Shown here: piece by piece, positions 1-64,000 of the stretch
Layout of the letters: each line of letters starts with the position of its first letter
Position numbering within the stretch: the stretch's first letter is position 1
NCBI GenBank assembly: GCA_028826165.1
Contig: JAPDFW010000129.1
Location: forward strand, 79,641 to 143,640
From: Anaeramoeba ignava BMAN
Lineage: Eukaryota > Protista > Anaeramoebae
Direction: 5' to 3'
DNA: 64,000 nucleotides
Position numbers and translations under genes: made by a program
Notes under the pieces: model-generated
The model's database searches: none
What the model saw: only the letters and a program-made list of their open reading frames with translations
What the model was told of the DNA's origin: nothing

Positions 1-1751
1 TAATTTGAATTCCATCTTTGATTTGATTTGAATAAATCCAATATTCAAATATTTGAAATGATTTATTACTTAATTCACTATAATCTGTAACTTTATTAGA
101 AGTATCATTTGTTACAGATAAAAACATTCCTCGATATAATTCACTTCTCATTATTAATATTAATTTAGGAAATTTATATTGTTTTTCTTTTCTTTCAATA
201 ATAAAATCTTTTTCATTTTCATTTTCATTTAAATAAATTCTTTTAATTGTTTCTTCAATTTTTTCATTTAAATTTATAATTTCTTTAATTTCAGAATATA
301 ATTTTGGATTTATTTTAGAATTGTTTGAATAAATCATTTCAAATATTTGATTTGATTCTTTAATTGATTTATTTGAAATAATTTCTTGAAGTTTTTCAAT
401 TTCATTTTGATTTTGATTTAATCTATATTTCAATATTAATTTATGAGCTTCAATTATTTCTCCATTTTCTGTTTTAAATGAAATATCACAAAATTCTTTT
501 CTTTCAAATAATTTTATCAAATCTTCTTCAATATTGGAAAAAGAAGAAAGAGAATAATAAAAAAATGAATTATCATATCCACAAGAAAGATGATAATTGG
601 AAATATTTTCATTAAATCTTAATTTAGGAAGTTCAATTTGAATTGGAATTAATTCGAAATTTGTATCTCCATTTCCTAAATGACCAAAATAATTATTTCC
701 AAATCCTATTAATTTTGGTTGTTAAAATCAAAGTGTGATCGAGTCCACAAGAAAAATCAAGAATATTATCATCATTTTCAAATAAAGATGATTTAATTTC
801 AGTAAATTCATAAGTATTTTCATTTTCATTTTTGCCAAGTCCATTATATCGATAATCTCCACATGAATAAAGTTTTCTTTTTGGATTTTCATTTTCATTT
901 TCATTTTCATTTTCATTTTCATTTTCATTTTCATTTTCATTTTCATTTTCATTTTCATTTTCATTTTCATTTTCATTTTCAATCAACATTATTGAATGAT
1001 AATTTCCGCATTTAATATCAATTATTTTGCCTTTTGGAATATTTTGGATTTTGGTTAATTTTTGGATTTTTGTTTCTTCTTTTCTTGATTCTCCTAATCC
1101 AAGTTGACCATGTTCATTATTTCCGCATCCAAATAATTCTTGATTTGAATTTAAAAGAAAAACAGAATTTGAAATATTTCCTGAAAATATTTTAAAAACA
1201 TTTTTCATCATTAAAATTGGTTTTTGTGTTTTTGGAAGTGTTTCAGAATCAAAACCAAGTTGACCAAATTCATTTGAACCAATTCCATAAGCATTTTGAT
1301 TTGAAGTTAATAAGTAAATTGAATTTCTTCCAGAAACAATATCTTGAATTATTCTATCATTTGTATCTTCAATTAATGATGAAATATTGATAAATTCATT
1401 TGGATTTTTTGAATTAATATTCATTCCTTTGGCAAATACATTTCCTTCTTTTGTTAAAATAGCTTCATTAAGAGCACCAACAGTTACTTTTTGAATATTT
1501 TCTTCAATTTGGATTTTTTCAGGATTTTGTTTTGAATTTTTTAAGTATTCTATTGCTTTTCCATTTTTAAAAAGGAAAATTGTTGATAAATTTCCTGTTG
1601 AAATTTGTTTAATTTGTTTTTCATTTTCATTTTCATTTTCATTTTCATTTTCATTTTCAAATTTAAATTGAATTGGTTTTGTTATTTTATTTGGTTTATT
1701 TTTGATAATTTTTGGTGAATAATTTAAACCAAAAAATAAACAATCATTCAT
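1..1751 (-). CDS. RCC1-repeat + BTB-BTB protein, copy A (3' end outside window; frameshift ~715)
   Basis: RCC1 motifs (FGCGNNEHGQLGLG, IKCGNYHSIML); the BTB module continues in another frame down to position 1; long (EN)n insert at ~885-980. Confidence 0.85.
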
Positions 1752-2109
1752 TTTTGAAAAAGAAAAAAATGAAAAAATGAAAATAAAATTTTAATTTTAA
1801 TTCTAATTTTAATTTTAATTTTGATTTTGATTTTGATTTTGATTTTGATTTTGATTTTAAATTTAATTTTAATTTTAATTTTGATTTTAATTTTAATTTT
1901 AATTTTAATTTTAATTTTGATTTTAATTTTAATTTTAATTTTAATTTTAATTTTGATTTTAATTTTAATTTTAATTTTAATTTTGATTTTAATTTTGATT
2001 TTGATTTTGATTTTGATTTTAATTGTAATTTTAATTTTAATTTTAATTTTGATTTTAATTTTAATTTTGATTTTTAATTTTAATTTTGATTTTGATATTA
2101 AATTTGATT

Positions 2110-3906
2110 TTAATTTTGATTTTGATTTTGATTATTAAATTTATTAATTAATAAATCAAATAAATTTGGATTTGTTTGATTTAATTGGAAATAATCAATT
2201 CCAATTTGAATTTCATTAATTATTTGTTTTGTAATTTGAATTTCTTCTTTAATTTTATTTGAATAAATCCAATATTCAAATATTTGAAATGATTTATTAC
2301 TTAATTCACTATAATCTGTAACTTTATTTGAAGTATCATTTGTTACAGATAAAAACATTCCTCGATATAATTCACTTCTCATTATTAATATTAATTTAGG
2401 AAATTTATATTGTTTTTCTTTTCTTTCAATTATAAAATCTTTTTCATTTTCATTTTCATTTAAATAAATTCTTTTCATTGTTTCTTCAATTTTTTCATTT
2501 GAATTTATAATTTCTTTAATTTCAGAATATAATTTTGGATTTATTATTCTGTTTGAATAAATCATTTCAAATATTTGATTTGATTCTTTAATTGATTTTT
2601 TTGAAATAATTTCTTGAAGTTTTTCAATTTCATTTTGATTTTGATTTAATCTATATTTCAATATTAATTTATGAGCTTTGATTATTTCTCCATTTTCTGT
2701 TTTAAATGAAATATTACAAAATTCTTTTCTTTCAAATAATTTTATCAAATCTTCTTCAAGATTGGAAAAAGAAAAAGAATAATAAATAAATGATCTATAA
2801 TATCCACAAGAAACATGATAATTGGAAATATCTTCATCAAATCTTAATTTAGGAATTTCAACTTGAATTGGAATTAATTGATATTGATTTGCATTTGGAA
2901 TTCCTAATTGGGCTAAATAATTATTTCCAAATCCTATAACTTTTCCTTTTATTGTTAAAATCAAAGTATGTTGATTTCCAACAGAAAAATCAAGAATATT
3001 ATCATCATTTTCAAATAAAGATGATTTAATTTCAGTAAATTCATAAGTATTTTCATATTTGCCAAGTCCATTATAATGATAATCTCCACATGAATAAAGT
3101 TTTCTTTTATTTTTTTCATTTTCATTTTCAATCAACATTATTGAATGAAATTCTCCAAATTGAATATCAATTATTTTGCCTTTTGGAATATTTTGGATTT
3201 TAGTTATTTTTTGGATTTCTGTTTCTTCTTTTCTTGATTCTCCTAATCCAAGTTGACCATATCCATTATATCCGCATACAAATAATTCTTGATTTGAATT
3301 TAAAAGAAAAACAGAGTTTGAAATATTTCCTGTAAATATTTTAGAAACATTTTTCATCATTAAAATTGGTTTTTTTGTTTTTTCAAGTGTTTTAGAATCA
3401 AAACCAAGTTGACTAAATTGATTTGAACCAATTGAATAAGCATCTTGATTTGAAGTTAATAAGTAAATTGAACTTTGACCAAAAAAAATATCTTGAATTA
3501 TTATATCATTTGTATCTTCAATTAATGATGAAATATTGATAAATTCATTTGGATTATTTGGATTAATATCTTCTCCTTTGGCAAATACATTTCCTTCTTT
3601 TGTTAAAATAGCTTCATTTCGAGAACTAACAGTTACTTTTTGAATATTTTCTTCAATTTGTATTTTTTGAGGATTTTGATTTGAATCATCTTTATTTAAA
3701 TATTCTATTGCTTTTCCATTTTTAAAAAGGAAAATTGTTGATAAATTTCCTGTTGAAATTTGTTTAATTTGTTTTTCATTTTCATTTTCATTTTTATTTT
3801 CATTTTCATTTTCAAATTTAAATTGAATTGATTTTGTTATTATATTTGGTTTATTTTTGATAATTTTTGGTGAATAATTTAAACCAAAAAATAAACAGTC
3901 ATTCAT
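2110..3906 (-). CDS. RCC1-repeat + BTB-BTB protein, copy B (intact, 598 aa)
   Basis: Seven RCC1-like blades, then FCNISFKTENGEIIKAHKLILKYR (BTB1) and KDFII..FPKLILIMRSELYRGMF (BTB2). Confidence 0.9.
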   Translation of the reverse strand: MNDCLFFGLNYSPKIIKNKPNIITKSIQFKFENENENKNENENEKQIKQISTGNLSTIFLFKNGKAIEYLNKDDSNQNPQKIQIEENIQKVTVSSRNEAILTKEGNVFAKGEDINPNNPNEFINISSLIEDTNDIIIQDIFFGQSSIYLLTSNQDAYSIGSNQFSQLGFDSKTLEKTKKPILMMKNVSKIFTGNISNSVFLLNSNQELFVCGYNGYGQLGLGESRKEETEIQKITKIQNIPKGKIIDIQFGEFHSIMLIENENEKNKRKLYSCGDYHYNGLGKYENTYEFTEIKSSLFENDDNILDFSVGNQHTLILTIKGKVIGFGNNYLAQLGIPNANQYQLIPIQVEIPKLRFDEDISNYHVSCGYYRSFIYYSFSFSNLEEDLIKLFERKEFCNISFKTENGEIIKAHKLILKYRLNQNQNEIEKLQEIISKKSIKESNQIFEMIYSNRIINPKLYSEIKEIINSNEKIEETMKRIYLNENENEKDFIIERKEKQYKFPKLILIMRSELYRGMFLSVTNDTSNKVTDYSELSNKSFQIFEYWIYSNKIKEEIQITKQIINEIQIGIDYFQLNQTNPNLFDLLINKFNNQNQNQN

Positions 3907-4058
3907 TTTTAAAAAGAAAAAAATGAAAAAATGAAAATAAAATTTTAATTTGAATTTTAATTTTAATTTTGATTTTAATTTTGATTTTGATTTTAATTTT
4001 GATTTTGATTTTAATTTTGATTTTGATTTTAATTTTAATTTTAATTTTAATTTTAATT

Positions 4059-5835
4059 TTAATTTTGATTATTAAATTTGTTAATTAATAAATCAAATAA
4101 ATTTGGATATGTTTGATTTAATTGAAAATAATCAATTCCAATTTCTATTTCATTAATAATTTCTTGTGTAATTTGAATTTCTTCTTTAATTTGATTTGAA
4201 TAAATCCAATATTCTAATATTTGAAATGATTTATTACTTAATTCACTATAATCTGTAACTTTATTTGAAGTATCATTTGTTACAGATAAAAACATTCCTC
4301 GATATAATTCACTTCTCATTATTAATATTAATTTAGGAAATTTATATTGTTTTTCTTTTCTTTCAATAATAAAATCTTTTTCATTTTCATTTTCATTTAA
4401 ATAAATTCTTTTCATTGTTTCTTCAATTTTTTCATTAGAATTTATAATTTCTTTAATTTCAGAATATAATTTTGGATTTGTTATTCTGTTTGAATAAATC
4501 ATTTCAAATATTTGATTTGATTCTTTAATTGATTTTTTTGAAATAATTTCTTGAAGTTTTTCAATTTGATTTTGATTTTGATTTAATCTATATTTCAATA
4601 TTAATTTATGAGCTTTGATTATTTCTCCATTTTCGGTTTTAAATGAAATATCACAAAATTCTTTTCTTTCAAATAATTTTATCAAATCTTCTTCAAGATT
4701 GGAAAAAGAAGAAAGAAGAGGAGAATAATAAAGAAATGAATTTTGAAATCCACAAGAAATATGATAATTAGAAATATCTTCATTAAATCTTAATTTAGGA
4801 AGTTCAATTTGAATTGGAATTGATTGATCTTCTGTATTTCCATTTCCTAATCCACCATATGAATTTCTTCCAAATCCTATCAATTTATTTTTTGTTGTTA
4901 AAACCAAATTATGATCAAGTCCACAAAAAATTTCAAGAATATTATCATCATTTTCAAATAAAGGTGATTTGATTTCAGTAAATTCATAAGTATTTTCATT
5001 TTTGTTAAATCCATTAGATCTATAATCTCCACATGAATAAAGTTTTCTTTTTTCATTTTCATTTTCAATCAACATTATTGAATGATAATCTCCACATTTA
5101 ATATCAATTATTTTACCTTTTGGAATATTTTGTATTTTGGTTAATTTATGGATTTTTGTTTCTTCTTTTCTTGATTCTCCTAATCCAAGTTGACCATATC
5201 CATTATTTCCGCATCCAAATAATTCTTGATTTGAATTTAAAAGAAAAACATGAGTTGAAATATTTCCTGTAAATATTTTAGAAACATTTTTCATCATTAA
5301 AATTGGTTTTTCTGTTTTTTTAAGTGTTATAGAATCAAAACCAAGTTGACCATCTTGATTTAAACCAATTGAATAAGCATTTTGATTTGAAGTTAATAAA
5401 TAAATTGAAAAGTATCCAGAAACAATATCTTGAATTATTCTATCATTTGTATCTTCAATTAATGATGAAATATTGATAAATTCATTTGGATTATCTGGAT
5501 TAATATCTCTTCCTTTTGCAAATACATTTCCTTCTATTGTTAAAATAGCTTGATTTTGAAAACCAGCAGTTACTTTTTGAATATTTTCTTCAATTTGTAT
5601 TTTTGAGATTTTGATTTGAAGGATTATTTAAATATTGAATTGCTTTTCCATTTTAAAAAGGAAAAATTGATAAATTTCCTGTTGAAATTTGTTTAATTTG
5701 TTTTTCATTTTCATTTTCATTTTTATTTTCATTTTCATTTTCAAATTTAAATTGAATTGATTTTGTTATTATATTTGGTTTATTTTTGATAATTTTTGGT
5801 GAATAATTTAAACCAAAAAATAAACAATCATTCAT
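4059..5835 (-). CDS. RCC1-BTB copy C (indels at ~5600-5670; pseudogene or sequencing error)
   Basis: ORFs 5653-5835 and 4059-5297 plus intervening homologous sequence; N-terminus identical to copy B. Confidence 0.8.
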
Positions 5836-6049
5836 TTTTGAAAAAGAAAAAAATGAAAAAATGAAAATAAAAAATTTTAATTTTAATTTTAATTTTAATT
5901 TTAATTTTAATTTTAATTTTAATTTTAATTTTAATTTTGATTTTTATAAATGAATTTTTAATTTTGATTTTAATTTGATTTTGATTTTAATTTTAATTTT
6001 AATTTTAAATTTTTTTGATTTTTAATTTTAATTTTAATTTTAATTTTAA

Positions 6050-7814
6050 TTTTAATTTGATTAAATTTGTTAATTTTAATTCTAATTTCAGTTTTTGATT
6101 TGGATATTTTAATTTTCAATTTCTGATTTTCATTAATAATTTCTTCTTTAATTTGAATTCCATCTTTTTGATTTGATTTGAATAAATCCAATATTCAAAT
6201 ATTTGAAATGATTTATTACTTAATTCACTATAATCTGTAACTTTATTTGAAGTATCATTTGTTACAGATAAAAACATTCCTCGATATAATTCACTTCTCA
6301 TTATTAATATTAATTTTGGGAAATTTATATTGTTTTTCTTTTCTTTCAATAATAAAATCTTTTTCATTTTCATTTTCATTTAAATAAATTCTTTTCATTG
6401 TTTCTTCAATTTTTTCATTTGAATTTATAATTTCTTTAATTTCAGAATATAATTTTGGATTTGTTATTCTGTTTGAATAAATCATTTCAAATATTTGATT
6501 TGATTCTTTAATTGATTTTTTTGAAATAATTTCTTGAAGTTTTTCAATTTGATTTTGATTTTGATTTAATCTATATTTCAATATTAATTTATGAGCTTCA
6601 ATTATTTCTCCATTTTCGGTTTTAAATGAAATATTACAAAATTCTTTTCTTCTAAATAGTTTTATCAAATCTTCTTCAAGATTAGAAAATTCTGCATAAT
6701 AAAGAAAAGATTTGTAATATGCACAAGAAAGATGATAATTGTAAGGATCAAAACATAATTCAGGAAGTTCAATTTGAATTGGAATTGATTGATTATTTGT
6801 ATCTCCAGTTCCTAATTGACCATACTGATTATTCCCAAAACCTATCAATTTTGAATTGGAAGTTAAAATCAAAGTATGAACATATCCACAAGAAAAATCA
6901 AGAATATTATCATTTTCAAATAAAGATGATTTGATTTCAGTAAATTCATAAGTATTTTCATCTTCTTTGCCAAGTCCATTATACTGATAAGCGCCAGTTG
7001 AATAAAGTTTTCTTTTATTTTCTTCATTTTCAATTTCAATCAACATTATTGAATGATAAAATCCACATTGAATATCAATTATTTTGCCTTTTGGAATATT
7101 TTGGATTTTGGTTAATTTTTGGATTGATTGATCTTTTCTTGATTCTCCTAATCCAAGTTGACCAAATTCATTCCATCCACAACAAAATAATTCTTGATTT
7201 GAATTTAAAAGAAAAACATGATTTGAATTGGTTCCTGAAAATATTTTAGAAACATTTTTCATCATTAAAATTGGTTTATGAGTTGTTTTCACAGAACTAA
7301 AATCAAAACCAAGTTGACCAAAAAGATTAGAACCAAATCCATAAGCATTTTGATTTGAAGTTAATAAGTAAATCGCATTAGCACCAGAAACAATATCTTG
7401 AATTATTCTATCATTTGGATCTTCAATTAATGATGAAAGTTGATACCATATATCAGGACCATCAGAAATATCTGAATCATTAGCAAAAGCAAAATCTTGT
7501 TCTTCGTTTTTTGCAAGAACTAATCCTTCTTTTGTAAGAACTATAACTTGATTTGAACCAACAGATACTTTTTGAATATTTTGCATATAAAGTTGATTTG
7601 TTTCATTGGAAAATGATAAATATTCATTTGCTTTTCCATTTTTAAAAAGTAAAATTATTGTAAAAACACCTGATAAAATTTGTTTAATTTCATTTTCATT
7701 TTCATTTTCATTTTCATTTTCAAATTTAAATTGAATTGGTTTTGTTATTTTATGTTCATAATTTTTTAAAAGAAGTTGAAAATTATTTTGACCAAAAAAT
7801 AAACAATAATTCAT
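6050..7814 (-). CDS. RCC1-BTB copy D (divergent blades 1-2; frameshifted/garbled C-terminus)
   Basis: ORF 6291-7814 plus BTB2 continuing in ORF 6116-6379. Confidence 0.8.
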
Positions 7815-7879
7815 TTTTGAAAAAGTAAAAAAATGAAAAGTGAAAAAATGGAGAAAAATTTTTTTGGATTTTTGCTTTT

Positions 7880-9750
7880 TTTTTATATTCGATTTTTTAA
7901 TTGAATTTAATTTGAATTTTTATTTGATTTTTGATTTAATTTGATTCGATTTAATTTGATTTTGATTTGATTTGATTTGATTTGAATTGATTTTTGATTT
8001 TTGATTTTTGATTTGATTTGATTTTGATTTGATTTTGATTTTGATTTGATTTGATTTGATTTTATTTTTGAATTTTGATTTGATTTTTGATTTGATTTTG
8101 ATTTGATTTGATTTTTTATTTGAATTGATTTGAATTTTGATTTGATTTTGAATTTTGATTTGAATTTTGATTTGAATTTTGATTTAATTTTGATTTTGAT
8201 TTGAATTGATTTTTGATTTAATTTGATTTGATTTGATTTGATTTTGATTTAATTTTTATTTGAATTTTTATTTGAATTGATTTGATTTGATTTGATTTGA
8301 TTTGATTTTTGATTATGATTTAATTTTGATTTGATTTAATTTATTTTTGATTTTTTGATTTTTGATTTAATTTTGATTTGAATTGATTTGATTTTTGATT
8401 TGAATTTTGATTTGATTTGATTTGATTTGATTTGATTTGATTTTTGATTTTTGATTTTGATTTGATTTTAATTTGATTTTGATTTGATTTAATTTGATTT
8501 TGATTTGATTTGATTTGATTTGATTTGATTTGATTTGATTTGATTTTGATTTGATTTTTAATTTGGATTTGATTTTTGATATTTGATTTTGATTTTGATT
8601 TGATTTTGATTTGATTTTTGATTTTATTTTGATTTGATTTTGATTTTGATTTTGATTTTGATTTATTTTGATTTTGATTTTTAATTTGATTTGATTTTGA
8701 TTTAATTTGAATTTAATTTTGATTTGATTTGATTTGATTTTTGATTTGATATTTATTTTTGATTTGATTTTTTATTTGAATTTTGATTTGAATTTTGATT
8801 TGATTTTGATTTTTAATTTGATTTTTAATTTGATTCGATTTGATTTTTTATTTGATTTGATTTTGATTTGATTTTAATTTTGATTTGATTTGATTTTTGA
8901 TTTGAATTTGATTTTGATTTGATTTTGATTTTGATTTTTGATTTTGATTTGATTTTGATTTATTTTTTTGATTTGGATTTTGATTTGAATTTGGATTTGA
9001 TTTTGATTTATTTTGATTTTGATTTAATTTATTTTGATTTTGATTTATTTTGATTTTGATTTTTAATTGAATTTGATTTGATTTGATTTGATTTGATTTG
9101 ATTTGATTTTTGATTTTTGATTTTTGATTTTTTATTTGATTTAATTTGATTTAGATTTTGATTTTTGATTTTTGATTTAATTTGATTTAGATTTTGATTT
9201 TTGATTTTGATTTGATTTTGATTTTTAATTTTGATTTTTAATTTGAATTTGAATTTTGATATTTGATTTTGATTTTTGATTTGATTTTTATTTGATTTTT
9301 ATTTGATTTGATTTTGATTTGATTTGATTTTGATTTATTTGAATTTTGATTTGATTTTGATTTTATTTAATTTGATTTAATTTGATTTTATTTTGATTTG
9401 ATTTAATTTGATTTGATTTGATTTGATTTGATTTGATTTTTGATTTTTGATTTTTGATTTGATTTGATTTTGATTTAATTTGATTTGATTTGATTTGATT
9501 TTGATTTGATTTTAATTTGATTTGATTTGATTTGATTTGATTTGATTTTAATTTGATTTGAATTTTGATTTGATTTGATTTTAATTTGATTTGAATTTTG
9601 ATTTTTAATTTGATTTTTGATTTGAATTTGATTTTGATTTTTAATTTGATTTTGATTTAATTGAATTTGATTTGATTTGATTTTTGATTTGATTTGATTT
9701 TTGATTTTTGATTTTTGATTTTAATTTGATTTTGATTTATTTTGATTTTA
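7880..9750. repeat. ~1.9 kb mixed (ATTTG)n/(ATTTTG)n microsatellite
   Basis: Directly visible penta/hexamer repeats continuing from the NQNS-coding tail of the PARG gene. Confidence 0.95.
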
Positions 9751-11456
9751 ATTTTTATTTGAATTTTGATTTGATTTTTTATTTGATTTTTTATTTGAAT
9801 TTTTATTTGAATTTTGATTTGAATTTTGATTTGAATTTTGATTTGATTTTGAATTTTGATTTGAATTTATAATTTCAATTTGATTTTCATTTTGATTTGA
9901 ATGATCCATTAAAATTTGAGAAGAATCAACACCAGTATAACTTTTATCGCCCATATAAACAAAGTTTTTACAAGAAGAAAAACGATTATAAAAAGGAATA
10001 AAATTTCCAACTGATTTTGCATTATGATCATCAAAAATACCAAAAGCAATTTTACGAAATTTACCTGAAAATTGTGGTTCAAAAATAACTTGGTAAAAAA
10101 GATCAGCAATATGAGCAGGAGGACAACGGAAAGCACCGCAACCCCAAGCAGAAAGCACTATTGTTTCATGGAATTCGAGAAGAGCGGTTGCTAAAATAAT
10201 TCTCATTTTGGATTTGAAATTTGTTGCAATTGGTTCTTCAATTAAATTATCTTCTGTTAATTTTGGATGTGAATATGCTGCTGCAGAAATACTTGCAAAT
10301 GTTAATGGTTCGCTCATAAATTTATATCCTTTTTTTTCGTTTGATCGAAAGAATATTACATTTGGTACGTAAATGTTGGAAATTTTATTAATTGGATAAA
10401 ATGGTTTGAATTGTTCTTGATAATAAATAAAAGTGGATCGTCTTTTGATTTCAAAATGAATTTTAATTTTAAAATGAATTTATTTTGATTTTGATTTTGA
10501 TTTTGAAATTTTTAAAATGTTAAATTGATTTTAAATTTTGATTTTTTTGATTTTGATTTGAATTTTGATTTTTAATTTAAATTTTTGAATTTTTAATATT
10601 TTGATTTTAAATTTTGATTTTAATTTTTTTTAATTTTGATTTTTGATTTTAAATTAAATTGATTTTAATATTTAAAATAAATTTAAATATTTGATTTTGA
10701 ATGGGAAATGTACCGAAATAAATTTTCTTCTTGTGCACCAGCTCCAGTTAAAAAACCACCACCAGGACGTTTTTTGGAAGCCATATTCAAAATAACAGGA
10801 GTATAAGCTCTAAGTTTTACATTTGGATCATTTGCGAATTTTTCCAAATCTTGACGATACATAATCTCAGCAATATCAACACAATCACCTTTATAAAGAA
10901 TAATTTCAGTATCAAATTTCTTCAAATTTCTTTTTTGAAGATCAGAAAGCAAAAGTTTATCATCTGAATATAATTTAACTTGGTTTTTGCTTTTTTCTAA
11001 TAATTCTATATCCAATTTGACTTCTTTTTTTTCCCCATTTTCTTCTTTATAAAAATATGATCCTTTTTTGATACATTCAAGTGTTTCAAGTATGATTTCT
11101 TTTCTTAAATTGCGAAGTTCAAATGAATGTCTTGCTTTTGATTCTTGTTCGAATTTTTCAATCCATTTTTCACTTGAAAGATATTCTGTTTGTGTTTTTG
11201 GATCTATTGAAATTAAATCCATTATATTTGTTCTGAATTTCGAAATATTTTTGTTTTCTTTATATAAATAATAATATTCATCAATTTTAATATGTTTTTC
11301 TTTCGGAAATCTATTTCTATTATTTTCATTTTTATTTTCATTTTTATTATTTTTTTTGTCTTGATAAAAAAATTGTTGTTTTGATTTATTTTTATTTTTA
11401 TTTCTGTTTCTGTTTCTATTTCTATTTCTATTGTTTTGATTTTTTTTATCGCTCAT
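9748..11456 (-). CDS. Bacterial-type poly(ADP-ribose) glycohydrolase (TIGR02452/DUF2263 macrodomain), 2 exons, intron 10442-10713
   Basis: LNMASKKRPGGGFLTGAGAQEENLF|RRS (GGG-x6-QEE) and IVLSAWGCGAFRCPP motifs; a GT..AG splice restores the frame. Confidence 0.88.
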
Positions 11457-11628
11457 AATTAAAATTTAAAATTTAAAATGAGAAAAATGAAAAACGAAAA
11501 ATTTATTTTTTTTTTCTTTTTAAAAAAATGAAAAATGAAATTACGTCATTCGATTTAAAAAAAAAGCAAAAAAAAAAAAAAGGAGAATGAAAAATTTTTT
11601 GGATATTTTTTTTAGATTAATCTGTTTT

Positions 11629-13096
11629 TTAAATGAAATAAGTCTCAAGTTCATTTACTTTCCATTCATTATAAGAACCAGCTAAATAACTTTTAGCTTC
11701 CTTTGAATTGAATTCAATTCCTTTAGGAAGATGAAAACTAGAACCTAAATTGGTATGACCAGATTTTAAAGAGGAACTTAGCAAAAAATCTGGACCTTCA
11801 CTTTCAGAAAGTCCAAAAATTGGACCATGATTGAAATAGGAATAATAAATTGAATATTCTTCTTGCCCTTGTATAATTTTAAATCTTTGAGGCTTTCTAT
11901 CATTCTTATCATTTCTTAAGGAGAAAATGAATGCATTTTTATCTGGAATATATCCACTTGAAAAGCTCCAATTTCCTTTTTTCCATTTTGATTTATCATC
12001 TGTAAATCCAACTGAAGTAAATCCTCCAAAAATATAATTCTTGTTAGTTTTGATAATAATTAATGTTTTTCCTTTATTATCACAAATTGAATGCCATTTT
12101 TTGCAATCAAATCCATCTCTTTTTGCTGAAAATCCTTTTTTCATTTTGGAAAAGAATCGATTATCATTTATCCATTTTTTTAATTTATGGATATGCTCTT
12201 TTTCTTTGAGAATTATTGATGATTTAAATATTATTCTGGATTTGAAAATGAGTGTATTTTGATTTTCTTTTTCAATAAATTGATTTAATTCATCATTTTG
12301 TTGAAGTTTTTGGAATTGAATTAATTTTTGTGAAATTTGATTTGGAATTAAATCTTCTTTTAAAATATCTTTAAGTTCTTGTTTTGAGAAATCAATAAAT
12401 CTGATTTTATCAATTACATTTGAAATTTGATCTTGTAATTTTTCTTTTTCTTTTTTTTCTAATTCTTTTTCTTGATTAATATTTGATTTATGTTTTCCCC
12501 ATTTTATTATTGTTTGGAATATTTTAAATTCATTTGCAGAAATTTCATCATTTGATAAAATAAAATTTAAATGATTTTCTTCAAGTTCAAGAAAAAAAGG
12601 AGTTTTAATAAATTGTTCAAAATTATCCAAAATAAACTGATAAGAAGAATTTAGTAATTGATTTAAGTTCATTGTTTCGGATAATTTTAAGAATATCAAC
12701 AATAGTTTCGGGTTGTAAATTGTTTTTGATAAAATTTGAAGAAACATTAATTAATTCATCAATTAAATATTTTGATGAAAAAATTAAAATTTCTATTGCA
12801 TTTTCTAAATTAATTTCAATTTTTCCTGAATAAAAATAATTTAAAATTGAAGATAGAATTGAATTTGAAACATCTTTTAGAATTATTTTATTTTCTTGAT
12901 ATTCTTTCATTTTAGAATTGAAAAGAGATTTAAAATAATAACTTCTTGATGAAAGAATTGATTTATGAGTTTTAAATGAAGTTTGATTTTGTTCACAAAT
13001 TATTTCAAAATCAAAATAACTTTCATTTTGGTTTTCATTTTGAAATAAATTTTTTAAATCATTTGAAAGTTTTTCTAAATTTAAATAATTTTCCAT
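11629..13096 (-). CDS. BTB-BACK-TLDc protein (frameshift ~12700)
   Basis: BTB (YFDFEIIC..FKTHKSILSSRSYYFKSLF), BACK (EFKIFQTIIKW), TLDc (SAKRDGF..WHSICDNKGKTLIIIKT..IFGGFT..ELETYFI). Confidence 0.88.
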
Positions 13097-13172
13097 TTTT
13101 TATTTAAAATGAAAAAAATGAAAAAATGAAAAATCATTTTTTTTTCTTCATTTTTTAAAAAATTAATTAATT
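13097..13172. promoter_or_regulatory. 76-bp divergent promoter with TCATTT motifs on both strands
   Basis: Head-to-head ATGs at 13096(-) and 13173(+); three AAATGA and two TCATTT occurrences between them. Confidence 0.6.
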
Positions 13173-13847
13173 ATGGATTCAAGAATTGAATTTGCAGAAC
13201 AAAGAATTAAAGAAATTGAAGAAAAATTGAAAATTAAACATGAAATTGAAGTTACTAAAGAAGATGAAAAAATACTAGAAAAAATACCAGAAAAAGTATT
13301 AAAAGCAATAAAAGAAAAAAAAATGAAAGCAAAACCAAAATATGTTCCAAGTGATTATTATGAAAAAACATTAGAAAAAAGAAGCAAAATATTAAATGCA
13401 CCAAGTATAAATCATTTATGCAAATCAATTATTTTGGAAAATATTCATTATGAGAAAAATTTGGAAGAAAATAATTTATTGAATCAAAAAAAAGAAGATG
13501 AACTTTTAAATGCAAAATATTTTTTGGTTCTTGTTCAATATTCAAAAAGATTAAATTTTGCGAAAATTGCGAATTTTTTCCGTTCTCTTTTAAAAGATGA
13601 AAAAAGAAAATTTGAATTCAAATTGGCACCAGAAAATATTTCTTTTGATTTAAGTGGTTTTGAACATAATGCAATTACACCAATTGGAATGAATGTGGAT
13701 TTGCCTATTATTATTTCAGATTCCATTTGTGCTCTTTCTCCTCAGTTTTTTTGGATGGGAGGTGGTCAAGTTGATTTGAAATTATGCTGTTCAACTCTTG
13801 AATTCATGAATATTTTTCATCCTCTTATTGCTTCAATTACTGATTAA
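13173..13847 (+). CDS. YbaK/ProX-family aminoacyl-tRNA deacylase-like protein
   Basis: HLCKSIILEN, LSGFEHNAITPIG and FWMGGGQVDLKL motifs. Confidence 0.8.
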   Translation: MDSRIEFAEQRIKEIEEKLKIKHEIEVTKEDEKILEKIPEKVLKAIKEKKMKAKPKYVPSDYYEKTLEKRSKILNAPSINHLCKSIILENIHYEKNLEENNLLNQKKEDELLNAKYFLVLVQYSKRLNFAKIANFFRSLLKDEKRKFEFKLAPENISFDLSGFEHNAITPIGMNVDLPIIISDSICALSPQFFWMGGGQVDLKLCCSTLEFMNIFHPLIASITD

Positions 13848-13909
13848 TTGATTTTCATTTTTTTCTTTTCAAAAAATAATTAAATAAATAAATAAATAAA
13901 AAAAGTGAA

Positions 13910-15670
13910 ATGAATGATTGTTTATTTTTTGGTCAAAATAATTTTCATTTTGTTGAAAAAGATACAAATCTAATAACAAAACCTTCACAATTAAACTTTG
14001 AATTTGAAAATGAAAATGAAATTAAACAAATTTCATCAGGTTATTTTGCAACAATTTTCCTTTTTAAAAATGGAAAAGCAATTCAATATTTAGAAGATTC
14101 AAAACAAAATCCTGAAAAAATACAAATTGAAAATATTCAAAAAGTAACTGTTGGTTTTTCAAATGAAGCTATTTTAACAATAGAAGGAAATGTATTTGCC
14201 AAAGGAATGAAGATGGATTCGAATTATCCAAATGAATTTATCAATATTTCATCATTAATTGAAGATACAAATGATAGAATAATTCAAGACGTTGTTTCTG
14301 GTGCTTATTCAATTTACTTATTAACTTCAAATCATAATGTTTATGGAATTGGCTATAGTTATGATGGTCAACTTGGTTTTGGTTCTGAAACAATTCCAAA
14401 AACAGAAAAACCAATTTTAATGATGAAAAATGTTTCTAAAATATTTTCAGGAAATTCTTCAAATTATGTTTTTCTTTTAAATTCAAATCAAGAATTATTT
14501 GTATGTGGATATAATGGATTTGGTCAACTTGGATTAGGAGAATCAAGAAAAGAAGAAACAAAAATCCAAAAATTAACCAAAATCCAAAATATTCCAAAAG
14601 GCAAAATAATTGATATTCAATCTGGTTATAATCATTCAATAATATTGATTGAAAATGAAAATGAAAATGAAAATCTAAAAAGAAAACTTTATTCATGTGG
14701 AGATTATCGAACTAATGGACTTGGCAAAAATGAAAATACTTATGAATTTACTGAAATGAAATCACCTTTATTTGAAAATGAAAATGATAATATTCTTGAT
14801 TTTTCTGTTGGATATAATCATACTTTGATTTTAACAATAAAAGGAAAATTGATAGCATTTGGAAGTAATTTATCTGGCCAATTAGGAACTAAATATACAA
14901 AAGATCAATTAATTCCAATTCAAATTGAACTTCCTAAATTAAGATTTAATGAAGATATTTTTAATTATCATGTTCTTTGTGGATATTTAAATTCATTTAT
15001 TTATTATTCTCCTTTCCTTTCTTCTTTTTCCAATCTTGAAGAAGATTTGATAAAATTATTTGAAAGAAAAGAATTTTGTGATATTTCATTTAAAACCAAA
15101 AATGGAGAAATAATTGAAGCTCATAAATTAATATTAAAATATAGATTAAATCAAAATCAAAATCAAATTGAAAAACTTCAAGAAATTATTTCAAATAAAT
15201 CAATTAAAGAATCAAATCAAATATTTGAAATGATTTATTCAAACAGAATTATAAATCCAAAATTATATTATGAAATTAAAGAAATTATAAATTTAAATGA
15301 AAAAATTGAAGAAACAATGAAAAGAATTTATTTAAATGAAAATGAAAATGAAAATGAAAAAGATTTTATTATTGAAAGAAAAGAAAAACAATATAAATTT
15401 CCAAAATTAATATTAATAATGAGAAGTGAATTATATCGAGGAATGTTTTTATCTGTAACAAATGATACTTCTAATAAGGTTACAGATTATAGTGAATTAA
15501 GTAATAAATCATTTCAATTATTTGAATATTGGATTTATTCAAATCAAATTAAAGATGAAATTCAAATTACACAAGAAATTATTGAATGAAATTAAAATTG
15601 GAATTGATTATTTTCAATTAAATCAAACAAATCCAAATTTATTTGATTTATTAATTAATTAAAAATTTAA
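13910..15670 (+). CDS. RCC1-BTB copy E (1-nt insertion ~15584)
   Basis: ORF 13910-15589; the family tail continues out of frame. Confidence 0.85.
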
Positions 15671-15815
15671 TAAAATAAAAAATCAAAATTAAAATTAAAA
15701 TTAAAATTAAAATTAAAAAAATAAAATTTAAAATCAAAATTAAAATTAAAATTAAAACTAAAATTAAAAAAATTAAATTAAAATTAAATTCAAAAAAGGA
15801 AATGTTTAATTTGTA

Positions 15816-15923
15816 AAAGAAATTATTAATGAAATTAAAATTGGAATTGATTATTTTCAATTAAATCAAACAAATCCAAATTTATTTGATTTATTAATTA
15901 ACAAATTTAATAATCAAAATTAA
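15816..15923 (+). pseudogene. Orphan duplicate of the RCC1-BTB C-terminal tail
   Basis: Encodes KEIINEIKIGIDYFQLNQTNPNLFDLLINKFNNQN* with no upstream gene body. Confidence 0.8.
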
Positions 15924-15963
15924 AATTTCAAAAATATTTTTTTTCATTTTTTTCTTTTCTAAA

Positions 15964-17777
15964 ATGAATAAAATTATATTTTTTGGAAGAAATCAATATC
16001 CAAAACTTATAAAAAATGCACCAAATAAAATAACAAAACCAATTCAATTTAAATTTGAAAATAAAAATGAAAATGAAAATAAAAAACAAATTAAACAAAT
16101 TTCAACAGGTTATTTTTCAACAATTTTCCTTTTTGAAAATGGAAAAGCAATAGAATATTTAGAATATCCTAATCCAAAACAAAATCCTCAAAAAATTCAA
16201 ATTGAAGAAAATATTCAAAAAGTATCTGTTGGTTATCATAATGAAGCTATTTTAACAATAGAAGGAAATGTATTTGCAAAAGGATATGATATTAATCAAG
16301 AAAATTCAAATAAATTTATCAATATTTCATCATTAATTGAAGATACAAATGATAGAATAATTCAAGATATTGTTTCTGGTGCTTATTCAATTTACTTATT
16401 AACTTCAAATCAAAATGTTTATGGAATTGGTTCAAATTATGATGGTCAACTTGGTTTTGATTTTAAAACACTTGAAGAAGCAGAAAAACCAATTTTAATG
16501 ATGAAAAATGTTTCTAAAATATTTTCAGGAAATTCTTCAAATTATGTTTTTCTTTTAAATTCAAATCAAGAATTATTTGTATGCGGATATAATTCATTTG
16601 GACAACTTGGATTAGGAGAATCAAGAAAAGAAGAAACAAAAATCCAAAAATTAACCAAAATCCAAAATATTCCAAAAGGCAAAATAATTGATATTCAATC
16701 TGGTTATAATCATTCAATAATATTGATTGAAAATGAAAATCAAAATGAAAATCAAAATGAAAATGAAAATCTAAAAAGAAAACTTTATTCATGTGGAGAT
16801 TATCGAACTAATGGACTTGGCAAAAATGAAAATACTTATGAATTTACTGAAATGAAATCATCTTTATTTGAAAATGAAAATGATAATATTCTTGATTTTT
16901 CTGTTGGATATAATCATACTTTGATTTTAACAATAAAAGGAAAATTGATAGCATTTGGAAGTAATTTCTCTGGCCAATTAGGAACTAAATATACAAAAGA
17001 TCAATTAATTCCAATTCAAATTGAACTTCCTAAATTAAGATTTAATGAAGATATTTTTAATTATCATGTTCTTTGTGGATATTTAAATTCATTTATTTAT
17101 TATTCTCCTTTCCTTTCTTCTTTTTCCAATCTTGAAGAAGATTTGATAAAATTATTTGAAAGAAAAGAATTTTGTGATATTTCATTTAAAACCAAAAATG
17201 GAGAAATAATTGAAGCTCATAAATTAATATTAAAATATAGATTAAATCAAAATCAAAATCAAATTGAAAAACTTCAAGAAATTATTTCAAAAAAATCAAT
17301 TAAAGAATCAAATCAAATATTTGAAATGATTTATTCAAACAGAATTATAAATCCAAAATTATATTCTGAAATTAAAGAAATTATAAATTTAAATGAAAAA
17401 ATTGAAGAAACAATGAAAAGAATTTATTTAAATGAAAATGAAAATGAAAAAGATTTTATTATTGAAAGAAAAGAAAAACAATATAAATTTCCTAAATTAA
17501 TATTAATAATGAGAAGTGAATTATATCGAGGAATGTTTTTATCTGTAACAGAAGATAAATCAAATAAAGTTACAGATTATAGTGAATTAAGTAATAAATC
17601 ATTTCAAATATTTGAATATTGGATTTATTCAAATCAAATTAAAGATGAAATTCAAATTACACAAGAAATCATTAATGAAATTAAAATTGGAATTGATTAT
17701 TTTCAATTAAATCAAACAAATCCAAATTTATTTGATTTATTAATTAATAAATTTAAAATAATCAAAATCAAAATTAA
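15964..17777 (+). CDS. RCC1-BTB copy F (true end probably NNQNQN* at 17777)
   Basis: ORF 15964-18024; the (IK)n extension follows a small indel at ~17757. Confidence 0.88.
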
Positions 17778-17948
17778 AATTAAAATTAAAATCAAAATTA
17801 AAATTAAAATTAAAATTAAAATTAAAATTAAAATTAAAATTAAAATTAAAATCAAAATTAAAATTAAAATACAAATTAAAATCAAAATTAAAATTAAAAT
17901 TAAAATTAAAATTTCATTTTTCATTTTTCATTTTTCATTTTTTTTGAA

Positions 17949-19985
17949 ATGCAAACAAATTCACCCTTTCAATCAAAAACAAAACACAAAAAGAAACAAA
18001 ACAAAAAAAGACATAATCAAATAATGCATTTTCAAACACAATCTTCAAAGATTTCACAACAAAGCAATCAACAACAATTCGAACAAAAAGAAATTCAAAA
18101 ACAAGAAGAATCAGAAGAAGAAAAACAATTTCAACAAGAACAAAAAAAATCAAGAAAATCCAAAAAATCGAAACAAAATGAAAATAATCAACAAATTTCA
18201 ATTCTCAATCATTTCAAAGAGGAAAAGGTTAATAAGGTTGAATTGATTGATATAAATAACAACTTAGGTTTTCCTAAAGAAATGGAAAAGTGTCAACTCA
18301 ACAATTCAACACCAATTTTAATTAGACATCTAACACACCACATTCTTCAAGATATCAAAACAAAAAATAAACCAGAGGAAATTCTTGAATCTTATATGCT
18401 CAAAGGACCACCAGGAGTTGGAAAATCATATACGCTTTATCATATCGCAAATTATTGTTCTAAATTGCAAAATTGGATCGTTCTTTATTTACCAAACACT
18501 GCTGATTTAAGAGAAACAGAAAGCTATATTGCTGCAAAGAAAATTATTTCCAAATTAAATAAGCACTATGAACCATTACTCCAGAAGCATTTCCATTTCA
18601 ACTATGATGAGAAAATCTGGGAGATAAAAAATCCAACCAAAAAACAACAATTGAAAATGGTTGAAAATGCTAAATATTTGTTGGCAGAACTTATCAATTT
18701 GGATTGCGAAAAGGTTCGAATTTTGATTGCAATTGATCAATGGAATATCTTATTCCGTCAAGAACAGAAATATCCAGAGCATATTTTAGATATTTTCCAA
18801 TTTATTCCAAAAATAACTTATGGATTTTTCTTAGCTGCTGTGAGCTCAAGCTTTCAAGAGCCTGATAAATCTTATGATGATAATTCATTTGACGCTATAA
18901 AAACACCTTTGGGCATTTTTGATGAAGATGAATTTAAATCAATTATAGAATGGTCAAAAACAAATGGATTCTTACCTCAATACTTATCAATCTCAGAAAT
19001 TGAGAAATTTACAGCAAAAGTTCCCAAATTAATTGGTTTTCTTTTTCAATCATTTCGGAATTATCAATTGTTTAATCAAAAAAATTGGTTAAGTGAAGCA
19101 CACAAACTCGCTCAAAATTTTTATGAAAAGTTGATTTCACATGTTGTTACTAAAACCAAAAACCAATATGATGAAATCTATTTTATTATGGATATTTATT
19201 TAAATTCACCAATTCAAAATTTATCGCCACAATGGGAATCATTAGGATTATTTAAACAGGATGAGAAAACTAATGAAATTCTTCCAATTTGTGAATCAGT
19301 TAGAAAAGCTTTTATTTCTGTGTTTGACACAAATCTTGATCGATATCTTGGCTTTTTAGCAAGTGGAACCAAAACAAAATGGAGAGCTTTCGAATTATAT
19401 GTTTTCAAATCTTTCATCTCTAAAATTGGTGGAGAAATGATAATTCCAAATATCAATCTAAAAGGACAACAATCAACAAAACCAGACATTTGGCAAATTT
19501 CATTAGATCAACAAATTTATCAACCACGTTTACATGATCTTGATAAGCTTGAACCAGGAACGTTTTTGATTTGTTATGAAGATCATCCTGTTATTGATTG
19601 TGTTGCTTATTCAAAAAATGGAAATTTATTTTATATTCAAATTTCAAAACAATCATATTCAAAACATTCTGCCAAAGTAGATTCACTTTTTAAAAAAAAA
19701 TTTAATAAAACATCTGAGACAATTTTGAAATATTATTCAAGAATTTGTGGAATGAAATCAAAACCCAAAAAATGTCAACTTAAAACAGAAAAAAAAAATC
19801 GAGTTATTCAATTACCTCCAAATCAATATTATGTTTATCTTACAACAAGTTCGCATTATTATTTAGATAATGGTGATTCTGATTATTCAAATGATCCTGT
19901 TATTTTAATCAATTCTGAAAATATTGCTAGACTCCATCCAAAAGCCTGGCATCCACTTTCAAAATATTTTTCTAATCAAAATTAA
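17949..19985 (+). CDS. Crinkler/RHS-type P-loop NTPase + restriction-endonuclease-fold protein
   Basis: Walker A GPPGVGKS, Walker B ILIAIDQWN, C-terminal AFE..HPVID..FYIQIS nuclease-like motif; intronless, 678 aa. Confidence 0.7.
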   Translation: MQTNSPFQSKTKHKKKQNKKRHNQIMHFQTQSSKISQQSNQQQFEQKEIQKQEESEEEKQFQQEQKKSRKSKKSKQNENNQQISILNHFKEEKVNKVELIDINNNLGFPKEMEKCQLNNSTPILIRHLTHHILQDIKTKNKPEEILESYMLKGPPGVGKSYTLYHIANYCSKLQNWIVLYLPNTADLRETESYIAAKKIISKLNKHYEPLLQKHFHFNYDEKIWEIKNPTKKQQLKMVENAKYLLAELINLDCEKVRILIAIDQWNILFRQEQKYPEHILDIFQFIPKITYGFFLAAVSSSFQEPDKSYDDNSFDAIKTPLGIFDEDEFKSIIEWSKTNGFLPQYLSISEIEKFTAKVPKLIGFLFQSFRNYQLFNQKNWLSEAHKLAQNFYEKLISHVVTKTKNQYDEIYFIMDIYLNSPIQNLSPQWESLGLFKQDEKTNEILPICESVRKAFISVFDTNLDRYLGFLASGTKTKWRAFELYVFKSFISKIGGEMIIPNINLKGQQSTKPDIWQISLDQQIYQPRLHDLDKLEPGTFLICYEDHPVIDCVAYSKNGNLFYIQISKQSYSKHSAKVDSLFKKKFNKTSETILKYYSRICGMKSKPKKCQLKTEKKNRVIQLPPNQYYVYLTTSSHYYLDNGDSDYSNDPVILINSENIARLHPKAWHPLSKYFSNQN

Positions 19986-20002
19986 AAATAAAAAAATAAA
20001 AA

Positions 20003-21814
20003 GAGAATGAAATTATATTTTTTGGTTTAAATTATCATCCAAAACTTTTCAAAAATGAATCACAAATAATAACAAAACCAATTCAATTTAAATTTGAAAA
20101 TGAAAATGAAAATAAAAAACAAATTAAACAAATTTCAACAGGAAATTTATCAACAATTTTCCTTTTTGAAAATGGAAAAGCAATAGAATATTTAAATGAA
20201 AATGATTCAAAACAAAAACCTTCAAAAATCCAAATTGAAAATATTCAAAAAGTAACTGTTGGTTTTTCTAATGAAGCTATTTTAACAATAGAAAGAAATG
20301 TATTTGCCAAAGGAAAAGATATTAATTCAAAAAATCCAAAAGAATTTATCAATATTTCATCATTAATTGAAGATAAAAATGATAGAATAATTCAAGATGT
20401 TGTTTCTGGTGCTAAATCAATTTACTTATTAACTTCAAATCAAAATACTTATGGATTTGGTTCAAATAAAGATGGTCAACTTGGTTTTGATTTTAAAACA
20501 CTTCCAAAAACAGAAAAACCAATTTTAATGATGAAAAATGTTTCTAAAATATTTTCAGGAAATATTTCAAATTATGTTTTTCTTTTAAATTCAAATCAAG
20601 AATTATTTGTATGTGGATATAATGGATCTGGACAACTTGGATTAAGAAAATCAAGAAAAGAAGAAACAAAAATCCAAAAATTAATCAAAATACAAAAATT
20701 AACCAAAATACAAAAATTAACACAAATCCAAAATATTCCAAAAGGCAAAATAATTGATATCAAATTTGGAGATTCTCATTCAATAATGTTGATTGAAAAT
20801 GAAAATCAAAATCAAAATCCAAAAAGAAAACTTTATTCATGTGGAGATTATCGAACTAATGGACTTGGTAAATATATTCATGCTTATGAATTTACTGAAA
20901 TCAAATCATCTTTATTTGAAAATGATAATATTCTTGATTTTTCTATTGGTGATAACCATACTTTGATTTTAACTTCTAATTCAAAATTAATTGGATTTGG
21001 AAGTAATTTTTATGGTCAATTAGGAACTAAATATACAAAAGATCAATTAATTCCATTTCAAATTGAACTTCCTAAATTAAGATTTAATGAAGATATTTCC
21101 AATTATCATGTTCTTTGTGGATTTCAAAAATCATTTCTTTATTATTCTCCTCTTTCTTTTTCTAATCTTGAAGAAGATTTGATAAAACTATTTGAAAGAA
21201 AAGAATTTTGTGATATTTCATTTAAAACCAAAAATGGAGAAATAATTGAAGCTCATAAATTAATATTGAAATATAGATTAAATCAAAATCAAAATCAAAT
21301 TGAAAAACTTCAAGAAATTATTTCAAAAAAATCAATTAAAGAATCAAATCAAATATTTGAAATGATTTATTCAAACAATTCCAAAATAAATCCAAAATTA
21401 TATTCTGAAATTAAAGAAATTATAAATTCAAATGAAAAAATTGAAGAAACAATGAAAAGAATTTATTTAAATGAAAATGAAAATGAAAATGAAAAAGATT
21501 TTATAATTGAAAGAAAAGAAAAACAATATAAATTTCCTAAATTAATATTAATAATGAGAAGTGAATTATATCGAGGAATGTTTTTATCTGTAACAAATGA
21601 TACTTCAAATAAAGTTACAGATTATAGTGAATTAAGTAATAAATCATTTCAAATATTTGAATATTGGATTTATTCAAATCAAATTAAAGATGAAATTCAA
21701 ATTACACAAGAAATCATTAATGAAATTGAAATTGGAATTGATTATTTTCAATTAAATCAAACAAACCCAAATTTATTTGATTTATTAATTAATAAATTTA
21801 ATAATCAAAATTAA
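20003..21814 (+). CDS. RCC1-BTB copy G (family start ATG replaced by GAG at 20003)
   Basis: Open frame GAG-AAT-GAA-ATT-ATA-TTT-TTT-GGT is in frame with ORF 20528-21814. Confidence 0.82.
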   Translation, partial: ENEIIFFGLNYHPKLFKNESQIITKPIQFKFENENENKKQIKQISTGNLSTIFLFENGKAIEYLNENDSKQKPSKIQIENIQKVTVGFSNEAILTIERNVFAKGKDINSKNPKEFINISSLIEDKNDRIIQDVVSGAKSIYLLTSNQNTYGFGSNKDGQLGFDFKTLPKTEKPILMMKNVSKIFSGNISNYVFLLNSNQELFVCGYNGSGQLGLRKSRKEETKIQKLIKIQKLTKIQKLTQIQNIPKGKIIDIKFGDSHSIMLIENENQNQNPKRKLYSCGDYRTNGLGKYIHAYEFTEIKSSLFENDNILDFSIGDNHTLILTSNSKLIGFGSNFYGQLGTKYTKDQLIPFQIELPKLRFNEDISNYHVLCGFQKSFLYYSPLSFSNLEEDLIKLFERKEFCDISFKTKNGEIIEAHKLILKYRLNQNQNQIEKLQEIISKKSIKESNQIFEMIYSNNSKINPKLYSEIKEIINSNEKIEETMKRIYLNENENENEKDFIIERKEKQYKFPKLILIMRSELYRGMFLSVTNDTSNKVTDYSELSNKSFQIFEYWIYSNQIKDEIQITQEIINEIEIGIDYFQLNQTNPNLFDLLINKFNNQN

Positions 21815-22279
21815 AATTAAAATTAAAATTAAAATTAAAATTAAAATTAAAATTAAAATCAAAATTAAAATTAAAATTAAAATTAAAATTAAAATTAAAA
21901 TTAAAATTAAAATTAAAATTAAAATTAAATTTAAAATTTAAATTTAAAATTAAAATTAAAATCAAAATTAAAATTAAAATTAAAATTAAAATTAAAATTG
22001 AAATTAAAATTAAATTTAAAATTTAAAATTAAAATTAAAATTAAAATTAAAATTAAAATTAAAATTAAAATCGAAAATCGGATAAAAATTAAAATTAAAA
22101 TTTTCCTTTGTTGAAAAAAAAAAAAAGAAAGAAAACAAAAATCAAAAAGAAAAGAAAAAGGAAAAAAAAAAGAAAATTTGAGAAAAAAAAATAAATTCTT
22201 TTGAATTCGAAGAATCAATTTGATTTGCAATATTTTTTAAAAAAAAAAATTTAAACTTTTTCCAAATTGATTTAAAAAA

Positions 22280-25200
22280 TTATTTTTCCAAACTTAATTC
22301 AAAAATTTCTTTAGCAAAATCATCTTCCATAATTTGGTGAATATCAAGTTCAGTTAATTTATCAAAACCATATTCTTGGTAAACTTGAATAATACTAGGA
22401 TTAAGCTTATTAAGGAAAGAGAAAAACAAACTTCCTGAATTCAAAAGTAATTTTTCCGGCGAATCGAATTCATGAATTTTTTTTGAACTCATAATCATAG
22501 TTCTATCTGTTCTTAATAAAATAGTGGGACTATTTGTGACAATTAGAATTGTTGAATGCTTGAAATAAGAATGAAGAATTTGTTGCAATCGAATTTCGAA
22601 GTCTTTCTTATTCAATACATTTTTAAGTAAATCATCAACAAGTACAATTTGCTTATTTTTGTAAGTTAAAGCTCTTGCAAAACTAAATAAATGTTGAGTT
22701 TCCATTGAAAGTTTTTGGAGTTCTGAAATATCAGCATCTAATTGTTGTGGAATATCAGAAATTATATCTTTTAGCCCAAGTTTGTCAAGGTTTTCCCATA
22801 TAATTTGGTCTGGAATTCTTCGTGGATCATTTAATGGATATGGTGTGAAATTTTCCCGAATTGTTCCTCCAATGTATATTGGTCTTTCTGGAATGTATAC
22901 CATTTCAGAGCGTAAGTTTTGTGGTGGTAATTTTTGGATATCGTGATCGTCAATGAGAATTGTTCCTTGTTTGGGTTCGAATAGTCTGAAGAAAGATGAG
23001 AGTAAAACAGATTTACCGGATCCTGAACAAAAAATTTTTAAATATTAAATAAATTTTAATTTTAATTTTAATTTTAATTATTAATTTTAAATATTAATTT
23101 TAATTTTAATTTTAAATTAAATTTTAATTTTAATTTTAATTTTAATTTTAATTTTAATTTTAATTTTAATTTTAATTTTAATTTTAATTTTAATTTTAAT
23201 TTTAATTTTAATTTTAATTTTAATTTTAATTTTAATTTTAATATTAATTTTAATTTTAATTATAATTTTAATTTTAATTTTAATTTTAATTTTAAATAAT
23301 TTTAATTTTAAATTAAATTTTAAATAAATTTTAAATAAATTTTAAATAAATTTTAAATTAAATTTTAAATAATTTTTAAATAATTTTTAAATTAAAATTT
23401 GTACCACTTGGCCCACAAATTCCAATCTTTTCACCAGCAAAAATATGGAAATTCACATTTTTCAAAACAGTTTTTGAATCTGAACTGTAACCTAACTTAA
23501 CATCCTGGAATTGAATCTCACCATTCTTAATCCAACCGAAAGGAAGCCTATTTTCCAAACGATCCAAACCAGGTTCTTTATGGATAAATTGAAGATTAGA
23601 AATGGAAGAAATAACTTTTGTTTTGGCTTGAAGTTCGACTTTCATTCTGATAAAAGAACCAAGATAATTAGAAACAATAAAACTAGCAGCAATAGCAAGA
23701 GCAACATAACCAGTATCAACATCACCACGAGTTGTAACGGCAATGATTGCAACGCAAGTGATAATGACAGTAAAGATGATATGAACACGGAAACCAAGCC
23801 ATCGATGCGCTTCATTTTCGGAAAGAAGAACTCGATAATTTGAATCGATTGTTTTGTGATTTTGATGAACTAAATGATGCTTGTTTTCAAAGCAATTAAT
23901 TGTTGCGATTCCTTCGAGTGTATTTTCAAACTCGGAATGAATAACATTTTTGGACGAAACTTCAAGCGCTCGAAGCTGCTTGGAAACGGCAGTATAACTG
24001 CGGTCGATTCTCCAATAAAAGAAGATAACAACAACAAGCGGGATGATGAACCACGGAAAAACAATGCAGATAGTAATGAGAATCGCGATAAGTTGAGTCA
24101 AGTAATTGAAAGTGAAATTCATTGAGCTAATAATGTTCGAATCCATCATGTGCAAATGCGATCCAAAAGCCTTTTGAATCATTGATCTTCCCATGTTGTT
24201 GAAAAAAGACAGTGGAACTTGAATCAAATTCAAAAATAACTTCGAATGGATTGTTTTTGATGCAATCACACTTGCGTGCGCCATCAAACACGATTTCAGC
24301 GCATAAACAACAATGATTGCCGCGTTGATCACCGCGAATAAAGACGTGTAGAATTTTCTTTTCTTGTCCCATTCGCCGTCAGTCCAAAAGGAAAGCCAGA
24401 AATAACTAAACACAACACCCGCACTTGTGACTAAATATAAGAAAAACAACAGCGAATAGTACCCATATCCCCCGCTTAATTTCACGTATGATGTTGTCTT
24501 CATTTCCGGTTTACGAGGCGCCAATAAAGACTCATCTTCGTCCTCGTTTTCTTTCTTTGTGCGGAATAGATCAATCTGTAGCTTATCAAGTTCGTTTCCT
24601 TCATTTTCCGTTATGAAAACACTTCGATATAGATCGTTTTCAAACCGTTTTTTATCCGATTTGATAACGTTAAGCAATAATTCGTTGTTGTCGTTGCATA
24701 TTTTTTGGAACGTTCCGTTGGCGACAATCTCTCCTTTTTCTATCACATAAATTTCGTTTGTTCGCGATAAAATTTGTGGATTGTTTGAAATCAAAATCCG
24801 CGACTTATTCTTTAAAAACCCGAAAATGCATCTGTCTACTAGATCGTTTCGTATGTGTTCTGTAAGCTTTTCAGAGAAATCATCGATTAAATAAATGTCT
24901 GAATTGTGATAAAGTGCTCTTGCAAATGATATTCTTTGCTTCATTTCTTCATTTAAATTCAAATTCGGATCCATTATTGTTTCGTCTTTCATTGATAAAT
25001 TATGTATAAAATTATTCAATCCACAAACTGTTAGGATTTTTTGATAGTGTTGTTGGTGGTATTTGAAGGATCCGATTATATTGTTTTTGACTGTTGTTTT
25101 TTGGAACCAAGGATGTGCTGGTATGTAACTTATTTTTCCATCTAAATATATTTTTCCTGAGACCATTTTGACTTGGCCTAATAAGCCTAACAACAACTAT

Positions 25201-28200
25201 AGAATTTTTTAAATTAAATTTTTAAATAAATTTTCAAATAAATTTTTAAATAAATTTTTAAATAAATTTTTCAAATAAATTTTTAAATAAATTTTCAAAT
25301 AAATTTTTAAATAAATTTTCAAATAAATTTTCAATTTTAATTTTTTAAATAAATTTTTAAATAAATTTTTAAATAAATTTTTAATTTTAATTTTTAAATA
25401 AATTATTAAATTAAATTTTCAAATGAATTATTAAATTAATTTTTAAATAAATTTTTAAATAAATTTTTCAATTAATTTTTAAATTAAATTTTTAAATTAA
25501 TTATTAAATAAATTATTAAATAAATTTTTAAATAAATTTTTAAATAAATTTTTAATTAAATTTTCAAATAAATTTTTAAATAAATTTTTAAATAAATTTT
25601 TAATTAAATTTTTAAATAAATTTTTAAATTAATTTTTAAATAAATTTTTAAATAAATTTTTAATTAAATTTTTAATTAAATTTTTAATTAAAATAATTTT
25701 TAAATAAATTTTTAATTAAATTTTTACAGCTGTTTTCTCTGTAGGATTCGTGCCAGCAATTCCTATGATTTCTTCACTCATTAATTGAATTGAAATCTGT
25801 TTCAAAATTTGATTATTAGCAAATCCAAAATAACCATTTAAAACTTGTAATTTTGCTTGTTTATACAATTTCTCAACTTCACTTTTCTGGTCAGTTTCAT
25901 CATCAGAAAAACTATCAATTAAATCAATATCAGTTTGATTTTCTTTAAAATCTGAATCACTAAATTCATCTTCATTCTCAATACGATTCCCATATTTTGA
26001 AGAATAATTCTGTCTTGTTTCAACATTTATCCATTGATTTACAAGTGCAATTGGTGCTATGTCTCTTATTGGTTTGTGATAATCATTTTCTTCCATTGCT
26101 TCGTTAATATTTTCAGGAAAATCTGCTATCATTTCATTTTCATAAATTGTTTGATCTTTTTCTGATTTTATATATTGCTCAATTCGGGCAAATGATTGTT
26201 TGATTAGTTTGTATTTAGGCCATAATTGTGGAAATGAAACTAGCGCATTTCGAAGAATATAATATAAAACCAATGAAACAAATGCCTATTTCAAAACCAA
26301 TCCAAAATTTATATTTAATTTTTAATATTTAATTTAATATTTTTAATATTTTTAATATTTTTAATATTTAATATTTTTAATATTTTTAATATTTAATATT
26401 TTTAATATTTAATATTTTTAATATTTAATTTAATTTTTAATTTAATATTTTTAATATTTAATATATTTAATATTTTTACTTTTTTGGGTGTTAAAGTGTT
26501 ATCTGCATAAACATAGCAAATAAAAGTTATTGTAACTGCAAGAATTAAAGCTAAAATTATTTGAAAAGTAAATTTTTAATTTTTAATTTTTAATTTTTTT
26601 TTTAATTTTTAATTTTTAATATTTACAAAACATAAATAATGTCCAAGACCAAGCTTTAATTCTTTGAGATTTTTCAATAGGTTTGAGTTCCATATTTCTT
26701 AATTCTATTTTATTTGAATTTATTTATTTTATTTTATTTGAATTTATTTATTTTTTGAATTTATTTATTTTTATAAACAAACCATTAACTTTTCTATTAA
26801 ATGGTTCTTCCCATGAATTAATTTTGATAAATTTTATTGAATCAAAAATTGAAAAGATTAAATTTGATCTTCTTGATGATATATTATCAATCATAATAGT
26901 TTGTGTTTCTTTTGCATGACTCATTGCAGAATTAATTGGAATAAATAATAATAATATTCCAGCACCTAAAATAAATTAAAAATAAAATTAATATTAAAAT
27001 TAAAAATAAAATTAAAAATAAAATTAAAATTAAATTAAATTAAATTAAATTAAATTAAATTAAATTAAAATTAAAATTAAAATTAAAATTAAAATTAAAA
27101 TTAAAATTAAAATTAAATTAAAATTAAAATTAAATTATTAATTAAATTAATTTAAATTAATATTTAAATTAATAATTAAATTAAAATTAAATTAAATTAA
27201 AATTAAAATTAAAATTAAATTAAATTCTTACCAATTAAGGAAAATGCACCAATTTGATTAGCAATTAAAAGAACTGCTGCAATAACAATTAATGGTTGTG
27301 TCCAAAGATTGTGAATATCTTGTGGATATGAAACAACTCTCTCACAATCAAAAGAAATGAGTTTTAATAATTTTCCTGATACATTTGCTCCAGCTTGTTG
27401 AATAATTAACAATTTGTTAAAAATCACAGAAATTAAACTTGTTCGAATCTTTTTAATTTTAATTTAAAAAAATTGAGAATTAATTTTTTGAATAAATTTA
27501 ATTTTAATTTTTAATTTTATTTTTATTTTTAATTTTAATTTAATTTTAATTTATTTTAATTTTAATTTTAATTTATTTTAATTTAATTTTTATTTATTTT
27601 TATTTTTAATGCTTACTTTAATTCCTGTTTTAATAGCCAAAGAAAAGTAAAATTCTTCTGTTAAACCTTCAAAAAAAGCCACAAGCAAAAATCCAAATAC
27701 GAAGAAATAACCCCAATTTTTGTCTTTTGTTCTATCTGAAACATGTTCAATTCTATAAAAAAATTAATAAATAAAAAATTAATAAATAAAAAAATTAAAT
27801 AAAAAATTAAATAAAAAATTAAATAAAAAATTAAATAAAAAATTAAATAAAAAATTACGTTGCTGCAATTAATAAAGGAAACATAAATAAGAGAACATCA
27901 TGAATAAATTTAATAATTCCACTTCCAATTAAAGCTCCTCGAAATTGTTGATTTATTGATTTTGAAACTGAATGTCTTAAAAATCTTTTTTTTTTTTAAA
28001 TTTTAATATTAATTATAATTTTAATTTTAATTTTAAATTTTAATTTTAATTTTAATTTTAATTTTAATTTTAATTTTAATTTTAATTTTAATTTTAATTT
28101 TAATTTTAATTTTAATTTAAATTTTGATTTTAATTTTAATTTTAATTTTAATTTTAATTTATTTTTTTTTAAATTTTAATTTTAATTTTAATTTTAATTT

Positions 28201-28864
28201 TAATTTTAGTTTTAATTTTAATTTTAATTTTAAAGGGAAATTTGAATTAAAAAATATTTGGAATTTTTTTTAATTCAAAAAGAAGAGCTTAATTTGAAAT
28301 GTACCTGTTTTTTTTTAGTAATTTCTTTGATTCCTTTTCGAGTTCAGAAACAGATTCATTTTGAAATTGTGTGGAAATATCTTCAAAATTTAACCGTTTT
28401 GATTTTGCAAGTGAAATTAAAGAACTAATTCCACTAAAAGTGAAACTAATTTTATTTTTTTAAAAAAGTAAAAAATAAAGAAGAAAAAAATTTTTTTTAA
28501 ATAAAATTGAATAAAAAAAAAGAAAGAAAAAAAAGCAATTTTAAATTTTGAATTAATTAAGAAATTTTAATTTTAATTTTAATTTTAATTTTAATTTTAA
28601 ATTTTAATTTTAATTTTAATTTTAATTTTGTTTTTAATTTTTATTTTAATTTTAATTTTAATTTTTAATTTTGTTGTTGTTTTTGTTTTTTTAGGGTTTT
28701 TTTTTAATTGATTTTTAATTGATTTTTAATTGATTGTTAATTTTCCTTTTAAAATTGTTCCAAAGTCATTTATAAAGAGGAAATAAGAATAAGAAAGAGA
28801 AAAGGGAAAAAAAAAGAAATTAAGAAATAAAGAAAGACGTTAATTACCTTGAAAAGAAACCCAT
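22280..28864 (-). CDS. ABCC/MRP-type ABC transporter, multi-exon, degenerate NBDs
   Basis: 17-nt first exon 28848-28864; lasso motif FSSFTFSGISSLISLAKSKRLNFEDI; TMD1-NBD1-TMD2-NBD2; GPSG|SGKS Walker A across the last intron; GT-AG junctions traced for most exons. Confidence 0.88.
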
Positions 28865-29104
28865 TTAAAAAAGGTTAAAGAAGAAAAAAAAAATGAAAAA
28901 ATTTTTTGTTTTTCTTTTTTTTTTAAATTAAAAAAAATAAAAAAAATTTTCTTATTAATTTTAAATCAAAATTACTCATTTTTATTTTAAATAAAAATAA
29001 ATAAAAAAATAAATCATTTTAATTTTAATCAAAATTAAAAACAAATTTAATTAAAATTTAAATTAAAATTAAAATTAAAATTTAATTTTGAAATGGATCT
29101 AAAT

Positions 29105-30200
29105 AAACGGAAAAAAAATTATTATTAAATTCAAATAAAAAATGTGGAATAAAAACGGAAAAAAAATTAATTAAATTTATAATAAAATTAATTATTAAAT
29201 TTATAAAGAAATTAATTATTAAATTTATAATAAAATTAATTATTAAATTTATAATAAAATTAATTATTAAATTTATAAAGGAATTAATTATTAAATTTAT
29301 AATAAAATTAATTATTAAATTTCTAATTAAAAATGTGGAATAAAAACGGAAAAATTAATTAAATTTATAAAAATTAATTATTAAATTTATAATAGAATTA
29401 GTTATTAAATTTATAATAAAATTAATTATTAAATTTATAATAAAAATTAATTATTAAATTTATAAAAGGAATTAATTATTAAATTTATAAAGGAATTAAT
29501 TATTAAATTTATAATAAAATTAATTATTAAATTTATAAAGAAATTAGTTATTAAATTTATAATAAAATTAATTATTAAATTTATAAAGGAATTAATTATT
29601 AAATTTATAATAAAATTAATTATTAAATTTATAATAAAATTAATTATTAAATTTATAATAAAATTAATTATTAAATTTATAAAGGAATTAATTATTAAAT
29701 TTATAAAGGAATTAATTATTAAATTTATAAGAAATTAATTATTAAATTTATAATAAAATTAATTATTAAATTCAAATAAAAATTGGAATAAAAACGGAAA
29801 AATTGATTAAATTCATAAATAAAAATTAATTATTAAATTTATAAAGGAATTAATTATTAAATTTATAATAAAATTAATTATTAAATTTATAATAAAATTA
29901 ATTATTAAATTTATAATAAAATTAATTATTAAATTTATAATAAAATTAATTATTAAATTTATAATAGAATTAGTTATTAAATTTATAATAAAATTAATTA
30001 TTAAATTTATAAATAAAATTAATTATTAAATTTATAATAAAATTAATTATTAAATTTATAATAAAATTAATTATTAAATTTATAAAAAAATTAATTATTA
30101 AATTTATAATAAAATTAATTATTAAATTTATAAATAAAAAATGTGGAATAAAAAATGTGGAATAAAAATTGGAAAGGAATTAATTATTAAATTGGAAAGG
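29105..30200. repeat. 24-bp minisatellite (AAATTTATAATAAAATTAATTATT)n punctuated by TGTGGAATAAAAACGG
   Basis: Visible tandem units with ATAATAA/ATAAAGG variants. Confidence 0.92.
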
Positions 30201-30241
30201 TATTTTTTTGAAAGAAAAAAAAAACTAGAAAAAAAATTTTT

Positions 30242-31830
30242 TTAATCTTGTTTTGATTTGTCCAATAATTGTTGTTTTTCAATTGCTCTTCTTCTCAATT
30301 TTCTTCCAATCTGAGCAACATAATTCATGAAGAAATGAACGAAAAAATTAGAGAAAATCTCGATAACTCGATGAATAGGAACAGGATTAATATCAATTTG
30401 AGGAGAACCAATTCTATTCAAAGCAGTTCGAACAAATTTTTGAGCAGAAGGAACAGTAAAAGAAGCTCGCATTTTTGTCATATTTGTCGCAATAAAAGAG
30501 GGTTTGAAACAATGAAACTTGATTCCTGAATCTTTATATTCATAAGCCAAAGAATTAGTAAAATTTAAAACAAAACTTTTTGTTCCAGCATAAAGACCAA
30601 GTAATGGCGCTCCGTGGATCGCTGATAAAGACCCCATAGTCAAAATTAAACCGTTCTTTTTCTCCATCATTTTCTCAATCATTAATTTTGTTAACTCCAC
30701 AAAGTTAACTGCGTTGATGTTCATGATATTTTTTCTTGTTTTTTCATCCAGTTCGTGAAAAAGTAATGGAAATTCATTGCTTTGCCCTGCATTATTTACA
30801 AAAATCTCAATTTCTAAATCATTGATTTTGCTCGCAATTTTTTCGATTGATTCTTTTTCTGAAAGATCTGCTGATATGATTAGTGTTTCTCTGCTTGGTT
30901 CTTTTTCTTTGATTGTTTTTGATACTTCTTCCATTTTTTCTGTTGTTCTGGAAATTAAAACTATATTGTATCCTTTTTGACTTAATTGAATTGCAAATTC
31001 TTTACCAATTCCATCAGAAGCTCCTGTTACAACTATTTTTATTATAAATTTAATTATAAATTTAATTATAAATTTAATTATAAATTTAATTATAAATTTA
31101 ATTATAAATTTAATTATAAATTTATTTATAAATATAATTATAAATTTAATTATAAATTTAATTATAAATTTAATTATAAATTTAATTATAATTTTAATTA
31201 TAAATTTAATTATAATTTAAATTATTAAATTTAATTATAATTTTAATTTATAATTTTAATTTATAATTTTAATTAATTATAAATTTAATTATAAATTTAA
31301 AAATTTAATTATATAAATTTAATTATAAATTTAATTATAAATTTAATTATAATTTTAATTATAAATTTATTTAATTATAATTTTAATTATAAATTTAATT
31401 ATAAATTTAATTATAATTTTAATTATAAATTTAATTATAATTTTAATTATAAAATTTAATTATAATTTTAATTATAAATTTAATTATTCACATTAAATTT
31501 AATTATAAATTTAATTATAAATTTAATTATAAATTTAATTATAAATATAATTATAAATTTAATTATAAATATAATTATAAAATTTAATTATGAATATAAT
31601 TATAAATTTAATTATAAATTTAATTATAAATTTAATTATAAATTTAATTATAAATTTAATTATAAATTAATTAATGAATATAATTATTGAGTTTAATTAC
31701 CTGCCCATGAACCTTTTTTCACTTTTGCGAAAAATTTTGATTTAAAGAAAAACATGTAATAAACCTCAATAATTATCTTATAAAGAATAAAGGAAAAACA
31801 GAGAAAACCAAAAAAAGACAAAAATCCCAT
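30242..31830 (-). CDS. Short-chain dehydrogenase, very-long-chain 3-oxoacyl-CoA reductase/17beta-HSD12-like; intron 31033-31700
   Basis: N-terminal TM segment, WA|VVTGASDGIGKEFA, VNNAG, YAGTK, PSFIATNMTK. Confidence 0.88.
31035..31670. repeat. Intronic 12-bp repeat (AATTATAAATTT)n
   Basis: Visible tandem units filling the SDR intron. Confidence 0.92.
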
Positions 31831-31889
31831 TTTCTTATTAATTTTGGAAATGAAAAAAATGAAAATGAAAAAATGAAAAAATGAAAAAA

Positions 31890-32855
31890 TTTAATTTTAA
31901 AATAATTTTTTAAATTCCAATTTAAATTTAAATCTTAATTTTAAATTATTTTTTAAATTAAAGATCCTTATTAAAAAATAAATCCAAAATTTAATCAAAA
32001 ATTAATCAAAAATTAAATTTTTTTATATAAATTAAATTATTAAATTTCAATTTAAATTTAAATCTTAATTTTAAATTATTTTTTAAATTAAAGATCCTTA
32101 TTAAAAAATTAATCAAAAATTTAATCCAAAATAAATCAAAAATTAAATTATAAATAAATTATAAATATTAATAAAATAAATTATTAAATTTCAATTTAAA
32201 TTTAAACCTTAATTTTAAATTATTTTTAAATTAAAGATCTTTATTAAAAAATTTAATTAAAAATTTAATCGGAAATAAATCAAAAATAATTTATAAATAA
32301 TTTATAAATATTAATAAAATAAATTATTAAATTTCAATTTAAATTTAATCCTTAATTTTAAATTATTTTTTACATTGAAGATCCTTATTAAAAATTTAAT
32401 CAAAAATTTAATCCAAAATAAATCCAAAATTAAATCATAAATAAATTATAAATATTAATAAAATAATTTATTAAATTTCAATTTAAATTTAAATCTTAAT
32501 TTTAAATTATTTTTTAAATTAAAGATCCTTATTAAAAATTTAATCAAAAATTAAATTAAAAATAAATCAAAAAATAAATTATAAATAAATTATAAATATT
32601 AATAAAATAATTTATTAAATTTCAATTTAAATTTAATCCTTAATTTTAAATTATTTTTTACATTGAAGATCCTTATTAAAAAATTTAATTTAAAAAAAGT
32701 AGAATAAAATAAAATAAAAGAAAAAATTTTTTCTTTCTGTTTAAAACTGACGAATTGAATAAAATAATTATAAAATATAAATAAAAGAAAGTAAAACAAA
32801 TTAATCCTTAATTTTCAATTATTTTTTAAATTAAAGATCCTTATTAAAAAATTAA
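31890..32855. repeat. ~144-bp tandem satellite in the divergent SDR/kinase intergenic region
   Basis: GATC landmark at 31963, 32093, 32236, 32380, 32524, 32668, 32836. Confidence 0.92.
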
Positions 32856-33079
32856 ATAAAAAATTGATCACAAAAAAAAGGAGAAAAATTAATTTAAAAA
32901 GGAGAAAAATTAATTTAAAAAAAAATTTTTTTTTACAGTAGAGATCCTTATAGTTTTTTTTTTGTAAGGATCACCAGTCATTTTTTTTCTCTCATATTTT
33001 GAGATTCTTTTACTAACAAAACAATTTTTTATAATTAATTTTTAAAGCAAAAAAAAGCAAAAAAAAAAAAATAAGCAAA

Positions 33080-35286
33080 ATGCAAAGTTCTATTGGTAAA
33101 TATATTATTCAAAGAACAATTGGAGAAGGAAGCACAAGTAAAGTGAAACTAGCAATTGAACCCGAAACAGGAAAAGAGGTGGCAATAAAAATTATCCCCA
33201 AAAACAAAGTGACAGCCAAAAGCACAACATTGATTCGTTCTGAAAGAGAAATAGCAATTTTGAAACTTTTCAATCATCCAAATATTGTTAAAATTTTCGA
33301 AGTTTTTGAGTCTGATGAATATCTTTTCCTTGTTATGGAATACATGCAAAAGGGCGAACTTTTGGACTATTTGATTTCCAAGAAAGCAATCTCAACAACT
33401 CAATCCCTGTTCTTTTTCCAACAGATTATTTATGCTGTTGAATACTCTCATTCGCATTTGATTTCTCATCGTGATTTAAAACTTGAAAATATTCTACTTG
33501 ATTCATTTGGAAATGTTAAAATTGTTGATTTTGGAATGGCTGGTTTAGTCGATAATCAAAATTTGTTAAATACTTCTTGTGGTTCTCCTCATTATGTTGC
33601 TCCTGAAGTTGTTACAGTAAATATTTATTTTTTTTTTGTTTTTTTATTAAAAAAAATTGAATTGATGAAAAAATAATTAAAATAGGGGATTAAATCAAAT
33701 AAAATTTTTTCTATTATTTTTAATTGAATTTACTAATAGAAAATTAATTAAAATCCAATTTTATAATTAATTTATTAAGACATTCAAATATTAATTTGAT
33801 TTGATCTCAATATTTTATTAATAAAAAAATTTTTCAATTTAAAATTAAATTTAAAATTATTTTTAATTGAATTTACTAATAGAAAATTAATTAAAATCCA
33901 ATTTTATAATTAATTTATTAAGACATTCAAATATTAATCCAATTTGATCTCAATATTTTATTAATAAAAAAATTTTTCAATTTAAAATTAAATTTAAAAT
34001 TATTTTTAATTGAATTTAATAATAGAAAATTAATTAAAATCCTAATTTTATAATTAATTTATTAAGACATCCAAATATTAATCCAATTTGATCTCAATAT
34101 TTTTATTAATAAAAATTTTTCAAATTAAAATTAAATTTAAAATTATTTTTTAATTGAATTTAATAATAGAAAATTAATTAAAATCCAATTTTATAATTAA
34201 TATATTAAGATATTCAAATATTAATCCAATTTGATCTCAATATTTTATTAATAAAAAAATTTTTCAATTTAAAATTAAATTTAAAATTATTTTTAATTGA
34301 ATTTAATAATAGAAAATTAATTAAAATCCAATTTTATAATTAATTTATTAAGATATTCAAATATTAATCCAATTTGATCTCAATATTTAATTAATAAAAA
34401 AATTTTTCAATTTAAAATTAAATTTAAAATTATTTTTAATTGAATTTAATAATAGAAAATTAATTAAAATCAATTTTATAATTAATTTATTAAGACATTC
34501 AAATATTAATCCAATTTGATCTCAATATTTAATTAATAAAAAAATTTTTCAATTTAAAATTAAATTTAAAATAGGGAAAAAGTTATGATCCTTTCAAAGC
34601 TGATATCTGGAGTTGTGGAATCATTCTCTATGTTCTTCTTGTTGGAAGACTTCCTTTTGATGCAGATTCTATTCAAGAAGTTTTGATCCAAATCACTCAA
34701 AATGAACCAGAAATCCCATCACACTTATCTCCTGATAAATCCCAACTTCTACAAGGAATGCTTCAAAAAGACCCACAAAAGAGAATGACAATCCAAGAGA
34801 TCAAAGAAAATCCATGGTTTTGCTCCAACTTCCCACGTTATTTTGAACAACCAAAAACTCAAATTGATCCAAATTTTTTCTCACCTAGAAAAGTCGAAAA
34901 TTTATCAACTTCAATCATTTCAAGTTTATCAAGACTTGGCATCGATGAAAATTCAATAATCGAGTTTCTTACATCACAAGAAGCTAATTGGGTGAAGGTC
35001 TTCTATTCATTAAACTGAACAGAAAATCAAAAAAATTAATAAGATCCAAGTGACTTCACAAATGAACCAAAACGAGAAAGAAGAGGAACAGTTGGAAATG
35101 GAAATTGAAACCCAGAAAAAGGATCATCAGCCAACAAAAAAAAACTCAAAAGAAAATGTAGAATATCTTTCTCAAAAAAATTCCAATTTTCAACAAAAAA
35201 AAAGAATTTTTTTCAATTATAATTCATTTGATCCAAATAATTCAACAAGTAAAAAAAAACAATTTTTTATTTATTTATTCATCATT

Positions 35287-35327
<41 letters not shown>

Positions 35328-35834
35328 GATCCATTTCACACTCAAAACCTCAAATCCAAATCAAAGAGAAAATCTAAATCAGAAAAAAAAATGAGTAAAA
35401 AAAGATGGATTAAAAACATCTTCAAACGCAAAAGCAAAAAAGCAAAAAAGCAAAAGCAAAAAAAAGAAAAAGAAGAACGAAAATTTTTTGGATTAAATCC
35501 TCAATTTGCAAAATTAAAAGAACTCAAACAATTTGAATTTGAAACAACTTCACACAAAAAATCAACTTGTGTTTCATTTAAAACGGATTTGCCAATTCTT
35601 TCCATTTTATCTAATTTGCAAATTGCTTTAATCATCTCCAAAATTGATTTCCAGTTTCCAAACTTGTTTTCAATCAAAACAAAAACAAAACACTCAAAAA
35701 TTGAAATTAGAATTGTTGAATGTCCAATTTTTGCCCACAATAATTTAATTGAAATTCAATTCATTCACAAAAAAGGAGATCCAAAAGATTTTTATACTTT
35801 TTGTAAAGAATTTTTGAGTATTTTGAATTTTTGA
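33080..35834 (+). CDS. BRSK/SNF1-family (CAMKL) Ser/Thr kinase; introns 33617-34574 and 35249-35328; frameshift ~35013
   Basis: IGEGSTSKVK, VAIK, HRDLKLEN, DFG, TSCGSPHYVAPE, |GKSYDPFKADIWSCG; UBA-like segment and KA1-like C-terminus (KKGDPKDFYTFCKEFL). Confidence 0.9.
33716..34574. repeat. Six-copy ~143-bp tandem repeat inside kinase intron 1
   Basis: TAATTGAATT landmark at 33721, 33864, 34007, 34151, 34294, 34437. Confidence 0.93.
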
Positions 35835-35925
35835 GTATTTTTAGTTTAATTTTTTTATTTGAATAATTAAAAAAAAATTGAAATTTATTTTTTTTCATTT
35901 TTTTCTTTTTCATTTTTTGTTTTAA

Positions 35926-36225
35926 ATGAGTTTTTTTAGTTCAATTTATTCTTCATTTAAATCATTTTTTTCTTTTTCAACAAATTCAATTAAATTCAAA
36001 GACATTCAATCAAATCAAATTGATTGGAATTGTGGTTTATTAGAAAATATTCATCAAGGTTCTTGTGGAAAAATATTTGAAGAATTTATTTCTAGTTTAA
36101 TTGATTCAAAAAATTCTGAAGAACAAAAAGAAAAATTTGAACTTTTAAAAAAATGCATTGAAAAAAATCCAAAAATTAAACCAAATGATCCTTCAAATAT
36201 TCCTTTTTTCATTAATTTACAATAA
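35926..36225 (+). CDS. Small Mia40/CHCHD4-like (degenerate CHCH/GCK) protein
   Basis: IDWNCGLLENIHQGSCGKIF..EKFELLKKCIEKNP matches the spacing of the Mia40 core; TCATTT motifs upstream. Confidence 0.6.
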   Translation: MSFFSSIYSSFKSFFSFSTNSIKFKDIQSNQIDWNCGLLENIHQGSCGKIFEEFISSLIDSKNSEEQKEKFELLKKCIEKNPKIKPNDPSNIPFFINLQ

Positions 36226-36387
36226 AAATACAAATAAAAAAACAAAAAATGAAATCAAAAATTGATTTTTAAAATGGAAATTTTTTTATGAATTTTTTTA
36301 ATTTGAATTCATTATTGGAATTTTTGAAGAAGAAAAAAGAAAAAAAGAAGAAAGAAGAAAGAAAAAGAAGTAATTAATGAAAATTGA

Positions 36388-37765
36388 TTATTGGAAGTTG
36401 ATTATCGCATGTTTTTCGAAGTTATAAATTGCAAGAACTTTAACTTGAGCTGTCCAATATTCTTTTTTATTACTTTCTTCTAGTTTTTGTGAATCAGATA
36501 ATTGATCTTTGCTTGAGTTTTGTAAATCTTCTGTGGTCTTATCCTGAATTAGAATAATTTATAAAATTCAATATTTAATTTAATATTTAATATTTAATAT
36601 TTAATATTTAATATTTAATATTTAATTCAATTTAATTCAATATTCAATTTAATTCAATTCAATTCAATTCAATTTAATTTAATTTAATATTTAATATTCA
36701 ATTTAATTTAATTTAATTCAATTTAATATTCAATATTCAATATTCAATTCAATATTTAATTCAATTTTTAATTAATATTTAATATTCAATATTCAATTCA
36801 ATTCACCAATTCAATATTCAATTCAATTTAATTCATTTATTTAATATTAATATTTAATATTAAATTTAATTCAATATTTCAATATTCAAATTCAATTTTT
36901 AATTTAATATTTAATTCAATTAATTTAATTCAATTTAATTCAATTCAATATTCAATTCATTCATTCAATTCAATTCAATATTCAATTCAATATTCAATAT
37001 TCAATATTTAATATTCAATATTTAATATTCAATATTTAATATTTAATATTCAATATTTAATATTTAATTTAATTCAATATTCAATTCAATATTTAATATT
37101 TAATATTCAATTCAATTTTTAATTTAATATTCAATTCAATTTAATTCAATATTTAATTCAATTCAATATTTAATTTAATTCAATTTTAATATTTAATTCA
37201 ATATTTAATTCAATATTCAATATTCAATTTGTTTTATTTAAAATATTACCTTTTCGATAATAATTTTTTTTGGATCACTTAAAATTTTGACAACAATAGA
37301 ATCAGCAATTCGTTTAAGTTTTGGATATTGGACAATAAAATTATGTCTCAAATTGATAAAATATCTGAAGGGTTTATCATAATCGAGAAGAATAATATGA
37401 TCTTTCTGGGGTTTTTTAAGATTTTGATCTGATTTATCACCATTTGATTGATTAACTCTTAATTGTGGAGACCTTTCAATTTTTTTTAATAATTTTTTTT
37501 TTAATTCTAATTTTTGTCTCTTTTCTTCAATTTCTTTTTCTAACTTTGGAATTTTGGTGATATCAAGTTCTCTTCGTAAATTTTCATTTTCTTCATATAT
37601 TTTTACTAATTTTTCATCAATTATTTTAATTTCTTGTTCTGAAAGTTCGTTTATTTGATTTTTATAAATATCAAAATTTTTTTCAATTTTTTCTCGTGTT
37701 TGTTGATATAATTCTCCATATTTTGTATCAAATTCATCGTTATTTTCTGTTGTTTTCTGTTCCAT
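36388..37765 (-). CDS. Hypothetical coiled-coil protein, 2 exons (intron 36544-37249)
   Basis: E/K-rich ORF; AAG|GTAATA donor and TTCTAATTCAG acceptor; exon 2 reads DKTTED..HAIINFQ*. Confidence 0.7.
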
Positions 37766-38702
37766 TGTTTTAAAAATAAAAAATGAAAAAAAAAAATGAA
37801 AAAAAATTAAAAAAAAAATTTAAAAAAAAGGAAAAAGTGGAATTTAAAAAGAAAAAAAAGAAAAAAAAGGAAAATTAAGTTTCTATTCTTTTATTCTTTT
37901 CAATTATTTAATTTTGATTTAAATTTTAATTTAGATTTTGATTTTGATTTTGATTTTAATTTTAATTTTAATTTTAATTTTGATTTTAATTGGATTTTAA
38001 TTTTGATTTTAATTTTGATTTTAATTATAATTTTAATTTTAAATTTATTTCAATTTTAATTTTAATTTTAATTTTGATTTTAATTTTAATTTTGATTTTA
38101 ATTTTAATTTAGATTTTGATTTTGATTTTGATTTTGATTTTAATTTTAATTTTAATTTTAATTTTAATTTTAATTTTAATTTTAATTTTAATTTTAATTT
38201 TAATTTTAATTTTAATTTTAATTTTAATTTTAATTTTAATTTTAATTTTAATTTTAATTTTAATTTTTTTAATTTTAATTTTTTAATTTAATTTTGATTT
38301 TAATTTTAATTTTGATTTTTGATTTTTGATTAATTTTTCATTTTGATTTGTTTTTGATTTCCATTTTTTTTAATTTTAAATTTTGAAAAATGAAAAATGA
38401 AAAATTAAAAAGGAAAAATTTTGGATTTAAATTTTGATTTTAATTTTAATTTTAATTTTGATTTTAATTTTAATTTTAATTTTAATTTTAATTTTAATTT
38501 TAATTTTAATTTTAATTTAATTTTAATTTTAATTTTAATTTTGATTTTAATTTTGATTTTAATTTTAATTTTGATTTTAATTTTAATTTTGATTTTAATT
38601 TTAATTTTGATTTTAATTTTAATTTTTAATTTTAATTTTAATTTTAATTTTAATTTTAATTTTGATTTTGATTTGATTTTAATTTTAATTTTGATTTTGA
38701 TT

Positions 38703-41700
38703 TTAATTATTTTTTTCTTGTTCCACTTTTTTCAATTTTTCCATTTTTTTTTGTTTTTGTTTTTCTTTCTCTTTTTGTTTCCTTTTTCTTTTCATTTTAT
38801 TTCTAATAAATCCTCTTTTATCAATCCATTTTGGAATAAGAAAAGAAAAAATAATTGCAGAAATAGCTAATAAAAAATTGAAAAAGAAAGAGAAATAATA
38901 ATTAAATGGGAATTTTGCATTGTTTGTCATTGACCATGAAAATAAAGATCCTGCCACTAAATTTTGAATTAATTTTTGAATTAAATTTTCATTTTAATTT
39001 TAATTTTCATTTTAATTTGATTTTGTTATAAATGTTTACAAGTTGGACCAAATGCTCTAAAAAAAGCTGAAGAAGTTTGTCCAATTCCATTTATTCCTCC
39101 AATTCTATTTGAATTTGAATTTGAATTTGATTTTATTTTTAATTTTGATTTTAACTTTGATTTTGATTTTGATTTTGATTTTAATTTTAATTTTGATTTT
39201 AATTTTAATTTTCTAATTGAATTTGATTTTAATTTTAATTTTAATTTTAATTTTAATTTTAATTTTAATTTTGATTTTGATTTTTGTTTTGATTTTAAAT
39301 TTTAATTTTGATTTTAATTTTAATTTTGGTTTTGATTTTGATTTTGATTTTAATTTTATTTTTGATTTTAATTTTGATTTTGATTTTGATTTTATTTTTA
39401 ATTTTGATTTTGATTTTAATTTTGGTTTTGATTTTGATTTTGATTTTTGATTTTGATTTTGATTTTAATTTTAATTTTGATTTTGATTTTGATTTTGATT
39501 TTAATTTTAATTTTGATTTTGATTTTGATTTTAATTTTAATTTTTATTTTAATTTTAATTTTGATTTTTGTTTTGATTTTAAATTTGATTTTAATTTTAA
39601 TTTTAATTTTAATTTTAATTTTAATTTTAATTTTGATTTTGATTTTTGTTTTGATTTTAAATTTTAATTTTGATTTTAATTTTAATTTTGGTTTTGATTT
39701 TGATTTTGATTTTGATTTTGATTTTGATTTTCAATTTGATTTTGATTTTGATTTTAATTTTGATTTTGATTTTGATTTTATTTTTAATTTTGATTTTGAT
39801 TTTAATTTTGGTTTTGATTTTAATTTTAATTTTGATTTTTATTTTAATTTTAATTTTGATTTTTGATTTTAATTTTAATTTTAATTTTGATTTTGATTTT
39901 GATTTTGATTTTGATTTTGATTTTAATTTTGATTTTAATTTTGATTTTGATTTTGATTTTAATTTTGATTTTAATTTTGAATTTGATTTTGATTTTGATT
40001 TTAATTTTGGTTTTGATTTTGATTTTGATTTTGATTTTAAATTTGATTTTAAATTTGATTTTAATTTTGATTTTAATTTTGATTTTGATTTGTGTTATAA
40101 AAATAAACCTGGATGGTTTTGCACTATTATTAATCAATATAAATGTGCTAGTAAAAGTAAAACTTGAAAATAAAGAACGAACAACCATTGCTGAAAAATA
40201 AAAAGTCCATGCAGCTTTTGAACCAAATTTGATATAAACTGGATTAATAAAAGGAAAAGCTAGAAAAACTAAAGAAGCCGCACCAACACCAATTCTATAA
40301 GCATTTAAAGGTGAAAGATATTCAGAAATTTTTGGATAAAGAAATATTTGAAAAATTAAAAAAGATCCACCAGCAACTGATGATCCTGCTGCAAGATCAC
40401 TTGGTTGAAATTCAAGTCCTCCACTTGTTTTATCTTGGAAAAGTAATAATGGAACAATTGTGTCAAACACTATAAAGATAAATCTATTTTTTTGATTTGA
40501 AATTTTTGATTTGAATTTTTTCCAATTTTTTGATAAATAAAACTAACCCAATTAATCCATAAAGAAGACAAACTAAAAAAATATATTTATGTGATTTTAA
40601 AAAAGTTCCAAAACTTTTTTTTCCATCATCTTTAAAGTTTTTATCAAATATTTGATAATTTAATTCATCCAATTCATCTTTAAATTTTGAAATTTTGAAT
40701 TTTTGAATTTTTGAATTTTTGAATTTTTGAAATAAATAAATGAATAAAATAGATTATTACCATCTTTTTTATCAAATTTTCTATCATTTTCATATTCATA
40801 TTCAGATTCATATTCAGATTCATATTCAGATTCATTCTCAAATTCATTTTCAGATTCATCTTCTGAAATTGAATTTGGATATAATTTATTATTTGATTTT
40901 TTATCTAATTTTTTTTTTGATTTTGGGAAATTTTTTGTAAATGATATTTCAGCCCAATCATTTTCATTTTGATTTTCATAATTATTTTCTTTGTGTTGAT
41001 TTTTATTTAAGAAATCTGCATCAGAAACAGAAGTAAAATTTTCAAATTCAATTTCTTCAAATTCATCCATTGAAATTATTTCATCATTTAAATTATTTGG
41101 AGAACAAATTAAAAAATTTGGATCAAGAACTAAATTTGAAAGTATTTTATTTTCTTTTGGAATTTCAAAATTTTTATCAGACATTAATCCACAACTAAAT
41201 AATGGTCTTTTTCTTTTCAAACTTTCTTTCAAAAATAAAATATTAGAAATAAAACCAAGGATTGAAATTCCAGCACAAATTCCATTTGGAAGAAAATAAG
41301 GATATTCATCCAAAAAACTTCCTTTTTTCACATCTAATTCAACAGTATATCCTCCTAACATTGGTCCTCCAACTTTTTATTATTAAAATTTAGCATTTAT
41401 TATTTTGAATTTTGATTTTGATTTTGATTTTGATTTTGATTTTGATTTTGATTTTGATTTTGATTTTAATTTTAATTTTAATATTGATTTTGATTTTCAA
41501 TTTTAATTTTGATTTTGATTTTAATTTTGGTTTTAATTTTAATTTTAATTTTGATTTTGATTTTGATTTTGATTTTGAATTTTGATTTTGATTTTGATTT
41601 TGATTTTGATTTTGATTTTGATTTTGATTTTGATTTTGATTTTGATTTTGATTTTGATTTTGATTTTAATTTTGATTTTGATTTTGATTTTGATTTTGAT

Positions 41701-43169
41701 TTTGATTTTGATTTTAATTTTAATTTTAATATTGATTTTGATTTTCAATTTTAATTTTGATTTTGATTTTAATTTTGATTTTAATTTTAATTTTAATTTT
41801 AATTTTGATTTTGAATTTAATTTTGATTTTGATTTTGATTTTGATTTTGATTTTGATTTTGATTTTCAATTTGATTTTCAATTTGATTTTCAATTTGATT
41901 TTGATTTTGATTTTGATTTTGATTTTGATTTTGAATTTGATTTTAATTTTTGATTTTGATTTTTAATTTTGATTTTGATTTTTAATTTTGATTTTGATTT
42001 TGATTTTGATTTTGATTTTGATTTTGATTTTGATTTTGGTTTTGATTTTGATTTTAATTTTGGTTTTAAATTTTGATTTTGATTTTTAATTTTGATTTTT
42101 AATTTTGATTTTGATTTTTAATTTTGATTTTGATTTTGATTTTGATTTTGATTTTGATTTTGATTTTGATTTTAATTTTGATTTTGATTTTGATTTTAAT
42201 TTTGATTTTGGTTTTAAATTTTGATTTTAATTTTTGATTTTGATTTTTAATTTTGATTTTGATTTTTAATTTTGATTTTGATTTTGATTTTGATTTTGAT
42301 TTTGATTTTGATTTTGATTTTGATTTTGATTTTGATTTTGATTTTGATTTTGATTTTGATTTTCAATTTAATTTTGGTTTTGATTTTGATTTTGATTTTG
42401 ATTTTGATTTTGATTTTGATTTTGATTTTGATTTTGATTTTGATTTTGATTTTGATTTTAATTTTGATTTTAATTTTTTCAATACCTCTTCCAATTCCAA
42501 TTGAAAATCCAACAACTGACATACAAAGTGCTTGATTTCCTGAACTACATATTTCATTTAACATTGTCTAATTTTTATTTAAATAATCAATAAATAAATA
42601 ATAAATCCATTTTTTTTGGAAATTAAATACTTTTGCAATTCCAATATTTCCTATTTAATTATTTATTTAATTATTTATTATTAAAAGAAGAGAATAAATA
42701 AATAAATCAATAAAATAAATCAATAAATAAAAATACCATATAAAAGACCTGATAAACCTTTTGTTAGAAAAACCCACCAAATATTAAAAGTAAATCCAAA
42801 TAAAAGGGTTGTAATAGATAAAGTAAGATTTCCAAATATCATAATTTTCCTTCTTCCAATTTTATCAGAAAGAATTCCAAAAAAGAAAGCTTTTGATTTT
42901 GTTTTTAAAATTTGATAAAATAATCAATCCATCCAAAATTTTTTTTACTTTTTTAAAAATAAATTATAATTATAAAATCAATAAATACAACTAAATATTT
43001 GACAAATATGATAAGTTGAGATCAATAAACCAGCTAAATAACCAACTTGCTTTTTGGAATCTGTAACATGAAATGATTCAATTAAAAAGGGAATATAAGG
43101 ACTTGTTTGAGTAAATCCAAGAGCATCAGTTACAACTGAAAATGCAATAACAAAAATTTGATCCCACAT
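38703..43169 (-). CDS. MFS transporter, ZIFL/YCR023C-like, copy 1 (multi-exon, 20-nt microexon 42631-42650)
   Basis: VGYLAGLL, GILSDKIGRRK (motif A), GNIGIAK, GGPMLGG, DEYPYFLP, GGINGIGQT..RAFGP; GT-AG introns. Confidence 0.88.
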
Positions 43170-43799
43170 TTAAAAATCAATTTAAAAAAATAAATACAAA
43201 AAAAATTGAAATAAAAAAGAAAGAGAAATTATTTTTAATGTTTGAGTTTCTATTTAAAATTTTGTTTATCAAAAAAAAAAATGAAAATTTTAATTTTTTT
43301 AATTTTAATTTTTTTTTTTTAAATTTGTTTTGAAAAGAAGAAGGAAAATAAAAAATTAAACTTTTTTTTTTTAAAAAATGAACTTCATCAAGAAAAAAAA
43401 AGAGGAATTTTGAATTTTAATTTTAATTTTAATTTTTGATTTTGATTTTAATTTTAATTTTAATTTTAATTTTAATTTTAATTTTAATTTTGATTTTAAT
43501 TTTAAATTTTAATTTTGATTTTAATTTTAATTTTAATTTTAATTTTAATTTTAATTTTAATTTTAATTTTAATTTTAATTTTAATTTTAATTTTTAATTT
43601 TAATTTTAATTTTAATTTTAATTTTTAATTTTAATTTTAATTTTAATTTTAATTTTAATTTTAATTTTAATTTAATTTTTAATTTTTAATTTTTAATTTT
43701 TTGAATTTTTAATTTTAATTTTTAATTTTAATTTTAATTTTAATTTTAATTTTAATTTTAAATTTTAATTTTAATTTTAATTTTAATTTTAATTTTAAT

Positions 43800-44915
43800 T
43801 TAATTTAATTTAATTTTTTGTCTCTTTAAATGTTGTTGCAGAGATTCTAATAAAATTTTTAGTTTATGAATTGGAAAATCATCATCTACATTCTCAATAA
43901 TTGGGAAAGTGAGATTTCCTATGTTTTTTTTTTGAAGTAATTCTTTTAAGTTTTCCCAAGCTTGATGAAGTTGAAAAGGAAATAAACTTGGTTGAAATTC
44001 CAAAATAAGATTTTCTTTTGACATATCTGATAAATAAACCTCATAAGAATTTTGAGTTAGATTTTCAAATAAAGCATGATAACATTTTTTTGCTTTATCA
44101 ACTTCAATTTTACTTGGATAAATTCGTTGTTCTGATAAATTTTTTTTTATGCCTTTTGGAACAACAATCAAAAGAGCCCAAATTGGAGGTGATTCAAAAT
44201 TCTCTACGGGATCATTATAAGGAATAATTAATTGAAGTGCTGTATCTATTTTTTGGTCATCGTGTTTACGGAATTGATCCTTTTTTTCAATTAATTTTTT
44301 AAGATCTTCTTTAAACGCTGTTTGAATTTTAGATTTCAAATCATAATGTTTTGCAATTTTATCATCTCTTGGTTTAAAATTTGTATACATTTTTTCCTCA
44401 AGAAATGCTTGTGCATATTTCTTTTTTTCTATTGAATCTAAGCATTTGATCTCGTAAATTCTATGTTTAAGTATTTTCAGTTCTTCTTGATGAATTGGAT
44501 CAATTTCTCCATTTGAATTTTCAAGTATTTTCAATTCGCTATCAGCTTTACTTGCAAAATTCATAAAATTATAAAAAATTGTTGTATCAAAATTATCTTT
44601 AAAAGTTGTATATAAATTTTCTAAATCTTCTTTTGTTATCTTAGGGTTTGTGATATAATTTAAAAGGATCTCATTTGATATAATTTGCGGAATTTTTAAA
44701 TTTTGATTTAAACCTAAAAGTTCATTTGCTTTTTCATAATCTTTTTTTGCTTTTTCTATTATTAATAATCTTATATAACAACATGCTCTGTTGATATAAA
44801 AATCTGGAATGTTCGGTTTTCTTTCAATGGCTTTTGTTAGAAGTTTTTCTGCTTCAGAAAATTTTCCTTTTTCAATCATTTCAGTTCCTTGCTTATAGTT
44901 TTGAAAATACGACAT
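43800..44915 (-). CDS. TPR-domain protein with uncharacterised C-terminus
   Basis: GKFSEAEKLLTKAIERKP..FYINRACCYIRL..AKKDYEKA. Confidence 0.78.
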   Translation of the reverse strand: MSYFQNYKQGTEMIEKGKFSEAEKLLTKAIERKPNIPDFYINRACCYIRLLIIEKAKKDYEKANELLGLNQNLKIPQIISNEILLNYITNPKITKEDLENLYTTFKDNFDTTIFYNFMNFASKADSELKILENSNGEIDPIHQEELKILKHRIYEIKCLDSIEKKKYAQAFLEEKMYTNFKPRDDKIAKHYDLKSKIQTAFKEDLKKLIEKKDQFRKHDDQKIDTALQLIIPYNDPVENFESPPIWALLIVVPKGIKKNLSEQRIYPSKIEVDKAKKCYHALFENLTQNSYEVYLSDMSKENLILEFQPSLFPFQLHQAWENLKELLQKKNIGNLTFPIIENVDDDFPIHKLKILLESLQQHLKRQKIKLN

Positions 44916-45020
44916 TTTTTTATTTATTTAAAAAAGAAAAAAAATGAAAAAAATGAAATTTTTTTTTTCCTCTTTTTTCTTTTTTTTTTTTTTTTAAATC
45001 AGACAATTTTTTTTCCTCTT

Positions 45021-45270
45021 TTTATTTAAATGAAAAAGAAAAGAAAAACAATATAAATTTCCAAAATTAATATTAATAATGAGAAGTGAATTATATCGAG
45101 GAATGTTTTTATCTGTAACAAATGATAAAACTTCAAATAAAGTTACAGATTATAGTGAATTAAGTAATAAATCATTCCAAATATTTGAATATTGGATTTA
45201 TTCAAATCAAATTAAAGAAGAAATTCAAATTACACAAGAAATCATTAATGAAATTCAAATTGGAATTAAA
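45021..45270 (+). pseudogene. Orphan RCC1-BTB C-terminal (BTB2) fragment
   Basis: Starts at YLNE..KEKQYKFPK and ends at IQIGI; no upstream gene body. Confidence 0.85.
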
Positions 45271-45392
45271 ATTAAAAATTAAAATTAAAATTAAAATTAA
45301 AATTAAAATTAAAATTAAAATCAAAATTAAAATTAAAATTAAAATCAAAATCAAAAATTAAAATCATTTTTTTCATTTTTTTCTTTTTAAAA

Positions 45393-47177
45393 ATGAATGA
45401 AATTATATTTTTTGGTAAAAATGAATATCCAAAACTTATCAAAAATGAACCAAATAAAATAACAAAACCAATTCAATTTAAATTTGAAAATGAAAATGAA
45501 AATGAAAATGAAAATGAAAACGAAAATGAAAAACAAATTAAACAAATTTCATCAAGTTTCTTTTCAACAATTTTCCTTTTTAAAAATGGAAAAGCAATAG
45601 AATATTTAAGTGAAAATGATTTAAATCAAAATCCTGAAAAAATACAAATTGAAGAAAATATTCAAAAAGTAGCTGTTGGTGTTCAAAATGAAGCTATTTT
45701 AACAAAAGAAGGAAATGTATTTGCCAAAGGAATGAAGATGAATCCAAAAAATCCAAATAAATTTATCAATATTTCATCATTAATTGAAGATCCAAATGAT
45801 AGAATAATTCAAGATATTGTTTCTTCTGAAAGTTTGATTTACTTATTAACTTCAAATCAAAATGCTTATGGAATTGGTGGTAATCAATATGGTCAACTTG
45901 GTTTTGATTCTAAAACACTTCCAAAAACAGAAAAACCAATTTTAATGATGAAAAATGTTTCTAAAATATTTTCAGGAAATGATTCAGGACATGCTTTTCT
46001 TTTAAATTCAAATCAAGAATTATTTGGATGTGGCGATAATAGTTCTAGTCAACTTGGATTAGGAGAATCAAGAAAAGAAGAAATAAAAATCCAAAAATTA
46101 ACCAAAATTCAAAATATTCCAAAAGGCAAAATAATTGATATTAAATGTGGAAGTATTCATTCAGTAATGTTGATTGAAAATGAAAATGAAGATGAAAATG
46201 AAAATCCAAAAAGAAAACTTTATTCATGTGGAAATTACCAATATAACGGACTTGATGTAGATAATTACGAATTTATTGAAATCAAATCATTTTTATTTGA
46301 AAATGATAATATTCTTGATTTTTCTGTTGGAAATACTCATACTTTAATTTTAACATCAAAAGGGAATCTAATAGGATTTGGATATAATTATTATTGCCAA
46401 TTAGGAAATAGAAATACAAAAAGTCAATTAAAACCAATTCAAATTGAACTTCCTGAATTAAGATTTAAAGAAGATATTTCCAATTATCATGTTTCTTGTG
46501 GATATAATAAATCATTTCTTTATTATTCTCCTTCTTCTTTTTCCAATCTTGAAGAAGATTTGATAAAATTATTTGAAAGAAAAGAATTTTGTGATATTTC
46601 ATTTAAAACCAAAAATGGAGAAATAATTGAAGCTCATAAATTAATATTGAAATATAGATTAAATCAAAATGAAAATGAAATTGAAAAGCTTCAAAGAAAT
46701 TATTTCAAAAATCAATTAAAGAATCAAATCAAATATTTGAAATGATTTATTCAAATAGAATTATAAATCCAAAATATTCTGAAATTAAAGAAATTATAAA
46801 TTCAAATGAAAAAATTGAAGAAACAATGAAAAGAATTTATTTAAATGAAAATGAAAAAGATTTTATTATTGAAAGAAAAGAAAAACAATATAAATTTCCA
46901 AAATTAATATTAATAATGAGAAGTGAATTATATCGAGGAATGTTTTTATCTGTAACAAATGATACTTCAAATAAAGTTACAGATTATAGTGAATTAAGTA
47001 ATAAATCATTTCAAATATTTGAATATTGGATTTATTCAAATCAAATTAAAGATGAAATTCAAATTACACAAGAAATCATTAATGAAATTCAAATTGGAAT
47101 TGATTATTTTCAATTAAATGAAGCAAATCCAAATTTATTTGATTTATTAATTAACAAAATTTAATAATCAAAATTAA
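45393..47177 (+). CDS. RCC1-BTB copy H (frameshifts ~46695 and ~47158)
   Basis: ORFs 45393-46745 and 46742-47164. Confidence 0.85.
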
Positions 47178-47271
47178 AATTAAAAATTAAAATTAAAATT
47201 TAAATTAAAATTAAAATTAAAATTAAAATTAAAAATCATTTTTCATTTTTTCATTTTTTTTCTTTTCAAAA

Positions 47272-49057
47272 ATGAATGATTGTTTATTTTTTGGTTCAAA
47301 TAATTATCCAAAACTTTTCAAAAATGAACCAGAAATAATAACAAAACCTATTCAAATTAAATTTGAAAATGAAAATGAAAATGAAAATGAAAATGAAAAT
47401 GAAAAACAAATTAAACAAATTTCATCAAGTTTATTTGCAACAATTTTCCTTTTTAAAAATGGAAAAGCAATAGAATATTTAAATCAAAGAAATTCAAAAC
47501 AAAATCCTGAAAAAATCCAAATTGAAGAAAATATTCAAAAAGTAACTGTTGGTGTTCGAAATGAAGCTATTTTAACAAAGAAGGAAATGTATTTGCCAAA
47601 GGAGAATATATTAATTCAAAAAATCCAAATAAATTTATCAATATTTCATCATTAATTGAAGATAAAAATGATAGAATAATTCAAGATATTGTTTCTTCAG
47701 AAAGTTCAATTTACTTATTAACTTCAAATCAAAATGTTTATGGAATTGGTTCAAATGATTATTGTCAACTTGGTTTTGATTCTAAAACACTTCCAAAAAC
47801 AGAAAAACCAATTTTAATGATGAAAAATGTTTCTAAAATATTTTCAGGAAATGATTCGGGACATGCTTTTCTTTTAAATTCAAATCAAGAATTATTTGGA
47901 TGTGGCGATAATAGCTCTAGTCAACTTGGATTAGGAGAATCAAGAAAGAAGAAATAAAAATCCCTAAATTAACCAAAATTCAAAATATTCCAAAAGGCAA
48001 AATAATTGATATTAAATGTGGAAGTATTCATTCAATAATGTTGATTGAAAATGAAGATGAAAATGAAAATCCAAAAAGAAAACTTTATTCATGTGGAGGT
48101 TATCTATATAATGGACTTGGCAAATATGAAAATACTTATGAATTTACTGAAATCAAATTATCTTTATTTGAAAATGATAATATTCTTGATTTTTCTGTTG
48201 GAAATACTCATACTTTAATTTTAACTCAAACGGAAATTAATTGGATTTGGATATAATCAACAAGGCCAATTAGGAACTGGAACTACTTCTTTAAATCAAT
48301 TAAAACCAATTCAAATTGAACTTCCTAAATTAAGATTTAATGAAGATATTTCCAATTATCATGTTTCTTGTGGATTTGATAATTCATTTCTTTATTATTC
48401 TCCTCTTTCTTTTTCCAATCTTGAAGAAGATTTGATAAAATTATTTGAAAGAAATGAATTTTGTGATATTTCATTTAAAACCAAAAATGGAGAAATAATT
48501 GAAGCTCATAAATTAATATTGAAATATAGATTAAATCAAAATCAAAATCAAATTGAAAAACTTCAAGAAATTATTTCAAATAAATCAATTAAAGAATCAA
48601 ATCAAATATTTGAAATGATTTATTCAAACAGAATAATAAATCCAAAATTATATTTTGAAATTAAAGAAATTATAAATTTAAATGAAAAAATTGAAGAAAC
48701 AATGAAAGAATTTATTTAAATGAAAATGAAAATGAAAAAGATTTTATTATTGAAAGAAAAGAAAAACAATATAAATTTCCAAAATTAATATTAATAATGA
48801 GAAGTGAATTATATCGAGGAATGTTTTTATCTGTAACAAATGATACTTCAAATAAAGTTACAGATTATAGTGAATTAAGTAATAAATCATTCCAAATATT
48901 TGAATATTGGATTTATTCAAATCAAATTAAAGATGAAATTCAAATTACACAAGAAATCATTAATGAAATTCAAATTGGAATTGATTATTTTCAATTAAAT
49001 CAAACAAATCCAAATTTATTTGATTTATTAATTAACAAATTTAATAATCAAAATTAA
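47272..49057 (+). CDS. RCC1-BTB copy I (several frameshifts)
   Basis: Four ORF pieces collinear with the family consensus. Confidence 0.8.
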
Positions 49058-49415
49058 AATTAAAATCAAAATCAAAATTAAAATTTAAATTAAAATTAAA
49101 ATTAAAATTAAAATTAAAATTAAAATTAAAATTAAAATTAAAATTAAAATTAAAATTAAAATTAAAAATTAAAATTAAAATTAAAATAAAAATTAAAATT
49201 AAAATTAAAATTAAAATTAAAATCAAAATTAAAATTAAAATCAAAATTAAATTAAAATTAAAATTAAAATCAAAATTAAAATTAAAATTAAAATTAAAAT
49301 TAAAATTAAAATCAAAATTAAAATTAAAATTAAAATTAAAATCAAAATTAAAATTAAAAATTAAAAAAATTAAAATTAAAATTAAAAATCATTTTTCATT
49401 TTTTTCTTTTCAAAA

Positions 49416-51191
49416 ATGAATGAAATTTTATATTTTGGTGAAAATCAAAATCCAAAACTTATCAAAAATGAACCAAAAGAAAAAATAATAAAACCAATTC
49501 AATTTAAATTTGAAATTGAAAATGAAAATGAAAATGAAAATGAAAAACAAATTAAACAAATTTCAATAGGTTATTTTGGAACAATTTTCCTTTTTGAAAA
49601 TGGAAAAGCAATAGAATACTTACAAAGTTCAAGACAAAATCCTGAAAAAATACAAATTGAAGAAAATATTCAAAAAGTATCTGTTGGTTTTCAAAATGAA
49701 GCTATTTTAACTTCAGAAGGAAATGTATTTGCCAAAGGAAGTAATATTAATCCAAATAATCCAAGAGAATTTATCAATATTTCATCATTAATTGAAGATA
49801 AAAATGATAGAATAATTCAAGATGTTGTTTCTGCAGAATATTCAATTTATTTATTAACTTCAAATCAAAATGCTTATGGAATTGGTTCAAATCAAGATGG
49901 TCAACTTGGCTCTCAATCAATCCAAAAAACAGAAAAACCAATTTTAATGATGAAAAATGTTTCTAAAATATTTTCAGGAAATTCTTCACTTCATGTTTTT
50001 CTTTTAAATTCAAATCAAGAATTATTTGGATGTGGTGATAACAAATATGGCCAACTTGGATTGGGGAAACCGACAACAGAAACAAAAAACTATAAATTAA
50101 CCAAAATCCAAAATATTCCAAAAGGTAAAATAATTGATATTCAATCTGGATTTGCTCATTCAGTAATGTTGATTGAACAAGAAGATGAAAATGAAAATCC
50201 AAAAAGAAAACTTTATTCAACTGGAAGATTTTTTTTTAATGGTCTTGGCCAAGAAAATAGAGACATCTATGAATTTACTGAAATCAAATCATCTTTATTT
50301 GAAAATGATGATAATATTCTTGAAATTTCTATTGGATGTTTTCATAATTTGATTTTAACTTCCAAACGGAAATTAATTGGATTTGGAAGTAATTCATATG
50401 GTGAATTAGGAAATCAAGACGCAAATAATCAATTGATTCCAATTCAAGTTGAACTTCCTAAATTAAGATTTAATGAAAATATTTCCAATTATCATATTTC
50501 TTGTGGATATTCCAAAACATTTCTTTATTATTCTCCTTTTCTTTCTCCTTTTTCCAATCTTGAAGAAGATTTGATAAAATTATTTAGAAGAAAAGAATTT
50601 TGTAATATTTCATTTAAAACAGAAAATGGAGAAATAATAGAAGCTCATAAATTAATATTGAAATATAGATTAAATCAAAATCAAAATCAAAATGAAATTG
50701 AAAAACTTCAAGAAATTATTTCAAAAAAATCAATCAAAGAATCAAATCAAATATTTGAAATGATTTATTCAAACAGAATAATAAATCCAAAATTATATTC
50801 AGAAATTAAAGAAATTATAAATTTAAATGAAAAAATTGAAGAAACAATGAAAAGAATTTATTTAAATGAAAATGAAAAAGATTTTATAATTGAAAGAAAA
50901 GAAAAACAATATAAATTTCCCAAATTAATATTAATAATGAGAAGTGAATTATATCGAGGAATGTTTTTATCTGTAACAGAAGATACTTCTAATAAAGTTA
51001 CAGATTATAGTGAATTAAGTAATAAATCATTTCAAATATTTGAATATTGGATTTATTCAAATCAAATTAAAGATGAAATTCAAATTACAAAAGAAATCAT
51101 TAATGAATTAGAAATTGGAATTGATTATTTTCAATTAAATCAAACAAATCCAAATTTATTTGATTTATTAATTAGGAAATTTAAAAATTAA
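49416..51191 (+). CDS. RCC1-BTB copy J (intact, 591 aa)
   Basis: Complete ORF with the family architecture. Confidence 0.9.
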   Translation: MNEILYFGENQNPKLIKNEPKEKIIKPIQFKFEIENENENENEKQIKQISIGYFGTIFLFENGKAIEYLQSSRQNPEKIQIEENIQKVSVGFQNEAILTSEGNVFAKGSNINPNNPREFINISSLIEDKNDRIIQDVVSAEYSIYLLTSNQNAYGIGSNQDGQLGSQSIQKTEKPILMMKNVSKIFSGNSSLHVFLLNSNQELFGCGDNKYGQLGLGKPTTETKNYKLTKIQNIPKGKIIDIQSGFAHSVMLIEQEDENENPKRKLYSTGRFFFNGLGQENRDIYEFTEIKSSLFENDDNILEISIGCFHNLILTSKRKLIGFGSNSYGELGNQDANNQLIPIQVELPKLRFNENISNYHISCGYSKTFLYYSPFLSPFSNLEEDLIKLFRRKEFCNISFKTENGEIIEAHKLILKYRLNQNQNQNEIEKLQEIISKKSIKESNQIFEMIYSNRIINPKLYSEIKEIINLNEKIEETMKRIYLNENEKDFIIERKEKQYKFPKLILIMRSELYRGMFLSVTEDTSNKVTDYSELSNKSFQIFEYWIYSNQIKDEIQITKEIINELEIGIDYFQLNQTNPNLFDLLIRKFKN

Positions 51192-52150
51192 AACCAAAAT
51201 TAAAATCAAAATTAAAATCAAAATTAAAATCAAAATTAAAATTAAAATTAAAATTAAAATCAAAATTAAAATTAAAATCAAAATTAAAAATAAAATTAAA
51301 ATCAAAATCAAAATCAAAATTAAAATTAAAATTAAAATTAAAATTAAAATCAAAATTTAAAATTAAAATCAAATTAAAATTAAAATTAAAATTAAAATTA
51401 AAAATTAAAAATTAAAATTAAAATTAAAATTAAAATTAAAATTAAAATTAAAATTTAAAATAAAAATTAAAATTAAAATTAAAATTAAAATTAAAATTAA
51501 AATTAAAATTAAAATTTAAATTTAAAATTAAAATTAAAATTAAAACCAAAATCAAATAAAAATCAAAATTAAAATTAAAATCAAAATTAAAATCAAAATC
51601 AAAATTAAAATTAAAATTAAAATTAAAATCAAAAATTAAAATCAAAATTAAAATTAAATTAAAATTAAAATTAAAATTGAAATTAAAATCAAAATTAAAA
51701 TTAAAATTAAAATTAAAATTAAAAATTAAAATTAAAATTAAAATTAAAATTAAAATTAAAAATTAAAATTAAAATTAAAATTAAAATTAAAATTAAAAAT
51801 TAAAATTAAAATTAAAATTAAAATTAAAATTAAAATTAAAATTAAAAATTAAAATTAAAATTAAAATTAAAATTAAAATTAAAATTAAAATTAAAATTAA
51901 ATTAAAAATTAAAATTAAAATTAAAATTAAAATTAAAATTAAAATTAAAATTAAAATTAATATTAAAATTAAAATTAAAATTAAAATTAAATTTAAAATT
52001 AAATTTAAAATAAAATTAAAATTAAAAATCAAAATTAAAATTAAAATTAAAATTAAAATCAAAATTAAAATTTAAAATAAAATCAAAATTAAAACTAAAA
52101 TCAAAATTAAAATTAAAATTAAAATTAAAATCAAAATTAAAATTAAAAAA
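51190..52150. repeat. (AAAATT)n/(AAAATC)n intergenic tract
   Basis: Visible; similar tracts separate most array members. Confidence 0.95.
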
Positions 52151-52198
52151 AGTTCCAAAATTTTTTTTCATTTTTTTTCATTTTTTTTCTTTTCAAAA

Positions 52199-53948
52199 AT
52201 GAATGATTGCTTATTTTTTGGTTTCAATAAAAATCCAAAACTTATCAAAAATGAACCAGAAACAATAATAACAAAACCCATTCAATTTAAATTTGAAAAT
52301 GAAAATGAAAAACAAATTAAACAAATTTCAACAAGTTTATTTTCAACAATTTTCCTTTTTAAAAATGGAAAAGCAATAGAATATTTAACTCAAGAAGATT
52401 CAAAACAAAATCCTTCAAAAATACAAATTGAAGAAAATATTCAAAAAGTAACTGTTGGTTATGAAAATGAAGCTGTTTTAACTTCAGAAGGGAATGTATT
52501 TGCCAAAGGAAAAGATATTAATTTAAAAGAATTTATCAATATTTCATCATTAATTGAAGATCCAAATGATAGAATAATTCAAGATGTTGTTTCTGGATAT
52601 AATTCAATTTACTTATTAACTTCAAACCAAAATGCTTATGGAATTGGTTCAAATTATTTTGGTCAACTTGGTTCTCAATCAATCCAAAAAACAGAAAAAC
52701 CAATTTTAATGATGAAAAATGTTTCTAAAATATTTTCAGGAAATGATTCAGGACACGTTTTTCTTTTAAATTCAAATCAAGAATTATTTGTATGCGGCTA
52801 TAATCAATTTGGTCAAGTTGGATTAGGAGAATCAAGAAAAGAAGAAACAAAAATCCCTAAATTAGCCAAAATCCAAAATATTCCAAAAGGAAAAATAATT
52901 GATATTCAATCTGGATTTTATCATTCAGTAATGTTGATTGAACAAGAAGATGAAAACCAAAATCCAAAAAGAAAGCTTTATTCATGTGGATATAATCTAT
53001 ATAATGGTCTTGGCAAATATGAAGATACTTATGAATTTACTGAAATCAAATCATCTTTATTTGAAAATGATGATAATATTATTGATTTTTCTGTTAGAAG
53101 TGCTCATACTTTGATTTTAACTTCCAATTCAAAGATGATAGGATTTGGACATAATCAACAAGGCCAATTAGGAACTGGAGATACAGAAAATCAATTAATT
53201 CCAATTCAAATTGAACTTCCTAAATTAAGATTTGATGAAAATATTTTCAATTATCATATTTCTTGTGGATATGATAGATCATTTCTTTATTATTCTCCTC
53301 CTTCTTTTTCCAATCTTGAAGAAGATTTGATAAAATTATTTAGAAGAAAAGAATTTTGCAATATTTCATTTAAAACAGAAAATGGAGAAATAATTGAAGC
53401 TCATAAATTAATATTGAAATATAGATTAAATCAAAATCAAAATCAAATTGAAAAACTTCAAGAAATTATTTCAAACAAATCAATTAAAGAATCAAATCAA
53501 ATATTTGAAATGATTTATTCAAACAGAATAATAAATCCAAAATTATATTTTGAAATTAAAGAAATTATAAATTCAAATGAAAAAATTGAAGAAACAATGA
53601 AAAGAATTTATTTAAATGAAAATGAAAAAGATTTTATAATTGAAAGAAAAGAAAAGAAATATAAATTTCCCAAATTAATATTAATAATGAGAAGTGAATT
53701 ATATCGAGGAATGTTTTTATCTGTAACAGAAGATAAATCTAATAAAGTTACAGATTATAGTGAATTAAGTAATAAATCATTCCAAATATTAGAATATTGG
53801 ATTTATTCAAATCAAATCAAAGAAGAAATTCAAATTACACAAGAAATCATTGATGAAATTCAAAATTGGAATTGATTATTTTCAATTAAATCAAACAAAT
53901 CCAAATTTAATTGATTTATTAATTAACAAATTTAATAATCAAAATTAA
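52199..53948 (+). CDS. RCC1-BTB copy K (1-nt indel ~53863)
   Basis: ORF 52199-53875; the tail continues out of frame. Confidence 0.87.
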
Positions 53949-54830
53949 AAATTAAAATCAAAAATTAAAATTAAAATAAAAATTAAAATTAAAATTAAAA
54001 TTAAAATTAAAATTAAAATCAAAATTAAAATTAAAATTAAAATTAAAATTAAAATTAAAATTAAAATCCAAATTAAAATTAAAATTTAAATTAAAATTAA
54101 AATAAAATTAAAATTAAAATTAAAATTTAAATTAAAATCAAAATCAAAATCAAATTTAAAATTAAAATTAAAATTAAAATCAAAAATTAAAATTAAAATT
54201 AAAATAAAAATTAAAATAAAATTAAACTAAAATTAAAATCAAAATTAAAATTAAATTAAAATTAAAATCAAAATTAAAATTAAAATTAAAATTAAAAATC
54301 AAAATCAAAATTAAAATCAAAATTAAAATTAAAATCAAATTAAAATTAAAATTAAAATTAAAATTAAAATTAAAATTAAATTTAAAATTAAAATTAAAAT
54401 CAAAATTAAAATTAAAATTAAAATTAAAATTAAAATTAAAATTAAAATTAAAATTTAAAATTAAAATTAAAATCAAAAATTAAAATTAAAATTAAAATTA
54501 AAAATTAAAATTAAAATTAAAATTAAAATTTAAAATTAAAATTAAAATTAAAAATTAAAATTAAAATTAAAATTAAAATTAAAATTAAAAAATTAAATTA
54601 AAATCAAATCAAAATTAAAATTAAAATCAAAATTAAAATTAAAATTAAAATTAAAATTAAAATTAAAATTAAAATTAAATTAAAATTCAAAATTAAAATT
54701 AAAATTAAAATTAAAATTAAAATTAAAAATCAAAATTAAAATTAAAATTAAAATTAAAATCAAAATTAAAATTAAAATTAAAATTAAAATTAAAATTAAA
54801 ATTAAAATTAAAATTAAAATTAAAATAAAA
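53945..54830. repeat. (AAAATT)n intergenic tract
   Basis: Visible. Confidence 0.95.
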
Positions 54831-54875
54831 TTCCAAAAATCATTTTTCATTTTTTTCATTTTTTTTCTTTTAAAA

Positions 54876-56646
54876 ATGAATGAAATTATATTTTTTGGTT
54901 TAAATGAAAATCCAAAACTTATCAAAAATGAACCAATTAAAATAACAAAACCAATTCAATTTAAATTTGAAAATGAAAATGAAAATGAAAATGAAAAACA
55001 AATTAAACAAATTTCTTCATGTGAATTTTCAACAATTTTCCTTTTTAAAAATGGAAAAGCAATAGAATATTTAAATGAAAATAATTCAAAACAAAATCCT
55101 GAAAAAATCCAAATTGAAGAAAATATTCAAAAAGTAACTGTTGGTTTTTCTAATGAAGCTATTTTAACAATAGAAGGAAATGTATTTGCTAAAGGAAAAG
55201 ATATTAATCCAAAAAATCCAAATGAATTTATCAATATTTCATCATTAATTGAAGATACAAAATGATAGAATAATTCAAGATATTGTTTCTGGATACCAGT
55301 CAATTTACTTATTAACTTCAAATCAAAATGTTTATGGAATTGGCTATAATCAATTTAGTCAACTTGGTTTTGATTCTGACTTACTTCTAAAAACAGAAAA
55401 ACCAATTTTAATGATGAAAAATGTTTCTAAAATATTTTCAGGAAATTATTCATTTTCTGTTTTTCTTTTAAATTCAAATCAAGAATTATTTGGATGCGGA
55501 TCTAATTATAATGGCCAAATTGGATTAGGAGAATCAAGAAAAGAAGAAACAAAAATCCAAAAATTAACCAAAATCCAAAATATTCCAAAAGGTAAAATAA
55601 TTGATATTCAATGTGGAAGTAGTCATTCAATAATGTTGATTGAAAATGAAAATCAAAATCAAAATCCAAAAAGAAAACTTTATTCATGTGGAAATTGGCA
55701 ATATAATGGACTTGATGTAGATACTTATGAATTTACTGAAATCAAATCATCTTTATTTAAAAATGAAAATGATAATATTCTTGATTTTTCTGTTGGAGAT
55801 TCTCATACTTTGATTTTAACTTCCAATTCGAAATTAATAGGATTTGGTTTAAATAATTTTAGTCAATTAGGAACTGGAGATACAAATAATCAATCAATTC
55901 CAATTCAAATTGAACTTCCTAAATTAAGATTTAATGAAAATATTTCAATTATCATATTTCTTGTGAATTTAAAAAATCATTTCTTTATTATTCTCCTCCT
56001 TCTTTTTCCAATCTTGAAGAAGATTTGATAAAATTATTTAGAAGAAAAGAATTTTGTGATATTTCATTTAAAACAGAAAATGGAGAAATGATTGAAGCTC
56101 ATAAATTAATATTGAAATATAGATTAAATCAAAATCAAAATCAAATTGAAAAACTTAAAGAAATTATTTCAAATAAATCAATTAAAGAATCAAATCAAAT
56201 ATTTGAAATGATTTATTCAAACAGAATTATAAATCCAAAATTATATTCTGAAATTAAAGAAATTATAAATTCAAATGAAAAAATTGAAGAAACAATGAAA
56301 AGAATTTATTTAAATGAAAATGAAAATGAAAAAGATTTTATTATTGAAAGAAAAGAAAAAACAATATAAATTTCCTAAATTAATATTAATAATGAGAAGT
56401 GAATTATATCGAGGAATGTTTTTATCTGTAACAGAAGATAAATCAAATAAAGTTACAGATTATAGTGAATTAAGTAATAAATCATTTCAAATATTTGAAT
56501 ATTGGATTTATTCAAATCAAATTAAAGATGAAATTCAAATTACAAAAGAAATAATTGAAGAAATTAAAATTGGAATTGATTATTTTCAATTAAATCAAAC
56601 AAATCCAAATTTATTTGATTTATTAATTAACAAATTTAATAATTAA
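54876..56646 (+). CDS. RCC1-BTB copy L (three single-base frameshifts)
   Basis: ORFs 54876-55265, 55249-56028, 56025-56369, 56314-56646. Confidence 0.83.
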
Positions 56647-56656
56647 AATTAAAATT

Positions 56657-57822
56657 AAAAATAAGAATAAGTTTAATTTAATATTTAATTTATAAATTAA
56701 TTTAAAAATATAATTTAATATTTAATTTATAAATTAATTTAAAAATATAATTTTATATTTAATTTTATGTTTAAAATAGTAATTTATTGTTTTAGATTTA
56801 AATATTTTATTATTTAAATATTTAACATATAAATATAAAAAATAAGAATAAGTTTAATTTAATATTTAATTTATAAATTAATTTAAAAATATAATTTAAT
56901 ATTTAATTTTATTTTTAAAATAATAATTTATTGTTTTAGATTTAAATATTTTATTATTTAAATATTTAACATATAAATATAAAAATAAGAATAGATTTAA
57001 TTTAATATTTAATTTATAAATTAATTTAGAAATATAATTTAATATTTAATTCATTATTAAAATGATAATTTAATGTTTTAGATTTAAATATTTTATTATT
57101 TAAATATTTAACATAAAAATATAAAAATGAAAATAGATTTAATTTAATATTTAATTTATAAATTAATTTAAAAATATAATTTAATATTTAATTTTATGTT
57201 TAAAATAATAATTTAATGTTTTAGATTTAAATATTTTATTATTTAAAAATTTAACATAAAAATATAAAAATGAGAATAGATTTAATTCTATTATTTAATT
57301 TATAAATTAATTTAAAAATATAATTTAATATTTAGTTTTATTATTGAAATAATAATTTAATGTTTTTAGATTTAAATATTTTCTTATTTAATTATTTAAC
57401 ATAAAAATATAAAAATAAGAATAGATTTAATTCTATTATTTAATTTATAAATTAATTTAAAAATATAATTTAATATTTAATTTTAGTATTGAAATAATAA
57501 TTTAATGTTTTAGATTTAAATATTTTATTATTTAAATATTAAACATAAAAATATAAAAATGAGAATAGATTTAATTTAATATTTAATTTATAAATTAATT
57601 TAAAATATAATTTTATGTTTTATTTTATTATTAAAATAATAATTTATTGTTTTAGATTTAAATATTTTATTATTTCAATATTCAACATATAAATATAAAA
57701 ATAAGAATAGATTTAATTTAATATTTAATTTATAAATTAATTTAAAAATATAATTTAATATTTAATTTTATTATTAAAATAATAATTTAATGTTTTAGAT
57801 TTAAATATTTTATTATTTAAAA
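56657..57822. repeat. Eight-copy ~143-bp tandem satellite
   Basis: G of TTTAGATTT at 56795, 56939, 57081, 57224, 57369, 57513, 57655, 57798. Confidence 0.93.
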
Positions 57823-58221
57823 ATATTTTGAAAATTGATTTTTGAAATTAAAATTTTATCTTTTTTTGAATTAAATTGAATTAATATTAATTTAGAAATT
57901 TGTTTTTAAATTTAAATTTATTAATAATTTTTAAATTCCAAAAAAAAAAATTAAATTAAAAATTAAATTAAAATAATTTTCCTTTTTTTTAATAATAAAA
58001 ACTAATAAAAATAATAATAATTTATTAATAAATTAATTTAAAATAATAAATTAAAAAGAAAATTAAATTAATTATTAATTTAAATTTATTCTCATTTTTT
58101 ATATTTTTATTTATTTTCAAAATCCACTTTTTTTATTCATTTTTTTTATTTAATTTTTTTTTCATTTTTTTCCTTTTTTTTTAATAAACAAAAAACAAAA
58201 AACAAAACAACAAAAAACAAA

Positions 58222-59975
58222 ATGGATAATAATAATAATAACCAAATTCAAAATGCAAATCAAAATCAAAATGAAAATCAAAATGAAATGAAAAATTTAG
58301 AAAAAAAAGTAACAAAAAATTTAATTAAAGATTATTCAAATCTTTTAAATGGAAATTCATTTAAAGATTTTTCAATTTTTGTTGAGAATAAATCAAATCC
58401 TTTTGAAATTAAAGTTCATAAATCAATTTTATCTTCAAGATCTCCTTTTTTTAATGAGTCATTAAGACAAGAATCTCTTTCTATTTTTTTAAATCAATTT
58501 AATAAAAAAGAAATGGAATCAATTTTAAGTTATATTTATTATGGAAATATTTCTTTTGAGAATCAAGAAAATCTTATTCAATTATTGGAAATTTCAATTT
58601 ATTTTAAATTAAATTTATTGAAAGAAATTATTCAAAAAAAATTTTAAATTCAATTAATTATTCAAATTTTTTCCAATTTTTATTCCAAAATCGAAATTTA
58701 AATTCAAATGAAATTGAAATAAAATGTTTTGAATTAATAAATCAAAATTTTTCCCAAATTCAGAATAATGAGAATTTATTCAATTTAACTAAAGAAGAAA
58801 TTATCAAATTTATTCAATTTAAACAAGAAAAAAAAGAAATTTTTCAATTTGATTTTTTTCAATTTTTAAATAATTGGATTGAAAAAAGAAATGAAAAATT
58901 AAAAGGAAAGAAAGAAAAAGAAAAAGAAAAAGAAAAAGAAAAGGGAATTGAAAAGAAAAGATTATTTCATTCTTTTTTTTCATTATTTGATAAAGATTCA
59001 ATTTCAAAACAAGATTTTGATAAATTAAAACAATTTGATTTTTTTCCTAAATCTTTTTTAGTTGATATTCAAAACAAAGTTATTCAAGATAATCAAAAAG
59101 AAATTGAAAACAAAGAGAAAGAAATTGAAAAGAAATGGAAGAAAGAAATTGAAAACAAAGAGAAAGAAAATCAACAAATGAAAATTGAAATTGAAGAGAA
59201 ATGGAAGAAAGAAGTTGAGAATAAAAACAAAGAAATTGAAGATAAAAATAAAGAAATTGAAGATAAAAACAAAGAAATTGAAGAGAAATGGAAGAAAGAA
59301 GTTGAAGATTTGAAAGAAGAGAATGAGAAAATGAAACCTGTTTTTGATAAATATGGAGAACAATATCAAAAAGATTTGGAATATGAAAAGAAAATGCAAG
59401 AATTAAGAAAGAATTTTCCTCAATTTTCAGATTCAGAAATTGTTCAAGATATTGAATATGTTAAGAAATTACAAGAATGGATAAATGATAATGATTTTTT
59501 TTCTAAAATGAAAAAAGGATTTTCAGCAAAAAGAGATGGATTTAATTCTCAAAATTGGCATAAAGCAGTTGATGGGAAAGGAAAAACATTAGTTATTATC
59601 AAAACAAAACAAAATTTTATTTTTGGAGGTTTTACTCAAGTTGGATTTAATGGAAATACAGGAGACATTAAAGACTCAAATGCATTTATTTTTTCATTAA
59701 GAAATGATAAAGGGGATAGAATACCTGCAAAGTTTACATATAATGGCAAAGTTCGTGCAATTTTGTCTAATTTAAGTTATGGTCCATGGTTTGGTGGTGG
59801 TAATAGTGGAGATGATTTTCGTTTAGATTCTAATTTACAACCTGGTAATTCAAATTTTGGTTATAGTTATAATCTACCTAATGGAATTACTTATGGAACA
59901 AATGAAGCTAGAAGTTATTTAGCTGGTTCTTATGATAAATGGGTTGTTGATGAAGTTGAATCTTATTTCATTTAA
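58222..59975 (+). CDS. BTB + coiled-coil + TLDc protein (frameshift in A-run ~58635)
   Basis: FKDFSIFV..IKVHKSILSSRSPFF; KEIEDKN repeats; TLDc SAKRDGF..WHKAVDGKGKTLVIIKT..VDEVESYFI. Confidence 0.87.
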
Positions 59976-60443
59976 AAATTAATTAATAATAAGAAAATCA
60001 AACTTTTTTTTTTTAATTTTTTTTTTTCAAAATTTAATTCAATTTTAATTTACTTTTAATCAAATTAATTTCTTTAAAATAATAAATAAGAAACAAATTT
60101 AATTTTAAATAATTTAATTTTAATTTAAAATATTTATTAAAAATTTAATTAATAAAAAATAATCCAAAAAAAAATAATAAATTTTAAAAAATTGAATATT
60201 TTTAATATAATAAATAAAAATAAAAATTGAAAATAGAAATTAATAATAATTAAATTTAAATTCATTAATTAAAATATTAAAATAAAAAAAATCAAATAAA
60301 ATTTATTATTAATTAATATTTAAATATTAATAAATTATAATCAAAATCAAAAATAGAATAATTAGTAAATTATTTTTTAGAAAGTTTATCTTATTCAATC
60401 ATGTTAAATTCAATTTATTTAAAATTTTTAATTTTTAATTTTA

Positions 60444-61070
60444 TTTTTAATATATTTTATTATAATTAAAATTGAAATAATAAATAATCAAAAATATTAA
60501 TATAATAAATAAAAATATTATATTAAATTTAAATAAAATAAATTTAAATTAAATTATTATTAAATATTATTAAAATTAAATATTTATATTTATTAAAAAT
60601 ATTTATTCCACTTTTTAATATATTTTATTATAATTAAAATTGGAATAATAAATAATTAAAAATATTAATATAATAAATAAAACATTATATTAAATTAAAA
60701 TAAAATAAATTTAAATTAAATTATTATTAAATATTATTAAAATTAAATATTTATTTTTATTAAAATATTTCAATTTTCTTTTCAATTTTATTAAATTATT
60801 GGGAATCGTTTTATATTATTTTAAATATAAAGAAATATTAATAAAAAATATATAAAATAGAATTAATTTTTAAATTTAATTATTTAATATTCTTTATTCC
60901 ATTTTTGAAATAAATTAATTAAAATATTTTATTAATTTTATTAAATTATTGGGAATAATTTTATATTATTTTAAATAAAGAAATATTAATAAAATATATA
61001 AAATATAATTAATTTCAAATTTAATTATTTAATATTCTTTATTCCATTTTTGAAATAAATTAATGAAAAT
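60444..61070. repeat. Two adjacent direct duplications (~168 bp x2 and ~150 bp x2)
   Basis: TTTTTAATATATTTT at 60444/60612; GGGAAT at 60801/60951. Confidence 0.8.
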
Positions 61071-61368
61071 ATTTTATAATTGAAAGAAAAGAAAACCAAT
61101 ATAAATTTCCAAAATTAATATTAATAATGAGAAGTGAATTATATCGAGGAATGTTTTTATCTGTAACAAATGATACTTCTAATAAAGTGAATTAAGTAAT
61201 AAATCATTTCAAATATTTGAATATTGGATTTATTCAAATCAAATTAAAGATGAAATTCAAATTACACAAGAAATAATTAATGAAATTCAAATTGGAATTG
61301 ATTATTTTCAATTAAATCAAACAAATCCAAATTTATTTGATTTATTAATTAAGAAATTTATTAATTAA
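61062..61368 (+). pseudogene. Orphan RCC1-BTB C-terminal (BTB2) fragment with an internal deletion
   Basis: Begins at NEN..FIIERKE; lacks TTACAGATTATAG relative to the intact copies. Confidence 0.85.
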
Positions 61369-61542
61369 AATTTAAAATTAAAATTAAAATTAAAATTAAA
61401 ATAAAAATTAAAAATTAAAATTAAAATTAAAATTAAAATTTTTCATTTTTCATTTTTCATTTTTGGTTTATTAATCAAACAGAAAAAAAACGGAAAAAGA
61501 AAAATTTTTTTTGTATCTATTTTTTTTTAAATTGATTTTTAA

Positions 61543-64000
61543 ATGTGGGGTCAAGTTTTTGTTATTGCATTTTCAGTTGTATCAGATGCTTTAAATATAA
61601 TCCAATCAATCCCTTATATTCCTTTTTTAATTGAATCATTTCATATCACAGATTCTAAAAAGCAAGTTGGTTATTTAGCCGGTTTATTGATGTCAATTTC
61701 CCATATTTGTCAAATATTTAGTTGTATTTATTGATTTTATAATTATAATTTATTTTTAAAAAAGAAAAAAAAATTTTTTGGATTGATTGATTATTTTATC
61801 AAATTTTAAAAACAAAATCAAAAAGCTTTTTTTTTGGAACTCTTTCTGATAAAATTGGAAGAAGGAAAATTATGATATTTGGAAATTTCGCTTTAGCTAT
61901 TACAACTTTTTTATTTGGATTTACTTTTAATATTTGGTGGGTTTTTTTAACAAAAGGTTTATCAGGTCTTTTATATGGTATTTTTATTTCTTTCTTTCTT
62001 TTAATGATTTCTTTTTATTAACATAAAAAAAAATATTTTTATTCTTTCAAAAATAAATAGAAAATATTGGAATTGCGAATGTATTTATTTTCCAAAAAAT
62101 TATTATTGATTTAATTAATTAATTATTTATTTATTAAATAAAAATTAGACAATTCTAAATGAAATATGTAGTTCAGGAAATCAAGCACTTTGTATGTCAG
62201 TTGTTGGATTTTCATTTGGAATTGGAAGCGGTATTCAAAAAAATAAAATTAAAATTAAAATCAAAATCAAAATCAAAATCAAAATTAAAATCAAATTGAA
62301 AATCAAAATCAAAATCAAAATCAAAATCAAAATCAAAATCAAAATCAAAATATAAAATTAAAATCAAAATCAAAATCAAAATCAAAATCAAAATCAAAAT
62401 CAAAATCAAAATCAAAATCAAAATTAAAATCAAAATCAAAATCAAAATCAAAATCAAAATCAAAATAAAATTAAAATCAAAATTAATATCAAATTGAAAA
62501 TCAAAATTAAAATTAAAATTAAAATCAAAATCAAAATTAAAATCAAATCAAAATCAAATTCAAAATCAAATTCAAAATTCAAAATCAAAATCAAAACCAA
62601 AATCTAAATCAAAATCAAAAATCAAATTCAAAATAAAATTCAAAATTCTAAATGCTAAATTTTAATAATAAAAAGTTGGAGGACCAATTTTAGGAGGATA
62701 TACTGTCCATTTAGATGCAAAAAAAGGAAGTTTTTTAGATGAATATCCTTATTTTCTTCCAAATGGAATTTGTGCTGGAATTTCAATTATTGGCGCTATT
62801 TCTAATATTTTATTTCTATCAGAAACTTTGAAAAAAAAAAGACCATTATTTAGTTGTGGATTAATGTCTGATAAAAATTTTGAAATTCCAAAAGAAAATA
62901 AAATACTTTCAAATTTAGTTCTTGATCCAAATTTTTTAATTTGTTCTCCAAATAATTTAAATGATGAAATAATTTCAATGGATGAATTTGAAGAAATTGA
63001 ATTTGAAAATTTTACTTCTGTTTCTGATACAGATTTCTTAAATAAAAATCAACACAAAGAAAATTATTATGAAAATCAAAATGAAAATGATTGGGCTGAA
63101 ATATTGTTAGTCACACATTTCCCAAAATCAAAAATGAATTCTATTTCAACTTCAATTACTAGTGAAATTTCAGAAGTTGAAAATGAAAATGCTACAACAT
63201 TTAATAAAAAAGATGGTATTTTTTTTATAAATAAAAATCCAAAATCCAAAATTAATGGAAAATCAATATTCAACTCAAATCCAAACATGATAATTATGAA
63301 GAAGATGAAGATGAAGATGAATTAGATGAAGAAATGGATGAATTAAATTATCAAATATTTGAAAGAAATTTTAAAGATGATGAAAAACAAAGTTTTGGAA
63401 CTTTTTTAAAATCGCATAAATATATTTTTTTACTTTGTCTTCTTTATGGATTAATTTCGTTAGTTTTATATATCAAAAAATTTCAAATCAAAGAATTGGA
63501 AAAATTCAAATTAAAAATTCAAATCAAAATTTTGAAAATTAGATTCATCTTTATATTTTTTGATACAATTGTTCCATTATTACTTTTCCAAGAAGAAAAA
63601 GATGGAGGACTTGATTTGAAGCACATGAAATTGCAACAGGATCATCAGTTTCTGGTGCTTCTTTTTATTTTTCAAATACTTCTTTATCCAAAAATTTCAC
63701 GATATATTTCACCTTTAAATGCTTATAGAATTGGAGTTGGTGCTAATGCTTTGGTTTTTGTTGCTTTTCCTTTTATTAATTCAATTCATGTAAGATTTGG
63801 TTGGCAAGCTGGATGGGCTTTTTATTTAACAGCAATGGTTCTTCGTTCTTTATTTGAAAGTTTAACTTATTCAAGCACATTTATATTGATTAATAATAGT
63901 GCAAAATCATTTAGGTTTATTTTTATAACACAAATCAATTAAAATTCAAAATTTAAAATCATTTAGAAAATTCAAAATCAAAATCAAATTCATTTAGAAA
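61543..64000 (+). CDS. MFS transporter, ZIFL-like, copy 2 (inverted paralogue; 3' end outside window)
   Basis: Matching intron positions and 20-nt microexon (62061-62080) as in copy 1; collinear protein. Confidence 0.86.

Follow-up and report, generated by a model that had tools for sequence, protein, structure and literature searches.

What kind of protein is encoded by a cluster of paralogous genes that are close to identical over most of their length and differ from each other at a few fixed positions of a β-propeller? A locus of this kind lies in the nuclear DNA of Anaeramoeba ignava BMAN, in a stretch of 64,000 nucleotides of contig JAPDFW010000129.1 (assembly GCA_028826165.1, positions 79,641 to 143,640) that is referred to here as the window. 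With somewhat better than even confidence, we read these genes as encoding single-chain recognition modules, in which a diversified propeller face is joined to a constant BTB-BTB module, and the locus as one tandem cluster of a large A. ignava family.

Gene cluster and gene family

A tblastn search with the intact copy c10 (49416-51191) as the query locates 12 near-full-length copies, between positions 1 and 56650, and three fragments (Table 1). The copies are 84–94% identical to each other at the DNA level, and their reading frames are contiguous and intron-free. The 12 intronless paralogues reported in a first-pass annotation of this DNA are therefore real, although that annotation did not mention that only two or three of the 12 are intact. 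Only c2 and c10 are fully intact and nine copies are disrupted, with frameshifts or a stop in c1, c3, c4, c5, c8, c9, c11 and c12; in c6, the insertion leads to readthrough into the microsatellite as an IK repeat, the homologous part ending at about position 17754. Several of the lesions are 1-nt indels in A-runs and might be errors of the Nanopore/Pilon assembly; the indels of 2 and 5 nt do not belong to this type, and neither do the stop codon or the missing start. Nearly all of the 29 copies examined, those on other contigs included, are preceded by the same upstream element, and most copies are followed by an (AAAATT/C)n microsatellite, the first units of which contain the stop codon and an NNQN tail.

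Table 1. Coordinates of the propeller/BTB-BTB copies, fragments and associated elements in the window (residue numbering, here and throughout, is that of c10)
Feature	Position	Strand	Description
Copy c1	1..1751	-	5-nt deletion around codon 315; C-terminal end beyond window edge
Copy c2	2110..3906	-	Intact 598-aa ORF, RCC1-like propeller and BTB-BTB
Copy c3	4059..5835	-	In-frame stop at codon 61; 2-nt deletion
Copy c4	6170..7814	-	Most divergent copy (84-87% nt); BTB part with three small insertions; C-terminus lost
Copy c5	13910..15656	+	1-nt (G) insertion close to BTB2 end
Fragment	15813..15896	+	Duplicated C-terminal piece (residues 558-585)
Copy c6	15964..18024	+	Full length; 2-nt insertion 5 nt upstream of usual stop
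Copy c7	20003..21814	+	Open frame throughout; start lost (GAA AAT GAA versus ATG AAT GAA)
Fragment, BTB2 region	45043..45267	+	Residues 496-569
Copy c8	45393..47164	+	+1 and -2 nt indels at BTB1/BTB2 junction, giving two ORFs
Copy c9	47272..49060	+	Four deletions of 1-2 nt each
Copy c10	49416..51191	+	Intact 591-aa ORF; propeller 1-380, BTB1 ~381-485, BTB2 ~486-591
Copy c11	52199..53950	+	1-nt insertion close to BTB2 end
Copy c12	54876..56650	+	Three 1-nt indels, each in a homopolymer run; may be assembly errors
Fragment, BTB2 region	61067..61365	+	Residues 488-591
Upstream element, example	49385..49415	+	TCATTTTT-CATTTTTTT-CTTTTCAAAA immediately 5' of ATG
(AAAATT/C)n microsatellite, example	51184..52148	+	160 units
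(AAAATT/C)n microsatellite, further example	49037..49387
(AAAATT/C)n microsatellite, further example	53928..54832

Genome-wide, at least 542 close paralogues were found (proteins at E ≤ 1e-200), all named matches being from A. ignava; they are spread over dozens of contigs in tandem arrays and account for more than 3% of the genes annotated in the species, and some of them carry the label 'BTK-binding protein-related' in the genome annotation. Outside A. ignava, the closest relative is a 1590-aa multi-RLD and BTB protein of A. flamelloides with 33% identity. The family is species-specific to A. ignava and undergoes turnover by birth and death of genes. The protein collection holds no transcriptome-derived sequences of this subfamily; for more distant subfamilies it holds some.

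Domain architecture

Pfam recognises an RCC1-like domain (PF25390, PF00415, PF13540) and two BTB stretches (PF00651) in the window copies, corresponding to a seven-bladed RCC1-like propeller with two BTB folds C-terminal to it. The AlphaFold model (pLDDT 89) matches the RLDs of RCC1, RPGR and HERC in Foldseek (TM 0.73–0.81), so that profiles, model and structural search agree on the architecture first proposed from the reading frames. The C-terminal model (pLDDT 92) finds its best match in the tethered Miz1-BCL6 POZ dimers 4u2m and 4u2n (TMq 0.65), followed by single BTBs including those of SPOP-Cul3 and KBTBD2/4. The two BTB folds are accordingly predicted to form an intramolecular pseudo-dimer, which would stop hundreds of near-identical BTB domains from mixing as dimers.

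RCC1 repeats followed by BTB are also found in the animal proteins RCBTB1/2 and IBTK, the latter having two BTB domains and acting as a Cul3 substrate receptor (PMC4447969). The likeness is one of domain order: these are single-copy animal genes that lack a hypervariable face, and IBTK is much longer and has ankyrin repeats. In the A. ignava family, the φ-x-E region of the BTB reads V-T-[E/N]-D, the Cul3-contact motif is not clearly conserved, and no 3-box is present after BTB2. The A. ignava genome contains eight cullin-family genes, assigned at family level. Cul3 binding by the BTB module is plausible.

Variation on one face of the propeller

Among 114 paralogues from outside the window, entropy is concentrated at 40 sites, 28 of which fall within the 34 loop positions set by two motifs, G-x-x-[H/N/S/T] and G-x-N-x-x-G-Q-L-G, each present once per blade (hypergeometric p = 3e-27). 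This bears out the first-pass annotation, which had placed the variation at fixed positions of every blade and whose motif examples are all found in the window translations. Mean pairwise identity is 0.285 in the loops, 0.856 in the remaining propeller and 0.930 in the near-invariant BTB-BTB part, and about 35–45 residues are diversified in each propeller. Each loop occurs in 46–84 states, uncorrelated between loops, and the loop combination is unique in all 114 paralogues.

In the model, the hypervariable positions occupy the strand 1–strand 2 (A–B) hairpin turn and the start of the strand 3–strand 4 (C–D) loop of every blade; both loops share one side in a four-stranded meander, and the variation lies on one face. 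An alignment to the UVR8 interface (W198/R200/Y201, W233/R234, W250/Y253, W285/R286, W302 and W337/R338) also supports the location on a single face that had been suggested. By homology, this is the face that RCC1 uses for Ran and UVR8 for its partners. These proteins share the seven-bladed fold, and the Trp/Arg pairs of GWRHT and the Trp/Tyr positions of GWxxYG in UVR8 correspond to the hypervariable residues of the A. ignava family, which coincide with the Ran-contact Asp/His residues of RCC1 as well. RCC1 and UVR8, however, conserve the contact residues for one partner and have no BTB attached, whereas in the A. ignava family these are the least conserved positions.

The use of this face by RCC1 could also mean that the proteins are endogenous regulators and not a non-self repertoire, each paralogue pairing with one member of the expanded protein families of the amoeba itself, such as a membrane-traffic small GTPase, as exchange factor or degradation adaptor. 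Expanded membrane-traffic regulators are reported in the A. ignava genome paper, and one annotated model is a family member fused to a Ras domain, although two gene models may have been merged in this case. At three of the six loci fetched, a small-GTPase gene is found less than 10 kb from an array, which is a small, raw count. Conserved GTPase partners would not need so many loop states and unique surfaces, and the varying positions are exactly those of the catalytic and Ran-contact residues of RCC1; we regard this explanation as very unlikely.

The loops have a composition like that of antibody CDRs (Tyr 22%, Ser 14%), as had been noted; Tyr, Ser, Asp and Trp abound in them, and there is little Ile, Leu, Lys or Val. 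Relative to an AT-biased neutral expectation, Tyr is 2.3-fold, Asp 3.1-fold and Trp 4.5-fold enriched, and Ile, Leu, Lys and Val are present at 0.26–0.32 of the expected level. No stop codon occurs in the 1334 loop codons of 29 copies, broken ones included. A near-constant scaffold with a scrambled face looks like a large repertoire of recognition proteins.

Substitution rates and the origin of loop diversity

Loop codons evolve 5–10 times faster than the silent sites of the scaffold: loop dN is 0.77 against a scaffold dS of 0.13, and loop codon positions 1 and 2 differ at 0.49 and 0.47, compared with 0.05–0.09 at scaffold 4-fold sites. A site test with a constant synonymous rate (constant alpha) gives 2dlnL = 1238, with 52 sites, and in close pairs the loop-codon differences are 92 nonsynonymous to 6 synonymous. 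Loop codons themselves, however, also have a synonymous rate that is raised about 5-fold, and local dN/dS at the loops is therefore about 1; when this rate is left free, alpha is 4–6 and beta 4–5 (LRT 1.2–1.8, not significant), and a site-by-site analysis with varying silent rates flags few of the most variable sites. The first-pass annotation had named a loop dN/dS of 1 or less as evidence against its reading; on this point the answer is split, the loops exceeding that value against the silent rate of the scaffold but not locally. By comparison, omega is 0.18 in the BTB part, indicative of purifying selection, and about 0.5 in the scaffold, likewise when only intact copies are used.

Since local dN/dS is about 1, classical selection on point mutations is not the whole story, and loop diversity also owes something to short-patch conversion, clustered mutation or homogenisation of the scaffold. 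The loops might even be neutral, drifting unconstrained in a possibly largely decaying family, while frequent short-tract conversion among hundreds of paralogues homogenises the scaffold, silent sites included, and mismatch-dense loops escape; no selection for diversity would be required. Consistent with this are the local omega, the broken window copies, the missing transcripts and a silent-rate excess that decays within two codons of the loops, together with scaffold 4-fold sites that are mostly invariant (29 copies from seven loci), RCC1 and BTB trees that are discordant, star-like and weakly supported, and a compatibility of scaffold sites that is lost beyond about 30 nt. We nevertheless consider neutrality unlikely. 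In each gene, conversion tracts would need to leave out 2–4 codons at fourteen places; the BTB part is clearly under purifying selection, and loop codons are free of stops even in broken copies. Furthermore, the composition is far from the AT-biased neutral expectation: Ile, Leu and Lys, which mutation reaches most easily, are depleted 3–4 times, and Tyr, Asp and Trp are enriched. An omega of about 1 despite rejection of roughly half of the mutational input implies that accepted loop changes fix faster than neutral ones.

Several features of the silent change would suit a directed process, in which the loop codons are hot spots of mutation or undergo programmed short-patch conversion from other family members, and selection only filters the outcome. 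Synonymous change is raised not only at loop codons but also at the silent position of the invariant Gly codon that directly precedes them, and simulation excludes saturation or skewed composition as the source of this excess. In close pairs, about half of the loop codons that differ do so by 2–3 nucleotides, and c11 has a six-codon cassette in common with a non-sister copy on another contig. The same pattern would, however, result from clustered mutations that become fixed along with selected ones; loop change is not confined to one base, loop states are uncorrelated and so give no sign of long donor tracts, and neither an enzyme nor a template element is evident, a reverse-transcriptase ORF being absent among the window ORFs scanned and no template repeat having been noticed. 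Directed diversification is, in our view, quite unlikely.

A diversified recognition module and its relation to known systems

In the recognition-module reading that we favour, three processes would together generate the diversity: fast duplication within tandem arrays, selection for new, binding-competent loop residues, and something that raises silent change exactly at the loops, the candidates being ectopic conversion of short patches, clustered mutations that hitchhike with selected ones, and scaffold homogenisation. Loop residues diversified in this way, and kept rich in Tyr, Ser, Asn, Asp, Phe and Trp, would therefore give every paralogue a surface of its own. Each variable face may bind a different ligand, and the constant BTB module would dock all of the proteins on the same partner, for which a cullin-3-type ubiquitin ligase is the most plausible candidate; bound ligands would then be ubiquitinated. 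The targets may be microbial, viral, symbiont, prey or self, and the family might have an immune role.

Thomas, in 2006, and Gingerich, in 2007, reportedly described lineage-specific, positively selected families of cullin-ligase receptors, namely the MATH-BTB and F-box proteins of nematodes and the MATH-BTB proteins of grasses. These families reportedly resemble the present one in having hundreds of lineage-specific paralogues in tandem arrays, many pseudogenes, and a conserved ligase-docking domain combined with a substrate-binding domain of variable surface; recognition of foreign proteins has reportedly been proposed as their role. In contrast, the variable domain of the A. ignava family is an RCC1-like propeller rather than MATH, FTH or FBA, its BTB is doubled as a predicted intramolecular pseudo-dimer, its scaffold is far more uniform (silent diversity 0.05–0.09), the silent rate is raised at variable codons, and A. 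ignava itself is an anaerobic, free-living amoeba and a relative of the metamonads.

A second parallel is offered by fungal NLRs with highly conserved WD40, ANK or TPR repeats, such as HET-E/D/R and the nwd family in Podospora, for which concerted evolution and diversifying selection have been proposed together (PMC1805685, PMC2873952). Their propellers likewise have a near-invariant framework with a few hypervariable positions per blade on the interaction face. In the fungal proteins, however, the conservation is between repeats inside one gene, which are shuffled, whereas in A. ignava it is between paralogues, the blades within one protein being only about 15% identical to each other; the A. 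ignava proteins are without NACHT or NB-ARC, and their output module is BTB-BTB.

Family size and genomic organization

Anaeramoeba ignava encodes a very large, species-specific, tandem-arrayed family of proteins in which a propeller and double-BTB scaffold is constant and one propeller face is individual to each member. A tblastn search with the intact copy c10 (591 aa, the reference for residue numbers) recovered 12 near-full-length copies in the window, numbered c1 to c12 by position, together with shorter fragments of the family; no spliced model was required, which bears out the twelve intronless paralogues of the first-pass annotation. Protein matches assign the window to the nuclear genome of strain BMAN (assembly GCA_028826165.1). 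The G+C content of the window is 12–23%, and its copies are 84–94% identical at the DNA level. Intact reading frames remain only in c2 and c10. In c6, 2 nt are inserted five bases ahead of the usual stop and the frame is read on through the adjoining microsatellite; c7 is missing the ATG, c3 has both a stop codon and a deletion of 2 nt, c1 lacks 5 nt, and c4, c5, c8, c9, c11 and c12 carry indels of 1–2 nt. Because the assembly is built from Nanopore R9 reads polished with Racon, Nanopolish and Pilon, the single-base indels in A runs (all three of those in c12 and some in c8 and c9) may be assembly errors; the remaining breaks are not of this type. Broken copies were read through with N at every break for alignment only, the frameshifts being placed against c10.

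Positions of the family copies, associated elements and neighbouring genes in the window and in the array-bearing loci from other contigs (L001–L006)
Feature	Location	Strand	Remarks
RCC1-BTB copy group	window 1-7814	-	4 near-full-length copies (tblastn)
RCC1-BTB copy group	window 13910-21814	+	3 near-full-length copies (tblastn)
RCC1-BTB copy group	window 45393-56650	+	5 near-full-length copies (tblastn)
Reference copy c10	window 49416-51191	+	tblastn query
Family fragments	window 15813-15896, 45043-45267, 61067-61365		tblastn with c10
Upstream element (example)	window 49385-49415		
(AAAATT/C)n microsatellites	window 45251-45364, 49037-49387, 51184-52148, 53928-54832		
BTB-BACK-TLDc gene	window 11629-13096	-	
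BTB-BACK-TLDc gene	window 58222-59975	+	
BTB-BACK-TLDc gene	L002 4629-6050		
BTB-BACK-TLDc genes	L004 11913-13535, 20934-21773		
P-loop protein	window 17949-19985	+	678 aa, between c6 and c7
Microbial-type PARG (PF10021)	window 9748-11456	-	two adjacent ORFs
Tandem repeat	window 56711-57500		144-bp unit, 5.5 copies, 93% matches
Six-base repeat runs	window 38421-41953		
Transporter-like gene pair	window 39850-41361 and 62828-63942		40660-41361 compared with 62828-63325
Small Ras/Arf-type GTPase genes	L001 18306-20043; L005 4776-5342; L006 12280-13572		

At least 542 proteins, encoded on dozens of contigs, match c10 at E ≤ 1e-200, and every named match among these close paralogues is from A. ignava. 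The six loci L001–L006 contain tandem arrays of 2–7 copies each; as they were located through intact proteins, they bias the frequency of pseudogenes outside the window low. Arrays, broken copies and fragments together constitute a lineage-specific expansion with gene birth and death. In an exhaustive HMMER search of 1.8 billion cluster representatives, full-length relatives at 34–61% identity were likewise found in A. ignava only, some of them with armadillo N-termini and some represented in the EukProt transcriptome. Among the matches to the close family, the shorter ones are gene fragments from the genome annotation, and a search of cluster members for transcripts of the close family returned none, these fragments being genome annotations. 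The nearest protein of the sister species A. flamelloides is 1590 aa long, comprises several RCC1-like domains and one C-terminal BTB, and is 33% identical over the shared part. The metagenome contigs scanned contained no relatives, and no account of a hypervariable RCC1-BTB family emerged from literature searches. The genome paper (PMC11550330) treats other expansions, and neither RCC1 nor BTB appears in its text or in the supplementary files examined.

Domain architecture

The N-terminal part of the protein is recognized by the RCC1 profiles PF00415 (75–81 bits, cut-off 21.7) and PF13540 (63–72 bits, cut-off 22), and PF25390 scores 130–136 bits, under its cut-off of 150. In the AlphaFold model (pLDDT 89.1, pTM 0.77), 28 strands fall into seven groups corresponding to seven four-stranded blades. 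Foldseek matches this model to the solved RCC1-like domains 1a12, 1i2m, 4jhn, 4o2w and 7q40 at E = 2e-24 with target TM scores of 0.73–0.81, and the propeller resembles RCC1, RPGR, HERC1/2 and UVR8 at TM 0.7–0.8. Profile and fold evidence thus both identify a seven-bladed RCC1-like propeller.

The BTB-BTB module noticed in the sequence is likewise apparent in two stretches matched by PF00651 (38.5–38.9 bits, cut-off 20.5) and in the BTB fold of the model. The second half (BTB2) has the complete core B1-B2-A1-A2-B3-A3-A4-A5, and BTB1 is modelled without strand B3. For a separate model of the C-terminal 215 residues (pLDDT 91.6), the best structural matches were the engineered single-chain Miz1-BCL6 and Miz1-NAC1 POZ dimers (TMq 0.60–0.66), followed at lower rank by the single BTBs of BCL6, KBTBD2/4 in CRL3 complexes, SPOP-Cul3 and BACH1. 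Since the best matches are POZ dimers in a single chain, the two BTB halves are predicted to pack against each other as an intramolecular pseudo-dimer.

Variable residues on one propeller face

The near-invariant scaffold with variable residues at fixed positions of each blade, first seen in the window, recurs in 114 paralogues encoded elsewhere in the genome. Most of the protein has an entropy of approximately zero in this set. More than 2 bits are reached at 40 sites, 28 of which lie in two motif-defined positions, each present one time in every blade (p = 3e-27). The first, L1, comprises the two or three residues following the Gly in G-x-x-[H/N/S/T], and the second, L2, the x positions in G-x-N-x-x-G-Q-L-G. 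Mean pairwise identity is 0.285 in the loops, 0.856 in the remaining propeller and 0.930 in the BTB-BTB part. Each loop exists in 46–84 states in this sample, apart from two less variable loops with 17 and 28, the combination of loops is unique in all 114 proteins, and the states of different loops are uncorrelated.

In the AlphaFold model, L1 is the tight turn between strands 1 and 2 of a blade and L2 the start of the long loop between strands 3 and 4; because both connections of an antiparallel meander share a side, strand topology and homology place all 14 loops on one predicted face of the propeller. Sequence alignment to UVR8 agrees with this placement, which had been proposed from the sequence alone: L1 aligns with the Trp-Arg of the GWRHT motifs (W233/R234, W285/R286, W337/R338) and L2 with W198/R200/Y201, W250/Y253 and W302/F305, residues that make up the dimer and partner-binding face of UVR8. 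The same positions presumably carry the Ran-contacting Asp and His of RCC1. We rejected an identity with RCC1 proper, the Ran exchange factor, as by this assumed mapping its contact and catalytic positions on the GxxH and GxNxxG loops are those that are hypervariable (identity 0.285).

The composition of the loops was compared with an AT-biased neutral expectation over 3861 loop residues, and the abundance of Y, F, W, S and N suspected from the window was upheld. Tyr (21.7%) and Ser (13.8%) exceed the expectation 2.3-fold and 2.2-fold, Asp (6.4%) 3.1-fold and Trp 4.5-fold; Asn (11.5%) and Phe (10.0%) are frequent and not enriched over neutral; Ile, Leu, Lys, Val and Pro stand at 0.26–0.32 times and Met at 0.03 times the expected value. 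About 10% of random AT-rich codons would be expected to be stops, and no stop occurs in the loop codons of the 29 copies analysed as DNA, broken ones included. The loops show signs of a selective filter for binding-type residues.

Rates of change in loops and scaffold

These 29 copies, drawn from more than 540 genes, comprise the 12 of the window and 17 intact ones from L001–L006. Nei-Gojobori estimates among the window copies give dN 0.77 and dS 0.32 at the hypervariable sites, 0.069 and 0.127 in the scaffold, and 0.029 and 0.078 in the BTB part. Codon likelihoods were computed with a custom MG94xF3x4 implementation on IQ-TREE trees, using a grid of synonymous (alpha) and nonsynonymous (beta) rates; this code, which is distinct from PAML/HyPhy, was checked by simulation. 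Under a constant alpha of 1, a model that admits beta > 1 improves the fit by 2dlnL = 1238, about 10% of sites fall at omega 5–8, and 52 sites reach P > 0.95, essentially all L1 and L2 sites among them. With alpha free, the 34 loop sites pooled give alpha 5 (4–6) and beta 4 (4–5), a difference that is not significant, and alpha is 0.8 and beta 0.4 in the remaining propeller. Restricting the analysis to the 20 intact copies yields the same numbers, with an omega of 0.18 in the BTB part. A FUBAR-like site-by-site run with free synonymous rates flagged 21 sites. As alpha is likewise high at the most variable sites, few of those were flagged, and sites were therefore pooled by class.

The local rise of silent change at the variable codons is an unexpected result. 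It is sharply confined, alpha being 1.7 at one codon from a loop, 1.0 at two and 0.6–0.8 farther away. When data were simulated on the tree used for the estimates under alpha 0.8 and beta 3–8, with or without the observed amino-acid preferences, alpha was recovered at 0.8–1.0, so the rise is not an artefact of saturation or composition. Model-free measures point the same way. Third-position transition differences amount to 0.072 in loops versus 0.030 in the scaffold (0.063 versus 0.0145 in eight close pairs), and the four-fold site of the invariant Gly preceding the loops has a diversity of 0.16 versus 0.05–0.09 elsewhere (p = 0.013); most four-fold sites of the scaffold are invariant across all 29 copies. 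In five close pairs, 28–59% of loop codons differ versus 9–14% elsewhere; about half of the differing loop codons of close pairs have two or three base changes, and their tally is 92 nonsynonymous versus 6 synonymous.

One face of the propeller thus evolves 5–10 times faster than silent sites of the scaffold. The expectation that dN/dS would exceed 1 at the loops holds when the reference is scaffold silent sites or a constant synonymous rate, and the ratio is about 1 when the loop synonymous rate is free; as silent change is raised at the variable codons themselves, the test gives no clean yes. This leaves room for homogenization of the scaffold, short-patch conversion, and clustered or directed mutation, acting beside selection on point mutations or replacing it.

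Recombination and the origin of diversity

Trees of the copies are star-like with weak support, and those of the propeller and BTB halves disagree. Approximately 52% of informative scaffold site pairs are incompatible, compatibility being better only at less than 30 nt (p < 0.001 below 10 nt, p = 0.007 below 30 nt), and the PHI test with a wide window is marginal (p = 0.046). Loop-to-loop identity correlations are about 0.01–0.03 at all distances and are uninformative on recombination. A six-codon cassette around one loop is common to c11 and a copy on another contig that is not its sister in the propeller tree. The compatibility, tree and cassette data fit very short conversion patches, and equally clustered and recurrent mutation on a star phylogeny.

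Diversity-generating retroelements combine a reverse transcriptase with a template repeat and introduce adenine-specific changes into a variable repeat. We rejected such an element here, as the window ORFs scanned include no reverse transcriptase match and all three codon positions and all bases vary. A dedicated process that diversifies the loops in place of ordinary mutation and selection, either programmed short-patch cassette copying between members or local hypermutation at the 14 loop sites of each gene, seems to us improbable; if real, it would give a protist a means of generating diversity of a propeller-based receptor in the germline, or even within a clonal culture. The local rise in silent change lends itself to telling apart the effects of selection, conversion and clustered mutation in the evolution of receptor families.

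Possible function as ligase adaptors

In the proposed mechanism, the variable face would bind diverse ligands, the BTB module would recruit a cullin ligase, and the system would recognise foreign or variable targets. It is plausible, if unproven, that the intramolecular BTB pseudo-dimer stops mixed dimers from forming among hundreds of near-identical BTBs. The phi-x-E region (A2-B3, alpha3-beta4 loop) reads S-V-T-[E/N]-D-x-S-N-K-V, with Val520 and Asp523 at least 90% conserved and Glu522 interchanging with Asn, and V-x-D in more distant subfamilies; a Cul3 contact motif, V-T-[E/N]-D, is only loosely recognisable here. No 3-box or BACK helices follow the BTB, the chain ending with helix A5 of BTB2 (residues 581–590 of 591). 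The 3-box is not universal among Cul3 adaptors, so that its absence weakens the adaptor assignment without excluding it. IBTK is a Cul3 substrate receptor (PMC4447969), and Supplementary Data 4 of the genome paper gives 8 PANTHER cullin-family genes in A. ignava (PMC11550330), namely M0811_11916, 01398, 01478, 05510, 05511, 05640, 06756 and 08438.

More than 3% of the genes of A. ignava belong to the family. This amoeba feeds on bacteria by phagocytosis, and a dedicated membrane system houses its sulfate-reducing symbionts. Should the members of the family serve as ligase adaptors, they would form a candidate system for separating food, symbiont, virus and self, and a natural library of RCC1-propeller binders. 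Intracellular recognition repertoires with a fixed scaffold and a variable face occur in animals, plants, fungi and nematodes; to our knowledge, almost nothing comparable has been described in free-living protists. Fungal NLRs with repeats of high internal conservation have near-identical repeats within a gene and a NACHT or NB-ARC domain, whereas blade-to-blade identity in c10 is 0.15 (maximum 0.29) and the protein is without an NTPase domain; we rejected that model on both counts. For the fungal propeller repertoire, concerted evolution and diversifying selection have been described (PMC1805685, PMC2873952).

Flanking elements and neighbouring genes

An upstream element, TCATTTTT(T)CATTTTTTTCTTTT(C)AAAA, lies immediately 5' of the ATG in nearly all of the 29 copies, including those of L001–L006, and also precedes copies that come first in their array. 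The repeated TCA motifs of this element resemble the initiator element of parabasalid promoters. Most copies are followed by (AAAATT/C)n microsatellites of up to 160 units, the first of which supply the stop codon and a C-terminal NNQN tail; slippage therefore changes the tail of the protein, as in c6, which continues as IKIK. These TTAAAA-rich microsatellites could favour unequal crossing-over or insertion of new copies. The flanks were rejected as a neutral yardstick, the upstream one being a short conserved promoter and the downstream one a microsatellite.

The other genes of the window are ordinary eukaryotic ones, encoding an ABC transporter, a short-chain dehydrogenase, a protein kinase and a TPR protein, together with a microbial-type poly(ADP-ribose) glycohydrolase (PARG), two BTB-BACK-TLDc proteins and a P-loop protein. 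BTB-BACK-TLDc genes adjoin RCC1-BTB arrays at several loci, and the flank beyond c12 is homologous to that beyond the final copy of the L002 array; this second family therefore seems to have been co-amplified with the first. The P-loop gene overlaps the read-through tail of c6, and its product has weak matches to DAP3 and to the 'novel STAND NTPase 5' profile. The two ORFs of the PARG gene are separated by an intron or a frameshift, and a bacterial origin is possible, the genome being reported as rich in lateral transfer. Three of the six loci from other contigs have small Ras/Arf-type GTPase genes within 10 kb of the array, and in one annotated protein (P0086) a family member is fused to a Ras domain, possibly through a merged gene model. 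The 144-bp tandem repeat directly follows the last copy of the array in the window, and the long six-base repeat runs have open frames reading (IL)n, (NF)n and (DF)n. Segmental duplication outside the RCC1-BTB arrays is also indicated by a transporter-like gene pair that is present twice.

Follow-up and report, generated by a model that had tools for sequence, protein, structure and literature searches.

According to Thomas 2006 (Genome Res 16:1017, via PMC1866355), the MATH-BTB (BATH) and F-box expansions of nematodes and plants are large lineage-specific tandem families of ubiquitin-ligase substrate adaptors that join a conserved ligase-docking domain to a substrate-binding domain, with positive selection at the binding surface of the latter, and an anti-pathogen role is hypothesised for them. 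The family described here resembles them in these traits, with BTB in the docking position and a putative binding face on the other domain. It differs in its recognition module, which is an RCC1-like seven-bladed propeller rather than MATH or FBA, and in its host, Anaeramoeba ignava, a free-living anaerobic amoeba of the metamonads. It is also larger (~700 genes) and far more uniform (members ~80% identical to one another, with variability limited to ~40 positions), and its polymorphisms are in linkage equilibrium family-wide, with pervasive recombination. The same order of an RCC1-like propeller followed by one or more BTB regions is found in animal RCBTB1, RCBTB2 and IBtk, a likeness in domain order; in contrast to the A. 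ignava family, those genes are conserved and single- or few-copy, and we know of no animal RCC1-BTB member that is hypervariable. The plant UV-B receptor UVR8 likewise has a seven-bladed RCC1-type propeller, but it lacks BTB and has conserved Trp and Arg at the aligned loop positions, in contrast to the variable Tyr-rich residues of the A. ignava family, for which no UV-B chromophore role is implied. Finally, Plasmodium var, trypanosome VSG, avian Ig and plant NLR genes are mosaic paralogs shaped by ectopic gene conversion, in which conserved blocks supply the homology, variable blocks are re-assorted, and fragments lie among clustered intact genes, as in A. ignava. The A. ignava products differ from these in that the domain scan shows a BTB domain and neither a signal peptide nor a membrane anchor, so that they are probably intracellular. 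Nor do the A. ignava data give any sign that expression is mutually exclusive, that conversion is somatic or that true pseudogenes serve as donors.

The window analysed here is the terminal 64 kb (64,000 nucleotides) of A. ignava contig JAPDFW010000129.1 and contains 12 intronless paralogs (A-L) with an RCC1-like propeller and a BTB domain, in tandem with (AAAATT)n spacers, plus three lone 3' fragments (Table 1). The database matches are A. ignava proteins on this same contig, and several members carry the NCBI name 'Btk-binding protein-related'. Family members lie on at least 55 contigs, hundreds of them annotated as full-length (~590 aa). The whole analysis draws on one Nanopore-based assembly (R9.4/9.5; ABruijn, three rounds of Racon, Nanopolish and two rounds of Pilon) and its annotation, for a genome with 81% A+T. 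Our best explanation, to which we give a probability of about 0.75 as a whole, is that the window is part of a tandem array of this very large family, in which non-allelic gene conversion and unequal crossing-over act together with diversifying selection on ~14 short Tyr-rich loops of one propeller face.

Table 1. Gene copies, solitary fragments and exchange tracts in the window (window coordinates)
Feature	Positions	Strand	Description
Copy A	1-1751	-	From tblastn with B and the indel list; C-terminal end past the window start, completed beyond; 5-nt deletion frameshift near 715
Copy B	2110-3906	-	Intact, 598 aa; Pfam RCC1, RCC1_2 and BTB over cut-offs
Copy C	4074-5835	-	Frameshift ~5604 (C-run and A-run one base short each); local double shift with stop at 5655
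Copy D	6100-7814	-	Most divergent; additional loop insert; frameshift ~6318 (A-run with one extra A); 3' end disturbed
Copy E	13910-15660	+	Single frameshift near 15584, by the C-terminus
Solitary 3' fragment between E and F	15813-15896	+	Corresponds to B residues 559-586
Copy F	15964-18024	+	Open throughout; ORF continues into (AAAATT)n spacer, overlapping the next gene
Copy G	20003-21814	+	Uninterrupted frame; GAG at start codon position; first in-frame ATG at 20528
Solitary 3' fragment upstream of H	45043-45267	+	Corresponds to B residues 497-570
Copy H	45393-47164	+	Net frameshift 46693-46709
Copy I	47272-49042	+	Four frameshifts (~47579, 47945, 48226, 48705), three being one A lost from an A-run
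Copy J	49416-51191	+	Intact, 591 aa
Copy K	52199-53945	+	Single frameshift ~53861, by the C-terminus
Copy L	54876-56646	+	Three single-base frameshifts (~55259, 55946, 56356)
Solitary 3' fragment	61067-61371	+	Corresponds to B residues 489-594; frameshift inside
E/F exchange tract, E side	14482-15407	+	~0.5% divergence, against ~13% upstream
E/F exchange tract, F side	16560-17497	+	Counterpart of E 14482-15407
F micro-tract	17550-17565	+	K/L-type EDK instead of NDT amid E-identical DNA; within BTB domain
B/C 5' tract, B side	3745-3897	-	C side 5674-5826; 1 difference in 51 polymorphic sites
K mosaic junction	52671-52755	+	J-type patch, spacer, H/I-type patch
D/L identical tract, L side	55862-55915	+	D side 6767-6820, opposite strand, 49 kb off
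H/L patch with 12-nt deletion, L side	55709-55723	+	H side 46249-46263

The sequence-only reading had named nine motifs, and all nine are present exactly in the copies it listed. MMKNVSK is found in B-L, TKYTKDQLIP in E/F/G, ISTGNLS in A/B/C/G, GNDSGH in H/I/K, GSQSIQKTE in J/K, QYNGLDVD in H/L, NQQGQLGTG in I/K, GTGDTNNQSIP in D/L (at 6812 on the minus and 55870 on the plus strand) and CGLDH in A/C. The loop motifs are nearly private to the locus, recurring in 0-1 of 158 family members beyond the window. The 12 copies have 75 locus-private 5-mers in common, against 18 ± 9 (maximum 61) in 500 random sets of 12 members, and this sharing is weaker the farther apart two copies lie (Spearman -0.40, Mantel p = 0.001). 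In the DNA, several shared states are complex: J/K have in common a 6-nt deletion and a replaced block, H/L a 12-nt deletion and a block, and D/L 57 nt of identical sequence. Rare, complex characters private to the locus delimit the mutually incompatible groups J/K, H/I/K, H/L, D/L, I/K, E/F/G and A/B/C/G, and with sharing above chance they bear out the incongruence that had been claimed. As a separate observation, NNSKIN, which occurs in A and G, is a common dimorphism of the family (50 of 158 members) and not a private motif.

Parallel or convergent substitution at hypervariable codons, drawing on a restricted selected alphabet after star-like duplication, would give shared loops without any recombination. 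The patches are indeed short, Tyr/Asn/Ser-rich and near-saturated, incompatibility still affects 57% of the informative site pairs that are 11-60 nt apart, and random 12-member sets too have some private 5-mers in common; some small blocks, among them those common to B/L, C/J and B/K, turn on a single variable residue and may be due to chance. However, convergence could not produce the same multi-base deletions and adjoining replaced blocks twice (J/K, H/L), nor the 57-nt identity in the most divergent copy, nor ~1 kb of near-identity between E and F that includes synonymous sites, and it is at odds with the near-privacy of the motifs and with the family-wide independence of multi-nucleotide and indel dimorphisms. 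We therefore regard it as quite unlikely.

Exchange of segments between paralogs is established by tests that all reject a single tree. PHI gave z = -8.3, a value that none of 1000 permutations reached, tract tests found significant identity runs in E/F (82 polymorphic sites), B/C and D/L, and any single breakpoint raised lnL by 77-171 units. Instead of congruent per-blade trees, which the earlier reading had named as evidence against itself, the maximum-likelihood trees of the segments conflict. E and F are sisters in three middle segments (80, 95 and 99%) and not at the ends, B and C are sisters at the ends only (96 and 83), I pairs with K in the first segment and H with I in the middle, and AU tests reject the trees of other segments with p from 1e-3 to 1e-44. 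Site compatibility in the window decays within ~30 nt, with a weak distance effect beyond 60 nt (p 0.10-0.13), so much of the short-range signal could stem from changes of several nucleotides at once or from homoplasy where codons are under selection; as evidence for exchange, only the longer tracts and the characters with indels are unambiguous.

The longest tract joins E and F, which had been said to differ early and to be almost identical from MMKNVSK on. This is what the alignment shows, with ~80 substituted columns in 1-688 and 5 substitutions in 689-1753. Crossover points inside invariant spacers were also found, as in K, where a J-type patch with the common 6-nt deletion (52671-52686) gives way to an H/I-type patch (52741-52755) across a 54-nt spacer (52687-52740) that is identical in nine of 12 copies and from which A, B and C each depart at a single position.

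Since the assembly is built from R9 reads, Racon, Nanopolish or Pilon may have mixed reads of different paralogs, which would create false mosaics and false frameshifts. The setting is favourable to such errors, with ~700 copies sharing long identical framework, and B and J were found neither in another assembly nor in Logan contigs. Of the breaks, about two thirds lengthen or shorten a homopolymer by one base, as residual R9 errors typically do, and several lie in stretches of 120-270 nt that another copy matches perfectly, so that short reads are unplaceable there. As an account of the mosaics, on the other hand, mis-polishing fits poorly. The window copies differ by ~9%, and each has a patch of its own every 50-100 nt, which makes long reads and most read pairs placeable; errors would drift toward the majority allele and would create neither rare private blocks with 6- or 12-nt deletions in two copies nor the sharp step in divergence between the adjoining genes E and F; and random mixing over ~700 copies would not lead to distance-dependent sharing. 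Overall an artefact seems unlikely, and far less likely as the source of the mosaics than of the frameshifts.

Beyond the window, 62 dimorphic framework sites have an r2 of 0.007-0.008 (~1/n) at distances over 5 residues, and all four gametes are present in 98-100% of framework-site pairs. Chi-square tests likewise find multi-nucleotide and indel dimorphisms independent of one another (p 0.33-0.88); thus, even complex dimorphisms are in linkage equilibrium across the family. This equilibrium among members dispersed over many contigs also bears on whether the mosaics were made once, at duplication, by unequal crossing-over of misaligned neighbours with no later conversion. Such an origin would suit the tandem layout with its (AAAATT)n spacers, the long tracts between adjacent genes (E/F, B/C) and the remaining 3' fragments, which are the residue of unequal events. 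It is nonetheless highly improbable as the sole process: D and L, and G with A/B/C, are linked across opposite strands, where a crossover would invert the interval and not yield a chimera, and patches of 15-60 nt are embedded in otherwise different genes, as in K and in the F micro-tract.

As assembled, eight of the 12 copies carry frameshifts, and broken copies had been proposed, should the breaks be real, as possible donors like VSG or avian Ig pseudogenes. In such programmed diversification, silent copies would donate sequence somatically to a single expressed gene or to a few, and the short tracts flanked by invariant spacers and the three solitary fragments could be read in this light. 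The breaks, however, are all small indels, mostly at homopolymers of an R9 assembly, and no in-frame nonsense substitution occurs in the ~7,000 codons of the copies. Apart from D, the broken copies have no more changes at conserved positions than the intact ones. Every copy has its own start, reading GAG in G, and a complete domain set, and across the family full-length annotations number in the hundreds. No expression site, telomeric context or donor/acceptor asymmetry is visible, and the exchanges observed are fixed in a germline assembly. The number of open copies was also understated: besides B and J, F is open over its entire homologous length, a 2-nt insertion near the end abolishing the usual stop and giving 686 aa, and G lacks only its ATG. 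We consider programmed diversification very unlikely; the exchange looks like germline evolution rather than programmed shuffling. That new loop sets arise combinatorially is plausible, with backing from the family-wide equilibrium.

Under the preferred reading of conversion and crossing-over combined with selection, copies would arise by duplication and then undergo non-allelic homologous recombination among neighbours, chiefly gene conversion and, to a lesser extent, unequal crossing-over and deletion. The exchange tracts measure between a few tens of bases and ~1 kb and end in near-identical framework DNA between the variable loops. The hypervariability itself is observed directly, as 43 columns in 20 patches of 1-3 residues within an otherwise invariant framework, each with 45-87 variants among 113 genes and nearly independent of the others. 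A non-synonymous excess is found at the same codons: Nei-Gojobori dN/dS, a crude measure at this A+T content, is 2.4 there, against 0.84 for the framework of the propeller and 0.35 for the BTB part, with dS elevated too (0.30 versus 0.08-0.12). Tyr makes up 23% of the hypervariable positions (7-fold enriched), Trp, His, Arg and Asp are also raised and Ile, Lys and Leu are reduced, a composition that runs opposite to the AT mutational bias.

The domain assignments are supported by Pfam (RCC1 75 bits, cut-off 21.7; BTB 38.5 bits, cut-off 20.5), and the AF2 propeller (pLDDT ~85-95) has RCC1 1a12 as its best Foldseek match (E 7.6e-24), while the BTB part is modelled poorly (pLDDT <50). By sequence, the closest solved structure is UVR8 (profile E 7.5e-28). 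In each blade, hypervariable patches lie in the strand 1-2 hairpin (G-x-x-H), where they align with W/R of the UVR8 GWRHT motifs, and after strand 3 (G-x-N-x-x-GQLG), where they align with the UVR8 GW...GQLG loops. In UVR8, those positions line the dimer interface, its interaction face. Because of the beta-meander topology, the patches are predicted to fall on a single face of the propeller, forming ~14 loops, two per blade, as the UVR8 alignment also suggests. The variable face may thus be ligand-binding, and the architecture is probably that of a cullin-3 substrate receptor. Gene conversion itself is an ordinary mechanism; what it shuffles here is Tyr-rich loops on one face, and diversifying selection together with exchange would place loop variants in new combinations, with selection presumably favouring their re-assortment. 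We found no description of this family in the literature; it looks like a recognition repertoire.

The twelve RCC1-like propeller and BTB paralogs of the window (copies A-L) encode a protein of two recognizable parts. The curated Pfam profiles PF00415 (RCC1; 75.1 bits in B and 81.4 in J, cut-off 21.7) and PF13540 (62.9 and 71.5 bits, cut-off 22) both match, showing the repeated RCC1 motifs of an RLD; with PF25390, the model of the whole domain, the scores are 130-136 bits, under the cut-off of 150. In an AF2 model calculated from a family alignment of 83 sequences, residues 1-378 form seven repeats of four strands with pLDDT mostly 85-96. The best Foldseek matches of this model are RCC1 (1a12), HERC2 RLD1 (4l1m), the RCC1-nucleosome complex (3mvd), RPGR and UVR8 (E 1e-24 to 1e-19; target-normalised TM 0.7-0.8), and the model and its structural matches together give a confident seven-bladed beta-propeller. 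The BTB/POZ domain of cullin-3 substrate adaptors is matched by PF00651 in two stretches (38.5 bits in B and 38.9 in J, cut-off 20.5), the best being residues 484-577 of B; this part of the AF2 model has a pLDDT below 50. By analogy with known adaptors, the BTB part would bind cullin-3 and deliver substrates for ubiquitination.

By exact look-up, the window is the final 64 kb of the 143,640-nt contig JAPDFW010000129.1 of assembly GCA_028826165.1 (record positions 79641-143640); its GC content is ~19%, and none of its DNA is of human or pathogen origin. The RCC1-BTB genes in it lack introns, and its 12 full-length units are accompanied by one further copy to the left.

Features of the locus. 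Positions are those of the window, or of L002, the DNA left of window position 1, where so marked.
Feature	Position	Strand	Remark
Copies A-D, full-length units	1-7814	-	tblastn with copy B
Copies E-G, full-length units	13910-21814	+	tblastn with copy B
Copies H-L, full-length units	45393-56646	+	tblastn with copy B
Solitary 3' fragments (n = 3)	15813-15896; 45043-45267; 61067-61371		tblastn with copy B
Thirteenth RCC1-BTB copy	L002 14286-16017		immediately outside the window, left side
Hexanucleotide microsatellites (AAAATT)n/(AATTTT)n and variants	1787-2143; 21793-22102; 23052-23368; 37907-40091; 41402-42477; 43406-43817; 49037-49387; 51184-52148; 53928-54832; 62240-62646		
TTGATT-type repeat array, 2 kb	7896-9902		between copy D and the neighbouring gene
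BTB-BACK-TLDc paralogs (two)	11629-13096; 58222-59975	-; +	other BTB family, flanking the arrays
BTB-BACK-TLDc, another pair	L002 20292-21797		left of the window
P-loop protein, 678 aa	17949-19985	+	between F and G
Membrane-protein gene, near-duplicate pieces	39850-41361; 62828-63942	-; +	inverted, ~22 kb apart
AT-rich satellites, period ~143/287 nt	31973-32685; 33713-34572; 56711-57930		three sites
ABC-transporter gene	22280-26273	-	at least three ORF pieces

The hexanucleotide arrays, 0.3-2.2 kb each, occupy many intergenic spacers; several RCC1-BTB 3' ends adjoin them directly, and the long pseudo-ORFs of the ILILIL/NFNFDF/KIKIKI kind are their translation. They could promote misalignment of the array, and they swamped a self-BLAST of the window aimed at duplication units. 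GC skew is extreme in the region of the TTGATT-type array, reaching 0.89 over 8001-10000. Two in-frame (GAAAAT)n coding microsatellites, read as NENENE, are found in every copy at alignment columns ~100-145 and 905-930 (for example, H 45490-45530 and F 16830-16870) and differ among copies in repeat number; G has an extra 36-nt internal duplication ('KIQKLTKIQKLT'). With the BTB-BACK-TLDc genes, more than one kind of BTB-type adaptor is clustered at this locus. The P-loop protein has weak DAP3 (PF10236, above cut-off), STAND-NTPase and AAA_5 matches; the read-through ORF of F overlaps the start of its gene by 76 nt, and G starts 18 nt past its stop. The two pieces of the membrane-protein gene have stretches such as 'KKRPLFSCGLMSDKNFEIPKENK' in common, indicating that the region has segmental duplications besides the RCC1-BTB genes. 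The satellite at 33713-34572 is probably intronic because it sits between two protein-kinase ORF pieces, and the ORF pieces of the ABC-transporter gene are separated by AT-rich, repeat-bearing gaps, which may be introns or assembly frameshifts.

Pairwise nucleotide identity among the 12 copies is 0.85-0.94. The sequence-only reading had reported loop motifs shared by particular sets of copies, and a motif check over all 12 found every one of them in exactly the copies named. It had also described E and F as different early and almost identical later, which is borne out: columns 1-688 of the alignment hold ~80 substituted positions and columns 689-1753 only 5 substitutions, leaving aside microsatellite length differences; six clustered differences follow at columns 1754-1771. 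Because framework residues, the near-invariant remainder between the loops, make up much of the quoted motifs, we examined whether they could be shared by chance. In 158 family members from other parts of the genome, no loop motif was seen more than once, and the 12 window copies have 75 locus-private 5-mers in common, compared with 18 ± 9 (maximum 61) in 500 random sets of 12 members. Chance cannot account for the motif sharing. At the DNA level, J and K have a common 6-nt deletion and replaced block, and H and L a common 12-nt deletion and block; D, the most divergent copy, has a 57-nt stretch identical to that of L, just upstream of which lies a block common to I and K. Taken as clades, the sets {J,K}, {H,I,K}, {H,L}, {D,L}, {I,K}, {E,F,G} and {A,B,C,G} conflict with one another. 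Within K, a J-type patch (52671-52686) and an H/I-type patch (52741-52755) are separated by only a 54-nt spacer, which is identical in nine of the 12 copies and carries a single point difference in each of A, B and C.

Formal tests gave the same picture of segmental exchange. The PHI statistic reached z = -8.3 with a window of 10 informative sites and -3.8 with 50, values as low being found in 0 of 1000 permutations, and a GENECONV-style longest-run test identified runs of 82 consecutive polymorphic sites in E/F, 51 sites at the 5' end in B/C and 27 sites in D/L (pairwise p < 0.0005). Splitting the alignment into two trees at any point raised the log-likelihood by 77-171 units. When trees were made for five segments, E and F were sisters in the three middle ones (80, 95 and 99%) and not in the first or last, and B and C only in the first and last (96 and 83%); H and I were sisters in the middle, I and K in the first, and J and K in the third and fifth. 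AU tests on each segment's data rejected the topologies of the other segments (p ~1e-3 to 1e-44), and thus the congruent per-blade trees that would speak against mosaicism were not seen. The gene-conversion interpretation is supported: the PHI, run-length, breakpoint-scan and AU results together with the shared indel characters show statistically backed incongruence along the gene and identifiable tracts, as in families that evolve by ectopic conversion. Copies lying farther apart have fewer private motifs in common (Spearman -0.40; Mantel p = 0.001), as expected under tandem duplication with local exchange. Site compatibility is lost within ~30 nt, the distance trend past 60 nt being non-significant, and the short-range signal could in part stem from changes of several nucleotides at codons under selection; it is the long tracts and the characters with indels that are unambiguous evidence of exchange. 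Painting the copies with a copying model gave 142 switches against 97 ± 9 in site-shuffled data, a comparison to be read qualitatively, since its segment details depend on the parameters.

It had further been proposed from the sequence that only B and J are fully open and that the broken copies, if their breaks are real, might serve as donors in the manner of VSG or avian Ig pseudogenes. B and J are indeed intact, but F is open throughout as well, a 2-nt insertion near its end letting it read on to 686 aa, and G is one uninterrupted frame apart from a GAG at the expected ATG position. Net frameshifts number one each in A, E, H and K, two in C, three each in D and L, and four in I. The breaks are indels throughout, and in roughly two of every three a run of A, T or C is one base longer or shorter; the clearest non-homopolymer cases are a 5-nt deletion in A and an inserted G in E. 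There are no nonsense substitutions in ~7,000 aligned codons of the window copies; their one in-frame stop belongs to a part of C where the frame is shifted locally. Because the A. ignava assembly was built on Nanopore R9.4/9.5 data and polished by Racon, Nanopolish and two Pilon rounds (PMC11550330), residual homopolymer indels are expected, the more so in a family where short reads are not always placeable. On whether breaks are confined to places that short reads do not resolve, the answer is mixed, 5 of 17 falling in stretches of at least 120 nt identical to another local copy. With the exception of D, the broken copies do not exceed the intact ones in changes at 323 conserved positions: there are two changes in I and one in L, in spite of their frameshifts, and eight in intact B. 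Two other sources of the breaks were rejected, namely an alternative genetic code, as the ORFs, rich in CAA-encoded Gln, read well in the standard code, and introns, as homology is continuous over each break with offsets of only 1-5 nt.

We conclude that most single-base breaks are not trustworthy either way. Real decay is likelier for G, which has lost its start, for A with its 5-nt deletion, for D, for the solitary fragments and for the left-hand thirteenth copy. The thirteenth copy has a frameshift, one or more in-frame stops and a decayed BTB region only ~76% identical to that of B, the BTB-region HSPs of the window copies being ~87-98%; on these features it is the array's strongest case of a true pseudogene. 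With indel-only, untrustworthy breaks, an absence of nonsense substitutions and conserved positions kept except in D, the idea of pseudogene donors has no positive support. Programmed cassette systems (VSG, avian Ig, vls) have silent or pseudogene donors apart from an expressed acceptor, and their conversion is somatic and one-way within a clone. The analogy with them is not supported; the breaks are indels, mostly in homopolymers, and none of the copies of the window stands out as an acceptor. Apparent pseudogenes of such families in Nanopore-era assemblies are not to be trusted at face value.

Anaeramoeba ignava is a free-living anaerobic metamonad, notable for bacterial symbionts kept in a dedicated symbiosome, and the RCC1-BTB family extends across its genome. 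A word-index protein search with B (598-aa ORF, 2110-3906) matched only A. ignava proteins, at 72-82% identity, and when the open 558-aa portion of K served as query, 706 proteins passed E <= 1e-100; among the matches listed (161 overall, 120 in the K search), every named one is from A. ignava. The family matches listed lie on at least 55 contigs in runs of adjacent locus tags, indicating that there are many such arrays and that the family is a large lineage-specific expansion in tandem clusters. A capture-recapture estimate of family size (79 of 120 common to both lists) was rejected because correlated ranking biases it, and family size was instead counted directly at E <= 1e-100. We found no account of the RCC1-BTB family in a full-text literature search, in the A. 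ignava genome paper (PMC11550330) or in its text supplements, where a table entry could have been missed. Exact look-ups found B and J in a single NCBI assembly only and not in Logan or other contigs.

Exchange also seems to reach beyond the array of the window. Across the family, rare 5-mers are ~98% incompatible at all distances >10 aa; this fits saturation and shuffling equally, and dimorphic-site and complex-marker tests were used instead. For 62 dimorphic framework positions in 152 full-length members, mean r2 was 0.007-0.008, or ~1/n, at all distances >5 residues, and all four combinations were present in 98-100% of position pairs. Since single-step toggling could give this result, complex markers were tested too: the N-terminal NDC/NEI haplotype, the indel-bearing NNSKIN/NRIIN, the ERKEFCD-type states and the two-codon EDK/NDT. 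These were mutually independent (chi-square p 0.33-0.88), and because recurrent mutation is unable to recreate such states, exchange appears to span the whole family in the one assembly on which this result rests.

The diversity that is exchanged is concentrated in the propeller loops. Across 113 aligned members of the family the framework hardly varies, and 43 columns in 20 patches have an entropy of at least 2 bits. The main patches occur two per blade, the first being the two residues between Gly and His/Ser in the strand 1-2 hairpin (G-x-x-H) and the second, which follows strand 3, the x positions in G-x-N-x-x-GQLG. From the topology of an up-and-down four-stranded blade, we infer that both loops of each blade would lie on the same face. 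A profile search of solved structures aligned the G-x-x-H positions with W/R of the UVR8 GWRHT motifs and the second patch with the GW...GQLG loops; in UVR8 these positions form the interaction face. Tyr makes up 23% of residues at the hypervariable positions (7-fold enriched), with Trp, His, Arg and Asp enriched too and Ile, Lys and Leu depleted, opposite to the expectation from an 81% A+T mutational bias; such a composition resembles that of binding sites. Over all window-copy pairs, the Nei-Gojobori dN/dS was highest at the 43 hypervariable codons (2.4), lower in the propeller outside them (0.84) and lowest in the linker and BTB (0.35). By this one estimator, a non-synonymous excess in a substrate-binding-type domain is found with a conserved ligase-docking domain, as in the MATH-BTB and F-box adaptor families that evolve adaptively. 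The family does not appear to fit RCC1 proper, the Ran GEF with a conserved Ran-binding and catalytic face: the face aligned to the RCC1-type interaction face holds the family's most variable positions, in loops of at least 2 bits with 45-87 variants, and as ~700 copies bear different faces, not all can be Ran GEFs.

These observations are best explained by non-allelic homologous recombination of the ordinary germline kind within a tandem array, combined with probable diversifying selection on one propeller face. Gene conversion would re-assort short patches among copies, and it is needed to explain short embedded patches and exchange between opposite-strand copies 49 kb apart. The 3' fragments and the long tract of E and F suggest that unequal crossing-over or deletion also acts on the array. 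Among known systems, the closest are the expanded MATH-BTB and F-box families of nematodes and plants, which, as far as the account of Thomas 2006 given in PMC1866355 goes, join a conserved ligase-docking domain to a positively selected substrate-binding domain and have a defence role hypothesised on indirect evidence. The A. ignava family differs from them in its recognition scaffold, an RCC1 propeller, in its scale and uniformity, and in its degree of recombination.

Gene conversion among tandem paralogs is routine, and the mechanism alone is therefore no novelty. What stands out is the existence of several hundred near-identical genes that differ almost only at ~40 positions, which in the modelled fold would form a Tyr-rich surface on one face of the RCC1 propeller, joined to a BTB ligase-docking domain. 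This hypervariable, recombining repertoire is a more interesting result than the exchange itself. If the variable face binds targets, no more than a few adaptor repertoires known from protists would be as large, and none before it would have had an RCC1 propeller as scaffold. The family may also serve as a model for asking how recombination and diversifying selection jointly keep a framework uniform while loops diversify, why an amoeba needs hundreds of intracellular specificities, and whether RCC1 propellers are a natural binder scaffold. The fullest reading, to which we give roughly one chance in four, is that A. ignava has a germline repertoire of ~700 intracellular RCC1-propeller-BTB receptors, a freely recombining gene population in which short-tract gene conversion, within arrays and across the genome, continually re-assorts a Tyr-rich, paratope-like face of 14 loops. 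These receptors would hand diverse, fast-changing targets to cullin-3 for ubiquitination, possibly proteins of symbionts, prey bacteria, viruses or selfish elements. If true, the family would be a combinatorial innate recognition system built on a scaffold not previously known for that purpose.
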